Assembly (NCBI GenBank): GCA_020630095.1
Contig: JAHDCD010000004.1
Span: 83,251-147,250, forward strand
Source of the DNA: Rickettsiales bacterium
GTDB lineage: Bacteria > Pseudomonadota > Alphaproteobacteria > Rickettsiales > UBA8987
Length of the DNA stretch: 64,000 nt
Direction: 5' to 3'
Numbering within the stretch: position 1 is the first letter of the stretch; each line of letters starts with the position of its first letter. Shown piece after piece: positions 1 to 64,000 of the stretch. Under the pieces are notes generated by a model. That model searched no databases. It saw nothing but the letters and a program-made list of their open reading frames with translations, and had not been told where the DNA came from. The translations under genes and the position numbers were made by a program.

Positions 1-20
1 TATTGATATATCAACTTTTT

Positions 21-269
21 CTAAACTGTAACTATTGTCAACTCGCCTCTTGCTAAACAATATGCACAAATCAATCTATTTGATTTATAGGCTAGTTCTT
101 CATCTCTATAATATGGACTGCAAATAGCATCTATAAATACAGATGTTTGAACATTTTTCATTGTTTCGCACTTGTGACAAAATAGTTGTTTTGGTTCAAC
201 TTCTTTCTTTTTCATTTTTCCGTTAAACTTTGGATCAGAAATAGAAATTACATTATTGTTATTGCACAT
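21..269 (-). CDS. Small phage protein with two CxxC pairs (zinc-ribbon-like)
   Basis: 82-aa ORF with CHKC and CAYC pairs, directly downstream of the head-morphogenesis gene on the same strand. Confidence 0.4.
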   Translation of the reverse strand: MCNNNNVISISDPKFNGKMKKKEVEPKQLFCHKCETMKNVQTSVFIDAICSPYYRDEELAYKSNRLICAYCLARGELTIVTV

Positions 270-292
270 AGGATATAAAATAAATCCTATAC

Positions 293-1351
293 CTATCTTT
301 GCAAGCTTGCAAAAGCTTTAGCCTCTCTTTGTTTTAATATTTTTAATGTATAAATTTCGCCTGAGTGGTCTGTAAACCTATCCAGACTTAGCTTTCCGCC
401 TAAATATAATTTTGTTCTAGTTTTGCCTAAAACATCTTCTACAAATTCTAAAGGCTGGGTTTTAAGCCATTTGTTATAGGTGGTCGTTGCTGGTATTTGA
501 CCATTTAATGATGCACGAGTTCCTACTGGTGCCTCTTTAAGATTGATGCCCAATTGCTTCCATGAACCAATAATTGGTGCGGTAGAAGATCTGCAATTTG
601 GGTGGCGTGGCGGTCTAGGACCTTTTCCAACATCATAAATTTGACCATCAAGAGATGCACAAGTAACAGATGTACGACTATCTAAAGTAGCGGTGAAGCG
701 CCATTGTTTAACAATATTTGGATTATTCTTATATAATTCATCTCGTGCAAACGAGGCAACATGGTTGGTTGCTGTTCTAACTAGTCTTTCAGCATCACGA
801 TAAGATTTATGAACTATACCATCTTTATAGTTCAGTAAGCGTGAGCCTCTGATACGTCTTATAATTTGCGGTGTTGTTTCGCCTTCTACAAGCCCAAGTC
901 TCAAGGCTCTTTCAATTTGTTTAATTTTACTATCGGCTAAGTCCTTGATTTCATCTTTAATAAATCGGCCTTGAAGCGGTTGTGCAGTAACAATTGCAGA
1001 TAAAGCCTCTAATGTAGGCCTTGTAAGCTCTATTGATACAGGAAGTGTATTAGAAATAAGTCGAGCATTAAAATCTGATTCATATTCAGCTAAATCAGTA
1101 AGCTTAGAATTAAGATTATTTTCTAAAACATTGTAGGTATCTTTAGTGATTAAGCGTATATCACTTAAAAGCTTATTAAGCCTAGCTTTGCTAAAATCAG
1201 TTAAATCATCTTTTAAAATAAGCTGAGATAATTCACTTTCCGCGTCAATTAAAAGCTCATTAATCTCTTTTACTATACCGCCTGTAAGCCGTTGAAGATA
1301 TACTTGATGCCTTACACTAGCATCAAATAGCTCTTCATTTACGGTTTTCAT
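293..1351 (-). CDS. Phage head morphogenesis protein (SPP1 gp7 / Mu F family)
   Basis: C-terminal half shows the family pattern (NHVASFARDELY, WRFTATLDSRTSVTCASLDGQIYD, PPRHPNCRS). Sits downstream of the portal gene. Confidence 0.85.
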   Translation of the reverse strand: MKTVNEELFDASVRHQVYLQRLTGGIVKEINELLIDAESELSQLILKDDLTDFSKARLNKLLSDIRLITKDTYNVLENNLNSKLTDLAEYESDFNARLISNTLPVSIELTRPTLEALSAIVTAQPLQGRFIKDEIKDLADSKIKQIERALRLGLVEGETTPQIIRRIRGSRLLNYKDGIVHKSYRDAERLVRTATNHVASFARDELYKNNPNIVKQWRFTATLDSRTSVTCASLDGQIYDVGKGPRPPRHPNCRSSTAPIIGSWKQLGINLKEAPVGTRASLNGQIPATTTYNKWLKTQPLEFVEDVLGKTRTKLYLGGKLSLDRFTDHSGEIYTLKILKQREAKAFASLQR

Positions 1352-2472
1352 TTAAACTTATGATTAGTTTTTTCCCAAGTAAAATAATCTAATCCGCCAG
1401 ATTGATAATTTTCTCTGCCAAAGTGACCATAAGCTGCAGTTGGAGAGTATATTGGATTTTTTAGATTAAGTATTTCAATTATATCACTAGGATAGAATGA
1501 AAAATTAGTTTTAATAATCTTGGTTAGTTCTTTATCCGAATATTGTGAAGTGCCAAAACTCTGAGCGTAAATTGAGATAGGCTCTTTAATGCCAATACCA
1601 TAAGAAACTTGAATTAAGCATTTATCAGCTAAGCTTTGAGCTACAATATTTTTTGCTACATATCTTGCGAAGTAAGCGGCACTTCTATCAACTTTCGTTG
1701 GATCTTTACCTGAAAATGCACCGCCGCCATGAGGAGCATGTCCGCCATAGGTATCTACAATTATTTTACGCCCTGTTAATCCTGCATCGGCTTCCGGCCC
1801 ACCTTTGATAAATAAACCAGTTGGATTAACTCGAATATGATCATTCGCAGGAAGCCAGTCACTAGGCAGAGTTTTTTCTATAATAGGAATAAGATAATCT
1901 TTAATTGCTCTTTGCTTGATCACCTCACTATGCTGAATAGATACGATTATATCAGTTGCTCTAATTGGGTTTCCGTTCTCATATTCTAAAGTAAGTAGGC
2001 ATTTTGCATCATTTCCTAGAATATTTATATTTTCTGCCTCATTTGCTCTAAATATTTCTTCAAGTATTTTATGAGAATAATAGATACTAGCGGGCATAAA
2101 TTGCTCAGTTTCATTACAAGCATAGCCAAACATTATACCTTGATCACCAGCTCCGCCAGAATCTACACCTTGGGCTATATCTGAAGATTGGGTGTTTAGT
2201 AAAGGTGTAATCTCAAAATCAGATGCGTTATAACCTGCGTTAAACAATGTTTGAGAGGCAATCTGCTTTATATCGTTATCATGAAATTCGGTTTTACTTG
2301 ATACTTCGCCTGATATGAAAAGCTTATCTTTTGTAATAAAGCTTTCAATTCCTGCTCGAACATTTTGATCAATAGATAGATAAGCATCTAAAATTGCATC
2401 GGATATTTTATCGCAAATTTTATCTGGGTGTGCATGTGAAACTGATTCGCTGCTAAAAAGGTATTTTGACAT
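1348..2472 (-). CDS. metK: S-adenosylmethionine synthetase
   Basis: 374 aa with MetK signatures: SESVSHAHPDKICDKISDAILDA, GAGDQGIMFGYA, GGGAFSGKDPTKVDRSAAY. Its TGA stop overlaps the ATG of the downstream gp7-like gene (ATGA). Confidence 0.95.
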   Translation of the reverse strand: MSKYLFSSESVSHAHPDKICDKISDAILDAYLSIDQNVRAGIESFITKDKLFISGEVSSKTEFHDNDIKQIASQTLFNAGYNASDFEITPLLNTQSSDIAQGVDSGGAGDQGIMFGYACNETEQFMPASIYYSHKILEEIFRANEAENINILGNDAKCLLTLEYENGNPIRATDIIVSIQHSEVIKQRAIKDYLIPIIEKTLPSDWLPANDHIRVNPTGLFIKGGPEADAGLTGRKIIVDTYGGHAPHGGGAFSGKDPTKVDRSAAYFARYVAKNIVAQSLADKCLIQVSYGIGIKEPISIYAQSFGTSQYSDKELTKIIKTNFSFYPSDIIEILNLKNPIYSPTAAYGHFGRENYQSGGLDYFTWEKTNHKFK

Positions 2473-2474
2473 TG

Positions 2475-3860
2475 TTATTCTTCATTGGGAAATTTAGGGT
2501 TTTCCGTGCCTATTGCTTCAATTTCGTCATCAATGTCTAAATCTTCACGAATGATGTTTCTTCGCTTTAATTCAGTTAAATATGACTTTTGAGAAATTTC
2601 GCCTGCAAGCCTAGCCTTAAGTAAATGCTCTTCATCGCCATCAGCAACTTGAGATAGGCCAAAATCTTGGTTAATGCTTATGCCGCCGTAGTTTTCATGT
2701 TCTTGCCCTTCCCATTTGCACATAAACTCAAAGCATTTAGATATGGCATTTTCGAGCCTGCGAACCATGTCTTGTAAAGCTGAATTAGATTTTGCACTAT
2801 CTATAGCAGATTCCGTAGCGGTGACATTGCCAGTTCTTTTTAACAGAAGCTGAATACCTAGAGATTCCATTTTAGTTTCTAAATCTTTTAGAGATTCACG
2901 CCCAGCCTCAATAGCTGCCCCACTATGCTCAACAAATTGAAGCCTTGATTGCGGATCTTCTGATACAACCATTCTATCAGGCCCTATCTCTATTTCTGTA
3001 GCTGCATTAGGATTAAATCCTGCTCCGTGAAGTAATGGAAAGCGCACAAAATGCAAAATATGCTCTTGGTCTGATGACGATTGCCAATGCTGAACATTTA
3101 AGTGTGCTAAATCTAATAAAGGTGGTTTTGCAGTCATAAAACCAGTTTTTTCAGTATAGAATGTAACTAGGGCAATTTCTCCAAGGCTATTTTCACCAGT
3201 CTCTATTAACTGCCAGTTATCCTTCTTACCTTCTTCGTAAACTTCAAAACTATCAGGTTTAACTACCCTAATTCGATTAACTATTTTTTCTCCATATTCG
3301 CCATCAGGTATTGTAACTGATTCGAGTATCCTTAACTGCTTTAATTCATGAATACCATTAACACTTTCATAAGCCCATGCTATTAGGTTTGAGGCCTTAA
3401 CATGAACAGCGTAAGGTCTAATTTTATCCTGCTTTTTCTGCTCTAAATTCTTCTTCTCTGGCGTTAGAGGATAATCAATTAAAATATGAGTGATACCATC
3501 TGTTAAGGCAGATTCTAAAAGTTCTCGGCAAAAGGAGGTTATATTGTTGCCCATTCGGTCAATATCTTCAGTTAACTCTTTGATAATGTCTGGCGTATCT
3601 TCATTTACTGTAACAGTTTTTGAAAAAGGCTTACCAACTAATTTTTTGATGGTATCAGCATAAGCATTATAAAGAACTGAACGGCTTAACCTTATTTTAT
3701 ACGCCTCCTTTGACTCTTTGGGCTCACGAGGCAAGAACTTAGTTTCCGCAGCCCTCATGGCATCGGTTCCCTTTTTAACAGCATTAACCAACTCAAGATT
3801 AGGTAACATTGCCATATAGCCAGCACTAGGTGTTGCTACTGTGTTCTTTTTGCTACTCAT
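2475..3860 (-). CDS. Phage portal protein (putative)
   Basis: 461-aa ORF immediately downstream of, and abutting, the large terminase gene and upstream of head morphogenesis. Size and position are typical of a portal; I did not recognise a diagnostic motif. Confidence 0.65.
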   Translation of the reverse strand: MSSKKNTVATPSAGYMAMLPNLELVNAVKKGTDAMRAAETKFLPREPKESKEAYKIRLSRSVLYNAYADTIKKLVGKPFSKTVTVNEDTPDIIKELTEDIDRMGNNITSFCRELLESALTDGITHILIDYPLTPEKKNLEQKKQDKIRPYAVHVKASNLIAWAYESVNGIHELKQLRILESVTIPDGEYGEKIVNRIRVVKPDSFEVYEEGKKDNWQLIETGENSLGEIALVTFYTEKTGFMTAKPPLLDLAHLNVQHWQSSSDQEHILHFVRFPLLHGAGFNPNAATEIEIGPDRMVVSEDPQSRLQFVEHSGAAIEAGRESLKDLETKMESLGIQLLLKRTGNVTATESAIDSAKSNSALQDMVRRLENAISKCFEFMCKWEGQEHENYGGISINQDFGLSQVADGDEEHLLKARLAGEISQKSYLTELKRRNIIREDLDIDDEIEAIGTENPKFPNEE

Positions 3861-5287
3861 TAAACCCTAAACTCTATACTGGTATGTTTTTTACCTGAAG
3901 ACATTACAGCATATCTTGTTTCATCTGCTGCATGGTCTTCGGCTTCTGTGTTTATGTCATCTTGGCTTTTTTCATCTCTTTGTAGAACTGGAACAGTTCT
4001 TATCCAATCTAAGCAATTATCAAATACCCATAATCCTGCAGCCTCAGGATTATCTGATGCTGAGCTTATAAGCATTTCTCGCATTTGTTGCCAACCCGCT
4101 ATGCGATTATTATCGGCTTTACTAAAATGAAGATGTAAGCCCATTTCTCTTGCCCCTTCACGCATTTGGTCAAAAATGCTTGGTCCACCTGCTTTGGTAA
4201 ATATTGAAGGGTCGGCTACACAACCTTCCCAAATTTTACTTTTAGATTTATTGGCAATTGCAACGCCTAACTCTTTATTTGAAAGGCGTGTTCCAACATT
4301 AGGCTTAACATATCCTGAAATATCTTTTTCTACGGTGTAGAACTCACCGATTCTAATTAGCGAACCTCTAGGGAAATATTTACCTATTTCTTCAACAACA
4401 GAGCCGTCAGATACAGCCCAAAAACCAACAGATGAAGGCTTTGCACTTCCCCAGTCAAACGAGCGTTTAAACTTCCATGTGTGCGGTATAGTAAACGGCT
4501 TAAGAATATGCCTTGATGGCTTCCATATATCGTCAAAGAATCCTCCTGCGACTATATCCCATATGCCATGGCGCCAAGCTTTAACTAAAGCTGGCGAGCC
4601 TGATTGCATCAGACGCTTTTCATAATTAGGATCATTCTCAACTAACTTTTGATTATCTTCTAGCTTAGAAGGTATAAAAACTCGGTTTTCGCCAGTTTCA
4701 GGGTCAGATATAATCTGATAACCAGTTGGAGCAGGAGTTATAAATCTTTGCTTAACCCAGTTATGACCTGCACCACCGGGGTTGCCTGTTAAGCGTAATT
4801 TAACAGGAACACCATGGGCAGAACGAAGGGTTGCCCTAATTCTATCTATCGCATCAGGTGTTGGCCAGTTGGTAGCCTCTTCAACGCATATCCAAGTATA
4901 GCTGTGTCCTTGATAGTTTTCGGCATCTTTTGCATCAAACAAATGTCTGAATTTGAGTTTTGCTCCATTAGCAAATTTCCATTCAGCCTTAGATGAACTC
5001 CAAACAGCGCCAAGCTTGGTATAAATTTCAGTTGCTCTTCGTAAAACTTCTTCAAGTTGTTTATAAGTTCGCCTAAAAAATACACCATTTGCATTTGAAC
5101 CATATTTAGAGGCATGAACGGCAAAATCGCCAAGCATACCATCTGTTTTACCGCCACCTCTTGCACCGCCATAAAATACTTCAAATATTGGACATCTAAG
5201 TAATGATTCTTGCGGTCCTTTCTGTGGCTTCCATATAGTTTCTTGAGGCTTCCTTACTCCCTGTCTGGTTTGTATTTTTCTGCCCAT
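3860..5287 (-). CDS. Phage terminase large subunit
   Basis: Walker A-like GGARGGGKTDG near the N-terminus, acidic nuclease-type C-terminal region (EAEDHAADETRYA), 475 aa, adjacent to the portal gene. Confidence 0.9.
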   Translation of the reverse strand: MGRKIQTRQGVRKPQETIWKPQKGPQESLLRCPIFEVFYGGARGGGKTDGMLGDFAVHASKYGSNANGVFFRRTYKQLEEVLRRATEIYTKLGAVWSSSKAEWKFANGAKLKFRHLFDAKDAENYQGHSYTWICVEEATNWPTPDAIDRIRATLRSAHGVPVKLRLTGNPGGAGHNWVKQRFITPAPTGYQIISDPETGENRVFIPSKLEDNQKLVENDPNYEKRLMQSGSPALVKAWRHGIWDIVAGGFFDDIWKPSRHILKPFTIPHTWKFKRSFDWGSAKPSSVGFWAVSDGSVVEEIGKYFPRGSLIRIGEFYTVEKDISGYVKPNVGTRLSNKELGVAIANKSKSKIWEGCVADPSIFTKAGGPSIFDQMREGAREMGLHLHFSKADNNRIAGWQQMREMLISSASDNPEAAGLWVFDNCLDWIRTVPVLQRDEKSQDDINTEAEDHAADETRYAVMSSGKKHTSIEFRV

Positions 5288-5646
5288 TCATCTTGGTTTT
5301 CTATTATTGCAGGTGCTTCAATTACATATTGTATTGCTTCGCCATCTTCGCCAGTTATCTCTTGTCGTTCAATGTAGCCACGCTCTTTACCCTTGGTTTT
5401 TAGATAGAAAATAATAGCAGCAGTATTGCCCTCTTGAATCTGCTTAATAATAGCAGCTTCAGCCATGTCTAAAGTACCGTATTGGCTTTCTTCTTTGGCT
5501 TTGCGTAATTTACTGCTTTTAGCTAGGTAATTAGCTATTGTTGAAGGTGAGCATTTTAACTTCTGTGCTGCCACAGAATTTAAGCCTGCTGATTCTCTTA
5601 ATGCTAGCTCTACTTTTTCTATCGAAAATTTGTCTTTATTTGCCAT
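5254..5646 (-). CDS. Terminase small subunit-like HTH protein (putative)
   Basis: 130 aa with an N-terminal HTH-like segment (AAQKLKCSPSTIANYL), directly upstream of and overlapping the large terminase gene. Confidence 0.5.
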   Translation of the reverse strand: MANKDKFSIEKVELALRESAGLNSVAAQKLKCSPSTIANYLAKSSKLRKAKEESQYGTLDMAEAAIIKQIQEGNTAAIIFYLKTKGKERGYIERQEITGEDGEAIQYVIEAPAIIENQDEWAEKYKPDRE

Positions 5647-6490
5647 TATCTTTGTCTTGTTCAGTTAATTTCTTTTCCTCTCTTAACTGCTCAATACGCT
5701 CCTGAGCTAAATCTGCTAAAAGCCTTATGGCTACTGCATTATTGTAAACTTCTTTAACTTGCTTAACGCCAACTATGGCATCAAATATGCGGTCATAATC
5801 TTCATATTCAGCGAATATCTTAGTTTTCTTAGATGAAGCTTTTTCTATTTTTAATAATTGGTCGATAAATACCTGCTTTTCAGCAGGTAAAAACATTATG
5901 GTTATTTCTTCATAAGGAACAGAGCCGATAGAAAGCCCATCAATATCGAGCTTGTTTATGTCTTTAAAATAATCATCTGTAATGCCTGAATATGCTTTAT
6001 GTTCTAGGCTTAGCGACTCATAGATATTCTTTAGGATATTTTGGTCATCTTGCCCTGTAATAGCATTATGTGAAAGCTGTATAGCCTTTCTTCTATCTTC
6101 ATTAATCCGAGACTGAATAATGAATACAGGGATTTCTTTTTGACCAGCTTGAATAGCCGCTTGGACTCTATGATTACCCGAGACTACAGCAAGCTTTTTA
6201 GAGTCTTTTTCTGGATAAACAGTAACAATGGAAGTTAAAGCGTCATCTTTAGCCAAGTTACTAGCTAAGGTACGCATAGTGTCTGCTGTCATATAGCGAG
6301 CATTTTCTTCAGCCTCTAATATTCTTAACTGTTTTGTTGGAACTATACAAAAGCGGACTTTAAGAGCCTTGTTATTCGACTCGTTCTCGTCAATTTCAGC
6401 AAGGTCAAAATATTCAACATCTTCTAATGCTATAAAGCTGTATTGCGAGCTATCCTTGCTTGGTAATTCTTTCTTTTGCTTCTCTGCCAT
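5636..6490 (-). CDS. ParB-like nuclease domain protein
   Basis: ParB N-terminal domain pattern (VVSGNHRVQAAIQAG, IPVFII) in a 284-aa ORF upstream of the terminase genes. Confidence 0.65.
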   Translation of the reverse strand: MAEKQKKELPSKDSSQYSFIALEDVEYFDLAEIDENESNNKALKVRFCIVPTKQLRILEAEENARYMTADTMRTLASNLAKDDALTSIVTVYPEKDSKKLAVVSGNHRVQAAIQAGQKEIPVFIIQSRINEDRRKAIQLSHNAITGQDDQNILKNIYESLSLEHKAYSGITDDYFKDINKLDIDGLSIGSVPYEEITIMFLPAEKQVFIDQLLKIEKASSKKTKIFAEYEDYDRIFDAIVGVKQVKEVYNNAVAIRLLADLAQERIEQLREEKKLTEQDKDNGK

Positions 6491-7799
6491 ATTTAACCCA
6501 CCAGTTAGAGTACATTTGTTGAGGTATTTCTTCTCGTAATTCCGAGCCGTAATTGATTATATTGCCCTCAGATGGATCATCTGCTGGTCTGCGGTTAAGA
6601 AGCTCATATATACCTCGATATTTCATCGAGATGGGACGTTTGGTTCTAGCTGTAGTAACTACATAATCAATTTTGCTTATTAGCTTTTTGCTAACAATTT
6701 CTAAAAGTGTCTTTGAGGTGGCGATAGTAGCCACTAACTTTGAAAGCTTGCCTTCACGGCTGATAGTAACATCGGATAACAAATATATCGTATTTTGTCC
6801 GAATGAAGGGAATTTGGGTAGGCTATAAATAACTCCGCCAACTAGCATCTTATCAACATAGATTAAGAAATTAGCCACTCCGCTAGAATGAATGATAGTT
6901 TTCTGTAAATATATATCCTTTATAAAATCCATGTGCTTGCTTTCAGCTTGGACTATCTGAATTTTGCTTTTCTTATGGATCTTGCTTAAATCTATAGGTT
7001 TATATTCAAATTGGTCAGGAATCTTGTAAATATGGCGAATGCTAGATTTTTCAGTTCTAGCAAAACAGTAATGCGGAACTTTACGCCCTTGCACATATTC
7101 AAGCACAGGCTTTCTATTCTCAAAAGTCTGGTCTGATAATACACAGTAAGGGATACCGCTATCGTCAATTTTATCAATTATTGAGCCTAAAGTCTTAGGA
7201 TCGTATAAGTCATAGCTAGGTGCTGGCCATTCAATATTTTCTTCAATAAACTTAAACTGGCTTTCATAGTCGCCTTTAAAGAATGGCGGAAATGCTGCAA
7301 CCCCTGCACCCTTAGATATTGCTTCTTTTACATGGTCACGCCAATCTATAGGATTATAGCCCTGTATCTGCATTTGAGGCAGAATCTTATCTAATAGCTT
7401 TTTGGCTCTATCAAAGAAGTAATCGAAATTCTCTATGAAATAGTTAAAGTGTAATTTGTTATAATCATTATTCCGCCTGCCATATCTAGCCATTTCACAA
7501 GCAACCAATGTCGCAGCAGTCTTTTCATAAAAGCTAGAGCCGTTAGTTCGCTCTTCAATAAATTCTAAGTCTTTTACGAATTTGATATTAAATTCTTCAT
7601 TACAAGCCAGTTTACCAACAGCCGTTGAGTATAAACTAACATCGTTACTAACTATCGGCAAATCTGGAAATTTGCTTTTTAAAGCTCGCTCAATTCTAAA
7701 GCTACCGGAACAGCAAACATATACTTCTTGCCAATTTTCAAAGTCGATAATCTTCATAACCTGCTCAATACAGGCTGTAGGTACGGCTCCAAAAAACAT
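6450..7799 (-). CDS. Putative DNA methyltransferase-like protein with an extra C-terminal domain
   Basis: 449 aa. N-terminal half has a glycine/serine nucleotide-binding-like stretch (VYVCCSGSFRIE) and a motif IV-like FPPF (GVAAFPPFFKGDY). The ParB-nuclease neighbour fits the phage ParB+methylase pairing. The assignment is weak. Confidence 0.4.
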   Translation of the reverse strand: MFFGAVPTACIEQVMKIIDFENWQEVYVCCSGSFRIERALKSKFPDLPIVSNDVSLYSTAVGKLACNEEFNIKFVKDLEFIEERTNGSSFYEKTAATLVACEMARYGRRNNDYNKLHFNYFIENFDYFFDRAKKLLDKILPQMQIQGYNPIDWRDHVKEAISKGAGVAAFPPFFKGDYESQFKFIEENIEWPAPSYDLYDPKTLGSIIDKIDDSGIPYCVLSDQTFENRKPVLEYVQGRKVPHYCFARTEKSSIRHIYKIPDQFEYKPIDLSKIHKKSKIQIVQAESKHMDFIKDIYLQKTIIHSSGVANFLIYVDKMLVGGVIYSLPKFPSFGQNTIYLLSDVTISREGKLSKLVATIATSKTLLEIVSKKLISKIDYVVTTARTKRPISMKYRGIYELLNRRPADDPSEGNIINYGSELREEIPQQMYSNWWVKYGREAKERITKQG

Positions 7800-7856
7800 A
7801 ATGTGAAGAAAAGTAGAAATAAAAACGGCGATGCAAGCCTAAACCTACACCGCCTA

Positions 7857-7867
7857 CCACAATTAAC
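7857..7867 (+). promoter_or_regulatory. Element-specific 11-mer CCACAATTAAC, copy 1
   Basis: Exact match. Embedded in the 20-mer cgcctaccacaattaacatg, which recurs inverted at 25656-25675. Confidence 0.6.
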
Positions 7868-7981
7868 ATGAATAATCATGCCAATTAAGAGGTATTATAA
7901 TTCAAGGGGTATTAAGATTAAAGGGGTTTTTAATTTTTAAGCTAACTTGTTGTTCTGATTGATTTTATATGAAGTTATGAT

Positions 7982-8020
7982 GTCGCTTTTACTTGACGGC
8001 AACTCTATTATGGAAAGAAT
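7982..8020 (+). promoter_or_regulatory. Candidate sigma70-type promoter cassette P1 (TTGACG -35 at 7993-7998)
   Basis: gtcgcttttacttgacggcaactctat is near-identical to the cassette at 9126-9152. An AAGAAT -10 candidate follows after a 16-nt spacer. Confidence 0.4.
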
Positions 8021-8051
8021 TAGAATTGTTCAACAAGAACAATAACTTAAC

Positions 8052-8062
8052 CCACAATTAAC
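8052..8062 (+). promoter_or_regulatory. Element-specific 11-mer CCACAATTAAC, copy 2
   Basis: Exact match ending 11 nt before the ATG at 8074. Confidence 0.6.
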
Positions 8063-8073
8063 ATAAGTAAATC

Positions 8074-8673
8074 ATGGCTAATATCTGCGAAAACATCATT
8101 CAAATTAATGCTAACAAAAAAGCAATCTCTAAAATGTTGGAGGTTGCCAAAACCCATAAAGAAACTTTACGAGGCGAAAAGTCTGAAGTTACCTTTTCAT
8201 TTTATCCATTCTGTAAAAATCTAGTAAGCAAGCCAAGCTCAACAATACTAGGAGAATTAGGCACTAATTATATTCCATATATTGCAGCTAATGAAGAATT
8301 TAACATCTTAATTCAAGATGGTGCTGTATTACTTTATTTTGATACTAAATGGTCTGCTCCAATAGGCGCTGCTTCAAATCTTCTTAAATGGCTTCAGAAA
8401 ATTGATAAAGAGGCTCATATTCGTATGAGTTATCAAGAATATGGAATGAATTTCTGCGGAATTTATATATCAGGTTGTGGGGATTTAGACTGCAACATAA
8501 CTGAGGATTACCATTACTTAGATGAGGAGTTTATAAAAGATATAGACGAGGCTGAATTAGATAGATTATCTAATATCTATGGGTTAAGCTCTGATGAATT
8601 AAAATTTAAGGCAAATGAACCTGACGGTGTTTATTTGTTTTCAGATTTTTATAAAGAAAATAGATTAGGTTAA
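8074..8673 (+). CDS. Hypothetical early protein (possible DUF1281/Api92-like fold)
   Basis: 199 aa. The N-terminal MANICEN, FDTKWSAP and YQEYGMNFCG patterns resemble DUF1281-type plasmid/phage proteins; this is from memory and unverified. Confidence 0.5.
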   Translation: MANICENIIQINANKKAISKMLEVAKTHKETLRGEKSEVTFSFYPFCKNLVSKPSSTILGELGTNYIPYIAANEEFNILIQDGAVLLYFDTKWSAPIGAASNLLKWLQKIDKEAHIRMSYQEYGMNFCGIYISGCGDLDCNITEDYHYLDEEFIKDIDEAELDRLSNIYGLSSDELKFKANEPDGVYLFSDFYKENRLG

Positions 8674-8677
8674 AATT

Positions 8678-9076
8678 ATGTTTAAATTAGAGCAAGCACG
8701 AAAGGAAGCAGAGGTTATTGCAACTCATTATGTTGAGGGTGATAACTACACAGCCGAAAGAATTGCTAATAAGCCTATATTATGCGGTTTAGTTACAGAA
8801 GTTATTTCTCGTAAGCACCCCCAAAAGCTATCTCGTTTTTTAAGAGAGTTGGTTAATTACTCAAATGATAATATTTTCATTATTTGGAGTTCTGATGATA
8901 TCAAAGAACGCCGCCCAGACTTAACAGATGAGCAATGTTACAAAGTTCTAAAATCATTAGAAAAGGATCACGAGTCGTGTTATGGCATAACTTGGGAAAC
9001 CATTGATAGCACGGCTGATTTCTTATTTAAAGAACCTGCTAACATATCAGAACTAAGGCTTAATTACTCAGGTTAG
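8678..9076 (+). CDS. Hypothetical early protein
   Basis: 132-aa ORF, 4 nt after the upstream stop, same strand as its neighbours. Confidence 0.5.
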   Translation: MFKLEQARKEAEVIATHYVEGDNYTAERIANKPILCGLVTEVISRKHPQKLSRFLRELVNYSNDNIFIIWSSDDIKERRPDLTDEQCYKVLKSLEKDHESCYGITWETIDSTADFLFKEPANISELRLNYSG

Positions 9077-9125
9077 GTATTTATTATAAATATCTGTATT
9101 TACTGGATATTCTGTTATTTTTAAG

Positions 9126-9165
9126 GTCGCTTTCTCTTGACGGTCAACCCTATATCTTTATTATA
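9126..9165 (+). promoter_or_regulatory. Candidate promoter cassette P2 (TTGACG -35 at 9137-9142)
   Basis: gtcgctttctcttgacggtcaaccctat repeats cassette P1. An ATTATA -10 candidate follows after a 17-nt spacer. The 11-mer starts at about the predicted +1. Confidence 0.4.
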
Positions 9166-9174
9166 AAGATATAA

Positions 9175-9185
9175 CCACAATTAAC
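9175..9185 (+). promoter_or_regulatory. Element-specific 11-mer CCACAATTAAC, copy 3
   Basis: Exact match ending 7 nt before the ATG at 9193. Confidence 0.6.
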
Positions 9186-9192
9186 AATTATC

Positions 9193-9597
9193 ATGAAACA
9201 CGAAGAAATCCTAAATGCCTCATACGAGGCAATCCTAAAGACCTTCCCGAATGTATTTGAGCTAAAGAAAGGTCAACCTGAAGCATATAATTTAGATCAG
9301 CTAAATATATGCACGCTTAAATATCTAGCCGAAGAATCAACGCATTTAATGTTTTCTATGACTTTTAGCTTCAGAGAAGAGCATGGCATTATTGAAGATA
9401 GAAGAATTGTTATAATCCTCGCTAAAAACTCAAGAAATGCAGTTCCTAAAGCAATTTGGTTTAATGGTGGTAATAGTAGTCGATGGGATAGTCGTTCTCA
9501 AGATGGTATATTAAGGGTGCACTATAGAATGTTAATTCGTTGGCTAGACCAAGTTAATGAATCTAGCCAACTTTCATTAAAAGCTAACCACAATTAA
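9193..9597 (+). CDS. Hypothetical early protein
   Basis: 134-aa ORF. Its last codons and stop are formed by 11-mer copy 4. Confidence 0.5.
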   Translation: MKHEEILNASYEAILKTFPNVFELKKGQPEAYNLDQLNICTLKYLAEESTHLMFSMTFSFREEHGIIEDRRIVIILAKNSRNAVPKAIWFNGGNSSRWDSRSQDGILRVHYRMLIRWLDQVNESSQLSLKANHN

Positions 9598-9598
9598 C
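9588..9598 (+). promoter_or_regulatory. Element-specific 11-mer CCACAATTAAC, copy 4
   Basis: Exact match overlapping the stop codon at 9595-9597, 17 nt before the ATG at 9616. Confidence 0.55.
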
Positions 9599-9615
9599 GA
9601 TATTTGGGTAAAGTT

Positions 9616-9852
9616 ATGCATTGCAGTAAAGAAAAGAAATTTATTAAAACATATACAACTAAACAAGCGCCTGAAGGTTGTACCTTCAAAGTTGGCGATA
9701 TTGTTACTTATAAAAATGAGTTTGGAGCATTATTTAAAAATCAAATCATTACTGGATTTGCATTAGAGCCGCTTAACGGTCGTTTTATTCATTTAGCAAA
9801 AGATGCCTACTGGTTTCCAGTTAAGGCATCAGAAATCAAAAAACAAAATTAA
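9616..9852 (+). CDS. Hypothetical small protein
   Basis: ORF track starts at TTG 9604. The first ATG is at 9616 (MHCSKEKK...), giving 78 aa. Confidence 0.45.
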   Translation: MHCSKEKKFIKTYTTKQAPEGCTFKVGDIVTYKNEFGALFKNQIITGFALEPLNGRFIHLAKDAYWFPVKASEIKKQN

Positions 9853-9864
9853 GGAGTTTATATT

Positions 9865-10269
9865 ATGTCATTTAATTCAAAAAAACTACAAACCTCAGGT
9901 TTTAATAAACTAAACGAGATGCTACCGTTTTTAAAAGATAGTATCAAAAATCAGGACAGCCATTACGGTTTATATTCTGAAACTTCGCCTGACATATCCA
10001 TTACAATTTTATTAAAGGATAATGAGGTATTAACTTTAGCACTTGCTCATTTCAATTCTTTTAATGGCAAATTAATTGCAGACCCTCAAATTACTATGGA
10101 AGTTAATTACAACCTTAAAACGGCTTATCCTATTGATTATAAGGACAAAGCTAAGCGGTTAACAGTTTTATCTCCTGAAGATGAAAATCTATTAGAAATT
10201 TTAAGGTTTCTAAATCATTGGCTAAGTAACCTATCGAATCATACCTACAAACTTGAATCAACTATCTAG
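9865..10269 (+). CDS. Hypothetical protein, paralog A of a tandem pair
   Basis: Shares LNxxMPFLKDS, ALxHY/F..NG.LIxDPxITMEV and FLNxWLSNL blocks with the next ORF. Confidence 0.55.
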   Translation: MSFNSKKLQTSGFNKLNEMLPFLKDSIKNQDSHYGLYSETSPDISITILLKDNEVLTLALAHFNSFNGKLIADPQITMEVNYNLKTAYPIDYKDKAKRLTVLSPEDENLLEILRFLNHWLSNLSNHTYKLESTI

Positions 10270-10279
10270 GAGAAACATT

Positions 10280-10675
10280 ATGGAAACTAAATTAGTAAAA
10301 TCCCAGCAAAATATATTTAAAAAGCTTAATAAGCTTATGCCATTTTTAAAAGATAGTAATGATTACTATTTTAAGCTCAAAGCTTCAGGATATATGGATT
10401 TATCAGTCGATATCCTCAGTAAGAGCGATGAAACTATAACTATTGCCCTATCTCATTATTTTGAACAGAATGGCGATTTAATTCCTGACCCTGACATTAC
10501 AATGGAAGTTGATTTTAAAGAGCAAACTGTGCTTCCGCTAGCCTATCAAGATAGCTTTGGTTATAGAAGTGCTGTAGTAGATGATAAGCCAGTTGAGAAG
10601 GCTGTAAAAGATTTACTTTCATTCTTAAACACTTGGCTAAGCAACCTAGCTAATCAAGGTCATAAAATAGCCTAA
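10280..10675 (+). CDS. Hypothetical protein, paralog B of a tandem pair
   Basis: Start refined to ATG 10280 (METKLVK), preceded by aggaga at 10268-10273. Colinear similarity to 9865-10269. Confidence 0.55.
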   Translation: METKLVKSQQNIFKKLNKLMPFLKDSNDYYFKLKASGYMDLSVDILSKSDETITIALSHYFEQNGDLIPDPDITMEVDFKEQTVLPLAYQDSFGYRSAVVDDKPVEKAVKDLLSFLNTWLSNLANQGHKIA

Positions 10676-10737
10676 AAATGAGTGTGAGAGCTATTTTTAG
10701 GTGTTAATTGTATTACTCCGTTATATAAATAAATTAA

Positions 10738-10748
10738 CCACAATTAAC
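10738..10748 (+). promoter_or_regulatory. Element-specific 11-mer CCACAATTAAC, copy 5
   Basis: Exact match, 13 nt before the ATG at 10762. A partial inverted copy, gttaattgt, lies at 10703-10711. Confidence 0.6.
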
Positions 10749-10761
10749 AAACGGAGATAAT

Positions 10762-11151
10762 ATGCAGACTAGCAATTTTTTTAATTTTACAGGTAATGGT
10801 AGAATCGCAATTTCAAGAAGCGTGCCTAGAGGTTTAACTTCAGGCTATCGCATCTACAGAAAACTTGCCCCAGGTGCTTGGTTTAAGGATTATAACGGTA
10901 ATCAAGCACTTTATAGAGAGCGTTACTTCAACGATATCTTATCTAAGCTTAATCCTGCTCAAGAATATGATATATTGCATGACTTAGTTAAAGGTCATGA
11001 GCCTATCTTATTATGTTGGGAAGATATCAATAAAAAAGGTCAATGGTGTCATAGACGCATGGTTGCCGAATGGTTCAAAGCTGAATTAGGCGTTTCTATT
11101 CCTGAATATAAGCCTGAAGCTAAACCCCTTCCACTATTTAATAATATTTAG
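10762..11151 (+). CDS. DUF488-like protein (putative)
   Basis: 129 aa. The layout (short N-terminal strand, LLCWEDINKKGQWCHRRMVAEWF near the C-terminus) resembles DUF488. From memory, unverified. Confidence 0.4.
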   Translation: MQTSNFFNFTGNGRIAISRSVPRGLTSGYRIYRKLAPGAWFKDYNGNQALYRERYFNDILSKLNPAQEYDILHDLVKGHEPILLCWEDINKKGQWCHRRMVAEWFKAELGVSIPEYKPEAKPLPLFNNI

Positions 11152-11157
11152 AATTTG

Positions 11158-11226
11158 GAGCGGCTACAAGGGATCGCACCTTGCTATTAGAGGGGAACTC
11201 TAATATCCAACTAATGGTCGCCGCGC
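11158..11226 (+). ncRNA. GC-rich structured element (two hairpins closed by a GCGGC/GCCGC stem); terminator or small RNA candidate
   Basis: Hairpins caagg-gatcgca-ccttg (11167-11183) and attagag-gggaa-ctctaat (11186-11204) are enclosed by gcggc (11160-11164) and gccgc (11220-11224), then followed by attttgt. Confidence 0.3.
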
Positions 11227-11310
11227 ATTTTGTAATAATACATTGATTTATATAGATATATTGCCGATAAAACCTTTACGGCAAAACCATTTTGGCTACA
11301 ATAATTTTAC

Positions 11311-11321
11311 CCACAATTAAC
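11311..11321 (+). promoter_or_regulatory. Element-specific 11-mer CCACAATTAAC, copy 6
   Basis: Exact match upstream of the long ParB-like gene, 29 nt before the ATG at 11351. Confidence 0.6.
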
Positions 11322-11350
11322 ATTTGCCGCATTTGCGGAGGAGTAAAATT

Positions 11351-13042
11351 ATGCAGAATATACCACTAAAATCATTATCTGTTTCTAAAGAATATAATGT
11401 TCGTAAAACCTCAACTAGCGCAGGCTTAGAGCAATTAAAGGCCAGTATTAAATCTCATGGATTACTTGAGAATTTATTAGTTATACAGCAAGGCAATAAG
11501 TTTGAAGTTATTGCAGGTGGCAGAAGATTAACTGCACTCAAAGAGCTTTCTAAAGAAGGCGATATCGCCAATGATTATAAAGTTCCGTGCGAACTTGTTT
11601 CATCTGACAATGCAGAAGAATTAAGCCTTGCTGAAAATTCTATTCGTGAACCAATGAATCCTGCTGATGAGTTTGAGGCATGGCAAAAGCTTGCTGATAA
11701 GGGCTTATCTATAGCTGATATATCTGCTAGATTTGCTGTAAGCGAAGATATGGTTAGAAAGCGTCTAAAGCTTGCTAATGTATCGAAAATTATATTTCAG
11801 GCATATCGAGATGAAAAGATAAACCTTGAATGTTTAATGGCTTATACAATTTCAGATAACCATAAGCATCAAGAAGAGGTATTTATTCAACTCAAAGACA
11901 CTTACAATCATAGCCCTTGGCAAATTAAAAGTTCTTTATCAAAGGATAAATACGATTCTTCAGACTCTATAGCTAAATATGTAGGTTTAGAGCCTTATGC
12001 AATAGCAGGTGGTGCTTACACTCAAGACTTATTCGAGGAAGTTACCTATTTTGCAGATACTGAATTATTAGAGCAACTTGCTAAGGATAAGTTAGAAGCT
12101 AGGGCTGAATCTATTTGTAATAACTGGAAATGGGTAAAAGTTATCCTGAAAAGCAGTTATGAAGATATTTATAATTATGAACGCTTATATGCCGGTGCTA
12201 CAGAATATTCTCAAGAGCAACGTGATATATCAGGCTGTATAGTTACCATTGGCTATAATGGCGAAGAGCAAATACACGAAGGTTTAGTCCTTCCTGAAGA
12301 TAGCATTAAAAAACAAGATGATTCATCAAAATCAAATTCTGATGAGCCTACTTCTGAATATAGCCGTTCCTTAAATGACCTTCTTAGCTTTTACCGCTTG
12401 CATTATGTTAAAACCAATATTGCAAAAGATTTCGAGCTATCATTTGATGTATTTGTTTATCAAATGAGCGTAAAGCTTTTATCTGATGATTATTTATCAT
12501 GGTCTGAAGATTGGCTTAAAATCAGTCCTGAAAAATTCTATTACGGTACAAATGCTCTAGAAAAGGATTCTAGCTTAGCCGAAATGGAACAATCAGAAAA
12601 TGAGTTTTATTCCAAACTTCCACTAGATTGGCTTAATTATGAAACTCCTAATGAAAGATTTGAGGCGTTTCGTAAGATTAAACAATCTGATAAAGAAAAA
12701 CTCTTTTCAGCCTGCATTGCTAGAACTCTAAAACCTCAACTAGCTGATAATACAGGAAGTAAGGTTTATGAATCTGCCATTTCATCTCTTGAGATAGATT
12801 TTACCAAAAAATGGCGACCAACTAAGGATAATTTCTTTAATCGAGTGACTAAAACTCAATTACTAGATATTGGTTTAGATGTAATCGGCACAGAATTTGT
12901 TGATAAATATAACAAGCTCAAGAAAGGCGAAATTGTCGATATTCTACACAGCATCTTTAATGAGCCTGAAAAGCATAAGCTAGATAAAGAACAGCTAAAG
13001 CTAGTTCAAAACTGGCTACCTGAAGGCTTTGTTAAGAGTTAA
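11351..13042 (+). CDS. Large ParB N-terminal-domain protein (ParB/Srx fold plus long uncharacterised C-terminal region)
   Basis: Start refined to ATG 11351 (ggagg at 11336-11340). Shows VIAGGRRLTALKEL and LSLAENSIREPMNPADE ParB-box patterns, followed by about 400 aa with no family I recognise. Confidence 0.7.
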   Translation: MQNIPLKSLSVSKEYNVRKTSTSAGLEQLKASIKSHGLLENLLVIQQGNKFEVIAGGRRLTALKELSKEGDIANDYKVPCELVSSDNAEELSLAENSIREPMNPADEFEAWQKLADKGLSIADISARFAVSEDMVRKRLKLANVSKIIFQAYRDEKINLECLMAYTISDNHKHQEEVFIQLKDTYNHSPWQIKSSLSKDKYDSSDSIAKYVGLEPYAIAGGAYTQDLFEEVTYFADTELLEQLAKDKLEARAESICNNWKWVKVILKSSYEDIYNYERLYAGATEYSQEQRDISGCIVTIGYNGEEQIHEGLVLPEDSIKKQDDSSKSNSDEPTSEYSRSLNDLLSFYRLHYVKTNIAKDFELSFDVFVYQMSVKLLSDDYLSWSEDWLKISPEKFYYGTNALEKDSSLAEMEQSENEFYSKLPLDWLNYETPNERFEAFRKIKQSDKEKLFSACIARTLKPQLADNTGSKVYESAISSLEIDFTKKWRPTKDNFFNRVTKTQLLDIGLDVIGTEFVDKYNKLKKGEIVDILHSIFNEPEKHKLDKEQLKLVQNWLPEGFVKS

Positions 13043-13146
13043 TGCTCTGTTTTATATGGGTTTTTTAGTCCGCATAGAGTCGATAACTCTGTACGGCTAA
13101 CTAACCTATTGATATAATTGAACTATATAAAACAACTCTCAATATC

Positions 13147-14061
13147 ATGAAACAAGGCACAGTAAGTAAAGCGGTTAATTCGCAAATAAGCGAAGTTAAA
13201 ACTTCAAAACTTTATGGCAATCCTGAACAAGCTAGAAAAATCTTTGATGCTGATAAGTTGAACGAATTAGCATCTTCCATTAAAGAGCAAGGCTTAATGA
13301 ATCCAATCGTAGTTCGTCCTGACAATAATGGCAATTATATGATTGTAGCAGGAGAAAGGCGTTTTAGAGCCTGTTCTCAAATCCTTAAGCTAGAATCCGT
13401 GCCAGTTATTATTAAGCAAATCTCTGATGCAGATTTAACCTATCAAATGATTATCGAAAACCTGCAAAGACAGGATATTTCGCCAATGGAAGAAGCTAGA
13501 GCTTATGCTAAAGCTATGCAAGACCATGAAATTGATGCTAAACAACTAGCTAAGAAACTAGGTATAGCACAGCCTCATAGAATTACTGATAGGGTTGCTT
13601 TATTAGCCTTGAAGGAAGATTATCAAGATTATCTGGCGCAAGGTATTATAACGCCTAGCCAAGCATATTACATGGCTCAAGTTAATAAGCCTAATCAAGA
13701 TGCTTTCTTCAGAATGATCCGTGAAGGCAAATGCGACAACGCCTCACTTGCCAATGTTGCTCAAGCTTTCATTGATGCTGAAAGCCAAAGTATTTTTGAT
13801 TTTGATATGCCAATCTTAAGCCAAGAAGAAGTTTCAACCATTAACAATATAGAAAACAGCATTGAGCGAATGTTTAAAATCGCATCAAAATGTTTCAATG
13901 ATGATGGCGAAATTACAATCTTACAGAAAATTGACAGCAATAAGGCTTCAACCATTGCAGACAAAATCAAAGTAATCTGCTCTTCAATGCAATCTGTTGA
14001 AAAGAAGCTTCGTGAACCACTAGCAAAAAAGAATGTTTTTGAGCAAATTAAAACCGCTTAG
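13147..14061 (+). CDS. ParB/Spo0J family partition protein
   Basis: MIVAGERRFRAC and IENLQRQDISPMEEARAY are classic ParB boxes, followed by an HTH region (LAKKLGIAQPHRITDRVAL). Confidence 0.8.
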   Translation: MKQGTVSKAVNSQISEVKTSKLYGNPEQARKIFDADKLNELASSIKEQGLMNPIVVRPDNNGNYMIVAGERRFRACSQILKLESVPVIIKQISDADLTYQMIIENLQRQDISPMEEARAYAKAMQDHEIDAKQLAKKLGIAQPHRITDRVALLALKEDYQDYLAQGIITPSQAYYMAQVNKPNQDAFFRMIREGKCDNASLANVAQAFIDAESQSIFDFDMPILSQEEVSTINNIENSIERMFKIASKCFNDDGEITILQKIDSNKASTIADKIKVICSSMQSVEKKLREPLAKKNVFEQIKTA

Positions 14062-14411
14062 TTGGTTAGGCAGAAAAAATGATTTTAATGAAATTCCCTT
14101 TTTTTAGGCTCCAATAATTCCAAAATTGCCGCGCAAAAAATTGATAAAAGGATTATCTTTCTACGGAACAAATTGGAAAAATATATGAGAAATAAAAGAA
14201 GCAAATTAGCTTCATAAATCAAGGATTCTAGCCATAAAAAAAGCTTCTCAAAGGAAGCTCTTTAAACGCAACAATGCGATTGTTCTTTTATAGATAAATC
14301 GAGCGTTACACAGAGTCAAGTAATTTTGTAAAAATTGGTGTTTTTTGACTAAAAACTAGATAAAACATATACAAAACTGGAAAAAACATAGTTATTATTA
14401 AGATAAATTAA

Positions 14412-14777
14412 TTGAATCTTAACCTATTGTCATTTAGCATTAATGCACAAGTGAAGTCATTTATTACATATTTCTCGGTGTTTTTACTGTTATTTGCTAA
14501 CATGGCGAATGCAGAGATGCTGTGCTGTTCAGATCATGCTGACGAGAATAATGTAGTATCTAGCTTAGATAATGAACATGATGATGACAATAATTCAGAT
14601 ACAGCATCTTCGTGTGATTGCTGTGCTTGTGCTAGCCATCATAATAATTTTAGTATGAGTAATGGCTTAGGCTTCTCTTATAATATTAGTCTAGAATATA
14701 ATAGAATCTCACTACAAAGCTCAAATTTATATAGTGACGATAATTATAGTTCACTCTATCGCCCTCCGATTGCTTAA
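14412..14777 (+). CDS. Small secreted Cys/His/Asp-rich protein preceding the RND operon (DUF2946-like?)
   Basis: TTG-start ORF with a hydrophobic N-terminus, CC..H..CDCCACASHH cluster and C-terminal YRPPIA. A similar small ORF lies at 45431-45754. The start codon is uncertain. Confidence 0.4.
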   Translation: MNLNLLSFSINAQVKSFITYFSVFLLLFANMANAEMLCCSDHADENNVVSSLDNEHDDDNNSDTASSCDCCACASHHNNFSMSNGLGFSYNISLEYNRISLQSSNLYSDDNYSSLYRPPIA

Positions 14778-14819
14778 ATTTCTTAATTAGAAACTTAAGT
14801 TAATTTAATCGGAATAATC

Positions 14820-16109
14820 ATGAAAAGAATAATAATCTGTAGCCTTATAATGGCTACTTCTGCGACTTATAGCATTAATGTATCTGCTAAAGAATCGCAT
14901 AGTAAACATCAACATAATAGCGTTGATTCAGTATATAAAAACAGGCAAACGCTAACTTTAGAGCAAGTAACGGATATTGCTTTGAAGTATTCGCCTGAGC
15001 TTAAATCTGTATCAAATGATATAGAAATTGCGAAGGCTAATAAGCTACAAGCAGGAGCATATAATAACCCTGAAATATTCTTTGAGGCAGAGAATATATT
15101 AGGCTCTGGTGTTTATAATGAGTTTGATTCTGCTGAATATAATGCAGGTATATCGCAGGAATTTGAACTTGGCAGAAAACGAGATGCTCGCAAGCAAATT
15201 GCTTTATCGCAAATAGACCAAGCTGAACTGAAAATTGATATAATAAAGCAGAAAATCAAGCGAGAGATTCACTTGGCTTATGCTCAAATTTTATCCGAAG
15301 AAGAGGAGCTGGAGCTTTCTTATAAGCAAGTAAGCCTTGCTAAAGATATGCTAAAATCAGTATCTAAACGAGTTAAGCAAGCTGCTGAAAGCGAGATACA
15401 GCAGAGCAAAGCTGAAATTATGCTTTCTAATGCTGAATTGAAATTAAAGCAGAATAAGAATCGCTTAAAATATTCAAAAGCAAAATTGGCAAGATTAATG
15501 GGTATTGAAAAGATTGATTTTTCGTTAGATCATTCACATTTCTTTGAGGCAAATAAACCTAAAGAAGTTGAGCATTATACCGCTAAAATTGGCAATATCT
15601 CTGATATTAAGCAATTTGAATATATCAAAGCTGAACTTGCGGCTAACTTAAAATATAATGAATATGAAAGCCTACCTAATCCTAATGTAAATATAGGTTA
15701 TCGTAATTTTTCAGATAGTGATGACCATGCTTTTATAGTTGGCGTTAGTCTGCCTATTCCAGTTTTTAATAAGAATGAAGGTGGTATTGCTAAAGCTAGG
15801 GCGGAACTCTCTAAAGCCGATTCAAGTCTTTCATTATTAAAGTTAGAATTAGAACAGCAGGTTCTTGAGCAATGGCAGATGCTTAATTCATCTTATCTTG
15901 AAGTTGAAGAGCTAAAGAAAAGCCTTATTCCATCAGCGGAGAAAGCCTTTAATCAAGCAAGTAGCAATTATGAGAGAGGTAAGTTCTCTTATCTTGAGGT
16001 GCTTGATACTCAACGCACATTATCGGAAGTAAAAGAGCAATATTACCAGTCCCTTAAAAATTACCATATCGCACAGGCGAATATTGAACGCCTAACATCA
16101 GGAGAATAA
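14820..16109 (+). CDS. czcC: Outer-membrane efflux protein (TolC/CzcC family)
   Basis: 429 aa, signal peptide, two-repeat OEP-type coiled pattern. First gene of a C-B-A RND operon with 2-nt and 21-nt gaps. Confidence 0.8.
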   Translation: MKRIIICSLIMATSATYSINVSAKESHSKHQHNSVDSVYKNRQTLTLEQVTDIALKYSPELKSVSNDIEIAKANKLQAGAYNNPEIFFEAENILGSGVYNEFDSAEYNAGISQEFELGRKRDARKQIALSQIDQAELKIDIIKQKIKREIHLAYAQILSEEEELELSYKQVSLAKDMLKSVSKRVKQAAESEIQQSKAEIMLSNAELKLKQNKNRLKYSKAKLARLMGIEKIDFSLDHSHFFEANKPKEVEHYTAKIGNISDIKQFEYIKAELAANLKYNEYESLPNPNVNIGYRNFSDSDDHAFIVGVSLPIPVFNKNEGGIAKARAELSKADSSLSLLKLELEQQVLEQWQMLNSSYLEVEELKKSLIPSAEKAFNQASSNYERGKFSYLEVLDTQRTLSEVKEQYYQSLKNYHIAQANIERLTSGE

Positions 16110-16111
16110 CT

Positions 16112-17173
16112 ATGAAAAAATATATTTTATCAGCAATGTTAATTACATTACTTTCAAGCCCATCTTTTGCCGAAGAAGGGCATAATCACGACCATGACGA
16201 ACATAAACATGAAAAGCATGATTCTGATAACCGCAAAGGACATGACCACGATGAACATGGGCATGAAGAGGAAGATCATGATGACCATGATGATCACAAA
16301 GGGCATGGCGACCATGAAGGACATGAACATTCAGAACATGGAGACGATGAGCATGAAGAAGGCGTAGTAGAAATTGATGATGAAGCAGCAATGAAAGCTG
16401 GCATTAAGACTTCAATGGCTCAATCTGGCAAGATCACAAATGAATTATCATTGAATGGTAAGGTAATATTTGATAAAAATCGCTATACAGAAGTGAAAGC
16501 TCGTTTTGATGGTATTGTCAAAAGCGTAAAAGCAAAATGGGGTGATAGTGTATCGAAAGGGCAAACATTAGCATTAATTGAAGCAAATGAGAGCCTAAGA
16601 AGTTATTCTGTTAAATCTCCCATATCGGGCAAAGTTATTGAGCGTCATACGAATGTTGGCGATGTAACGGGCGATAAGGCTTTATTTAAAATAGCTGATT
16701 TATCGAAAGTATGGGCGGAGTTTCATATATTTACATCCGATTCTAAGAAAATCAAAAAAGGGCAAATAGTTCATATTTCCATGGCAGATAGCACCCATGA
16801 AATTGAAGCACCCATTAAGATGATTTTGCCAACGGCAGATGCACAAAGTCAAACATTAATTGCTATTGTTGAGATCGACAATAAATCGGGTAATTGGCGA
16901 CCAAATATGATGGTTGAGGGTATTGTTGAAACAGGCTCAACTAAAGCAGATATTACGGTTCACAAGGAGGCATTGCAACGCACTCCCGAAGGCTTTGTTA
17001 TCTATGTTAAAGAAGGCGATAAATATGAACAACGCCATGTAGAGGTTGGGCAAGAGAACTCTAAGTTTATTGAAATTCTAGAAGGTATTGAAGTTGGCGA
17101 AGAATATGTATCCAAAGGCAGTTTTATTATCAAAGCAGATATTGGCAAAGCCGAAGCTGAACACGACCATTAA
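16112..17173 (+). CDS. czcB: RND efflux membrane-fusion protein (CzcB family) with a His/Asp/Glu-rich N-terminal extension
   Basis: Signal peptide, then about 60 aa of HxH/DHD repeats, then lipoyl/beta-barrel MFP patterns (GQTLALIEA, SGKVIERH). Confidence 0.85.
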   Translation: MKKYILSAMLITLLSSPSFAEEGHNHDHDEHKHEKHDSDNRKGHDHDEHGHEEEDHDDHDDHKGHGDHEGHEHSEHGDDEHEEGVVEIDDEAAMKAGIKTSMAQSGKITNELSLNGKVIFDKNRYTEVKARFDGIVKSVKAKWGDSVSKGQTLALIEANESLRSYSVKSPISGKVIERHTNVGDVTGDKALFKIADLSKVWAEFHIFTSDSKKIKKGQIVHISMADSTHEIEAPIKMILPTADAQSQTLIAIVEIDNKSGNWRPNMMVEGIVETGSTKADITVHKEALQRTPEGFVIYVKEGDKYEQRHVEVGQENSKFIEILEGIEVGEEYVSKGSFIIKADIGKAEAEHDH

Positions 17174-20912
<3,739 letters not shown>

Positions 20913-20970
20913 AAAGTTAAACTAAATTCTTTTAGATAATCTTTGTTTTTATAGTTAAACAATATAGCCC

Positions 20971-21017
20971 TTGACATACCCCGATTAGGTATGTTAATAT
21001 ACCCCTATGAGGTATAT
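20971..21017 (+). promoter_or_regulatory. Sigma70-type promoter (TTGACA-18-TAATAT) overlapped by two CsoR-type inverted-repeat operators
   Basis: TTGACA at 20971-20976 and TAATAT at 20995-21000. IR1 is CATACC-N7-GGTATG (20975-20993). IR2 is ATATACC-N7-GGTATAT (20997-21017). Confidence 0.6.
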
Positions 21018-21645
21018 AAGTTTAATATCATTATTAGTAATATCATTTGTACTAGATGCTAATGCACGCCCTATATCTTATCCTGAGGGTTGGACTGTGA
21101 TGCAGACTAATGACTGGGAGAAGAATAGGCTTCATGTGCATTATTCGCCTAATATTAAGAACTCTATTGGCGTTGTGTTAGAAGATGAGCTTGAATCGGA
21201 TAGGTTTAACATCTCGATGCAATGGAATAAACTTTTATATCGTAAAAATACTAAGACTTCACAAGCTAACTTATATTTAAAAACAGAAGCAGGAGTTGCA
21301 TTTAAGGGCAATGATAAAGAGCCAAATGCTTCAATAGGAATAGCTGGAGATTGGGAAACTCGCAGATGGTTTACGAGTTATGAAGCTAATGCTAGATGGG
21401 CTGACGAATTTGACGATGGTTCATTCCATCAAAAAGCCCGTGTGGGCGTTGCACCTTATGTGGCTGATTATGGCAGTTTACATACTTGGATAATGCTTCA
21501 AGTAGAGCATCACCCAGAAGAATTAGATAAAGATTTTCAGTTAATATACACCCCTATGGTACGCTTATTTAAAGGCGATTATCTAGGCGAATTTGGCGTT
21601 AGTTCAAATGGCGATGTGATGTTTAACTGGATTGTTAGATTTTAA
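21007..21645 (+). CDS. Secreted or outer-membrane protein of unknown function
   Basis: Signal peptide (MRYISLISLLVISFVLDANA) and C-terminal aromatic residue (IVRF). First gene of the CsoR-linked operon. Confidence 0.5.
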   Translation: MRYISLISLLVISFVLDANARPISYPEGWTVMQTNDWEKNRLHVHYSPNIKNSIGVVLEDELESDRFNISMQWNKLLYRKNTKTSQANLYLKTEAGVAFKGNDKEPNASIGIAGDWETRRWFTSYEANARWADEFDDGSFHQKARVGVAPYVADYGSLHTWIMLQVEHHPEELDKDFQLIYTPMVRLFKGDYLGEFGVSSNGDVMFNWIVRF

Positions 21646-21677
21646 TATAACCCTTAACCTTAATTGGAGAATAACTT

Positions 21678-22016
21678 ATGAAAAAGAAACTTTTAACATT
21701 ATTAGCAATATCATTGCTTACACCATCACTAGCTTTTGCAGGACACCCAGGGCATGAGCATAAAAAGCCTGAAATTGTCGAGCAGAAAGAAGCTAAGATA
21801 ATTATGGCTCATACGGAAGGTATGGTATGTGATTTTTGTGCTAGAGGAATTGAAAAATTATTCGGCAAAAGAGATGAAGTATCATCAATTGATGTAAGCT
21901 TAGAAAATCAAACTGTTACTATTTACCTTAATGATGGTAAGGATATTTCTGATGAAGAAGTTATCCAAATTATCAAAGATAATGGCGTAACTACAACTCG
22001 TGTACACAGACCGTAA
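21678..22016 (+). CDS. Periplasmic heavy-metal-associated (HMA) domain protein
   Basis: Signal peptide, HPGHEH, then the MVCDFC metal-binding motif of a ferredoxin-like HMA domain. Confidence 0.8.
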   Translation: MKKKLLTLLAISLLTPSLAFAGHPGHEHKKPEIVEQKEAKIIMAHTEGMVCDFCARGIEKLFGKRDEVSSIDVSLENQTVTIYLNDGKDISDEEVIQIIKDNGVTTTRVHRP

Positions 22017-22021
22017 TTATT

Positions 22022-22384
22022 ATGAAAAAGATTTTAGACTTTTTAACATTATTTACAGCTAGCTCTACGCTATTTTGCTGTGCATTACCTGCATTATTAG
22101 TAGCACTTGGTGCAGGTAGTGTTGCGGCATCTTTATTTAGTTCTGTTCCAGGGTACGCCTTTATTGCATCGAATAAAATAGAGATATTTATCTTTGCAGG
22201 AATTATGCTAACTATTGGCGGTATATTACAATATAGAGCTAGGAATATGGCTTGCCCTATAGACCCAGATAAAGCTAATGCTTGTAAAGTGGGGCGTAAG
22301 TGGAGTAAGAGAATTTACTTTTTCTCACTGATTTTATATTTAATCGGAGGTTTTATGACATTCATAGCCCCACATTTGATTTAA
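22022..22384 (+). CDS. Small membrane protein with a CC motif in TM1 (MerC/MerT-like metal transport candidate)
   Basis: 120 aa, 3-4 TM segments, STLFCCALPALL in the first helix, and a second Cys pair region CPIDPDKANAC. Confidence 0.45.
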   Translation: MKKILDFLTLFTASSTLFCCALPALLVALGAGSVAASLFSSVPGYAFIASNKIEIFIFAGIMLTIGGILQYRARNMACPIDPDKANACKVGRKWSKRIYFFSLILYLIGGFMTFIAPHLI

Positions 22385-22402
22385 CAAAAGGAGGATAGTT
22401 TT

Positions 22403-22693
22403 ATGACTAATTGTTGCGATAATAACCACCCTGACCATTCAGATGAAAATAGCCGCCTTAACCGCATGGCAGGGCAAGTTGAAGGTGTTAAGAAAATGAT
22501 AGAAGAGCGAAGATATTGCCCTGATATCGTTACTCAACTTAGAGCTATTCAATCTGCTGCTAAAGCTGTTGAATCAAATATCTTACGCAGACATCTTGAG
22601 GCTTGCGTAAAAGATACTTTTGCTTCAAATGATAAAGAAGAGGTGGAAAAGAAAATTAACGAGCTTTTGAAGATATTCACAAAGTTGGATTAA
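22403..22693 (+). CDS. CsoR/RcnR family metal-sensing transcriptional repressor
   Basis: 96 aa. RLNRMAGQVEGVKKMIEERRYCPDIVTQLRAIQSA with C...H..C ligand positions is typical of the DUF156/CsoR fold. Confidence 0.85.
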   Translation: MTNCCDNNHPDHSDENSRLNRMAGQVEGVKKMIEERRYCPDIVTQLRAIQSAAKAVESNILRRHLEACVKDTFASNDKEEVEKKINELLKIFTKLD

Positions 22694-23295
22694 CTCTTAT
22701 TTTCTATTTCCCATAACTCGCCATAAAGTGTATCAAGATCGTCTAGAACTAGCGACAGAATCTTCTTGCCTGAACGCTTAGGCCAGCCCGACCATTCCTC
22801 TAATTCTGCAATAAGTAATCCATCGATACAGATTTTCTGTGCAGCTTCAAAAAAGGTTATGCCACGAGGTCTGTCAACAAAGCGTTTAGATAATGCCTTA
22901 TGGATATAACTATATCGCCTCTCTGCTTCAACAGAGCCGTCATAGAAATCATAGCGCTTAGGAGTACCCTTATTCTGAGGCGTTCCATCATATGCGGGGC
23001 AAGTAGCATGCGGAGAATATCCTGCATAATAACAATCTCGATAAAATCTATCGCCTGCTAAAAATTGTTCAAAAGTTATTAGCTTTCTGTAGAGGCAATA
23101 ATCGAGGGCTGTTTGAGTTAGGTTGCGAACGCGCTTATTTCCTTTAGTTGCGTTGGTTACTTTTCCATCTCCGTCAACATATTCTACTCTAAGAACGTGA
23201 TGATTCTCTAGCTCCTTCGGTCCTAAATCTGTAATTATTTTACCATTGAGAGGTTTTCGGTCGATTTTAGTATCGTATTTATTTCGTTTTGACAT
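22690..23295 (-). CDS. Hypothetical phage protein
   Basis: 201-aa ORF, last gene of the leftward early operon. Its stop codon overlaps the csoR-like stop within TTAA. Confidence 0.5.
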   Translation of the reverse strand: MSKRNKYDTKIDRKPLNGKIITDLGPKELENHHVLRVEYVDGDGKVTNATKGNKRVRNLTQTALDYCLYRKLITFEQFLAGDRFYRDCYYAGYSPHATCPAYDGTPQNKGTPKRYDFYDGSVEAERRYSYIHKALSKRFVDRPRGITFFEAAQKICIDGLLIAELEEWSGWPKRSGKKILSLVLDDLDTLYGELWEIENKS

Positions 23296-24073
23296 CTTTG
23301 GATATGATTGAGGTTATCTTATCCGTGATTGCTTGAGCCTGCTTTATGTCATAATATCCTTCCTTTTGGTAAGATTTAATTATTAGCTCACAAAACTCAA
23401 AAAGTTCATTATCTGGTTTTCTAGAAGGATCACGCTTTGCTAACTTATCATGGGCTTCCATACGTTTTTTTGCCATCTTAATAACTTCTTCTGCCTCAGG
23501 TGGCTCTGCATATTCTGGGGGGTTATTAGCTACATGAAGTAGCATTTGCAGCCTAGATAAAGTAAGCTTCCTTAAAGATAAATCATTAGCCATTAGAACT
23601 TTTAACTTCCCAGGGCGAGGAAAGAAGTCGCTTTCTTTGGAGCTATCGTTACGGTAAATACGGCAAGCATTTTGTATTAAGTCTATCGGATATTCTTCAA
23701 GATCAGTTAGGTAATCATCGAGCATCATAGCAAAATCATTCACATCACGATTTTGCATTGCACAATGACAAGAAAGCTTTTTAAGTTCATAAGTAGCTTC
23801 CTTTGCGGGAGCTGGTTTACATAGAGCTATCCAACATTTAGTCATTTCAGTAAGTTCAGAATATTCTTCGCTATCCTTGATTATAACTGGTATCGGTCGC
23901 AATCCATACTTGTAATACCCAAGATTCTTTGCTTCTGAATGGTTTACCTCGCCATTTGGCAGGAATGGCAGTTTATTGCTCCAGTCAATGTTATTTTCGT
24001 TTATTAAGCGCCTTAATCGCTCCGGCAGAGAAATTGTCGTGAGTTGTGTTTGTGGTTTTGCTAATGAGTTCAT
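23279..24073 (-). CDS. Hypothetical phage protein
   Basis: 264-aa ORF in the leftward operon. Its 5' end overlaps the upstream gene by 83 nt, so the true start is uncertain. Confidence 0.45.
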   Translation of the reverse strand: MNSLAKPQTQLTTISLPERLRRLINENNIDWSNKLPFLPNGEVNHSEAKNLGYYKYGLRPIPVIIKDSEEYSELTEMTKCWIALCKPAPAKEATYELKKLSCHCAMQNRDVNDFAMMLDDYLTDLEEYPIDLIQNACRIYRNDSSKESDFFPRPGKLKVLMANDLSLRKLTLSRLQMLLHVANNPPEYAEPPEAEEVIKMAKKRMEAHDKLAKRDPSRKPDNELFEFCELIIKSYQKEGYYDIKQAQAITDKITSIISKDVKTK

Positions 24074-25106
24074 TTTCTTCTCCTATATTTGTTGATATTG
24101 CTTTTACTGCTTGCTGTTCAGAAATTGCTTTTGGTAAGGCTTTCCTGAAATATGCAAGGCTTTCTATGGGGAATTTTCCCTCAGCTTTTGCTATCTTTTG
24201 CCGCTCTGTGAATATCTGCCTGCAAAGCTCAGTACCAGCTCCGCATTCAAGGAAATATTCGGCATAGGCATAATCTTTAGTTTTTGGGCTAACTCGTGCA
24301 TGAGCTTCGCCAAAGACAGAAACTAAAACTTCATCAAAAATCTGAATAATAATTTCAGCATCTTTCAAAAACGGCTCTGCACCAGAAGAGCCGTTAGGCT
24401 CTTCTTTTCTAGTCTCTAGCATATAGCCTCTAAGTTTAACCCCAGACTTAACCCCTTGGTTATCTAGGGGGTTAACCCCTTCACCTTTAGAATGGCTGTA
24501 ATTGGCTTCTTTATTAACTTTGTGTTCTGGTGGCTCATTAGGTCTTAACCCACAGCCTTTACTGTCGGGATAACCATTGGCGTTATCTAGGGGGTTAACC
24601 CCCCTTGCATCATTAGGGTTAGGTTGATGGTTATTAGCTCTATTAAGGGGATAACCCTCTGGGTTAACCATTAAGTTATCCCTTACAATCTCATCGAGGT
24701 TAAGACCTAGGTTATCCCCCATCTCAAAATTTCCAGAGTCAACTATATTAGGGTTGCCTCCTTTCATGCCATTTTTTCGCCCTGTTTCGCTCCTTTCATA
24801 GTCACGAACCATGCGTCTTGAATAGATAATTCCACTAGAGTTTTTACTAAAAACCCCAGTACTTTCTAGTTCAGATAAGCAGCTTGAGATCTCATCTTGA
24901 GTTGCATTTAACAGCCTAGCTAACTGGCTGTTATCAGGCTTCATGCCGTTAATTAATAAAAAGCCATAAGGCTCTGCTTGGTGCATAATACAAATACAAT
25001 CAAACCATACACTTCTTGATGACAAGCTACAGACACGCAAATTAGGGTCAGATAACCAGTCAGAAGGGTAGAATTTAAACCAAGGTCTTTTCTTGCGTAA
25101 ACTCAT
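23991..25106 (-). CDS. DUF1376 (YdaU-like) phage replication-associated protein with an internal repeat linker
   Basis: N-terminal KRPWFKFYPSDWLSDPNLRVCSLSSRSVWFDCICIMHQ is the DUF1376 signature. The central low-complexity part repeats GVNPLDN. Confidence 0.75.
   Translation of the reverse strand: MSLRKKRPWFKFYPSDWLSDPNLRVCSLSSRSVWFDCICIMHQAEPYGFLLINGMKPDNSQLARLLNATQDEISSCLSELESTGVFSKNSSGIIYSRRMVRDYERSETGRKNGMKGGNPNIVDSGNFEMGDNLGLNLDEIVRDNLMVNPEGYPLNRANNHQPNPNDARGVNPLDNANGYPDSKGCGLRPNEPPEHKVNKEANYSHSKGEGVNPLDNQGVKSGVKLRGYMLETRKEEPNGSSGAEPFLKDAEIIIQIFDEVLVSVFGEAHARVSPKTKDYAYAEYFLECGAGTELCRQIFTERQKIAKAEGKFPIESLAYFRKALPKAISEQQAVKAISTNIGEENELISKTTNTTHDNFSAGAIKALNKRK
24436..24720. repeat. Iteron-like cluster (TTAACCCC / GGTTATC / GGATAACC units); candidate replication origin inside the DUF1376 gene
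   Basis: The exact 20-mer ttatctagggggttaacccc occurs at 24460-24479 and 24583-24602, plus about 8 shorter related units. The palindrome GGGGTTAACCCC is included. Confidence 0.45.
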
Positions 25107-25130
25107 AATATCCTTGCCGTATGTTATTTG

Positions 25131-25658
25131 TTATTCAGGAAAATCACTTTCCAATTTAAGAAGCATAAAGGTGCCGAAGTTACCGCCATTCTGGGGTCTA
25201 AAATCGCCAATGCCGATAGTGCTTCCTGCATAATAAAAAAGCTCTTTAAGCTCTGCTATAGAGATAGCATCTTCATTAAAGTTAAGCGTAAAGCTCAATT
25301 GCCAGCTATTAAGCATTGGTCTATGACACAACTCTCTTTGGCGGGTAATGCGTGATTTTACAGTTCGTGAATCAACCTCAAACTTATATTGATTAAGCGA
25401 GATGGCCCTATCTTTAATGTAGATAATACGGCCTTTAAACACATTCGAATTAATATTCGTGTGTTGGCAAGCTGAACGCAAGCTGGAAATAATATTACTA
25501 GATGGAACTTCAAGCTCTCCAGTATCCTTATTTCTATATGCTTTACGCTCAGCCTGCTCTTCGGCTTTTAGGGAGGTTATTTGTTTTAACTCTTCGTCAT
25601 TGATAAAACGATTCATTAACAAGGGGGTTATACCCTCGATAGTTATATTAGCTTTCAT
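25131..25658 (-). CDS. Hypothetical phage protein
   Basis: 175-aa ORF. Its ATG is directly abutted by 11-mer copy 7. Confidence 0.5.
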   Translation of the reverse strand: MKANITIEGITPLLMNRFINDEELKQITSLKAEEQAERKAYRNKDTGELEVPSSNIISSLRSACQHTNINSNVFKGRIIYIKDRAISLNQYKFEVDSRTVKSRITRQRELCHRPMLNSWQLSFTLNFNEDAISIAELKELFYYAGSTIGIGDFRPQNGGNFGTFMLLKLESDFPE

Positions 25659-25669
25659 GTTAATTGTGG
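25659..25669 (-). promoter_or_regulatory. Element-specific 11-mer CCACAATTAAC, copy 7 (minus strand)
   Basis: Exact reverse-complement match, immediately 5' of the minus-strand ATG at 25658. Confidence 0.6.
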
Positions 25670-25676
25670 TAGGCGT

Positions 25677-25973
25677 TTAGTTTTTCAAGGGCTTTTTCTC
25701 ATCAGCTTCTTCATTGATTAGCTTTGCTTTCTCAAGGTCATCTAATATTAAGTTCATTCTCTCTATTGTTTTAACTAGTGGAGAGGCTTTATTCTTCCGC
25801 CACCTAGAGAATGTTGAAGGCGCAACTGATGCTCTGGAGCATAATTCTGCTATAGAGATATTTAATTTAGCTGCCCTATTTTCAATTTCAGAGATTATCT
25901 GTTTTGAAATTTTGTCGGTTTTGTTTAAATCTTTACTCATTTTGCTATTTTTTATTGCGTTGTTTATTAGCAT
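25677..25973 (-). CDS. Cro-like HTH transcriptional regulator
   Basis: 98 aa with the HTH segment ISIAELCSRASVAPSTFSRWRKNK. Divergent from the CI-like gene. Confidence 0.6.
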   Translation of the reverse strand: MLINNAIKNSKMSKDLNKTDKISKQIISEIENRAAKLNISIAELCSRASVAPSTFSRWRKNKASPLVKTIERMNLILDDLEKAKLINEEADEKKPLKN

Positions 25974-26079
25974 ACTTGCAAAGGTTTAATAATAGAGTCA
26001 ATAATAAATGTTGCGATTTTGGGTGAATGTCTTATAAATAGTAACTAATAGTAGCAAAAAAGTTTCAGCAACTTACAAA

Positions 26080-26988
26080 ATGGCAAAAATTATCGCACGG
26101 AAAGAACGCAGAAAAGAGCAAATAGCTTGGCTGAATCATATTCTTGAGGCAACAGGTTATGATATTAAGCAAATTGTTGATGTAGCAAACAAAACGATAA
26201 ATAACCCTGATAACACCATAAGTGAAACTGGGTTGCGAGGCTTTTATGGCTCTAACGATGAAGAGCGCTTACTCAGTAGGCGTATTATTATTATCTTATA
26301 TAAAGCCTTCGCTATTGAACCCAGCTTTGATGAGGAAATCTTTTATTCAGTAGCTAAAGATAATGCTGATATTTCTGAATATGCTAAATGGTGCAAGAAA
26401 TACATAGCAGACGCTTCGGTTGAGTTAGCTATCTATAGAAATGACCTTGCTAAACAAGCAGGAATTGACCCAGCCACAATTGCCCGACTATTTAATAATA
26501 AGCTTAGGAAAGGCTTATTGAAACAAACTCTACAAAAAATTATTAATTATGCAGGGTATCCAATACATAAAGAGCTAAATGAATTTCTTACAAAGGGGCT
26601 ATCAATAGCTAAAATACCAGTAACAGGCTATGTTTCTTTAGTTTCAACTGATGAGGTTATACCTTATGCCGATGAAGAAATTAGAAAAATCGCTAAAGTT
26701 GATGGTTTAGACTCTAACGGAAGAGCTATTGAGCTTAAAGGAGCTACATTATCGCCATTTGTTAAATCCGGTGTTATATTTTATTATAACCATGAGGCAG
26801 ATAATATAAGTAACGACTGTATTAACAACACTTGCGTTATTAATACTGAAGATGGCATTACTGCCATTAAACTTGTTAGCCGATCAAGTAAAGCTGGCTA
26901 TTACAACCTGCAATCTTTGATTGATAATTCAATTGAAACAAAAAAGCTCAACTGGGCCTGTAAGATACTTCTATATAAACAATCATAA
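26080..26988 (+). CDS. CI-like repressor (HTH plus S24 peptidase-like C-terminal domain)
   Basis: HTH at RNDLAKQAGIDPATIARLFNNK. The C-terminal LKGATLSPFVKSGVIFYY and ITAIKLV resemble the Ser/Lys dyad region of LexA/CI. Confidence 0.5.
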   Translation: MAKIIARKERRKEQIAWLNHILEATGYDIKQIVDVANKTINNPDNTISETGLRGFYGSNDEERLLSRRIIIILYKAFAIEPSFDEEIFYSVAKDNADISEYAKWCKKYIADASVELAIYRNDLAKQAGIDPATIARLFNNKLRKGLLKQTLQKIINYAGYPIHKELNEFLTKGLSIAKIPVTGYVSLVSTDEVIPYADEEIRKIAKVDGLDSNGRAIELKGATLSPFVKSGVIFYYNHEADNISNDCINNTCVINTEDGITAIKLVSRSSKAGYYNLQSLIDNSIETKKLNWACKILLYKQS

Positions 26989-27062
26989 ACTTTCGGTTTA
27001 ATAATTGGTAATAGCTTAAAATCCTATAAGTGGATTTTTTCTTGTTTTTGTGCGATTTTTTA

Positions 27063-27093
27063 TTGACGGCTTAATATCAAGGTGCAATATTCT
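27063..27093 (+). promoter_or_regulatory. Candidate promoter P3 (TTGACG -35 at 27063-27068)
   Basis: ttgacggc as in P1 and P2. A/T-rich -10 candidates lie at 27085-27093. The 11-mer starts at about the predicted +1. Confidence 0.35.
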
Positions 27094-27099
27094 ATTTAA

Positions 27100-27110
27100 C
27101 CACAATTAAC
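27100..27110 (+). promoter_or_regulatory. Element-specific 11-mer CCACAATTAAC, copy 8
   Basis: Exact match, 12 nt before the ATG at 27123. Confidence 0.6.
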
Positions 27111-27122
27111 TATATACAAATT

Positions 27123-27362
27123 ATGCAATCTACTAACTTTCAAGCGAAAGAGCCTCAGGATTTAGTTTTAGTAAAAGCTGAATCTTGGGGCGAAGTTTAT
27201 GTTGAGTATCTATCTATGCTAATGGGCTATGACGATATTTCATCTGAACAAAAGGATTTAATCCAAAATCTTAAACTATCCATAAACAATGCTGTTTCAC
27301 TAGCTAAGAAGCAAAGATTATTTGGCACGGCTGATATACCAAAACTACGAGCAGTTACCTAA
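27123..27362 (+). CDS. Hypothetical small protein
   Basis: 79-aa ORF, first gene of the rightward recombination operon. Confidence 0.45.
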   Translation: MQSTNFQAKEPQDLVLVKAESWGEVYVEYLSMLMGYDDISSEQKDLIQNLKLSINNAVSLAKKQRLFGTADIPKLRAVT

Positions 27363-27376
27363 TTTTTAATATTATT

Positions 27377-28237
27377 ATGACTTTAGAAACTGGCCACATA
27401 GAAGTGCCAAAGCCTTCGTTGCACTCAGATAAAATCTATATCCGAGCTTCATCTTTACCAAGCTATGCAGACTGCGCAAGGCGAACGGCCGCTAAAATGC
27501 TTCAAAAAGACTTAGAGGCTATGGGTATAGAATTTAACTACAATCCAACTGGTATAGGGGCAACTATAGGCACTAGTACGCACGAAGGGGCTAACTCTAT
27601 ATTAGGCACTTTTATATCTGAGGGCTTTTTAGGTAATACCAATATTGCCATAGATGCCGCTCATAATAAATTTGAAGAAATTAGGCAATCTGAAGAGATT
27701 GTTTATGATGATATAACCCCTTCATACGATAGAGCCTCAATACAGCTAAAGGGCTTAATATCTTCATATAGGGAACATATTGCACCTAAAATTCAGCCAC
27801 TACAAATAGAATTAAGGCTTGAAGTAGATTTAGGCGACAGTTTTATATTAAGCGGTCAATATGATGTAAGGGAAATTAAGGCAATTCGAGATTTAAAAAC
27901 TGGTGCTGTTTCTCGTGGCAATATTGCTCAATACGGAGCCTACGCAATTCTTAATATATCTCATGGAAATAATATTGAGAGTTTAGTTGAGGATTATCTA
28001 CCTAGAAGCAGCTCAACGAAACAGCCTAGTTTTTATTACTATGATACGCAAACAGCCATAATTTCGGCAAAGAAAATCTTGAAGCAAATTAAGTCTGATG
28101 TCGCTGAGTTCAAGGCAACTCAAAACCCCTTCAGCTTTCAAGCTAACCCACAATCAACACTATGTTCAGATAAATTCTGCCCTGTATGGGGAACTGAATT
28201 TTGTAAAGAGCATAAACCAAAAGCTAAAAATGACTAA
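27377..28237 (+). CDS. PD-(D/E)XK exonuclease, Cas4-like (four-Cys cluster)
   Basis: DLKTGAV...IAQYGAY (D-x-K, QxxxY) core. One N-terminal Cys (YADCARR) plus C-terminal CSDKFCPVWGTEFC. Confidence 0.65.
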   Translation: MTLETGHIEVPKPSLHSDKIYIRASSLPSYADCARRTAAKMLQKDLEAMGIEFNYNPTGIGATIGTSTHEGANSILGTFISEGFLGNTNIAIDAAHNKFEEIRQSEEIVYDDITPSYDRASIQLKGLISSYREHIAPKIQPLQIELRLEVDLGDSFILSGQYDVREIKAIRDLKTGAVSRGNIAQYGAYAILNISHGNNIESLVEDYLPRSSSTKQPSFYYYDTQTAIISAKKILKQIKSDVAEFKATQNPFSFQANPQSTLCSDKFCPVWGTEFCKEHKPKAKND

Positions 28238-29207
28238 TAACGCATTACAAATAAGTGAAGGCTCAATGGAGATTATGAATCTCATAAAAAAACCTGCGGT
28301 AATTAACAGGTTTGACGGACTATCTAGTAATTACCTAAATAAGGATAGAATGATACATTTAGCCAATGAGTGTTTAAGGCAAAACCCTGCTCTTGGCGAG
28401 TGCGACCCTAAATCTGTATTAGGCGCATTTATTACTTCCGCCTCATTAGGGCTAGAACCTAATACTCCGCTAGGTCATGCCTATCTAATACCATATAAAT
28501 CATGGACAAAGGATAATAACGGCAATTGGGTGCAAAGCTCTGCAAGCTGTACATTTCAAATTGGCTATAGAGGCTTCATTCAGTTATTTCATAGAACGCA
28601 TAAAATATTAGACTTTCATGCTTCGGCAATTAGAGAAAACGATCATTTTTGCCATGCAATAGGTACTAAAACAGTTTTGGAGTATTCTAAGGCTTTATCC
28701 AACAGAGGCAATGTAGTCGGTGCTTTCTGCCATATTAACAAGAAAAATGGTGGGCAAGATTTCAATGTAATTACAGCAGAAGAAATTGAGAAAATCAAAA
28801 ACACTTCAGAAACTTACAAATCCTTAGTTAAGGCCGTTGATATAGCAAAGAATAAGAATCACCAAAATGAGCTAAAAAAGGCGGAAAGGAAATTAGCGCA
28901 AACACCATGGGTTATGTGGGAAGATGAAATGTGCGCTAAATCTGTGGTAAAGAAGCTGGCTAAAAATACAGACCTAGATTCAAGTATTGCTATGGCCGCT
29001 GAACTAGACAGCTTATCCGATATTGGCAGAGTAGATTTTAGTCAATTATCTGAAGCATCAGCTCAAGGCGAAATATTTGATGCCGTAAGCTCTCAAGCCA
29101 ATAACTACCGAAATATCGAACAATCAAAAAATAAGGAAATGCCTAAATTTGATTTAGATAGCCCCGACAACTTTAAACAAACTAACCAAAATCATGGAGA
29201 TAAATAA
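28230..29207 (+). CDS. recT: RecT family single-strand annealing recombinase
   Basis: Start refined to ATG 28230 (MTNNALQ), overlapping the upstream stop by 8 nt. GLEPNTPLGHAYLIPY and QIGYRGFIQLFHRT are RecT-type. Confidence 0.8.
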   Translation: MTNNALQISEGSMEIMNLIKKPAVINRFDGLSSNYLNKDRMIHLANECLRQNPALGECDPKSVLGAFITSASLGLEPNTPLGHAYLIPYKSWTKDNNGNWVQSSASCTFQIGYRGFIQLFHRTHKILDFHASAIRENDHFCHAIGTKTVLEYSKALSNRGNVVGAFCHINKKNGGQDFNVITAEEIEKIKNTSETYKSLVKAVDIAKNKNHQNELKKAERKLAQTPWVMWEDEMCAKSVVKKLAKNTDLDSSIAMAAELDSLSDIGRVDFSQLSEASAQGEIFDAVSSQANNYRNIEQSKNKEMPKFDLDSPDNFKQTNQNHGDK

Positions 29208-30889
29208 TGACTATAAAAGTACATATTAATAATTTTAGGCGAATAGAACGTGCCTTTATCGAGATAGCACCTGTTGCATTCGTGGTAGGCGAAAATGAAA
29301 ATGGTAAATCAAGCCTTGCTTTAGCTACCGCACTTACGGCAACTTCAACGCCCCTGCCAAAATCTATAACAAAATCTAATGCAAATTTGCTAGTTAATAA
29401 AAAGGCAGAGAGTGCAATAGCCACTATAGACAATGAAGGTGCAATATCTCAAGTTACATGGCCTCGAGCTGAATTTAGCCAAAAAGGTGCAGGAAAGCCA
29501 CTTTATACTACTGATTATGCAGTAGGTTTGAAAAGCATTTTTGATTTAACTAGGAGCGATAAAGCCTCTTATTTTGTTAATTTACTTAATGCAACTCCAA
29601 CTAAACAGGATTTACTATCCGCATTGCCTCGCTCTGTTTCCAATGAAGAAATTGACGAGATGTGGTTTCAAATCGAAGAAACTGGCTTTGAAGAAATCCA
29701 TGCCAACGCCAAAAAGAAAGAATCTGAACTTACTGGTGCATGGAAACAAATTACATCAGAGCAACGATGGAATATGAGCAAAGCTAAAGATTGGCGACCT
29801 CATGATTGGGAATTTGACTTAGAGAGAGCTGAAAAAGCCAAACTAGAACAAGAACTTGAAAAGCTTGAATCTGATTATAAAGAAGCATTAGCATCAGATG
29901 CTATTTCTGAAAACGAGAAGAAAGAAATAGAAATCAACAAATCTCTTATTCCTGAGCTTGAAAGGCGCATTAACGACTTAAAAGAAGTTATTAATGAGAA
30001 GTATGGATATATTGAAGAATTAGAAGAAGAATTGTTAGAGATTAGAGAATCTGACGGTAATTGCTGCCCTTGCCCCAGCTGTGGCACTCAGTTACTAATT
30101 AAACGCCATGAGCTAGAAATAGCAGAAGAAGACTTGCCAAATCTTGCTAATGAAGAAGATATTGAAAAGATAAATTCTCGTGTAAAATTATCTAAGGCCG
30201 AAATTAAGGAGTATGAAAGAGAGCTTTCTGAGGCTGAATTTACCCTAAAGAATTACAAGCAAAGCCAGCTTAAGCTAGAAAATGAAGCCAAATCTGATGC
30301 TGTGGATATTGAGTCTGTAACTTCATCATATAAAAATGCCAAAAAACGCCTAGAGAATTTTAACAAGGTAAATGATGCAATTTCTATTGTTGATAAGGTA
30401 ATGCGTCAAAAAGAGATTGTAAAAGTACTATCTCAAGATGGTGTGCGTAAAGATAGACTCGATGAAAAGATAGTTGAATTTAATAGAGATATATTATCTC
30501 CATTATGCGAACTTTACGGATCAGAGCAAGTTTACCTAGATAACAACTTAGATATTTATAGGGGTAAATTCCATTACTCTATGCTATCTCGCTCTGCTAA
30601 ATTTGCAGTTCGTACCATTATTCAAATAGCTATCGCTAAAATGGATAAATCAGAGCTACTAATTATTGATGATGTTGATGAGATAAATGCTAAAGAAAGC
30701 CGCTCATGCCTGTTTAACCTTATTGTTAAGTCTGGCATTCCAACATTAGTTTTAATGGCTAAACGCCCTGAAGAACATGCACCAGACTTAGAAGCAAATG
30801 GCTTAGGTAAAACCTATCTTATGAAAGATGGCAATATTGAACCATTTAACGAAGAAGAGGTGGAATTTAAGGAGGCGGCTCATGCCTAA
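29207..30889 (+). CDS. SMC/Rad50/SbcC-like AAA ATPase with a coiled coil and a central CxxC hook
   Basis: Walker A GENENGKSS, long heptad-rich middle with CCPCPSCG, C-terminal Walker B LLIIDDVDE. Confidence 0.7.
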   Translation: MTIKVHINNFRRIERAFIEIAPVAFVVGENENGKSSLALATALTATSTPLPKSITKSNANLLVNKKAESAIATIDNEGAISQVTWPRAEFSQKGAGKPLYTTDYAVGLKSIFDLTRSDKASYFVNLLNATPTKQDLLSALPRSVSNEEIDEMWFQIEETGFEEIHANAKKKESELTGAWKQITSEQRWNMSKAKDWRPHDWEFDLERAEKAKLEQELEKLESDYKEALASDAISENEKKEIEINKSLIPELERRINDLKEVINEKYGYIEELEEELLEIRESDGNCCPCPSCGTQLLIKRHELEIAEEDLPNLANEEDIEKINSRVKLSKAEIKEYERELSEAEFTLKNYKQSQLKLENEAKSDAVDIESVTSSYKNAKKRLENFNKVNDAISIVDKVMRQKEIVKVLSQDGVRKDRLDEKIVEFNRDILSPLCELYGSEQVYLDNNLDIYRGKFHYSMLSRSAKFAVRTIIQIAIAKMDKSELLIIDDVDEINAKESRSCLFNLIVKSGIPTLVLMAKRPEEHAPDLEANGLGKTYLMKDGNIEPFNEEEVEFKEAAHA

Positions 30890-31244
30890 TAAATCTCAAA
30901 CAAAACAAGAGTATGAGGCTATCTATAGCTTCATACTCTCAAGGATTAAAACCTTTAAGAAAGAGCGTGGTATAGGTAATGAGCTAATTGGTGATGCTAT
31001 GGGTTATTCTCAACAGCAAATATCCAAAATTATACTTGGTAGAAATCATTTAAGAGCAGCTTCGTTATTTCAGCTTGCTAAAGAATCTGGTGTACCAATT
31101 TCTTATTTTTTTCCACCTCAAGATAAAGAAGGGAAATTTGAGATTAAGAATCTCAAAAAACTAATGACTGATAAGGAGAATCTAAAAGCATTGGAGAATG
31201 CAGGTTCAGTAAATCAATTAATAAACATAATTAAAAATGACTAA
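30882..31244 (+). CDS. XRE-family HTH protein
   Basis: Start refined to ATG 30882 (aaggagg at 30869-30875). HTH at GDAMGYSQQQISKIILGRNHL. Confidence 0.6.
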   Translation: MPNKSQTKQEYEAIYSFILSRIKTFKKERGIGNELIGDAMGYSQQQISKIILGRNHLRAASLFQLAKESGVPISYFFPPQDKEGKFEIKNLKKLMTDKENLKALENAGSVNQLINIIKND

Positions 31245-31300
31245 ATTTTTAAACATCGCAAAGCACGGCATTTTAACAATCAACCTTAATAGAGGTAAAA

Positions 31301-31600
31301 ATGTCAAACAACGAAATTACAAAAGAGGAAATCAAATTAATGGTTCAGGATATGGTAAAAGCAGAACTTAGTAATTCTAAAGAGTTCAACGAATACCTTA
31401 CGCCAAAACAGCTATCTCAAAGATGGGGTGTAAGCCTTAAAACTCTTGATAGATGGAGATTTAATAGAAAACTACCTACATTTATCAAGACTCAAAATGT
31501 TCTTAAAGGCGGAATCCGTTACCCACTTTACGGAGATGGTGGAGTTTTGGATACAGAGAGTAAGTGGAAAGATGATGAAATAACACCACAAGAAATTTAG
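31301..31600 (+). CDS. Excisionase/AlpA-like DNA-binding protein
   Basis: LTPKQLSQRWGVSLKTLDRWR HTH, 99 aa, immediately upstream of the integrase. Confidence 0.6.
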   Translation: MSNNEITKEEIKLMVQDMVKAELSNSKEFNEYLTPKQLSQRWGVSLKTLDRWRFNRKLPTFIKTQNVLKGGIRYPLYGDGGVLDTESKWKDDEITPQEI

Positions 31601-31602
31601 AT

Positions 31603-32817
31603 ATGACCACAATTAACAAGAAACTTAAGCTAACCAAAACAATAGTAGAGAATGCAAAAACAAAAGAAAAAAGGTATTTTATTCATGATACTGAGGTTGA
31701 TGGATTATCTTTAAAGATTGAGCCCACAGGTTCAAAAACTTATGTATTTGAATATAGAGTCGGTTACGGTAGGCGAGGGAAATCAAAACGCTTAACAATA
31801 GGTAAGTCAAGTAAGGTAAATCTTGGGACTGTAAAAGATATAGCTAGAGAGTATAACGCTAAAATTTCACTTGGAGATGATCCGTCTGAAAAAATCGAAG
31901 CTGAAAAAAATAAAAATAGCTTTAAAGAGGCGATTGATAGGTTCTACGAGGAGCATACTAAAGTTCATAATAAAGAGAAATCTATAAGTAATGCAAAAGT
32001 TAAAAAGAAAAGTTTAACTGAATACTTTAAGAATTTTAATGTTGAGGATGTTGAGAAGAAAGACGTTAAAAAATTTATGTATGAAAATAGGCATAGACCT
32101 ATTCAAGCAAATAGATGCTTAGCTTACCTTTCTATTTTTATGAATCACTTAGAGGATTGGGGTATAAGGCCTGATAATACGAATCCTTGTAAAAGGATAA
32201 CCAAATACCCTGAAAATAAAAGGGATCGGTACCTATCAGATGAAGAGCTGAATAATCTGTTAGATGCGCTTAATATGATGGAGGAATATGAGAGTCTTCA
32301 TCATTTAGCATTATTCAGGCTTATTATATACACAGGCGCTAGAGTTGGAGAAATTAGAACCGCTAAATGGAGCTATGTTGATTATACTAAAAATCAACTA
32401 AACCTTCCAGACTCAAAAACAGGCAAGAAGGTTATAGATCTTAGCCCAGATGCGATGTCTGTATTAAACAGCTTAACTCCAATAGCAGGAAATGAATATA
32501 TAATTGCTAGTAACCTTTTGGCTAATGCGCCTATCAATAATCCAAAAAAGCTATGGAAAAGAATATTATCTAATGCAGGTATTGAGGACTTGCGAATTCA
32601 TGACTTACGCCACTCATGGGCTTCATTCGCCGTTCGAGCAGGATTATCACTTCCAGAAATTGGCGAAGCTTTAGGTCATTCTAGTTGGGAAACAACAAAA
32701 AGATATGCACATTTAGCTGATGAACAGCGCAAAGAGAACTCAAAGAAAGTAACGAATGTTATAAATGATATTACTAAGAAAAAATCTAACGTGGTAAAGG
32801 TTTCCTTTAATTCATAA
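31603..32817 (+). CDS. int: Tyrosine recombinase / phage integrase (P4-type, DUF4102-like N-terminus)
   Basis: N-terminal DTEVDGLSLKIEPTGSKTYVFEYRV. Catalytic region TGARVGEI, HDLRHSWAS, LGHSSWETTKRYAH. Confidence 0.9.
   Translation: MTTINKKLKLTKTIVENAKTKEKRYFIHDTEVDGLSLKIEPTGSKTYVFEYRVGYGRRGKSKRLTIGKSSKVNLGTVKDIAREYNAKISLGDDPSEKIEAEKNKNSFKEAIDRFYEEHTKVHNKEKSISNAKVKKKSLTEYFKNFNVEDVEKKDVKKFMYENRHRPIQANRCLAYLSIFMNHLEDWGIRPDNTNPCKRITKYPENKRDRYLSDEELNNLLDALNMMEEYESLHHLALFRLIIYTGARVGEIRTAKWSYVDYTKNQLNLPDSKTGKKVIDLSPDAMSVLNSLTPIAGNEYIIASNLLANAPINNPKKLWKRILSNAGIEDLRIHDLRHSWASFAVRAGLSLPEIGEALGHSSWETTKRYAHLADEQRKENSKKVTNVINDITKKKSNVVKVSFNS
31607..31617 (+). promoter_or_regulatory. Element-specific 11-mer CCACAATTAAC, copy 9 (inside integrase codons 2-5)
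   Basis: ATG ACC ACA ATT AAC. Exact match beginning 4 nt into the integrase ORF. Confidence 0.5.
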
Positions 32818-32863
32818 TTTGACTATCAAAAGCTGCTAATATAATAATTCATAAGGTTATCTT

Positions 32864-33832
32864 ATGAGATTTGAAAAAGCAGAAAATTTACTTCGTTTAG
32901 CAATTTTAATGCAAACAAAAGACGATGGCGTAAGCCTTATTGACATTCAGGATGAATTTGATGTTGGTAGAAGAACTGCTGAAAGAATGAGAGATTCAGT
33001 TCAGCGCCTTATACCTTCAATGCACTCTTGCGGTCGTGATGGAAGAATAAAGAAATGGAAAATCTCGGAGAATAAGTTCAATTCATTGGTAAATTTTAAC
33101 TCTGATGAATTGGCCGAAATAAAAACTTCAGCCCAGAAATTAAAGGAGGCAGGTTTAGATAACAATGCTAGCTTATTAGAAGAAGTTTATAAAAAAATAA
33201 AATCCACTATCCCTCTAAAAGAAACAGTTAGGCTTGAACCTGATATTGAAGCCATCATTGAAGCGGAAGGATATGCCATGCGAACAGGCCCTAGAATTCA
33301 GATATCTAATAAAATTCTAAGTACACTTCGAGAATCAATCAAAGCCTGCAAAAAAGTTAAAATTACATACACAAATAATGAAGGCACCAAAAGTTCAAGA
33401 ACCATTGCCCCTTATGGCTTTCTATATGGAAACAGGCATTATATTATTGCTATGTGTAGTAAGGCTGAAGGTTTAAGAACATTTAATTTAACCAAAATTT
33501 CTAAGGCCACATTTACAGATGCTAGCTTCGAAGTTAAGTCAAACTTCTCATTAAAAGATTACAATGAACGCTCTTTTGGTGTATTTCAGGAAGAGCCTTA
33601 CAATATAGTTTGGGAAGTAAAGCCTGAAGCTGTTGAAAAAGCTAAAAATTATCAATTCCACCCGTCACAGCAATTCAAAGAAAATGATGATGGCACATTA
33701 ACGGTGTCATTTAAAGCAGGAGGACTTCAAGAAATGTGCTACGAACTCTTTAAATGGCACGGAAGTATTAAGGTAGTTGAGCCACAAGAATTAAAAGATG
33801 AGTTTAAAGAGATGGTAAATTGCCTTCTGTAA
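32864..33832 (+). CDS. WYL-domain transcriptional regulator (HTH-WYL-WCX)
   Basis: N-terminal HTH (SLIDIQDEFDVGRRTAERMRDSV). WYL core KVKITYTNNEGTKSSRTIAPYGFLYGNRHYIIA. C-terminal VVEPQELKDEF. Confidence 0.85.
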   Translation: MRFEKAENLLRLAILMQTKDDGVSLIDIQDEFDVGRRTAERMRDSVQRLIPSMHSCGRDGRIKKWKISENKFNSLVNFNSDELAEIKTSAQKLKEAGLDNNASLLEEVYKKIKSTIPLKETVRLEPDIEAIIEAEGYAMRTGPRIQISNKILSTLRESIKACKKVKITYTNNEGTKSSRTIAPYGFLYGNRHYIIAMCSKAEGLRTFNLTKISKATFTDASFEVKSNFSLKDYNERSFGVFQEEPYNIVWEVKPEAVEKAKNYQFHPSQQFKENDDGTLTVSFKAGGLQEMCYELFKWHGSIKVVEPQELKDEFKEMVNCLL

Positions 33833-33839
33833 AAGTGGG

Positions 33840-34769
33840 TTACCAGTTAGAGGCATCAATAAAATCTGTTTGATGAAATCTGGTTACATGATCAATAAAA
33901 TCTTTAAAATCATCATTTTGGTCAAGGATTCTATTAGCGGTATTCCAATCTACATCAGGCTTTTCTCTAGCAGGTATTACTATTTCGCTTTCAGATGGTG
34001 ATTCATAGTTCAACCTTATGTAACCAATGCCATGAAGCTCGCATAAAATTTGAAGCTCATCTTTTACTTTGTCACCAACAAGCTCGCATGCAACTAAATA
34101 GCCTAAGTTTGCCCAAGAAGAGTTACTAACTGTTTGGAAAAAAACTTCTCTTATATTGCTATTATCAACTCTAAGCTTCACCTCAAATGACCATATTTTT
34201 GACGATTTAGCTGATTGTAATTTTACGCATTTTTTTATTGGCTCTTCCCATTTTAAAGTTAATGCTTCAAGGGCTACTAAATCGGGGTATAACCACATAT
34301 TCCCTCTAGTTCCTCGATTGTTCTTAGATTTTCTTTCGTCAATGCGTTTTGGAAAAATTGAAAGCTCATCTTTTAGAAACTCTGATAATTTAGGATATAG
34401 ATCATGCTCTTTAATTCTGGAATTATCGTTTAACTCTATATCGTCACTAACCTTATTAGCTTCTTCATCTTTTTCCGTATAAAAAAACTTTTTTGGGCTA
34501 TCATGCAGCACTTTAATACTTGGATTATTTTTTATTGTACTTTTATATTGAGCATAAATATACGCCCTAAGAATATCTTTAGTTAACTTTATAAGCTCTT
34601 CGTTATTTTTAACAGATTTTAGGTTTTTATTAGTTGAATTGCTAATCATTGATTTGCAACTTTCTGTATGATTTTCGTATATCCATGTCGCAATTTCTGA
34701 AGCCGTGAACTTATGCTCAGGATTATCAGTTAATAATTCCACCATTAATTTTCCAACTTTTACACTCAT
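33840..34769 (-). CDS. wHTH plus PD-(D/E)XK nuclease-fold protein (third gene of a three-gene operon)
   Basis: C-terminal half has WLYPDLVAL, SFEVKL and FFQTVSNSSWANLGYLVA (PD...ExK...Q pattern). The N-terminal about 90 aa is winged-helix-like. Confidence 0.6.
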   Translation of the reverse strand: MSVKVGKLMVELLTDNPEHKFTASEIATWIYENHTESCKSMISNSTNKNLKSVKNNEELIKLTKDILRAYIYAQYKSTIKNNPSIKVLHDSPKKFFYTEKDEEANKVSDDIELNDNSRIKEHDLYPKLSEFLKDELSIFPKRIDERKSKNNRGTRGNMWLYPDLVALEALTLKWEEPIKKCVKLQSAKSSKIWSFEVKLRVDNSNIREVFFQTVSNSSWANLGYLVACELVGDKVKDELQILCELHGIGYIRLNYESPSESEIVIPAREKPDVDWNTANRILDQNDDFKDFIDHVTRFHQTDFIDASNW

Positions 34770-36244
34770 GATATTTCTTTAATTTTGCTTAGTAGTTCAA
34801 CCATTGCATAGGTATCGAGTTTACAATACTCAAGCAAGTCAGGAATTGAAGCCTCAAAATCATTATCTGCTAATTTACCTTTAATAAAGTTTGAGAAACA
34901 AGCCATAGCATCTGCACCATTGGCAATTTCCATATCGGAATATGAAAGCTTAGTGAATGACGGCAGTACCTTTTTGATAGAATAAGAACCCTCTTGATTA
35001 GGGTGGTATAGATACCTCTTTCTAAAAGGCTCAGCTAAATCTAGCATTCTTAAATTTATATTATCAATTGCATCAGCGTATTCAGGAAGGAATTTAGCCA
35101 ATTCATTATTTCGAGATTGCTCAAAAGATTGATTATAGACTATTATTCTACCTTGAGTTCCTAGGGCATCTACAAGCGCCTTTGCAAAGTAAGGTCTAGG
35201 GTCAGTTTTTTTCTGATGCAAAAACTCAATATGTTCAAGTTTACCACCTTCTTCATATTGGATATGAAGCGAAAATTGGAATGGTATCTGTTGATAAGGC
35301 CTTGAGCTATTAAACGGTGGTATTGCCTCACCGAAAGTTTCGTAATCTAAATAATATAGTGGATATTCTAGTTTAGACACAAAGCTTCTTAGTTCATCTT
35401 TGTTAATATGAGTGTCGCCTGAGATATAGGCCTTATAATCAACTAACTTGTTACCATTAGGTGACTCACCTTCATGCAAATCAAGAATGTCAAAACTTCC
35501 TGTTTTCTTACCCACTTCAAAGCCTTTTTTACTGCCCAGCAGCTCAATAATTGAATATTGAGGAATATTATCCCAGCAATATTCTTTATAATCACATTCA
35601 AAAGGCTTAAGGCAGTGTAAGCCATTTTCTATTTCAGGTTCATTATCCGATGCGAGAGCTTCAATCAAAGGCTTAACACTTGCTTTAACCTCATCTTGTT
35701 TTGCCAATGTCTCTTCGGTTATATCATGAAGTTTAAATATCTTTTTAGGGTCTATCTCACCCTCACGAATGTATTCATTATTAACCACCATCATGTAGCA
35801 GTTACGTATATTATACCCAGCACCTTTAAATGCATAATATTGTAGCGACATATCATCATAATGATAATCCTTAACGCTTGTGCTTGATTTCACTTCAAAA
35901 AGGTCTACCGACTTATCAAGATTAACTTTAAGAATATCTATTTTAGAATATGCACCTGTATCTCTATGTGCAGCAGTTGCCTCAAATATTATACGATAAC
36001 CAGTATCTATATAATCTTGAGTAAGGGATACCGCCTCTGCCACCTTCCAATATGGAGCTTCAACCTCAATAGATTTTAAATCGAAATATTGTTTAGCCAA
36101 CTCTCCAATTTCATTACCTGTATCAAACAAAGCTTGCTGCTGCGGTGTGATTTCGGGCCTAAGGTCTTTTCTATTCCTGAACAGCCATAAAGCCTTTGGA
36201 CATTGCTTACCCTTTACATATTGAGATTTTGAGATCGTGTGCAT
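34766..36244 (-). CDS. DUF2779-like dual-nuclease protein (Cas4-like PD-(D/E)XK with Cys cluster, plus a C-terminal DEDD-like exonuclease region)
   Basis: ISKSQYVKGKQCPKALWL start, DLFEVKSS, CLKPFECDYKEYC, then YYLDYETFGEAIPPFNSSRPYQQIPFQFSLH. 4-nt overlap with the downstream gene. Confidence 0.7.
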   Translation of the reverse strand: MHTISKSQYVKGKQCPKALWLFRNRKDLRPEITPQQQALFDTGNEIGELAKQYFDLKSIEVEAPYWKVAEAVSLTQDYIDTGYRIIFEATAAHRDTGAYSKIDILKVNLDKSVDLFEVKSSTSVKDYHYDDMSLQYYAFKGAGYNIRNCYMMVVNNEYIREGEIDPKKIFKLHDITEETLAKQDEVKASVKPLIEALASDNEPEIENGLHCLKPFECDYKEYCWDNIPQYSIIELLGSKKGFEVGKKTGSFDILDLHEGESPNGNKLVDYKAYISGDTHINKDELRSFVSKLEYPLYYLDYETFGEAIPPFNSSRPYQQIPFQFSLHIQYEEGGKLEHIEFLHQKKTDPRPYFAKALVDALGTQGRIIVYNQSFEQSRNNELAKFLPEYADAIDNINLRMLDLAEPFRKRYLYHPNQEGSYSIKKVLPSFTKLSYSDMEIANGADAMACFSNFIKGKLADNDFEASIPDLLEYCKLDTYAMVELLSKIKEIS

Positions 36245-36245
36245 A

Positions 36246-37067
36246 TTAACCTAACAAAGCCTCTTTTTCTTCTACAGATAGATTTTTAGTATATTTTTCA
36301 TCTATATACCGAACAGGGTTGCCCCTCATATTTTGCTGAATTTGTGAGGGTAAGCGTTTCTTGATATATGTACTTTTAATATCTTCGCTTGCTGAATTAC
36401 CAATAAATCCATATCTACCATCTAGCTTATCTTTACCTAAAACCCTCATTCTTTCCGGAAAGTTAGCCGCATTTGCTTCCAGCCATTGTTGGACTAAAAA
36501 AACTCCGCGACAAACGCCATCTTGAATAGCTAGTACATAGTCACATTTTGAAGCTCTATTCTTGTTTAATTTCCATGCAAACCGACATTTTTCATAAACC
36601 TGCTCTTCATCAAATGAATCTAAATAGCTTTTACTAATGCTAACAATAATAACATTATGTAAAAACTTTATTTCAGGTAATCCGTATATTTGAACAATTT
36701 GCTTAGCATTCTTAGGACCAAACGTTGAGGAGCCATGACCACCAACTTCATTGCTTAATCCAGGCGTTGCATCAATCAAAGCGGCTTCTACAAGGTAAGC
36801 CTCTTCTGGGGTGCTAATACCATGCCTATGGATTATATGGATTGGCTCTAAGTCTTCTTTTTTTATATCTCTGATTATTTTGATTTTTTCTGAAGTTTCG
36901 TCTTGGTCTTTATCAAAACTTTTATGACTTTCGTTTACATGTTCAAAAAGTCTATTTCCACGACCTTTGCCAATATAAAACACAGAACCATCTCTAGGAT
37001 CAATCAACTTATACACATAATATTTAAGCTGCTCGCATACTTCAGTTGTAAATTTTTCTATCGACAT
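36246..37067 (-). CDS. GIY-YIG nuclease-domain protein with an uncharacterised C-terminal domain (first gene of the operon)
   Basis: YYVYKLIDPRDGSVFYIGKGRGNRLFEH plus downstream EAYLVEAALID. Start taken at ATG 37067; the ORF track extends to 37103. Confidence 0.7.
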   Translation of the reverse strand: MSIEKFTTEVCEQLKYYVYKLIDPRDGSVFYIGKGRGNRLFEHVNESHKSFDKDQDETSEKIKIIRDIKKEDLEPIHIIHRHGISTPEEAYLVEAALIDATPGLSNEVGGHGSSTFGPKNAKQIVQIYGLPEIKFLHNVIIVSISKSYLDSFDEEQVYEKCRFAWKLNKNRASKCDYVLAIQDGVCRGVFLVQQWLEANAANFPERMRVLGKDKLDGRYGFIGNSASEDIKSTYIKKRLPSQIQQNMRGNPVRYIDEKYTKNLSVEEKEALLG

Positions 37068-37157
37068 AATGTAGAAAAATAACAATCTAATTGAGCTAAA
37101 CAACAGATAAATTATAATTTACTGTCATTTTTGGTCGTAAAAAATAAAAAGTAATAT

Positions 37158-37187
37158 AATTTATTATTTTACATGAAATAATAAATT
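37158..37187. promoter_or_regulatory. Perfect 12-bp inverted repeat (AATTTATTATTT-N6-AAATAATAAATT) in the divergent intergenic region
   Basis: Read directly. The right arm ends 1 nt before the ATG at 37189. Candidate operator. Confidence 0.35.
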
Positions 37188-37188
37188 C

Positions 37189-38073
37189 ATGAACTGGACA
37201 GACTCATACTGGAATATAATCAAAGAGCTTTATGAAAAGACTAAATATTTAGGATTTGCATCTATAAATGATAAAGTAATTAAAGAACTGAATATACCAG
37301 TTGATGAGATTAATAATCAATACTCTTCAAAAGATAATAAGCTTAACATAAAAAGGCTTTGGTTCAGAAACAACATTGGCAGGAATGATATTGAAGCACA
37401 CGCACGAAAGCAGGAAGAGATACTAAATTTTGTTTATGATTTAACATTCTCAATATTAGATAGCGAAATATCAAAAGAAATCTTAAGCGAATTTATTGAA
37501 TATTCAGATACATCGGAACTAAGCTTTACGGGCTGCAAAACACCTGAAAGATACGGCAAAACATATAATGATAATATAACAGTTCCAGATGGCTATTTTG
37601 TAAGTGATGATTATGTAATTGCTATGGAGCATAAGTTTAAATCTCCAACATCAATTAACCAATTAGCAAAATATATTTACCTATTTAATGAAGAGCGTAA
37701 ACTTACCAAGAAAGATAAAAATTATAAGTTAATTTATATTCTTGATGAAGCACCTGTAGAAAAACTTAAGAATCAATTAAGTACAGATATTTCTACAATT
37801 TCTGAACTAGACACTTCAATTTTTATTAGAAGTTTTGACAATAAAACAAATCAAGTTTGCAAGTTTATATCCAATAATCCTAAGGAATTTAGAAACATCT
37901 TATCTAAGGTTAAAATAGTAGGTTACACTTGGACAGATTTCACCAATGTGCTTGATATAATTATTGATAAACAGCCCAGCGATATTGGCGGTAGAATGGT
38001 TAGAAATCTTTTAGGCGGATTATCTGAAGAAATCAAAAAACACCCTTATTCAAAATATAAACCAAAAGTTTAA
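37189..38073 (+). CDS. PD-(D/E)XK nuclease-fold protein (putative)
   Basis: VPDGYFVSDDYVIAMEHKFKS...QLAKYIY gives a D...ExK...QxxxY arrangement. 294 aa, divergent from the GIY-YIG operon. Confidence 0.5.
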   Translation: MNWTDSYWNIIKELYEKTKYLGFASINDKVIKELNIPVDEINNQYSSKDNKLNIKRLWFRNNIGRNDIEAHARKQEEILNFVYDLTFSILDSEISKEILSEFIEYSDTSELSFTGCKTPERYGKTYNDNITVPDGYFVSDDYVIAMEHKFKSPTSINQLAKYIYLFNEERKLTKKDKNYKLIYILDEAPVEKLKNQLSTDISTISELDTSIFIRSFDNKTNQVCKFISNNPKEFRNILSKVKIVGYTWTDFTNVLDIIIDKQPSDIGGRMVRNLLGGLSEEIKKHPYSKYKPKV

Positions 38074-38089
38074 AAATACTTACACAAAA

Positions 38090-38111
38090 CGAATAGGCAC
38101 CGAATAGGCAC
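38090..38111 (+). repeat. Tandem 11-mer (CGAATAGGCAC x2) near the element end; candidate integrase arm-type sites
   Basis: Exact tandem duplication, 143 bp upstream of the tRNA fragment. Confidence 0.3.
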
Positions 38112-38253
38112 CGTAAATAAAAACTATGAGCAATTAGTTAAAATAATGTTAGCGAGTATGCAAAAACTTTTTTAATTAACCTATTGATAAACTAAAGTTA
38201 AATGGTATTAATAAGTAGTGATGACCTATGATGAGCAACTATAAGTTTTACAA

Positions 38254-38298
38254 CTTTTAATCAGTGGGTCGGGAGTTCGAGCCTCCCCGAGATCACCA
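38254..38298 (+). other. tRNA-Lys(UUU) 3' fragment (anticodon loop to CCA); candidate att site and right junction of the element
   Basis: CTTTTAA loop, TCAGT, GGGTC, T-arm GGGAG-TTCGAGC-CTCCC, acceptor CGAGATC-A-CCA. No complementary 5' acceptor or D-arm lies upstream. Confidence 0.7.
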
Positions 38299-38310
38299 AT
38301 CATTCTATAA

Positions 38311-39855
38311 TTAACTTACCGTTCCATCTACAATTGATATCTGCGGAATTGCCACCTCGCCTTCTGTAATTGTCTTAGGGATTGAAAATGAGAATGTTGC
38401 ACCGCCTTTATCATTATTAGCGCACCATATGTCGCCTCCATGCCCCTTAACAAACCCGTTAGCAATTGCCAAGCCTAAACCCGTACCACCAGCCTTAGAT
38501 TTTGTGCGGGAGCTTTGAGCAAAACTTTCAAAAATTTTATCAATTTCATCTTCTGGAATGCCGACGCCGTTGTCGATGCAATTAAAAATAAAATTATCTC
38601 CATCATCATGAAGCTCAAGCCAGATAGATTTACCTTCAGGAGTAAATTTTACAGCATTACCAAGTAAGTTTGTAATAACTTGGATTATCTTTTGATCATC
38701 ACAAACAACATGAGTATCGAACTCGGCGATATCATAATGGATAGTGATTTTATTACTTGCCACCAGCGCCTGCTGTTCGGTTACTACAGTGCCAATAAGA
38801 AAGTTAAAGTCCGTACGTTGCATATTAAACTGCTCATTACCGGACTCAAGGCGGGCGATAAATAATAATCCATTTACCAGCTTAGTTAGCCTGTCCGTTA
38901 CTTGAGAAATATTGTGGAAGTAACGTTTTAAATCCGCCCTATCCGCCTCTTCAGCATCGTTTAAGCCGAAGTCTGAGAATGACTTCATGGCATGAAGTGG
39001 CGTTCTAAATTCGTGCGACATATTACGCAGGAACTCAGTTTTAGCCTCATTGGCTTCCTCCGCCTTTACCTTCTGAGCTTGTAGGTCGCGCGTTCTATCA
39101 ATAATTTTATCTTCCAGCGTGGAGTTAATCTCCTGTAAGCGTTGGTCGCGCCGATGTATTTTATCCAACATCACGTTAAACCTATTGGTAAGCTCACCTA
39201 CTTCATCATCATAAACTTTTTCCACCTGAATATTATAATCTGCGTGATCAGTTACTTCCTTCGCTATGGAAGAAAGCTGGTGAATAGGCGTAGATATATA
39301 ACGTTGGACTCGCGTTGCCAAAAAGTACGAAAGCGCCATTACCCCGATTACGATAATAATTGACCAGAATGATATCTGATAAATATGTTTATTAACGTCA
39401 TAAAGGTCGGATTCTAGATATACCGAGCCTACTTGCTCGCCACCGGAATCAATAATTTTTAAATGCGAGATAATTTTGTCCGAGGTATACTCGCTTATGA
39501 GCTCAGGCGCGTAAGTGGGACAAATAGTTGGCGCGTTATTAAGGTAAGATGAAAATATCTTCTCGTCACTATCATAAATACAGGCTTTAATAATAGAGGT
39601 TTTATTCTCAAGGTCATACAGGTTACGTTGCGCCATTGTTTTCTGATTAAACTTCAGCGCAGGTGCGGTACGTTTACCGATAATACGACCTACAAGCTCT
39701 AGCTCTCGTAGGGTGAATTCTTTAATGGTTACAGTGTCATAGCGTACGAAAATTACAGATGTAGTAAGCGTTGCTACGAATGATAAGAATAGCCCCGTAA
39801 TAATAAGTTTAGTACGAATTGTACTATTTAAGAATTTTTTAAATAAAGAGCCCAC
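38311..39855 (-). CDS. Sensor histidine kinase (TM-sensor-HAMP-HisKA-HATPase_c)
   Basis: MSHEFRTPLHAM H-box, HAMP-like EVGELTNRFNVMLDKI, N/G boxes (NLLGNAVKFT, DNGVGI, GGTGLGLAI). Confidence 0.9.
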   Translation of the reverse strand: MGSLFKKFLNSTIRTKLIITGLFLSFVATLTTSVIFVRYDTVTIKEFTLRELELVGRIIGKRTAPALKFNQKTMAQRNLYDLENKTSIIKACIYDSDEKIFSSYLNNAPTICPTYAPELISEYTSDKIISHLKIIDSGGEQVGSVYLESDLYDVNKHIYQISFWSIIIVIGVMALSYFLATRVQRYISTPIHQLSSIAKEVTDHADYNIQVEKVYDDEVGELTNRFNVMLDKIHRRDQRLQEINSTLEDKIIDRTRDLQAQKVKAEEANEAKTEFLRNMSHEFRTPLHAMKSFSDFGLNDAEEADRADLKRYFHNISQVTDRLTKLVNGLLFIARLESGNEQFNMQRTDFNFLIGTVVTEQQALVASNKITIHYDIAEFDTHVVCDDQKIIQVITNLLGNAVKFTPEGKSIWLELHDDGDNFIFNCIDNGVGIPEDEIDKIFESFAQSSRTKSKAGGTGLGLAIANGFVKGHGGDIWCANNDKGGATFSFSIPKTITEGEVAIPQISIVDGTVS

Positions 39856-40139
39856 TAATGAATAATATTAAGTAATTATTCTATCGAGTAAATTGTTAAT
39901 TAGCCTTACAGATTGCTACTTGGCTTATTTATACTCGTTAAGCTTATTTTCCAGAATATAGAAAAAATTCTAAAGTATCATTTTCTTAAAAAATAATATT
40001 TAGGGCACCGACCTTTTAAAAAACCTTATATTTCAACACCCATTAGGATAAAGCCTATAAAAACAGGGTGAAAAAATAGCAAAAAATGGGCGTTTTTTGG
40101 CAATTTTTTAACAAAAAACAGCGATTTTTGAATTTCTAT

Positions 40140-40239
40140 GTCATTGCGAGGAGCGTTAGCGACGTGGCAATCCATTAAGAGATATTTATGTTAAGTTAGA
40201 TCAGTTGATGGATCGCTTCACCTAAAGGTTCGCGATGAC
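40140..40239 (+). repeat. RPE-like palindromic repeat element, copy A (about 100 bp)
   Basis: gtcattgcgaggag...ggttcgcgatgac. Both ends (about 32-34 nt each) nearly match the inverted copy at 57324-57424. The termini are imperfect inverted repeats. Confidence 0.75.
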
Positions 40240-40339
40240 GTGTTGGCAGATAGACAATGTAAAACTAGAGTATACGCATAAGAAAAACTCGGAAGTGGGT
40301 ATTAACTTATTATTAACATATCTGTGATAAAATGAGTTT

Positions 40340-40999
40340 ATGAAATTTCATGGTGTTGCCATAGCAATTACAGGTGATGATCCCGTAAACGTAAAACTTA
40401 GTTGTACTGTTACATCTATACCTATGGATGATAGAAGAAATGTTGAAGTTTTAGATGACCTAACTTTTGATATAGAATTTGATATGTCAAATTTAGAATC
40501 CACAACCAAAGCTTTAGAAGAAATCTCTAACTCATTGTCTATGGCGGTTGGCATGCAAATGCTTGAATTTGATAATAGCGATTATGAATTTAGACCCGTT
40601 GCTTTAGTATTAGGGCAGCAAGGTGGTAAGAGTTATGATTTAAAATCATTAATGAATAATATATTTGGTAGCTATTTAACAGATGGATTTGAAAAATATG
40701 AGAATTTATATAACAAGCTAAGTTTAGCCTTAGAAAATTGCACTTTAGATTTTGGCAGTTATGGAGCAATTTCAATTTCTGATGAGGCAAGAGAACAGCT
40801 TATACAGAAGTTAGAATCTGAAGGGCTAGAAGAAAATGATAGATTAGTTGAATTGAAACCAAAACTTGATGCTGGAAATACTGAAGCTTTAGAAGAAATT
40901 ATTAAAATTGCAGAGGATAGAGCTCGGTTTTTTGTTAAGGTAAGAGGCGCAGTAAATAATAATTTTAGAGAACAGTGGAAAAGTAGGTTTACAAGTTAA
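40340..40999 (+). CDS. Hypothetical protein
   Basis: 219-aa ORF, antisense to the flanking receptor/kinase cluster. No recognisable motif. Confidence 0.4.
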   Translation: MKFHGVAIAITGDDPVNVKLSCTVTSIPMDDRRNVEVLDDLTFDIEFDMSNLESTTKALEEISNSLSMAVGMQMLEFDNSDYEFRPVALVLGQQGGKSYDLKSLMNNIFGSYLTDGFEKYENLYNKLSLALENCTLDFGSYGAISISDEAREQLIQKLESEGLEENDRLVELKPKLDAGNTEALEEIIKIAEDRARFFVKVRGAVNNNFREQWKSRFTS

Positions 41000-41011
41000 T
41001 TCCCGCCTTGG

Positions 41012-41365
41012 ATGGATTATAGGGAAAATAAAGATCTACAACAAAAATGGCCAATTTATTCTTTCACCTCATGGCATCCTGATATTTATAAAGCATTTAC
41101 AGAAACGTATTCATCTTGCATTGGCTCTGATAGAGGTTTCTTCTTGAAATCTGCGGATGAACCTCGATCAAGGTTTTATCAGGACGTTACTACTTTAATG
41201 GCATGGGATCAGATGGATGTTGCTCTAGGTGAAAGGGAAGAACATAAAGTTAGTTCTGATGCCGATAAAGGAGAAACTAAGAAAGACCTAATTTCTACAT
41301 CAAGAAAGATTGCTGAAGTTCTATCTCAAAAAAGAAAGTCTTTATCTGATGAGATCGGCGTTTAA
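41012..41365 (+). CDS. Hypothetical protein
   Basis: 117-aa ORF following 40340-40999 on the same strand. Confidence 0.4.
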   Translation: MDYRENKDLQQKWPIYSFTSWHPDIYKAFTETYSSCIGSDRGFFLKSADEPRSRFYQDVTTLMAWDQMDVALGEREEHKVSSDADKGETKKDLISTSRKIAEVLSQKRKSLSDEIGV

Positions 41366-41399
41366 TCAAGTAATGGAATCTAGGGAGATGAATAGATAA

Positions 41400-41954
41400 C
41401 TACTCGATTTCCATGATGCCTAGTAAGTCTGGGTCTAGGGCTACGCCAACGCGATTCATGTTTTGCATATTGGCTTTTAGCAATACATCGTCACCAAGAA
41501 TTATAAAACTAGACATACCGCCGATATCAGAAAAATTATCCATATTAGACACAGTAAAAATAGGGTAGTTCATTAAACGTACCATAACTTGCGGAGCGTC
41601 TGATTTGAATTTCTTATTAATATAGAAAACATCGCAACCGGAAGGATTTTCACGCTTACCTTTATACTGAATTTTTATCTTTTTAGTGGTGTTTTCTTTG
41701 TATGAATTAATGTAAGTACCCGTTTCATCATTTTCTAAAAAACAAATGGTTAAGTCATTGTTTTTATAGAGTAAATTTGATGGGTAAGTGATATAATCCA
41801 GATAGTTTACGATGAACTCAGCGGCAATTTCTTCTTCTGAGACCAAAGTTTGAGCAGTGGTTTTAATAGGCGCATAGAAAGCCGTTATTGCTAATAATGA
41901 TATAGCAAATGTGTTTCTAGCTGAAGCTAGTAATTTCCTTAATCTATAACTCAT
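41400..41954 (-). CDS. YfiR-like (DUF4154) periplasmic protein (putative)
   Basis: Signal peptide, 184 aa. Its position between a TonB-dependent receptor and a histidine kinase matches the known three-gene arrangement. Motif-level support is weak. Confidence 0.45.
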   Translation of the reverse strand: MSYRLRKLLASARNTFAISLLAITAFYAPIKTTAQTLVSEEEIAAEFIVNYLDYITYPSNLLYKNNDLTICFLENDETGTYINSYKENTTKKIKIQYKGKRENPSGCDVFYINKKFKSDAPQVMVRLMNYPIFTVSNMDNFSDIGGMSSFIILGDDVLLKANMQNMNRVGVALDPDLLGIMEIE

Positions 41955-42024
41955 AAAAATCTTTCATTTTGGCTAAGATATATAATTGTATCTCAACCAA
42001 AACTAGTGCGGAAGTTTAAATTAA

Positions 42025-43959
42025 CTAAAATTTAAACTTAACTTGAGCATAAACGCTACGCTCAATTTCCGCAGTATTTTGGTAAAGTGCAGGTGCGTAT
42101 TCTAACCTGCCGTTACCGAATATATCTTGTCCTACTATGCTTAACTCTATGTTATCGTTTGGTTTCCATGCTAATCTTGCATCGAAACGCCAGTAATCAT
42201 CAACGCTAACTGTAGTTGAAGCTGATGGTAATTCGTCCACATAATATAATACCTTGTCAAGTTCAATGTTATTACCAAGATTCAAGTGCGAACGAATTGA
42301 AAATTGATTTTCTGGGTTACTGCCTTCATGTGCTAATTCTACAAAATCAGTACTGCCATTAACGGCTCTTAAATCTGTTTTTAAGAAGCTATAAGAAGCA
42401 ACTAAGTCCCAGTTTGTTGTTACTCTCCAATCTAACGATAGTTCAGCGCCATAAGTTTCACCTTCTAAGTTGTTATCTACAACTAAATTAGGGAAAGCAA
42501 ATTCTTGCGACCTAAGTTCGTTATACTCATTATAAAACACGGTTAAATCCGCCATAATATTATTACGAGGACGGAAGCGAATTCCTGCTTCGTATGCTGT
42601 TAAAACTTCAGAATCAAAGTTTATGTTACCTACTTGGCTAATTACTGGATTAGCTAATAAGTTAATTCCGCGCTCTGCTCTGGTTGGGGTTCTAGAGGCT
42701 CTAGATACTGCACCCCAGATAGTAGTATTTTTATCAGCTAAGTATGTTAAGCGAAGATTTGGCTGGATTTCCCAATCAGTGAAGTAATTATATTCAAACT
42801 TTGAGCCGATAGTTAAGAATAATTTATCATCAATAAGTTCAAATTTATCCTGAATGAAGGCTGAGTAAGAAGAATACGTATCTTCTTTAGGGTTGTATGT
42901 AATGAAAGATGTTCCGCCAACTGGCTTATCTAATAGTTTGCCATCATGGTATCTAACTTCAACGCCAGCATTGATTTCATGCCCTTCTAGACCTGAATAG
43001 TTATACTGAGCTTCAATATCGGCTGTTGTTCTTTCGATATCTAAGAATGGTAAATCTCTAGCGAAGTAATCTATATAGCCTTGTACGAAGAAATCTGAAT
43101 CTTTGTCTATTGCAGCTTGGTATTTAGCTAAAATTCTTGCACCTGTTGATTTTGTCTCGCTATTTTCGAATGCAAATGTAGTTGGATTAGTATAGTCAGA
43201 GTTAATATCGTGATCGAAATAATCCGCTTTAACATAAAGTTTTTTAGTTTTAGAAATATCTGAATCAATTCTAAAGCCTACATTTGAAGTCTCCCAATCA
43301 TCAGTTTCATTTCCTGCCACTTCAATATCACCTGCTCTCTTTTCTTTCTTAGCAAATATACGATATGATGTTTTATCTGATAGTTTACCGCCTTTTCTTA
43401 CCTCGGCAAAGGCTCTTTCTTCATTACCACCACCTACTAGAACATGCGTGCCTTGTGTAAGTTTAGAGCTTTTAGTAATAATATTTACAACACCATTTAC
43501 CGCATTTGCACCCCATACTGTAGCACCTGGGCCACGAATAACTTCGATCTTTTCAATATCTTCTAATAACGGAGTATTGTTGCTGTCCCACCATGTACCT
43601 GAGAAAGTTGGTGTGTAAACAGATTGACCATCAATTAATACTAGTAGTTTATTGGCAAATTGACTGTTAAAGCCACGGATTGTTACAGCCCATGTATTTG
43701 AATTCATTTTTGCAACTTGCACACCTGGAACGGCTCTTAATGCCTCTGGTATGGTTTTTGCACCAATACGTTTAATATCCTCTTGAGTTAACACATATAC
43801 AGCAGATGAAGCTTCAAAGGCGCTTTCTTCTTTTTTAGATGCTGATACGATTTGTATATTTTTCTTCTTTAAACTAAATTTAGATTTTAAGTCTGCTTGA
43901 GCATTGGGCGCTAAAAATACAGATGTAGCAATAATAGCTGGTAAAAGTAATTTTTTCAT
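42025..43959 (-). CDS. TonB-dependent outer-membrane receptor
   Basis: Signal peptide, plug-domain patterns (IEVIRGPGATVWGANAVNGVVNIITK), C-terminal beta-barrel ending YAQVKFKF. Confidence 0.9.
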   Translation of the reverse strand: MKKLLLPAIIATSVFLAPNAQADLKSKFSLKKKNIQIVSASKKEESAFEASSAVYVLTQEDIKRIGAKTIPEALRAVPGVQVAKMNSNTWAVTIRGFNSQFANKLLVLIDGQSVYTPTFSGTWWDSNNTPLLEDIEKIEVIRGPGATVWGANAVNGVVNIITKSSKLTQGTHVLVGGGNEERAFAEVRKGGKLSDKTSYRIFAKKEKRAGDIEVAGNETDDWETSNVGFRIDSDISKTKKLYVKADYFDHDINSDYTNPTTFAFENSETKSTGARILAKYQAAIDKDSDFFVQGYIDYFARDLPFLDIERTTADIEAQYNYSGLEGHEINAGVEVRYHDGKLLDKPVGGTSFITYNPKEDTYSSYSAFIQDKFELIDDKLFLTIGSKFEYNYFTDWEIQPNLRLTYLADKNTTIWGAVSRASRTPTRAERGINLLANPVISQVGNINFDSEVLTAYEAGIRFRPRNNIMADLTVFYNEYNELRSQEFAFPNLVVDNNLEGETYGAELSLDWRVTTNWDLVASYSFLKTDLRAVNGSTDFVELAHEGSNPENQFSIRSHLNLGNNIELDKVLYYVDELPSASTTVSVDDYWRFDARLAWKPNDNIELSIVGQDIFGNGRLEYAPALYQNTAEIERSVYAQVKFKF

Positions 43960-44101
43960 AAGACTAAAGTAGTTGAATTAAAGTTGGTTGCATATAAATT
44001 ACGCATTAAAGGTTAAAATTTAGTTAAGAAAGAGAAAGTTTATAAAAAAGTTAATTTAGTTAACCTTTTAGCTATGCAATTAAATTGGTGGCAATTATAG
44101 G

Positions 44102-44728
44102 CTACATATAAAGAATTGTTAAATATACACTCTGGCCTTGCATATTTTTATAATCATCAGGAAATGGGATTTCTTGATCTGTGATTGTTTCAAATTCAAT
44201 ATTTTCTGCTCTTAGCACTCTAGAATTAAATCTAGTTTGAATTCTACTAGCGATAAAAAAACCATATTTAACGCCTCTATTTTGGAAGTCATAATAACTA
44301 TGTAAAATTAACTTCTTTGCGGCCTCAAGACCTACATCATTTTTTAATGCTAATCTAGATAGTTCACCACATTTTTCGGACGCCACTTTTGTGCCGAATA
44401 ATTTTTCTATATTAAAATCTTTATTGTAGTTTTCAAAAGGAAGTAAATTTGCATTCCTATTATCGGTCACTCTACAGCCACCTACTATCGTAACACCTTC
44501 TTTGGCTACAAAAACTGTAGAATCTTCATCATAGTTATCTCTTACTTTATTGTATGATTCTAATTCAAAATGAGATTCGTATCTTTTATCTCTAATTTCA
44601 AAGTAACTTTCCTTATCTTCATTAGATATAGCTTCTTCTATGATGTATGAACTAACATCATTTTTTTCAATATTTGCAGAAGTATCAACCATTACAATCT
44701 GAGCTTTATTTACATTAATCATACTCAT
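44102..44728 (-). CDS. GNAT/LuxI-like N-acyltransferase family protein (putative)
   Basis: 208 aa. The core VFVAKEGVTIVGGCRV...CGELSRLAL resembles the acyl-amino-acid / autoinducer synthase-like GNAT fold. Weak. Confidence 0.35.
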   Translation of the reverse strand: MSMINVNKAQIVMVDTSANIEKNDVSSYIIEEAISNEDKESYFEIRDKRYESHFELESYNKVRDNYDEDSTVFVAKEGVTIVGGCRVTDNRNANLLPFENYNKDFNIEKLFGTKVASEKCGELSRLALKNDVGLEAAKKLILHSYYDFQNRGVKYGFFIASRIQTRFNSRVLRAENIEFETITDQEIPFPDDYKNMQGQSVYLTILYM

Positions 44729-44795
44729 GTAAAGGTTTTAATATCATGCTATTAAGATTTATCAATAAACATCTGATAAATCAGACTATTAACCT

Positions 44796-45158
44796 TCACA
44801 TATTATACATTGTAGCCTGTGTGCTGTAATTTGTATCATATGACTTATTCTTCATCATCATAAACTCTTTAGTACAATTATGATATTCAGATGATCCTGT
44901 TGCAAAGCCTAACCCTCTGCATATATTCATCCCCTCCTTAGCGTAAGAAATGTATGAATTGGCCTTTTGCCTAGAGTACATTTCATTTTGGCTTTCACTG
45001 CATGATGACAATACCAAAGTCATTCCTATCATTGATATTAAAGCCATTATTAATGAAACTAATCTTTGCTCTATTTTTTCTGTAATCATTTCTCTCCTCT
45101 TTATAGTCTTTTCTAATTTACACTTAGTGTAAATTAGGTTCATTGCTGCGCAATGCAA
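44796..45158 (-). CDS. Small lipoprotein (putative)
   Basis: Lipobox LVLSSC. The likely true start is ATG 45089 (MITEKIEQ...). Confidence 0.4.
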   Translation of the reverse strand: MHCAAMNLIYTKCKLEKTIKRREMITEKIEQRLVSLIMALISMIGMTLVLSSCSESQNEMYSRQKANSYISYAKEGMNICRGLGFATGSSEYHNCTKEFMMMKNKSYDTNYSTQATMYNM

Positions 45159-45347
45159 ACCAAGCTCAACCTTGGTTTGATAGTAAATTGGAATTTACTA
45201 TATTATGGTTACAGATAGCTACTTAATATTTCTATATTTTTAAATCAATGGAAATATTGAATCTTTTTTAGAAAAATTATTAAATCTCTGAAATTACTAT
45301 GTTTACAATAATAAAGAAATTGGTAGAAAATGGGTCATCTTTAATGT

Positions 45348-45424
45348 GTACCCATAGCTCAGCTGGATAGAGCACGTGACTTCTAATCTCGGGGTCGGGG
45401 GTTCGAATCCCTCTGGGTACACCA
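45348..45424 (+). tRNA. tRNA-Arg (anticodon TCT)
   Basis: Acceptor gtaccca/tgggtac, D-arm tagctcagctggatagagc, anticodon loop CTTCTAA, T-arm ggggg-ttcgaat-ccctc, CCA encoded. Confidence 0.9.
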
Positions 45425-45430
45425 TTTATA

Positions 45431-45754
45431 ATGAATAGATATTTGATCATATTGTCTATTTTTGCTGTATTAATTTCTTACGGCGTTACTTCTACGCATT
45501 CTATAATCCATACTGAGCATAGTAATGAGGAGCTTCATTGCGCTGAACATGGATATTCTGAACATAACGAAGAAGAGAGTGAGTGTTCTTTGTGTGAATT
45601 AGGTGTCGCTAATTTAGATTATATTAAATCTACCCCCCCTCAGAACGTTAGTAATGTTACGACTTTATTTAATAACCCACTAGAATTGCATAATGGGCTT
45701 ATTAAATCTTATTTGAATAGGCATTCATCGCCTCGTGCGCCGCCGTTTGTTTAA
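45431..45754 (+). CDS. Small Cys/His-rich membrane-anchored protein (DUF2946-like?)
   Basis: N-terminal TM, HTEH..HCAEH..H..CSLCE cluster, C-terminal PRAPPFV. Precedes a metal-uptake cluster. Confidence 0.4.
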   Translation: MNRYLIILSIFAVLISYGVTSTHSIIHTEHSNEELHCAEHGYSEHNEEESECSLCELGVANLDYIKSTPPQNVSNVTTLFNNPLELHNGLIKSYLNRHSSPRAPPFV

Positions 45755-45757
45755 ATT

Positions 45758-45826
45758 GTCATTCCCGCAAAAGCGGGAATCTATCTTTGAATAGGTAAAC
45801 AATCCCCGCTTTCACGGGGATGGCAT
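45758..45826 (+). repeat. Double-hairpin palindromic repeat element (gtcattcccgc type)
   Basis: Hairpins attcccgc-aaaa-gcgggaat (45761-45780) and atccccg-ctttca-cggggat (45802-45821). Confidence 0.6.
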
Positions 45827-45850
45827 AATTAATTTAACAAACATTTTAAA

Positions 45851-47041
45851 ATGAAAAAATTTTTATTCGCGGCTTTTTGTGCAGCCGTAGTAGGCACTAG
45901 TGCCAATGCGCAAAATATTACCGATACATCATTCAACCCTGCCCTTTCTGTTGTTTTAGAAGGTGGCTTTGTTGACACTAAATCTGATCCAGAAGAATAT
46001 TCCATTCCTGGTTTTGACGTTGGCGCGCCTGAAGGTAGAATTGAAGGTGAAGGCTTTTATACTGGTCATAACGAAATAACTGCATCTGCTAATGTTGATG
46101 ACTTATTTTATGGTCAAGCAACTGTAGTTGTAGCTGAACATGATGGCGAAGCAGAAGTTGAACTTGAAGAAGCTTTTATTCAAACACTTGGTTTGGGTCA
46201 TGGTCTAAGTGTTCGCGCTGGTAGAATGTTACCTGTATTTGGTTACTTAAATGAGAAACATTTACACCAAGATTATTTTGTTGAGCGTCCGTTAATTTAC
46301 CAAGGTATGCTTGGTGGACACATGATTGATGATGGTATTGAAGCTTCAATCGTACTACCAACTGACTTATACGCTGAAATTGGTGCAGGTTTATTTGCTG
46401 GTAACAGCTACCCTTCAACTAAAGATAAAGGAATTGGTACTTATACCGGCTTTGCTCGTGTAGGTGGTGACTTTAATGAGTCAATTTCTTGGCGTGCGGG
46501 TTTGCATTATTTATTTGCTGATCCTAATGGCCGTGAAGCTGGCTCTCATGATCATGGCGGTACAGTAGCTGATTTAGAATTCACAGGTGATACAAGCCTT
46601 TATGGTTTAGAGTTCAAACTAGAATGGGCTCCTGAAGGTAATTCAGTTGATCAGAAAGTTGAATTTAGAACTGAATATTTCATAAAAAAGGATGATGGTT
46701 TCTACGATGATGGCACTGACACTCCATTACATGATGGTACTGCTGAAGGTTTCTATACTCAGCTTTCATACAAGTTTAGTAAGGAATGGTCTGCTGGTGT
46801 ACGTTATGAACAGTTAATGCCTGAAGATAATATTGATGCTGATTTAATTGGCACTGCACTTGATTCTGAAGGTCATAACCCTGAGTCATTCAGCTTACAG
46901 TTACAGTATGCTCCATCTGAGTTTAGTCGTGTTCGTGTAGGCTATACTAATGCAGAACTTCATGAAGAAGACCCTGTAGACCACAGATTCATGGTTAACT
47001 TCCAAGTTTCTTTAGGTGCTCATGGTGCTCATAAATACTAG
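45851..47041 (+). CDS. Outer-membrane beta-barrel (porin-like) protein, metal-uptake associated (putative)
   Basis: Signal peptide ending ANAQ, alternating beta-strand pattern, aromatic-rich C-terminus. Upstream of the ZnuA-like gene. Confidence 0.5.
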   Translation: MKKFLFAAFCAAVVGTSANAQNITDTSFNPALSVVLEGGFVDTKSDPEEYSIPGFDVGAPEGRIEGEGFYTGHNEITASANVDDLFYGQATVVVAEHDGEAEVELEEAFIQTLGLGHGLSVRAGRMLPVFGYLNEKHLHQDYFVERPLIYQGMLGGHMIDDGIEASIVLPTDLYAEIGAGLFAGNSYPSTKDKGIGTYTGFARVGGDFNESISWRAGLHYLFADPNGREAGSHDHGGTVADLEFTGDTSLYGLEFKLEWAPEGNSVDQKVEFRTEYFIKKDDGFYDDGTDTPLHDGTAEGFYTQLSYKFSKEWSAGVRYEQLMPEDNIDADLIGTALDSEGHNPESFSLQLQYAPSEFSRVRVGYTNAELHEEDPVDHRFMVNFQVSLGAHGAHKY

Positions 47042-47142
47042 GCTTCGCCTAGTTGAAGGATAAAGAGTTAGAAGGACTGAAGGAATTAAAAATCCTTCTT
47101 ATCCCTCTTATCCCTCTTATCCTTCATAACCCTTCATTAAAT

Positions 47143-48015
47143 ATGCGTTATTTATTATTATTTATTTTATTAGTTCCATTTAATGCACAGGCGAGAATAA
47201 ATGTTTTCGCCTGTGAACCTGAGTGGAAGTATATCGCAGATAAAATTGGCGGAAGTGACGTAAGAACATTCTCCGCTACTACATCTAAGCAGAACCCTCA
47301 TTATATATCTGCCAAGCCTTCGCTTATTGCTAAAATGCGCAGGGCGGACATTGTATTTTGTTCGGGTAGTGACTTAGAAACTGGTTGGTTGCCGGTTCTG
47401 CTTAAATCTGCTGGTAAAAAACAAGTTCAAGTTGGTAATAAAGGTTATTTTATGGCGGCAGATCAAGTTGATTTGCTAGGCGTTATTGAAGATGTAAGTC
47501 TTATTGATAGGTCTTTGGGAGATATTCATCCGTTTGGGAATCCTCATGTGCATTTAGACCCTAATCGCTATGTTAAAGTTGCTAAGAATTTTACTGCTAG
47601 GTTGGCTGAATTAGATGCTCAAAATAGTACAAAATATACTGGTAACTTTGTAAAGTTTGAACATGATTTACTTTCACTTAGTTCAAAGTTAAAGCAACAG
47701 GCGATATCTTTAAAAGGTAAGAAAGTGATTACTTATCATGCTAATTTTGATTATTTAGCGGATTGGTTAGAGTTTGATTTAGTTGATACGATTGAATCTA
47801 AACCTGGTATTAGCCCAAGCTCTAGGCATTTAGCTAAACTTGTTAGTAAGTATAAAAACACTGGTGTTCATAAGATAATTTATACATCTTATGAGAGTGG
47901 CAAACCTGCTAGGTGGTTATCTGATAAAATTGGTGTAGAGGCGGTACAGCTTTTATATAATTCTAAAGATGATATGCCAAAAGTGTTTGAACAAATGGTA
48001 AGCAAACTTAAATGA
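47143..48015 (+). CDS. Metal (Zn/Mn) ABC transporter substrate-binding protein (ZnuA/TroA family)
   Basis: Start refined to ATG 47143 (signal peptide MRYLLLFILLVPFNAQA). FACEPEWKYIA, HPFGNPHVHLDP, ITYHANFDYL. Confidence 0.75.
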   Translation: MRYLLLFILLVPFNAQARINVFACEPEWKYIADKIGGSDVRTFSATTSKQNPHYISAKPSLIAKMRRADIVFCSGSDLETGWLPVLLKSAGKKQVQVGNKGYFMAADQVDLLGVIEDVSLIDRSLGDIHPFGNPHVHLDPNRYVKVAKNFTARLAELDAQNSTKYTGNFVKFEHDLLSLSSKLKQQAISLKGKKVITYHANFDYLADWLEFDLVDTIESKPGISPSSRHLAKLVSKYKNTGVHKIIYTSYESGKPARWLSDKIGVEAVQLLYNSKDDMPKVFEQMVSKLK

Positions 48016-48755
48016 ACTTTTTAGATACATTACTATTAACGTTACCGGCCCTTGCTGTTGGGCTAGTAATTCTTGTTACCCATATTCCTTTGGGACAAGA
48101 AGTTATAAAGCGTGGTATTATATTTATTGACCTTGCGATAGCTCAGGCCGCGGGGTTTGGCTTAATAATAGCTGAACATTTGCACCTGCATCATGGCATT
48201 GAAGAGCAAATACTTGCCGTTGCTATGGCGTTATTTACCGCTTTATTATTTAGGCAAACCGAAAAGCGCCTTGGTGAGTATCAGGAAGCGATAATTGGTA
48301 TATTTTATGTTTTATATGCTTGCTTGTCGCTGATGTTATTAGCGCACAGCCCACACGGGGCGGAACATTTTAACGAGATACTTTCTGGTGAAATGTTATT
48401 TGTAACATGGGAAGATATTTTGTATCATTTACCTATTTATATAGGTGTGTTGCTGTTTTGGTTCAATTATACTGGCGCTAGGCAGGGCTTAGTATTTTAT
48501 ATATTATTTGCCTTAGCTATAACATCTTCAGTACAGCTTGTTGGGGTGTTCTTAGTGTTTACATCGTTAATTGTGCCTGCCTTGGCATTGGCGATATCTA
48601 AACGTGGCTTATTTTTTGGATATGCAGTTTCTGCGATAGCATTAATTATCGGCATGCTAGTTTCAATATACTCAGACCTACCCTCAAGCATTTGCGTTAT
48701 ACTTAGCTTAGTAATTGTAAATCTTTTAGTTGTTATACAAACTAAATCTCGATAG
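48012..48755 (+). CDS. Metal ABC transporter permease (ABC-3/ZnuB-like)
   Basis: 247 aa, about 7-8 TM segments, 4-nt overlap with the binding-protein gene. No ATPase gene is adjacent. Confidence 0.65.
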   Translation: MNFLDTLLLTLPALAVGLVILVTHIPLGQEVIKRGIIFIDLAIAQAAGFGLIIAEHLHLHHGIEEQILAVAMALFTALLFRQTEKRLGEYQEAIIGIFYVLYACLSLMLLAHSPHGAEHFNEILSGEMLFVTWEDILYHLPIYIGVLLFWFNYTGARQGLVFYILFALAITSSVQLVGVFLVFTSLIVPALALAISKRGLFFGYAVSAIALIIGMLVSIYSDLPSSICVILSLVIVNLLVVIQTKSR

Positions 48756-50231
48756 TTGTTTTATGTCCCTTTAATTCCTTCCAATGGCTTTCTGCAAGCT
48801 CTTCTGATTCACAACATCTGAACGAAACCTCTTGAAGCCTATTACATACCTCAATGGCGTCTTTAGGTTCTAATCCGAATGTAATTCTTAACTTTAAATC
48901 TTCTTTTTCAAGTCCCATTAATCTGCCTAAAAAACTTGATAAACCACCCTCCACTAGAGCTCCATTAATCTGTATATCAGATGATAACATGGCATTATAA
49001 GGCCTATCACGGGAATCTGTGGCCACAAAAAGCCGGCCTTTAAGCTGATTAAAATCAACCACATGGCAGAAACCCGACTCAACTGGGTATGAAACTTTCA
49101 TACCTTCTATTCCATCTTCTAAGGTTTTTTCCGCCTCTTCTATGGTTATATCCATCTCTTGAGAATAAAGAGAGATAACCATATCTCTGTCTTCTTGTTT
49201 TTCTATAGAATCTATTCCATCAATTATTGCATGCATAAGCATACCTGAACGATAATGAGTTTCATTCATCTTATTTAAGTGAGATTCGCGCTCTTCGGTA
49301 TCTTTAGGATCAAGGGAGTAATACGTAGTCAGGGCATTTAACGTTAAAAGTGAAATATGAGACTGTTCTAAGGATACACTTTGATTGTAATCTAAACTTT
49401 CTGATTTAGGGGAAATCAAAAGCCCCCCCTTAATGCAGCTAGTCCTATTTTTGATATACCCGCTAATATAAACGTATCTTGAGATGTAGATTCTATATCC
49501 ACAAAGCTAAAAGGCTCTTTTTTAACAAGCTCCGTTCCAAGATATATCATATCATCTACTATTGTTATTCCACCATCAAATGAAAGCGCCTTAACGAAGT
49601 CATCATTATCTACCTTTCTTTTAACATGAAACATTTCATCCTTTAGTTTTTCACTCATACTTGCAATTACTTCAGCTAAATCTGCAGTTTCTTGCTCCTC
49701 TCTGATATGCCCCGTAGGATTATTAGGGTTTGAATCATAATATATAGACGCTCTCTTATTGGGCATTCTATCAATTTTATCCAAGCCTTCTCTTAATCTA
49801 TCTGGAGATACGCTACCATCATCTTCTCGCTGTACTTCAAGCACCTCAAACCCCATTTGTTTAGCTGTCTCTAAAAATAGTCCATATGTGGGTACTGGAG
49901 TTACAATTATAGGAGCTTTTGGTTGATCAGAATATTTATTAATTAGTTCATTACGATCAGCTATATCACTTAAAACTTTTGACCATGCATGCAGAGTTCC
50001 ATTGAATAAAGAGATATTATCTGGTTTTATTTGCTCTCCTATTTTACTTCTAAAGCCATATTTATGATTTATAAATTCTGCTATCTGCTTTCTAGCCGCA
50101 TCATTATCTACTAACCTCTCATCATACATATTAACAACAGGTTCGGTTTTTAAGCATGCTTGTTTAAATGCATAATCAAAGCTTTTAACGGCATTTCCAA
50201 CACCAACATTTATTTCCTTATCTTGTGACAC
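48742..50231 (-). pseudogene. Class I/II aminotransferase-like gene split by a frameshift in a G7 (C7 on +) homopolymer
   Basis: The upstream ORF carries YYDSNPNNPTGH and GISKIGLAALRGGF then stops. One extra G at 49423-49429 would read ...RGGLLISPKSES... into the 225-aa ORF. Confidence 0.65.
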
Positions 50232-50234
50232 CGC

Positions 50235-50660
50235 CTAGTCTAAACCTCCTTCTATAATGAGTTTTAGCCTAAGTTTTTTATGAGATTTTATTTCATTTAT
50301 AATCTCTAGCTTGTTAGTGAAGTACTCGTTTAATAAGATTTTTGACTCATTTAATAAGTTTTTTATCTTCTCTTCAGACTTACTATTACCAATTAAACCA
50401 CTTATATTACTTGTGATATTGTTAACAGAAGATGAGTAATCTATATAGAACTGCTCTTTTGAAAGTTCACTAACACTCTCATTTTCAACAGATGTTAGCT
50501 GGAATAGCTCTCTTTCCCATAAACTTAATGAAGCTGAGAATAACGGCAATGCATCTCTAACATCGTTGTTGGCTCTATATATTGAGAATGCTTCTATACT
50601 TCCTTGAGCCTTTCTTAGAGAAGATATTATATCTATAATTTTATTTGCTAAATTTGGCAT
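50235..50660 (-). CDS. Hypothetical protein
   Basis: Start taken at ATG 50660 (MPNLANK). The track's GTG start at 50735 lies inside the murC start region. Confidence 0.4.
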   Translation of the reverse strand: MPNLANKIIDIISSLRKAQGSIEAFSIYRANNDVRDALPLFSASLSLWERELFQLTSVENESVSELSKEQFYIDYSSSVNNITSNISGLIGNSKSEEKIKNLLNESKILLNEYFTNKLEIINEIKSHKKLRLKLIIEGGLD

Positions 50661-50729
50661 AGTTTTATTACTTGTTTTAAAATATAATAAAAATGTTAAT
50701 TTTTTATGAATTATTGTTAAGTTTATTTC

Positions 50730-52106
50730 GTGCACACTATTCCGTTAAATATAGGTACTATCCACTTCATTGGCATTGGTGGCATAGGTATGAGTGGTGT
50801 AGCAGAGATTATGCATAATTTAGGTTATGCGGTTTCGGGCTCTGACCTTTCTGAAAACGATAATGTTATTCGCCTACGTGGGTTAGGCATTCAAATTCAT
50901 AAAGGGCATGAAGCTGGCAATATTGATGGTAAAAGCGTGGTTGTTAAGTCTACCGCGGTGAAAATGGATAATGCCGAGATAATTGCCGCGCGTGAAGCTG
51001 GAATCCCGATTGTTAGGCGATCTGAAATGTTAGCGGAAATTACGCGTTTAAAGCCTACGATTGCCGTTACCGGTTGTCATGGTAAAACAACTACAACATC
51101 GCTTATTGGGCATGCTATACGCTCGCTTGACCCTACAATTATTAATGGTGGAGTTTTAAATTCCGTAGGTTCAAATGCTAAGCTTGGCGATGGCGACTGG
51201 ATAGTTGCTGAAGCGGATGAGAGTGATGGTACATTTATAAAAATCCCTGCATCAGTTGGGATAATTACAAATATTGACCCTGAGCATTTAGATTATTGGG
51301 GGTCGTTCGAGGCATTAAAAGAAGCTTATAGACAATTTATACATCAACTGCCGTTTTATGGCTTTTGTATAGCTAATATAGACTGCCCTAATACGCGTGA
51401 GTTGGTTGAAAGCATTAATGATAGGCGCGTTATTACTTATTCCATTAACTCGTGCAATGATACTGGCATTTGTGCGGATAATATCCGCTCTGAAGGTGAT
51501 TATCAGGTATTTGATGTACATTTTGGTGCGATAACTATTAAAGATATTAAGTTGCCAATGTTAGGTAAGCATAATGTTTCTAACGCTTTAGCTGCCATTT
51601 GCGTGCATAAGGAAATTGTTAATGACCTACAAAGTCTACCAGATTTATTTGATGGCTTTAATGGCGTAAAGCGTAGGTTTACACTTATGGGCAAGGCGGA
51701 ATCTGGGGCGATAATTGTTGATGATTATGCGCATCATCCGGTGGAAATAGATGCAACGTTAAGTGCGGCAAAGTCTAATGCCAAGGGCGATGTTATTGCC
51801 GTTATGCAGCCGCATAGATATTCGCGTTTACAGAATTTATGGGAAGATTTTGCAAAGTGCTATGATAGTGCTGATAAGATTATTATAACGCCAATTTTTG
51901 CCGCAGGTGAACAGCCGTTAGATGGTATAGATCAGCAAAGTTATATATCTGAAATACATAAGAATTACCCTAGCTTGCCGTTAATTGCGTGTGAATCTGA
52001 TGAAGAGCTAAAGGAGCTTATTAATAAAGAGTCTGCGGAAAACGACTCCCTTATTTTTATGGGTGCAGGTTCTATTACAAAACTTGCTAAAGACTGCGTA
52101 GCTTAA
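50730..52106 (+). CDS. murC: UDP-N-acetylmuramate--L-alanine ligase
   Basis: GTG start. IHFIGIGGIGMSGVAEIMHNLGYAVSGSD, VTGCHGKTTTTS, DDYAHHP are typical Mur ligase/MurC motifs. Confidence 0.95.
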   Translation: MHTIPLNIGTIHFIGIGGIGMSGVAEIMHNLGYAVSGSDLSENDNVIRLRGLGIQIHKGHEAGNIDGKSVVVKSTAVKMDNAEIIAAREAGIPIVRRSEMLAEITRLKPTIAVTGCHGKTTTTSLIGHAIRSLDPTIINGGVLNSVGSNAKLGDGDWIVAEADESDGTFIKIPASVGIITNIDPEHLDYWGSFEALKEAYRQFIHQLPFYGFCIANIDCPNTRELVESINDRRVITYSINSCNDTGICADNIRSEGDYQVFDVHFGAITIKDIKLPMLGKHNVSNALAAICVHKEIVNDLQSLPDLFDGFNGVKRRFTLMGKAESGAIIVDDYAHHPVEIDATLSAAKSNAKGDVIAVMQPHRYSRLQNLWEDFAKCYDSADKIIITPIFAAGEQPLDGIDQQSYISEIHKNYPSLPLIACESDEELKELINKESAENDSLIFMGAGSITKLAKDCVA

Positions 52107-52107
52107 T

Positions 52108-52560
52108 CTACTTAGTATAATCTGTTTTTTCTGTAGCTACCGAGAAAGATTTATTAGTTTTAGGCTCTTGCCTATGCTTAACCTTACGTTTACTACCTAA
52201 CTTTTGTAACATTACATTCATTCGTTTTATTTGCTCTTCATTCTTAGATTGCCCTTCTGGACTTTCTAACGTTATTTGAATTCGATCACCTTGCTCTAAG
52301 CCCTCTTCTTCAGTTTCAGTACGCTTAAGCTTATTTTTCTTCTTCATAATTATTTTTCTTAGGAAAAAGAATAAGATTACAAAGGTAAAGATAGCATCAA
52401 TTGGCAGAAAAAAGCTGTAGCTTTTACCAGCTTGGCTTTCTGAACTAAATATACTCATTACGAAAGAAAAAATAGTAATGCCGAACATAATTAGCATTAT
52501 TATTATAAATAAGGTTATTTTTGCCCAAAATATATTTTTTAAAACTCTAAAAATAAACAT
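52108..52560 (-). CDS. Small membrane protein, basic C-terminal tail
   Basis: 150 aa, two N-terminal TM segments, Lys/Glu-rich tail. Confidence 0.4.
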   Translation of the reverse strand: MFIFRVLKNIFWAKITLFIIIMLIMFGITIFSFVMSIFSSESQAGKSYSFFLPIDAIFTFVILFFFLRKIIMKKKNKLKRTETEEEGLEQGDRIQITLESPEGQSKNEEQIKRMNVMLQKLGSKRKVKHRQEPKTNKSFSVATEKTDYTK

Positions 52561-52604
52561 AGTACCTTCCAGACTATAAATTTTATACTTAAAGCATAGC
52601 CGTT

Positions 52605-55600
52605 ATGGCTAGTACTGCATTATCATTTGGGTTATCACAAGTAAGTTTTAGTGGGTTATCTCCACTTTCGCGCGCTGTTGTAAATTTAGGCGTAGGGGTT
52701 ACGCGTAATTTCGCAGCAGATATTGATGATAACATATTCGGACGAGACACACGCAAGCAAGTTACCGAAGGGTCGCGCCTTTCTGATTTATCGGTGCAAA
52801 CATCTACTTACGGGAAGAATATTCCGCACGTTTGGGGTTCGGTTAAGTTAGCAGGTAATATTATCTGGTCGCAACCTATTAAAGAGCAATTAAACGTTAA
52901 TGAAAGTGGCGGAAAGGGAATTGGAGCATCGCTTATTCCATCTGCACCGGAGCGAACTGTTACGAAATCTTATGCTTATTTTGCTACGTTTGCAATTGCT
53001 CTATGTGAAGGCGAAATTGATAATGTACTGCGCGTTTGGGCGGATACTAAGCTTATTAATCCTACTGAATTAGCATCTGGCTATACAGTTTATAAAGGCA
53101 CAGATAGTCAATTACCGGACTCTATTATTGAGAGTTTTGAAGGTGTTAGTAATACGCCAGCATATCGAAATTTAGCGTATGTGGTATTTGAGGATTTAGC
53201 GCTTGCTCCGTTTGGGAATCGTATTCCGAATTTTGAATTTGAAGTTAAGCGCCGAGTTATTGCACCAAATGAAGATGTAGTTGAGGATAAAATTACCGGC
53301 ATGATTATGATTCCGGGGGCAGGTGAATTTGTTTATGACACTGAAGTACATACAAAAAATACTGGTATATATACTGCTGGCACTTTCTTTCCTAATGGCA
53401 AGAAAGAGATAATTAATCAGAATAATGATAAGGGCAAGGCAGATGCACTTGTTTCGCTTGATCAGTTACAGGAAACCTGCCCTAACCTTGAATATGTAGG
53501 TATTGTGGTAACTTGGTTTGCGGACTCGTTAGATATTGGCACAGCTAGTATTACTCCGCGGGTGGAGTATAAAGGTTCTACTAATTCGCCATCTGATTGG
53601 AATGTTGCAGGGATAGATAGGGAATCTGCGCAATTAATATCATTTGATAATGGCACGCCACGTTATGGCGGTACGCCTAATGATGCCTCGCTTTTGCGTT
53701 ATATTGATGAAATTAAGGCGCGTGGATTGAAGGTTATGCTTTACCCTATGATATTTGTTGATTTACCTGACAAACCATGGCGCGGGCGTATGGGCGGCAA
53801 CATCAATGATGTCACTAACTTCTTTAATAAAACAAGCGGTTATAATGCATTTATAAACCATTACGCCAATTTAACTGCAAGTAAGGTAGATGCATTTATT
53901 ATTGGTACGGAAATGCGCGAGTTAACATCTATAACGGATGGTTCTGGGGCTTTTCCTGCGGTGAATGAATTTGTTAATTTAGCCGCTTCCGTTAAGGCGA
54001 TTATGGGTAGCGCTACTAAAATTACTTATGCGGCAGACTGGAGTGAGTATCATCATACTACAGGGGGGTGGTATAATTTAGACCCTTTATGGGCAAGCCC
54101 TGATATAGATTTTATTGGTATTGATGCGTATTTTCCGCTTACTAATTTACAAGCTGGTGAGCGTGCCACGAAGGATGATATTATAAATGGATGGCAATCT
54201 GGTGAGGGTTATGATTATTTTTATGCGGATTCTACGAATCGTACGGGTGAGCTACCTCTTGCGGCTGAATATGCGTGGAAAAATTTAGATTGGTTTATTA
54301 ATAATAATCATGTTAATCCTGACGGCTTGCCTACGGCTTGGGTGCCTAATTCTAAGAAAATTTGGTTTACTGAATATGGTTTTCCATCAGTAGATATTAG
54401 CTCGAATCAGCCAAATGTATTTTACGATCCCGCATCATCTGAAAGTGCCTTCCCATTTGGATCAGAAGGTAATGTTGATTTTCTAGCGCAACGTACTGCT
54501 ATTGATGGTACGGAAGATTATTTGGCTATGAGCTCCGTGGTTGAGAATCAATTTTTATGGACATGGGATGCGAGGCCTTATCCATTTTTTCCTGACCTTA
54601 ATAATGTATGGGATGATGGTGGCAACTGGCAGTTTGGGCATTGGGTTAATGGTAAGTTATGCCTTACTTCACTTGCCGGTGTTGTGGCGGATATATCTGC
54701 TAAAGCGGAACTTATTGAATATGATGTTGAATGTTTAAATGATATCGTTGAAGGCTTTATTCAAGATTCACGTTATAATGCAAATTCTGCGTTGCAACAA
54801 CTGCGCGAGAGTTACTTTTTTGACTCTGTTGAGCATGGTGAAAGCTATAAATATTTAGCTAAATCAAAGGAATCAGTAGGAGGAAATCTGGAAATTTCCA
54901 GATATACAGATATCCAGAAAAGCAGACTAGATGATTTTGATATGCCATCTAAAATTGATGTTAATTATATTGATAGGCAAAGTAATTATAAGATTGGCAA
55001 TGTTCATGCAGATAGGGTTTTAAATAATACTGAAAATAGTGAAGTTTTTGCCGTGCCGTTAGTTATGAATGCCGGTCGTGCGAAGTTTATTGCTGATACG
55101 CAAATTTATTCGCGTCATGAAAATAGAGATATCTTTACCTTTGCTGTGGCTCAGGAGAATTTTAATATTGAACCTGCAGACATCATTGAGCTTGAAGGCG
55201 AAAATGCCAAGCTTCGTGTACTTGCGGTTAGATATATAAATATTGGTGAGAAGCAATTATTGGCGGTTAAGGATGAGCCTTGTCTTTACAGTTACTTTAA
55301 TAATCTAAGCCTAGAGGCAAATACAGATGCGCTGGAAGTTATTCAAGATACGCAGCTAAAATTACTAGATATTCCGCTTTTACCGAATCAACCGAATAAT
55401 GAACAAAAGATTTTTTACGGTGTTACTTATGAAGGCGCTAGCTTTGGTGGTGCATCTATTATTGAAAATGATACTGTTGTAGGCAGTACTATTAATGAAT
55501 CCACTATTGGAACAACTATGACTGCCCTGCCCGACTTTGAATTTGGTAATGTTTGGGATGAAGTATCTGAACTTGAAGTGCAGTTATTTGAAGGTGAGCT

Positions 55601-56204
55601 TTCAAGTGTTACGCGTGATGATGTGCTTAATGGTGCAAATATTGCGTATGTTAATGGCGAGATTATTCAGTTTAGTAATGCTCAGCTGGTTGGAGGTAGG
55701 CGATATATACTATCCGACTTTTTGCGTGGGCGCTTAGGCACTGAACATGCGATTGCTAACCATGGTAATAACGAATGTTTTGCAATGATTGATTATTCAC
55801 TGTCATCAATAGTTAAAACACCTTCAGATATTGGCTTAAGCCTCGATTATAAGGCGGTAACGAACGGACAAGATGATACAAATATTGCAAGCCAGAGCTT
55901 TAATTATAATGCAGTGGCGTTAAAGCCATATGCGCCGGCATTGCATTATATTAATTACAATGGTAGCGATACTGAAATATCATGGCATAGGCGTACGCGT
56001 TATAATGGTTTATGGCGCGATAATGTGGATGTATCTAATAGTGAAGCTGAAGAGTTATATTGCGTTGAGGTATTAGATAATTCTGGCGCAGTGATTCATA
56101 CTGAGCAGGTATCCGAGAGTAAATATACAACAAATTTAGGTTCTAATTTTAAAGTTTATCAAATAAGTGACCTTATTGGTAAGGGCTACCCTTTAAAGGT
56201 TTAG
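52605..56204 (+). CDS. GTA ORFg15-like (megatron / host-specificity) phage tail protein, orphan copy
   Basis: 1199 aa. The N-terminal pattern (...EGSRLSDLSVQTSTYGKNIPHVWGSVKLAGNIIW) and the central TIM-barrel-like region (IDFIGIDAYFPL, WFTEYGFPS) match RcGTA g15 homologues as I recall them. Confidence 0.7.
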   Translation: MASTALSFGLSQVSFSGLSPLSRAVVNLGVGVTRNFAADIDDNIFGRDTRKQVTEGSRLSDLSVQTSTYGKNIPHVWGSVKLAGNIIWSQPIKEQLNVNESGGKGIGASLIPSAPERTVTKSYAYFATFAIALCEGEIDNVLRVWADTKLINPTELASGYTVYKGTDSQLPDSIIESFEGVSNTPAYRNLAYVVFEDLALAPFGNRIPNFEFEVKRRVIAPNEDVVEDKITGMIMIPGAGEFVYDTEVHTKNTGIYTAGTFFPNGKKEIINQNNDKGKADALVSLDQLQETCPNLEYVGIVVTWFADSLDIGTASITPRVEYKGSTNSPSDWNVAGIDRESAQLISFDNGTPRYGGTPNDASLLRYIDEIKARGLKVMLYPMIFVDLPDKPWRGRMGGNINDVTNFFNKTSGYNAFINHYANLTASKVDAFIIGTEMRELTSITDGSGAFPAVNEFVNLAASVKAIMGSATKITYAADWSEYHHTTGGWYNLDPLWASPDIDFIGIDAYFPLTNLQAGERATKDDIINGWQSGEGYDYFYADSTNRTGELPLAAEYAWKNLDWFINNNHVNPDGLPTAWVPNSKKIWFTEYGFPSVDISSNQPNVFYDPASSESAFPFGSEGNVDFLAQRTAIDGTEDYLAMSSVVENQFLWTWDARPYPFFPDLNNVWDDGGNWQFGHWVNGKLCLTSLAGVVADISAKAELIEYDVECLNDIVEGFIQDSRYNANSALQQLRESYFFDSVEHGESYKYLAKSKESVGGNLEISRYTDIQKSRLDDFDMPSKIDVNYIDRQSNYKIGNVHADRVLNNTENSEVFAVPLVMNAGRAKFIADTQIYSRHENRDIFTFAVAQENFNIEPADIIELEGENAKLRVLAVRYINIGEKQLLAVKDEPCLYSYFNNLSLEANTDALEVIQDTQLKLLDIPLLPNQPNNEQKIFYGVTYEGASFGGASIIENDTVVGSTINESTIGTTMTALPDFEFGNVWDEVSELEVQLFEGELSSVTRDDVLNGANIAYVNGEIIQFSNAQLVGGRRYILSDFLRGRLGTEHAIANHGNNECFAMIDYSLSSIVKTPSDIGLSLDYKAVTNGQDDTNIASQSFNYNAVALKPYAPALHYINYNGSDTEISWHRRTRYNGLWRDNVDVSNSEAEELYCVEVLDNSGAVIHTEQVSESKYTTNLGSNFKVYQISDLIGKGYPLKV

Positions 56205-56214
56205 CTAAAGCTTA

Positions 56215-56775
56215 TTAGTTATGGAAAACCGGACCTTTTTCATGCGGTAAACCAATACCATCAGCAACTAACTTAGGTGGCTTAGATGGCTGATCTGAAG
56301 TTTTACCTTGCGGCACCTCACCTTCAATTTCAGGGGTTTCAACTTCCTTTTTTTGAGTTTCAGTTAGCCATTCCGCTGTAACCTTGCCATCAAACTCATC
56401 CTTAAAATATTTTTCTAGCGCCTTGGCAAAAATATGCTCTGAAGTTATAGGGTTTCCATTTTTAGTTTCACCAGTAATAAACTCTCTATACCTTGTTGGA
56501 GTAACCTTATCTGGAGATCCATTTTTCTTAGATTCACCATAATTTTCATGAAGCAGATGACAAAAATTATCTACAGATATTTCTTGTTTCTCACTAGAAC
56601 TTAAGGCAAGCCTAAGCCATGTAACTTTATGAATTGCTGAGAGTCCATCCAGCCTATTTATATCAGTAATATGTGCAATATCGTATTTAGCATTTATTAG
56701 CTGCTCACTTTGTCGATTTGCACCTGTCCTTCCAAGGGCATATTTTTGTAGCAATTCTTTGTCTATATTAATCAT
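56215..56775 (-). CDS. Hypothetical protein
   Basis: 186-aa ORF, no recognisable motif. Confidence 0.4.
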   Translation of the reverse strand: MINIDKELLQKYALGRTGANRQSEQLINAKYDIAHITDINRLDGLSAIHKVTWLRLALSSSEKQEISVDNFCHLLHENYGESKKNGSPDKVTPTRYREFITGETKNGNPITSEHIFAKALEKYFKDEFDGKVTAEWLTETQKKEVETPEIEGEVPQGKTSDQPSKPPKLVADGIGLPHEKGPVFHN

Positions 56776-56796
56776 AGCACGATATTATACAATATT

Positions 56797-57057
56797 TTAG
56801 CGCCTATGGCAATGCTTCCTACCCATGCCGAAATGGCGGTGACAGTACTTATGGGCATTATACCCCCTTCTCGCTCTTGGATAGCCAGTATTATAGCTTG
56901 TACCAATAGCTATATGGGGCCTAATTGGATTTCTAGCTAAAGGGTCTATAACTACAGATGGCCTAATATTAAGCGCGGGCGCTACTGTTCCTTCTGGTGT
57001 TACAACACAGGAGGATAGCGCCACCGCTAATAAGCTCATTAAGAATAAGTGTTTCAT
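56797..57057 (-). CDS. Small lipoprotein with a Cys/His-rich basic C-terminus (paralog 1)
   Basis: Lipobox ALSSC, VVTPEGTV, C-terminal CHRHFGMGRKHCHRR. Confidence 0.5.
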   Translation of the reverse strand: MKHLFLMSLLAVALSSCVVTPEGTVAPALNIRPSVVIDPLARNPIRPHIAIGTSYNTGYPRARRGYNAHKYCHRHFGMGRKHCHRR

Positions 57058-57061
57058 TATA

Positions 57062-57247
57062 TTAATGGTGACAATGACGAGGCTTCAATGGACCATGCTT
57101 ATGGCATTTTTTGCCGTTTGCGTGTTGCACTACATTTTTTGCCTTTATAGGGCGCACAGCAACTGTACCATTAGGTCGTACAACACATGAAGATAATACC
57201 GCGCCTGTTAAGGCAATTAAAGATAATGTTAATATTGTTTTGTTCAT
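57062..57247 (-). CDS. Small lipoprotein with a Cys/His-rich basic C-terminus (paralog 2)
   Basis: Lipobox VLSSC, VVRPNGTV, C-terminal CHKHGPLKPRHCHH. Confidence 0.5.
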   Translation of the reverse strand: MNKTILTLSLIALTGAVLSSCVVRPNGTVAVRPIKAKNVVQHANGKKCHKHGPLKPRHCHH

Positions 57248-57323
57248 AATTAATTTAGGTTATTTGTTATTATTACTTTTAAAAATCTTTTTTCCTTTAT
57301 TTTAAAGAAACTTTTTTATCAAT

Positions 57324-57424
57324 GTCATCGCGAACCTTTAGGTGAAGCGATCCAACAACAGATCTTTCTAAGCATATAAATCTATTAATGGATTGCCACG
57401 TCGGCTACGCCTCCTCGCAATGAC
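57324..57424 (-). repeat. RPE-like palindromic repeat element, copy B (inverted relative to copy A)
   Basis: Its reverse complement matches copy A at both ends. Flanked by a 21-nt direct duplication (57297-57317 and 57429-57449). Confidence 0.75.
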
Positions 57425-57428
57425 AAGA

Positions 57429-57893
57429 TTATTTTAAAGAAACTTTTTTGTTCACTAAATTGTATATTAAGCGCTCACCTTGCATTGTATGCGTTACTTC
57501 GTTTGAGTTATCTTTATATTTCATTTTAACATCACCTGTTAAAACTACCTGACCAGAAGTAAAATTATAATCTGCACGAGTAGCGGTAACCTCCTTACCA
57601 GCATCTTGTAAAACTACATTACCATCCGCCTTTGCGGTTTCTATTTTGCTTTTGATATTCTCGTTATACTTTAATTCTATATTATCCGCCTTAATAGAAA
57701 GTGTAGATTGTTTTATATCTACACCGCCGCGAAGGTAAGCTATATTTTTATCTGTATATATCTCTAATTCCTTGGCAAAAATGTTGATAGAAGCCGATTT
57801 ATCAAAGATTATAGCTTGCGCGACTGAAACTTTAGGTGTTAGAAGTATAAAGGAACAAACTAGGGAGAACTTTATTATGGTTAGAATATTCAT
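57429..57893 (-). CDS. lptA: LptA/OstA-like periplasmic LPS transport protein
   Basis: Signal peptide, OstA-type repeats (AYLRGGVDIKQSTLSIKADNIEL, GNVVLQDAGKEVTATRADYN, VVLTGDVKM). Confidence 0.7.
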   Translation of the reverse strand: MNILTIIKFSLVCSFILLTPKVSVAQAIIFDKSASINIFAKELEIYTDKNIAYLRGGVDIKQSTLSIKADNIELKYNENIKSKIETAKADGNVVLQDAGKEVTATRADYNFTSGQVVLTGDVKMKYKDNSNEVTHTMQGERLIYNLVNKKVSLK

Positions 57894-58863
57894 ACTAATA
57901 TCAATTCTATTAACTTCTATTACAGCATCTGCAAGAGATAAAATACGAATTGTAGGTTCATCTACAGTTTATCCGTTCGTAACTATTGCCGCAGAAGAGT
58001 TTTCCGAAGATGGCAACCCCGCACCTATAGTGGAGTCTACTGGTACTGGTGGTGGTTTTAATTTATTCTGCATGGGAGTTGGCAAAGAATATCCTGATAT
58101 TGTTAATGCTAGCCGTCCTGTTAAAGAATCTGAAAACGTTAGATGCTCAAAGAATGGCATTAGCCCTATTGAAGTTAAGCTTGGCTATGATGGTATAGTT
58201 TTAGCTAATGCTCGAGGTGGTTTACATTATAATTTATCTTTAGAAGATATTTTTAAAGCCATGGCATTAGAAGTTCCTAAAGATGGTAAGCTTGTTGAAA
58301 ATTACTATGAGAAATGGAGTGATATCCGTGATGCACTGCCTGATATTGAGATATCTGTTTATGGGCCACCAGCAACTTCTGGTACGCGTGATGCCTTTGT
58401 AGAGCTTGTATTACAGCCAGCGTGTATGAACTTACCTGAGTTTAAGGAAAAGTATAAAGATAAGAAAAAGCGTAAGAAAGCGTGCCATCAGATTCGTGAG
58501 GATGGGCATTTCTTTGAAACTGGCGAGAATGATAATTTAATTATCCAGAAACTTCGTAATAACAAAGATGCGCTAGGTATATTTGGCTTTAGCTTCTTGA
58601 ATGAAAATATTGACGCTGTGCAGGCTTCTATAATTGATGGCTACGGCGCTAGTATGTATAATATTTCCGAAGGCTTATACCCCGTTAGTCGTGCATTATT
58701 TGTATATGTTAAGAAAGAGCATGTTGGATATATCCCTAATTTAAGGGAGTTTATTCACTCTTTACTTTCTGAAGATTTAGTTGGCGAAGAAGGTTACTTA
58801 GCTGAAAAAGGCTTGATAGCTCTACCTGAAGATGAACTTGCTAAAATTAAAGCTGAGTTTTAA
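57877..58863 (+). CDS. pstS: PstS-family phosphate ABC transporter substrate-binding protein
   Basis: Start refined to ATG 57877 (gggaga at 57863-57868). Signal peptide, then IRIVGSSTVYPFV, TGTGGGF, SGTRDAF. Confidence 0.75.
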   Translation: MVRIFILISILLTSITASARDKIRIVGSSTVYPFVTIAAEEFSEDGNPAPIVESTGTGGGFNLFCMGVGKEYPDIVNASRPVKESENVRCSKNGISPIEVKLGYDGIVLANARGGLHYNLSLEDIFKAMALEVPKDGKLVENYYEKWSDIRDALPDIEISVYGPPATSGTRDAFVELVLQPACMNLPEFKEKYKDKKKRKKACHQIREDGHFFETGENDNLIIQKLRNNKDALGIFGFSFLNENIDAVQASIIDGYGASMYNISEGLYPVSRALFVYVKKEHVGYIPNLREFIHSLLSEDLVGEEGYLAEKGLIALPEDELAKIKAEF

Positions 58864-59115
58864 TTTTAAAAACTTTTTGGATGTATCCTAAAAAAAACTA
58901 TTGCACCTATAGGTTGTATATGTTAAAAGTAACTAACTTAAGTAGGTTGCGAGGGTAAGTGAAGTGTAAATATCGTCCCCCCTTAATATGACGATAACCT
59001 CCCCTTTATTTGATAGTACCCCCTACTATTTACAAAAAACCTCTTCCGCCCTCGTTTTTGCTTAAGTATCCCAATACGCAACAAAGCTTATTGGAAGCTA
59101 TTTAAAGGAGTATAA

Positions 59116-59541
59116 ATGCAAAAAAGTTTTTTCGGCAGTTCAAGTTCATATGCCAATTCAGGTTCAAAATTTTCAGATCAATCAGATTTATTCTCAGATT
59201 TAGATTCACCCGTTAAAGGAGAAATTGCACTATGGCGTGCAGTTATTACACAGGCGCTAATAGATGCTGGTAGTAATTCTGTTAAGCGTGAAATGATATA
59301 TGAGCGTAATCAGGCGATTTCTTGGTTAACTAATAAAAGTAAGGATTTTATTGAAGTCTGCGAGCTGGCTCAGCTAGACCCAAGCATTATTCGTGAGAAA
59401 GCTGTAGAAGCCATTAAGCAAGGTTGTATTTGGCGTAAGGAAAGCGTTAAGCTTTCTAAAAAAGCTAAACGCGGTAGTAAAACAGCTGAAGAGAAATACA
59501 ATGAATTGAGAGCCAATAAATTGAAGCGACTTGCCAGTTAA
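59116..59541 (+). CDS. Hypothetical protein
   Basis: 141-aa ORF with aaaggag upstream. Basic C-terminal tail. Confidence 0.45.
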   Translation: MQKSFFGSSSSYANSGSKFSDQSDLFSDLDSPVKGEIALWRAVITQALIDAGSNSVKREMIYERNQAISWLTNKSKDFIEVCELAQLDPSIIREKAVEAIKQGCIWRKESVKLSKKAKRGSKTAEEKYNELRANKLKRLAS

Positions 59542-59796
59542 GTTTTTTTATAAGAATAGAAGTTTAACTCGGGAAATAAATATTTAGGTTAGCTGAACTA
59601 ATAGCTGAGGATTTGATGGTGTTGAATTATCAAATAAGTGAGAGCAGATTAATCAAGTTGATAAGGTGTTGAAGTAGATATATGTAGTCATATTTGATAC
59701 TGGCGAAGCTGCAGTGTAGAAAACTTGGGCTTAATGCTATTCTTAGAAACAACTAATCATGCTGTAGCTTCGCCATGAATGAGTTTGATAAGATAG

Positions 59797-60717
59797 TTAA
59801 GCAACTTTATCAATCTCTATAAGACTTATTTCTAACTCTTCCACGATGTAAGATTTCTTAAATGATTCAAGCAAGTTAGTTTCATAGTTTGAATTAAAAT
59901 CAGTTTTTAATATATAAGATAGTTCAGTTCCTGAATTAGTTGGGCTATACTGAGGTATTGTTAATTTGGAGCGTGAAGTTGCCACTCCTTTCCTCTTAAG
60001 TTTAAAGAGTTTTTTGCCTACATATATAGGACTACCAAAACCTTGCTCATCAACCTCAACCTCCCAGTGTATATTTGAGTTGCCATGGACTAAGCCCGCA
60101 TCTTGTAATAAGATTATGTCGTCATAGGATATACCATATTCTTTAAAGTCCTGGGTATTGGGGAATTTCCAAACATGCCTATGATTGGAGCATATTTTGC
60201 AAAACCTTGTGAACACCTCAGCATCAGCTTGCGATATATTAGATAATACTTCTAGCGTTCTTAAGCTTATTGAATTTGGGGCTTCAACCTCTCTAGCTAG
60301 TATTCTTGCCCATATCTCTTGCACCTCATCATTTGAAATATCCATTGCTTTATTGAAAAATCTAGCCCTCCAATCATTGTCAACTGGTTGGTTTGAAACA
60401 GAATCTCCAACTTCTATTAGGGCTTTCTCTATTATGCTTTCAATATTGCTTTGTCTTACTAATTCTGTGTTGAGTAACCTAGCCTTAGCATTTTCCATTA
60501 ATTCAATTTTAGCATTACCTAATGTAGTTAATGCTTTTGCTTCTGCATTAGCGATAGCTTCTATCTTGTATGCCTGAGCATCAGCTTCTTTTCTGGTCGC
60601 AAATGGTTTGTATGCACGACCTATTGCAGCCGAGGCTATATCTATTATCTTTTCAACTGAAGAGCTTTTTAAATCAATGGTTATTAACTCAGACATTAGT
60701 TTATTATTGGAATGCAT
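59797..60717 (-). CDS. DUF2806-like protein
   Basis: The central DNDWRARFFNKAMDISNDEVQEIWARILAREVEAPNSISLRTLEVLSNISQADAEVF matches my recollection of the DUF2806 signature. Confidence 0.5.
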   Translation of the reverse strand: MHSNNKLMSELITIDLKSSSVEKIIDIASAAIGRAYKPFATRKEADAQAYKIEAIANAEAKALTTLGNAKIELMENAKARLLNTELVRQSNIESIIEKALIEVGDSVSNQPVDNDWRARFFNKAMDISNDEVQEIWARILAREVEAPNSISLRTLEVLSNISQADAEVFTRFCKICSNHRHVWKFPNTQDFKEYGISYDDIILLQDAGLVHGNSNIHWEVEVDEQGFGSPIYVGKKLFKLKRKGVATSRSKLTIPQYSPTNSGTELSYILKTDFNSNYETNLLESFKKSYIVEELEISLIEIDKVA

Positions 60718-61279
60718 CTGTAATTTAACTCAAAATAACTACGTCATGTCAAGATATTTCAAAAACATCACGCATATATTGTGCTTGATATTTATATAGG
60801 AGTCCCAGTTTAGGTTTAAATGGGGGTAATAGGGGGTGGGTTGATATATGAATTCGTCATAATCACCCTTTTAGATAATGTTTTTAGAATTGTCCACTTA
60901 GGCATAGTTAATAACAGCACTCTACACCACTGGCGAAGCTACAGTAACCATGACATGAGCTTGAATAACGCTTGTGAAGCTATTAAAGTCTTTACCATAA
61001 GTAAAACGCTATAAGCCACGCTATATGTAGAAAAGCTTTACACGCAGAGCATAAGCATAGCACCAATAAGTTGGTTGTTATTAATAGTGATATGCAGTAA
61101 TTTGCCAAATAATAGTGAAGTTTCGTTGAATCATCGCTGTATTTTCTAGCCTCTACTAATCCCTAAAACTATCCAACTATCTAAATAATCTGCACCATAT
61201 TTGCACTTTTATAGAAAGCTGAGGTTTAATACTAGTAGATTGTGATCGAAATAACTTATTGATCTATAAGGGAAAAAAT

Positions 61280-61356
<77 letters not shown>

Positions 61357-61423
61357 ACACTTAAAGAAGTTCGAATATTATATAATCATTTACTAATCGG
61401 TTGCAAGGTCTAATTTAAAAGAC

Positions 61424-62017
61424 ATGGTAATCATTGGTATAACATCGCAAATAGGAATGGGCAAAAGTACCGTAGCAAAAATTTTAAATGAAAGGCTACA
61501 GAACTCTCGAATATTTGATGCCGATAAGGTTGTAGCTGAACTTTATAACTCTAATAAACATGTGATTGCAAAAATATCTGAACTGGATAAAAGCGCCATT
61601 GTTGATGGTAGAGTTGATAAAGGGCAATTAAAGAAACTCCTTAAGAATGGAGTAATTACTATTAAACAGCTTAATAATATTGTTCACCCTGCAACTGGCA
61701 AAGCTGGCTTAGAGTTTATTCATGATGCTAAAGAAGATGGCATGGAATTTACGATTCTTGATATTCCTTTGTTACTACAAACTGATAGCAAAGCTTTGTG
61801 CGATTATATTGTGCTGGTTAAGTGCGATAAAGAGATTCAAATTCAGCGTGTAAAGGCTCGAGATAATAGGAGCGATGAAGAAATTGCGCTAATTATTTCT
61901 AATCAAATGTCTATTGCTGAACAGGAAAAACATGCAGATTTTATTATAGATAATAGTGAGTCTATAGAAATCACTAAAAATCAAATAGTTAGCCTTGTAG
62001 GCAGTGTCGTCATATAG
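61424..62017 (+). CDS. coaE: Dephospho-CoA kinase
   Basis: N-terminal P-loop IGITSQIGMGKST, 197 aa. IPLLLQT and later blocks are typical of CoaE. Confidence 0.8.
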   Translation: MVIIGITSQIGMGKSTVAKILNERLQNSRIFDADKVVAELYNSNKHVIAKISELDKSAIVDGRVDKGQLKKLLKNGVITIKQLNNIVHPATGKAGLEFIHDAKEDGMEFTILDIPLLLQTDSKALCDYIVLVKCDKEIQIQRVKARDNRSDEEIALIISNQMSIAEQEKHADFIIDNSESIEITKNQIVSLVGSVVI

Positions 62018-62159
62018 TAAAATTTCGCTAAATTTATACTTTAAGGCTACAAAAATCATAAAAATTTTGGAATATGCACCACATGTACCAAATTTTATAT
62101 AATTTTTTCGTACTAAAATTATTAAATTTGATCAAAACATACTATATGACGACACCGCC
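62000..62159. repeat. 160-bp AT-rich segment bounded by 20-bp inverted repeats (MITE-like or long stem-loop)
   Basis: ggcagtgtcgtcatatagta (62000-62019) versus tactatatgacgacaccgcc (62140-62159), 19/20 complementary. The left arm contains the coaE stop. Confidence 0.55.
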
Positions 62160-62205
62160 TAGAGAAGTTAACTATTTCTTAAGCTTATTATGCTAGGCTT
62201 ATAGG

Positions 62206-64000
62206 GTGGCTGATAAAGGTAAAATATCTACAGTTGAAGAGGCTTTGGAGGTAATTCAATTTACCAAGGAAAAACCCTTTGAAGATTATAAAACTGATAC
62301 AAATATAGCTGATACTTTTACCTATAATGAAATTCAGGCGCAAAAAATGCCTAATTATCATAATTATAATGACTTCATACAGACTGAGAAGGATAGAGCT
62401 AATTATTTAAGAGATTATATAACCTATGATGCAAGCTTTAGAGCTGCAGTGGCTCAGGGGCATATAACTGAAGAAAGTGGCTTCTTATTTTACTTAGATG
62501 GTCAAGATAAGAAAGATTACGTAATTACCCGAAATGATAGTTATGGAAAGCCCGTTAAGGTAAGTGGCTTTTGTGAGCATACAACAGGTAAAACCTATGT
62601 TCATGCAGAGGGAAGGGAAAGAACATATCAGGTGGTTGCTGAAGAATTATATCACCTACTTGATGGCAACCTTAGTAAAAAGACTAAGAATTACAGCTAT
62701 TTAAGTGAATCTAGCTATGTTGGTATGAATCAATTTGACCATATTGACATCCCCAGACAAACTACAATACGAATATTTCCAAAGGGGCATCCATTACATA
62801 AACTTTCTAAAGAATGTGCCAATGATTTTTTACTTACGGGATATACTGAAGGCGCGGCAGCATCTAATGGCTTATCTAGTGAGGATGGAATTGGTAGAAG
62901 TAATGAGTCTGGCGATATAGAAAGATTTGCAAAATTTCATGCTATTAGAGTTGGTGAAGAAATTAAGCGAGCTGAAAATGATCCTAATTATGAAGCAAAC
63001 TTTAACAGCTTAACTTCTCCTGTACTAGATGACTTAGCATTGATAGCCGCAGATTATTATCCTAAATATATAAAAACATTGAATGCCATTAATGAAAAAC
63101 TTGGCTTAGAGCCTAGCGATCATGGCTTTAAATTACCGGTAAAGCCTAAGAAGGATGATCCCAATTTATTAGATATCATAATAGATAATGATGGAGCTGA
63201 AGCACCGCCTATACAAAAAGTTGATATTTTTAGTGTTGATAAGAATGGCGCGTTAGTAATTAATGAAGAGGCTTTTAATAATGCCTCTCATATAGATTTT
63301 AACTTTAAGCCCTTTGAAAAAAATCTGAGTGATATTTCTGCTTTAGAGAGTTACGCCAGCAAAGTAGCTTCATCTATGAATCTTTCTGGAACATCTGTAA
63401 CTAAAATTCCCGACTTATCTTCTTATCCCAATATGGGTCATATACGATTAGATGATACTACGGGTATAGATATCTCTTCATTAGAAAGTTTTGATGTTTC
63501 TAAAAAATATGGAGGGATTAACTTTTATCTCTCTTCAGATTCGTACTTACATTATTTGGAAAGTTTTGAGCCGTTAGTAGAAAATAAGGTTATTACTTTA
63601 ATCGCTATTCAATCAGAATCCTATGACGACATATATAAAGAATCTGAGCATATTATAGATGATATAAAACTTCTAAAAGAAGGGCGTGGTGAGGAAATAG
63701 TTAGCCGACATAAAGATAGATATGTAAATATGGATCAAAGAGTTGCGCTAGAAGAGTTTGCATCGAGCTTACAAGCTGCCGCAAAGTTACAACTTACAGA
63801 TAGTTCAACCTTGGGCTTTCATTTACCTGATATTGAAGATGTTCATGAAAGCAACCTAGAGTTCCATAGGCAGTTATTAGATGGCATAGAGCTAGTAAAG
63901 CAAGGTCATAACCTTGAATTTAAGGCTAAGTTTATGGATGTTTCATCTACTTATTTAAGGCTGTTAGAACTACAAAATAATGTAAATGGTACACTGCCTG
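62206..64000 (+). CDS. Large hypothetical protein, 5' part (open at the window end); absent from the supplied ORF track
   Basis: I translated the frame by hand from GTG 62206 (in-frame TAG at 62194-62196) to 64000 and found no stop in about 598 codons. The first ATG is at 62347. No family recognised. Confidence 0.65.
   Translation, partial: MADKGKISTVEEALEVIQFTKEKPFEDYKTDTNIADTFTYNEIQAQKMPNYHNYNDFIQTEKDRANYLRDYITYDASFRAAVAQGHITEESGFLFYLDGQDKKDYVITRNDSYGKPVKVSGFCEHTTGKTYVHAEGRERTYQVVAEELYHLLDGNLSKKTKNYSYLSESSYVGMNQFDHIDIPRQTTIRIFPKGHPLHKLSKECANDFLLTGYTEGAAASNGLSSEDGIGRSNESGDIERFAKFHAIRVGEEIKRAENDPNYEANFNSLTSPVLDDLALIAADYYPKYIKTLNAINEKLGLEPSDHGFKLPVKPKKDDPNLLDIIIDNDGAEAPPIQKVDIFSVDKNGALVINEEAFNNASHIDFNFKPFEKNLSDISALESYASKVASSMNLSGTSVTKIPDLSSYPNMGHIRLDDTTGIDISSLESFDVSKKYGGINFYLSSDSYLHYLESFEPLVENKVITLIAIQSESYDDIYKESEHIIDDIKLLKEGRGEEIVSRHKDRYVNMDQRVALEEFASSLQAAAKLQLTDSSTLGFHLPDIEDVHESNLEFHRQLLDGIELVKQGHNLEFKAKFMDVSSTYLRLLELQNNVNGTLP

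Follow-up and report, generated by a model that had tools for sequence, protein, structure and literature searches.

Prophage layout and the repeated box

The window, by which we mean the whole 64-kb stretch of DNA analysed here, carries a prophage in the chromosome of an alphaproteobacterium, the host class being indicated by the GTA ‘megatron’ gene at 52605-56204. Among the phage's products are several HTH proteins, two ParB-like proteins, RecT and an exonuclease. Genes for MuF, SAM synthetase, portal, TerL and a DAM-like/GNAT protein (293-7799) mark the left flank (1-7800) as the late region of the same prophage, which extends past the window edge. The original prediction had counted this flank as motif-free chromosome; the motif-free host DNA is therefore the approximately 31 kb on the right side, to which 7.8 kb of motif-free late genes are added.

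The 11-mer CCACAATTAAC has nine exact copies in the window, eight on the plus strand and one on the minus strand (25659-25669), where 0.06 would be expected; none of 100 shuffles reached nine, and the coordinates and strands first reported for the copies are correct. All 11 positions are invariant and the edges are sharp, with only a weak T-A-A upstream and a weak A downstream, while four copies extend to TAACCACAATTAAC, as had been counted before. The box is not palindromic. Eight copies are linked to a gene, lying between 29 nt upstream and 15 nt downstream of its start codon, and all eight point the same way as that gene. The claim that every copy is oriented with the gene that follows holds for these eight, but not for the copy at 7857, which is followed only by a 6-codon ORF.

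The spacings between motif end and ATG, recomputed as 0, 7, 11, 12, 13, 17 and 29 nt, agree with those first given. The copy at 8052-8062 (+) lies approximately 25-30 nt downstream of a promoter at 7993-8020 and 11 nt before the ATG of gene 8074-8673, and that at 9175-9185 (+) sits at roughly +1 to +3 relative to promoter 9137-9164 (TTGACG-16-TATTAT) and ends 7 nt short of the ATG that opens gene 9193-9597. At 9588-9598 (+) the box sits in a cistron junction: it includes the TAA that terminates gene 9193-9597, and 17 nt separate it from the ATG of gene 9616-9852; here the promoter scan called no promoter. The copy at 10738-10748 (+) is 13 nt before the ATG of a DUF488 gene (10762-11151), while that at 11311-11321 (+) precedes the ATG of a ParB-like gene (11351-13042) by 29 nt and follows the -10 of promoter 11275-11302 (TTTACG-16-TACAAT) by 8 nt; the orthologs of both genes in relatives also bear the box. 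The minus-strand copy directly adjoins the start codon of gene 25131-25658, at the junction that follows a cro-like HTH gene (25677-25973). At 27100-27110 (+) the box starts 8 nt after the -10 of promoter 27063-27091 (TTGACG-17-AATATT) and ends 12 nt short of the ATG of gene 27123-27362, with which the exonuclease/RecT/ATPase/xis/int operon begins, and the last copy, at 31607-31617 (+), forms codons 2-5 of the integrase (31603-32817), as originally described.

TTGACG begins 38 nt ahead of the motif at 9175 and 37 nt ahead of it at 27100, and the promoter scan called both of these promoters, in line with the original observation, together with 7993-8020 and 11275-11302. The box always lies in a transcribed leader or at a cistron junction and never upstream of a -35; four copies overlap the predicted transcription start and several have no nearby promoter. 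The 11-mer is retained even when it overlaps a stop codon (9588) or integrase codons (31607), and its mean predicted probability of being unpaired is 0.76, compared with 0.48 in controls. It is absent from the cI/cro-like divergent switch region at 25974-26079. The early promoters bear a separate, partly palindromic -35 box, TTGACGGTCAA, which is a better operator candidate than the 11-mer. Besides the exact copies there is a near-copy, CCACAATCAAC, at 28148-28158 (+), matching 14 of 15 positions of the extended 15-mer TAACCACAATTAACA; it lies inside ORF 27377-28237 and precedes a 3-codon ORF. This tenth, inexact copy, like the gene-less status of copy 7857, had been overlooked. Partial copies occur upstream of the xis-like gene (ACAATCAAC, 31276) and 12 nt before the integrase ATG (core ACCACAA, about 31585-31591).

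The gene-less copy at 7857

Copy 7857 shares the 22-nt stretch CGCCTACCACAATTAACATGAA with the minus-strand copy at 25659, 2 nt more than the 20 nt first reported. Read on the minus strand, 7867 to 7857 is the complement of the box, the anti-box GUUAAUUGUGG, and folding around this copy gives -29.2 kcal/mol (z -6.05) on the minus strand compared with -9.1 (z -2.3) on the plus strand. A minus-strand RNA of approximately 70 nt is predicted here (7815-7886, running from 7886 to 7817), a putative small RNA and late-operon leader with two hairpins that are stable on this strand only. Hairpin 1 (7886-7861) pairs seven of the 11 anti-box bases, and the toehold consists only of the final four bases, GUGG, plus the next UA, which are predicted to be unpaired. 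The predicted terminator hairpin (7854-7827) has a stem of 12 pairs including four G.U, then GTTTTTATTT, with the U-tract at 7826-7817. The RNA ends just upstream of the late (packaging/head) operon, whose first gene, the DAM-like/GNAT gene (6450-7799, minus strand), has its ATG only 17 nt after the U-tract, so this gene could be reached only by read-through of the terminator.

The RNA, its start site and its promoter are predictions. The candidate promoter (7894-7922, minus strand) combines TTTAAT (7922-7917) and TATAAT (7899-7894) with a 17-nt spacer, and its -10 stands at a suitable distance, ending 26 nt before the anti-box. It came from a separate scan and falls below the threshold of the promoter tool because its weak -35 matches at only three of six positions. 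Copy 7857 is probably the regulator and not a target.

The predicted net gain of pairing after unfolding ranges from -9.7 to -20.1 kcal/mol in all eight targets, whereas 43 control start regions have a mean of -4.6 and a best value of -9.5 kcal/mol. At 25659 the complementarity to the predicted RNA covers 22 nt (7851-7872).

The box in relatives

The collections searched contained no close relative of the window phage, the best match being 43%, so the comparison reaches only other versions of the box. Distant relatives from Alphaproteobacteria/Rickettsiales MAGs, whose ParB-like protein is 38-43% identical, carry genome-specific versions of the box around the core ACCACAA: ACTACCACAACC, AACCACAAAACC, CAAACCACAAAAA and TAACCACAACAAACC, and in L002 AAACCATT(N)AACCAA. 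The box mostly starts 9-12 nt after the -10 of homologous sigma-70-type early promoters, and from there a C/A-rich stretch continues to the Shine-Dalgarno sequence (SD), 7-20 nt away, and the ATG. The G content of these leaders is 7%, compared with 21% upstream of other genes. A box just past the promoter start that runs into a G-poor, C/A-rich stretch points to an RNA-leader signal and not to a palindromic operator, and the AACCA units repeat at variable spacing, which argues against a phased DNA-binding dimer. At two promoters of the L084 type a 13-nt hairpin shifts the box to 23 nt from the -10, leaving it still beside the SD. More distant relatives (L213, and L008 and L146 at a glance) keep just a short AACCA box, and no orphan copy was found in L213.

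Within up to 10 kb either side of the ParB-like gene, each locus in six genome types (L001, L002, L003, L006, L007 and L084; L004, L005, L056, L085 and L212 repeat two of these) has one orphan box, on the strand opposite the targets and flanked by a promoter-like site on one side and a GC hairpin on the other. In five of the six types this hairpin has the loop GUGGUU, and in L084 it has GUGGUA on an irregular stem. The minus strand has the lower minimum free energy in seven of seven comparisons, and the hairpin alignment has compensatory changes in eight of ten pairs, with approximately 16 G.U cells on the minus strand and no A.C; having been hand-trimmed from individually folded hairpins, its full pairing is partly by construction. 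L001, L003, L006, L084 and L007 have weak U-tails and z-scores that are similar on both strands. Anti-box and leaders are complementary over 10-15 nt within a genome compared with 6-9 nt for most other genomes, with longer cross-matches between the related pairs L084/L007 (12 nt) and L003/L006 (10-12.5 nt). Taken alone, this match may fit either a minus-strand RNA or another plus-strand copy of a homogenised box; the strand is called from the G.U pairs, the promoter-like sites and the U-tails. The pattern TTGTGGT-N7-13-GGGGTGGTTCCC, which combines anti-box core and loop, had four matches in IMG/VR, three of them from this phage family.

A proposed leader box and its possible partners

Two readings were originally offered for the 11-mer. 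The 5'-leader RNA signal is favoured by the gene-following orientation, the position in leaders and junctions, the C/A-rich AACCA build in relatives, the predicted single-strandedness and the complementary predicted small RNA. An operator for HTH or ParB-like proteins is disfavoured because the box is non-palindromic, absent from 25974-26079 and promoter-less in several copies, and because TTGACGGTCAA is the better candidate, but the box may be the site of a monomeric stoperator-type repressor. We give a probability of approximately 0.5 to the C/A-rich leader box being the target of a phage antisense RNA. The 11-mer would then act in the RNA, as a single-stranded C/A-rich element in the region where translation starts on eight early or accessory mRNAs. 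Among these are the messages of the integrase, the ParB-like gene and anti-defence-like genes, along with those of the gene that opens the recombination operon and of the second one in the leftward operon. The antisense RNA would start near 7886 on the minus strand, carry GUUAAUUGUGG and end at the intrinsic terminator at 7854-7817, and its duplexes would overlap or border the ribosome-binding region, from -40 to +15 counted from the AUG, co-regulating the eight genes, most likely by repression. The copies with their placement and orientation, the conservation of the box through the family, its match to a single structured orphan in each genome, the strand-specific folding, the terminator and the favourable predicted duplexes are shown; the production of this RNA, its pairing in vivo and the sign of the regulation are inferred.

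A purely cis-acting translational enhancer or ribosome standby site would dispense with a dedicated trans-acting RNA, the unstructured C/A-rich leader loading the 30S subunit, possibly via S1, in a host that rarely uses SDs. Such a role suits the lack of an SD in most window genes, host and phage, the G-poor leaders of relatives, the predicted unpaired state of the box and its place at the extreme 5' end of promoter-initiated mRNAs, and C/A-rich and ACA elements boost translation upstream of a start codon, CA repeats also downstream (PMC5934652, PMC3879156). Unstructuredness alone, however, needs no identity at 11 of 11 positions in nine sharp-edged copies, and it leaves unexplained both the uniform box version of each genome and the strongly folded orphan without a gene that occurs in the window as well as in every close relative examined; we regard this explanation as unlikely. 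An asymmetric protein site, which we consider quite unlikely, could be an RNA site for a RegA/RegB-type repressor or nuclease, or a stoperator-like DNA site at which a monomeric phage repressor blocks initiation at +1 and elongation at cistron junctions, depending on orientation. The L5/Cluster A stoperators are asymmetric 13-mers in promoters and short intergenic gaps with an orientation that follows transcription (PMC9283540), and the box shares their asymmetry, their kind of location and the tie to transcription direction; in relatives it keeps a tighter spacing to the -10 than to the SD, four copies overlap the predicted transcription start, and HTH and ParB-like proteins are at hand. L5 stoperators are genome-wide DNA sites for a monomeric two-domain repressor, whereas the box has no copy in the 7.8 kb of late genes or the switch region, and no such repressor was recognised, Pfam giving only HTH_3-type matches and the PDB no match for a 302-aa protein. 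The leaders of relatives also show constraints at the RNA level, unlike stoperators. The G-poor composition reaches past any 13-bp site, and adjacency to the SD is kept where the L084-type hairpin moves the box. Conservation of the core across hosts at approximately 40% protein identity would be unusual for immunity sites.

The pairing could also work in reverse, with box-bearing early mRNAs, chiefly the junction RNA of 25659, weakening the terminator in the late leader and so antiterminating the late operon. There is no space for a further promoter in the 17 nt before the first late gene, and the 22-nt match extends into the terminator stem by its first 3-4 pairs, leaving nine of the 12 pairs in the predicted complex. 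Only one of the eight targets reaches that stem, however, nine pairs and a U-tract may suffice for termination, and the orphan does not precede the late operon in L001, L003, L006, L007 or L084, which makes this improbable. Still less credible is a functionless 11-mer that belongs to promoter-leader cassettes, inherited or shuffled, or to recombination junctions, with the phage-encoded RecT and exonuclease keeping the copies uniform. Homology of the promoter-plus-leader units is clear, within genomes as well as between them, and the 22-nt repeat at 7851 and 25656 resembles a duplicated junction, but conservation ends sharply at the 11-mer while promoter parts differ, some copies are promoter-less or within coding sequence, and the core persists at approximately 40% protein identity, where neutral DNA would be randomised. 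We attach hardly any credence to a site for the host cell-cycle regulator CtrA (TTAA-N7-TTAA). The host is alphaproteobacterial, such sites are known in phages of Alphaproteobacteria (PMC9437464) and copy 8052 reads TTAA-N7-TTAAC, but the N7 spacing occurs in one of nine copies and N6 in two, the invariant CCAC would sit in the unrecognised spacer, and the box of higher-GC relatives is without any TTAA.

The C4 RNA of phages P1 and P7 is a phage small RNA that pairs with short repeated complementary sites in its own transcripts. The CI RNA (seqB) of P4 likewise pairs with repeated seqA and seqC sites, and the IsrK promoter of Gifsy-1 gives both a terminated short trans-acting RNA and a read-through mRNA (PMC4825925). 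These systems share with the antisense reading a phage-encoded small RNA, here predicted, directed at short repeated sites in the phage's own transcripts, but each of them acts on a single operon through one or two target sites, whereas here there are eight sites, all at start regions, in at least five transcription units over 24 kb.

The start-associated sequences (SAS) of Cluster K mycobacteriophages are 13-bp asymmetric repeats in one orientation that occur only in the non-structural part of the phage genome and not in the host. They lie just upstream of start codons, at times taking in the stop codon of the preceding gene; they have no known function, and those who described them allowed for either an RNA or a protein as binding partner (PMC3203893). 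The box is likewise a short asymmetric, gene-oriented repeat associated with start codons that may contain an upstream stop codon. SAS include the SD core and stand 3-7 bp away from the start codon, whereas the 11-mer lacks an SD, is found 0-29 nt upstream of the ORF or slightly within it, often at the transcript 5' end, and has a complementary RNA candidate.

In Salmonella and E. coli, the G/U-rich GcvB RNA silences many mRNAs through C/A-rich elements that lie upstream of or within their ribosome-binding sites and that themselves enhance translation (PMC5934652, PMC3879156). The control logic of the antisense reading would be that of GcvB acting on C/A-rich enhancers, in which an unpaired G/U-rich part of a small RNA ending at a terminator, predicted here, faces C/A-rich elements. 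There is no sequence or Rfam relation between the predicted RNA and GcvB. Unlike GcvB, with its loose target consensus, the regulator and all its targets would lie within one prophage, and the box is identical in every target. If the antisense reading is true, a single phage RNA would control eight early prophage genes together, the integrase included.

Gene-start copies of the box in the prophage

The 11-mer CCACAATTAAC, referred to here as the box, occurs as nine exact copies in the window, eight on the plus strand (starting at 7857, 8052, 9175, 9588, 10738, 11311, 27100 and 31607) and one on the minus strand (25659-25669), against 0.06 copies expected from a dinucleotide-preserving shuffle in which no shuffle reached nine. 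Allowing up to two mismatches yields 33 matches against 22 expected, which is little gain over chance. All positions of the box are invariant (11/11), and conservation of the flanks drops immediately, leaving a weak T-A-A on the 5' side and an A on the 3' side. Eight copies adjoin start codons, every one of them co-oriented with its gene, with gaps from box end to ATG of 0, 7, 11, 12, 13, 17 and 29 nt (overall range -15 to +29 nt); the integrase copy forms codons 2-5, and copy 9588 includes the stop codon of the upstream gene. The count of nine, the coordinates and, for the gene-linked copies, the orientation and the gaps of the original prediction are borne out, as are the extension of four copies to TAACC... 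and the TTGACG starting 37-38 nt before two of them, while the 20-mer it described as common to two copies is actually 22 nt long. A palindromic operator for a dimer of the cI/Cro or KorB/ParB type would require a dyad symmetry that the box lacks, as CCACAATTAAC is not self-complementary.

A tenth near-copy (28148-28158) is followed by a 3-codon ORF, and the box is partly matched upstream of the xis-like gene and again at a point 12 nt ahead of the integrase ATG. On the minus strand there are only two copies, copy 25659, oriented like its gene, and a partial one at 10703 that matches 9/11 positions. This inverted partial copy (10703-10713, plus strand GTTAATTGTAT) lies 24 nt upstream of box 10738 and could pair back onto it in read-through transcripts, with the DUF488 promoter within the loop. 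Neither the late genes at 293-7799 nor the host DNA at 33-64 kb of the window contains the box. The predicted unpaired probability of the window boxes is 0.76, compared with 0.48 for random 11-mers of the phage region.

The late genes at 293-7799 (minus strand) encode MuF, a SAM synthetase, a DUF4055 portal, the large terminase (TerL) and a DAM-like/GNAT protein. As their order is the same in relatives, the window opens inside the prophage, which starts left of the window, not at 7851, and ends at the integrase gene (int, 31603-32817). The prophage also encodes two ParB-like proteins, DUF6908, DUF488, a cro-like and cI-like HTH pair, an exonuclease, RecT, an ATPase and the xis-like gene. Between the second ParB-like gene (ParB2) and the leftward operon is a heavy-metal cargo block (14412-22693) with a czc-like OEP/HlyD/AcrB-type RND efflux set (14820-20293), a CDF transporter, an HMA protein and a CsoR-like repressor. 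A plasmid search returned only czc-like matches, and PHROGs and Pfam searches with the unknown ORFs gave no candidate for an RNA-binding protein or an antiterminator. The host, with a GC content of about 35%, belongs to the Alphaproteobacteria, as shown by a GTA 'megatron' baseplate gene (52605-56204, NCBIfam E 5.9e-301) and murC, and most of its genes in the window lack a Shine-Dalgarno sequence. Directly 3' of the integrase gene, 32864-36244 encodes a WYL/WCX-domain protein and a DUF2779/Cas4-like protein, which could form a module for defence or cargo on the border of the prophage. A cloverleaf-like fold occupies 11160-11226, in the gap from the DUF488 gene to the ParB-like promoter, and has a 5-bp closing stem that encloses three hairpins (z -2.5 on the plus strand, -3.5 on the minus strand); ARAGORN and Rfam returned nothing there.

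We also considered and rejected several other identities for the box. Arm-type integrase sites do not fit copies scattered over 24 kb and far from any att site, and apart from the box the left region and the region after int share no direct repeat that would mark attL/attR or element ends. The box lies downstream of ordinary -35/-10 pairs, with one copy abutting an ATG, and so is not a promoter for an alternative sigma factor or phage RNA polymerase. The CACAAT of a sigma-70 pause element is present in the window box, but relatives read ACCACAACC without the T, and the resemblance to a DnaA box (TTATCCACA) is partial and lost in relatives. Another sequence, CCAGACTTAAC, has three copies (8915 and 24442, plus; 30725, minus) with no common flanks or relation to genes and probably recurs by chance.

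Box versions and promoters in related phages

The ParB-like protein encoded at 11351-13042 has a best relative of only 43% identity, and the nearest loci found with it (numbered with L) are phage contigs and Alphaproteobacteria/Rickettsiales MAGs; no isolated phage gave a full-length match. Look-ups of exact proteins led only to the source assembly itself, at 100% identity. Each relative repeats its own version of the box at the same places as in the window: ACTACCACAACC in L004/L056/L084/L085 and L005/L007, AACCACAAAACC in L006, CAAACCACAAAAA in L003, TAACCACAACAAACC in L001 and AAACCATT(N)AACCAA in L002 (33% GC). Their common core is ACCACAA, or AACCA in a looser form. In the relatives a C/A-rich stretch continues from the box to a Shine-Dalgarno sequence downstream of it and the ATG, and the G content of the box leaders is 7%, compared with 21% upstream of other genes. 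The exact promoter-plus-box pattern gave 10 single matches in IMG/VR, all apparently due to chance, and no contig with several copies. The GC-rich distant relatives L017 (250-500), L028 (140-360) and L019 (310-525), and also L055, contain dense short-repeat arrays of (C/G)CCGCACA in both orientations together with AGGTTGGGCA, about 10 kb from the ParB-like gene and close to contig ends; these look like iteron or centromere sites unrelated to gene starts.

Anchoring an alignment on CCACAA lines up homologous promoters of the form GTCGAATTTTGTGGACGG...TAGAAT in the window and the relatives. The distance from the end of the -10 to the core is 9-12 nt in 16 of 18 copies of the relatives (about 24 nt in the other two, both from L084), and in the window this distance is 7-8 nt in four of five promoter-linked copies, so the box begins at about +1 to +4 of the mRNA. 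The -35 element of these early promoters, T(T/G)(G/T)ACGG(T/C)(C/A)A (7993-8002, 9137-9146, 11275-11284, 13090-13099 and 27063-27072), is separate from the 11-mer and palindromic in its best form, TTGACGGTCAA. Together with an upstream GTCG..TTT it is kept across relatives (L001-L007, L084), although within the window alone it has no statistical significance. It is a better operator candidate than the 11-mer.

The box itself is tied to the message and not to the promoter. It is present at the orthologous ParB-like and DUF488 genes of the window and relatives, and some copies lie at cistron junctions without a promoter. Two L084-type promoters have an extra small hairpin between start site and box, and there the box is farther from the -10 yet still beside the Shine-Dalgarno sequence. 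The AACCA units recur at spacings of about 6, 7 or 8 nt, a variation that a phased DNA-binding dimer would not tolerate. These features, together with the predicted unpaired state, are the reasons for placing the box in the message. The inserted 5' hairpins (TTGGCActatTGCCAA) are found at 9945-9965 and 16000-16020 in L084 and at 9945-9965 in L007, at the ParB-like and ParB2 genes.

A predicted antisense RNA at the copy without a gene

Copy 7857-7867 has no gene behind it, only a 6-codon ORF (7868-7888) that is itself part of the palindrome of hairpin 1 (7886-7861), the first hairpin of a predicted minus-strand RNA. The copy abuts a minus-strand hairpin called by a terminator scan (7854-7827; 12 pairs, 4 of them G.U), which is followed by GTTTTTATTT with a U-tract at 7826-7817, and the ATG of the first late gene (7799) is 17 nt past this tract. 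On the same strand a candidate promoter, TTTAAT-17-TATAAT (7922-7894), has a weak -35 and a -10 that ends 26 nt ahead of the anti-box, the minus-strand reading of the copy, which puts the predicted start near 7886. The intrinsic terminator is located between the candidate promoter and the first gene of the late operon, with no second promoter. This leader position is the same in L002 and not in L001, L003, L006, L007 and L084.

For the predicted RNA of about 70 nt (7886 to 7817) the fold has two hairpins and an energy of -29.2 kcal/mol (z -6.05), while the plus strand reaches just -9.1 (z -2.3). The RNA carries GUUAAUUGUGG, the exact complement of the box; seven of these bases make up the 3' arm of hairpin 1, and GUGG and the UA after it are unpaired immediately ahead of the terminator. 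Complementarity to seven of the start regions is 12-13 nt, and for the gene at 25131-25658 it extends to 22 nt, AUG included. The predicted pairing gain net of unfolding is -9.7 to -20.1 kcal/mol for the eight targets (8/8), compared with a mean of -4.6 and a best of -9.5 kcal/mol for 43 control start regions. Rfam gave no match in 7700-14200 at E <= 1, and in six relatives nothing reached the gathering score.

Every close relative examined (six genome types) likewise has one box copy, here called the orphan, without an ORF behind it. On the strand opposite to the targets the order is a promoter-like site, hairpin A, an anti-box (UUGUGGU with genome-specific flanks), a GC hairpin and a U-rich tail. 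The GC-hairpin loop is GUGGUU in five of six genome types and GUGGUA on an irregular stem in L084; the L084/L007 type has an extra terminator hairpin after it. A hairpin with the GGTGGTTCC loop occurs exactly once each in L001, L002, L003, L005, L006 and L007, always on the orphan strand, and that of L002, downstream of TTGAAA-16-GATAAT, belongs to the leader of the DAM-like late gene, the same place as in the window. Minus-strand MFE is below plus-strand MFE in 7/7, with similar z-scores on both strands and moderately U-rich tails in L001, L003, L006, L084 and L007. Pairing is kept across very different sequences, with changes on both sides in 8 of 10 pairs, about 16 cells G.U on the orphan strand and none A.C, in an alignment hand-trimmed from individually folded hairpins so that full pairing is partly built in; with MAFFT/RNAalifold on untrimmed orphan regions the stems were misaligned and almost nothing was found. 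The G.U pairs, promoter-like sites and U-tails are our reasons for assigning the orphan to the minus strand.

The anti-box matches leaders of its own genome over 10-15 nt and those of most other genomes over 6-9 nt, with cross-matching between the related pairs L084/L007 (12 nt) and L003/L006 (10-12.5 nt). Such a match would also be expected of an orphan that is simply a further copy of a homogenised box. The pattern TTGTGGT-N7-13-GGGGTGGTTCCC occurs at four places in IMG/VR, three of them in this phage family. Metagenome matches number 32 and are mostly chance-like, with three in the family: two known types and L190, a new low-GC member with a clean terminator, UUCUUUUUAUUU. Among the hold-outs, L212 is of the L007/L084 type and hence not independent, and at 36% identity L213 shows just a weak AACCA box and no orphan copy.

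Possible function of the box and its relation to known systems

We consider that the box, with a probability of about 0.5, is a C/A-rich translation-initiation element that serves as the common target of the predicted antisense RNA. Pairing in the region from -40 to +15 relative to the AUG would prevent 30S subunits from binding or silence an enhancer, and one candidate promoter would give both the terminated short RNA and the read-through late mRNA. A single pairing partner would explain the exact identity with sharp edges, the one version per genome and the structured copy without a gene. A cis-acting enhancer alone is a rather unlikely reading, which agrees with the composition and accessibility of the box but leaves its exact identity and the orphan unaccounted for. 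A stoperator-like or RNA-binding protein site would match a box that is asymmetric, oriented and placed at +1 (PMC9283540), and L5-type stoperators are likewise asymmetric, located at promoters and intergenic gaps and oriented with transcription. They are bound by a monomeric repressor with HTH and 'stoperator' domains and have sites also at the early promoter that this repressor controls. The absence of box copies from the switch region (25974-26079) and the late genes, the composition past the site and the hairpin insertions disagree with a protein site, and no suitable repressor was recognised (generic HTH_3 matches only, and a 302-aa protein without a PDB sequence match). We regard it as unlikely.

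Inheritance of the box with gene cassettes or at recombination junctions is highly improbable given its sharp edges and its retention at about 40% protein identity. We give almost no credence to CtrA boxes, defined as TTAA-N7-TTAA (PMC9437464), since the spacing of this dyad fails, with N7 in one and N6 in two of nine copies. A reverse direction of control, in which the early junction RNA with 22 nt of complementarity would reach 3-4 pairs into the terminator stem and could promote read-through into the late genes, is very unlikely. It is quite doubtful that both directions combine, so that the late-operon leader, once terminated, also acts in trans as a small RNA silencing eight early genes including the integrase while the early junction RNA opens the terminator; temperate phages of this family in Alphaproteobacteria would then have an early-to-late switch made entirely of RNA.

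For the preferred antisense reading the closest mechanism, by analogy, would be that of GcvB on C/A-rich targets together with the phage antisense RNAs P4 CI, P1 C4 and IsrK. P1 C4 is an antisense RNA of a phage. C/A-rich and ACA elements act as enhancers or standby sites and are targeted by the G/U-rich GcvB (PMC5934652, PMC3879156). The box resembles GcvB targets in being C/A-rich, accessible and located within, or ahead of, the ribosome-binding sites of several mRNAs. The GcvB-like traits of the RNA are all predicted (a TATAAT with weak -35, a terminator and a strand-specific fold, with the pairing region partly in hairpin 1), and in Rfam it has no homology to GcvB or any other curated RNA family. 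P4 CI RNA exerts antisense control via repeated complementary sites, and IsrK combines a terminated short RNA with a read-through mRNA (PMC4825925), as is predicted here. The nearest described pattern is that of the start-associated sequences (SAS), repeats with no known function in Cluster K mycobacteriophages (PMC3203893). Like the SAS, the box is a short asymmetric repeat in one orientation, restricted to non-structural genes and absent from the host DNA of the window; unlike the SAS it has no AGGAG Shine-Dalgarno core or other purine-rich core, and its distances to the start codon range from -15 to +29 nt, against 3-7 bp upstream for the SAS. New here is that one predicted phage RNA matches eight start regions, from five or more transcription units, of the genome that encodes it, and that this arrangement is conserved across a lineage without a cultured member.

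To our knowledge, gene-start repeats have been catalogued in phages for more than 10 years without a known mechanism, those of the mycobacteriophages being the best described. Should the RNA not exist, the box would remain a 5' leader signal conserved in the family, in a host where Shine-Dalgarno sequences are rarely used. As predicted, the RNA would base-pair with the same tag on early genes of anti-defence-like type, on recombination genes and on the integrase gene. If true, this would be a regulon-wide antisense regulator internal to the phage, in a lineage that has yet to be cultured, and a candidate RNA family not in Rfam, with a possible RNA link from early to late transcription. The logic of an all-RNA switch might then account for other unexplained 'start-associated' repeats of phages.
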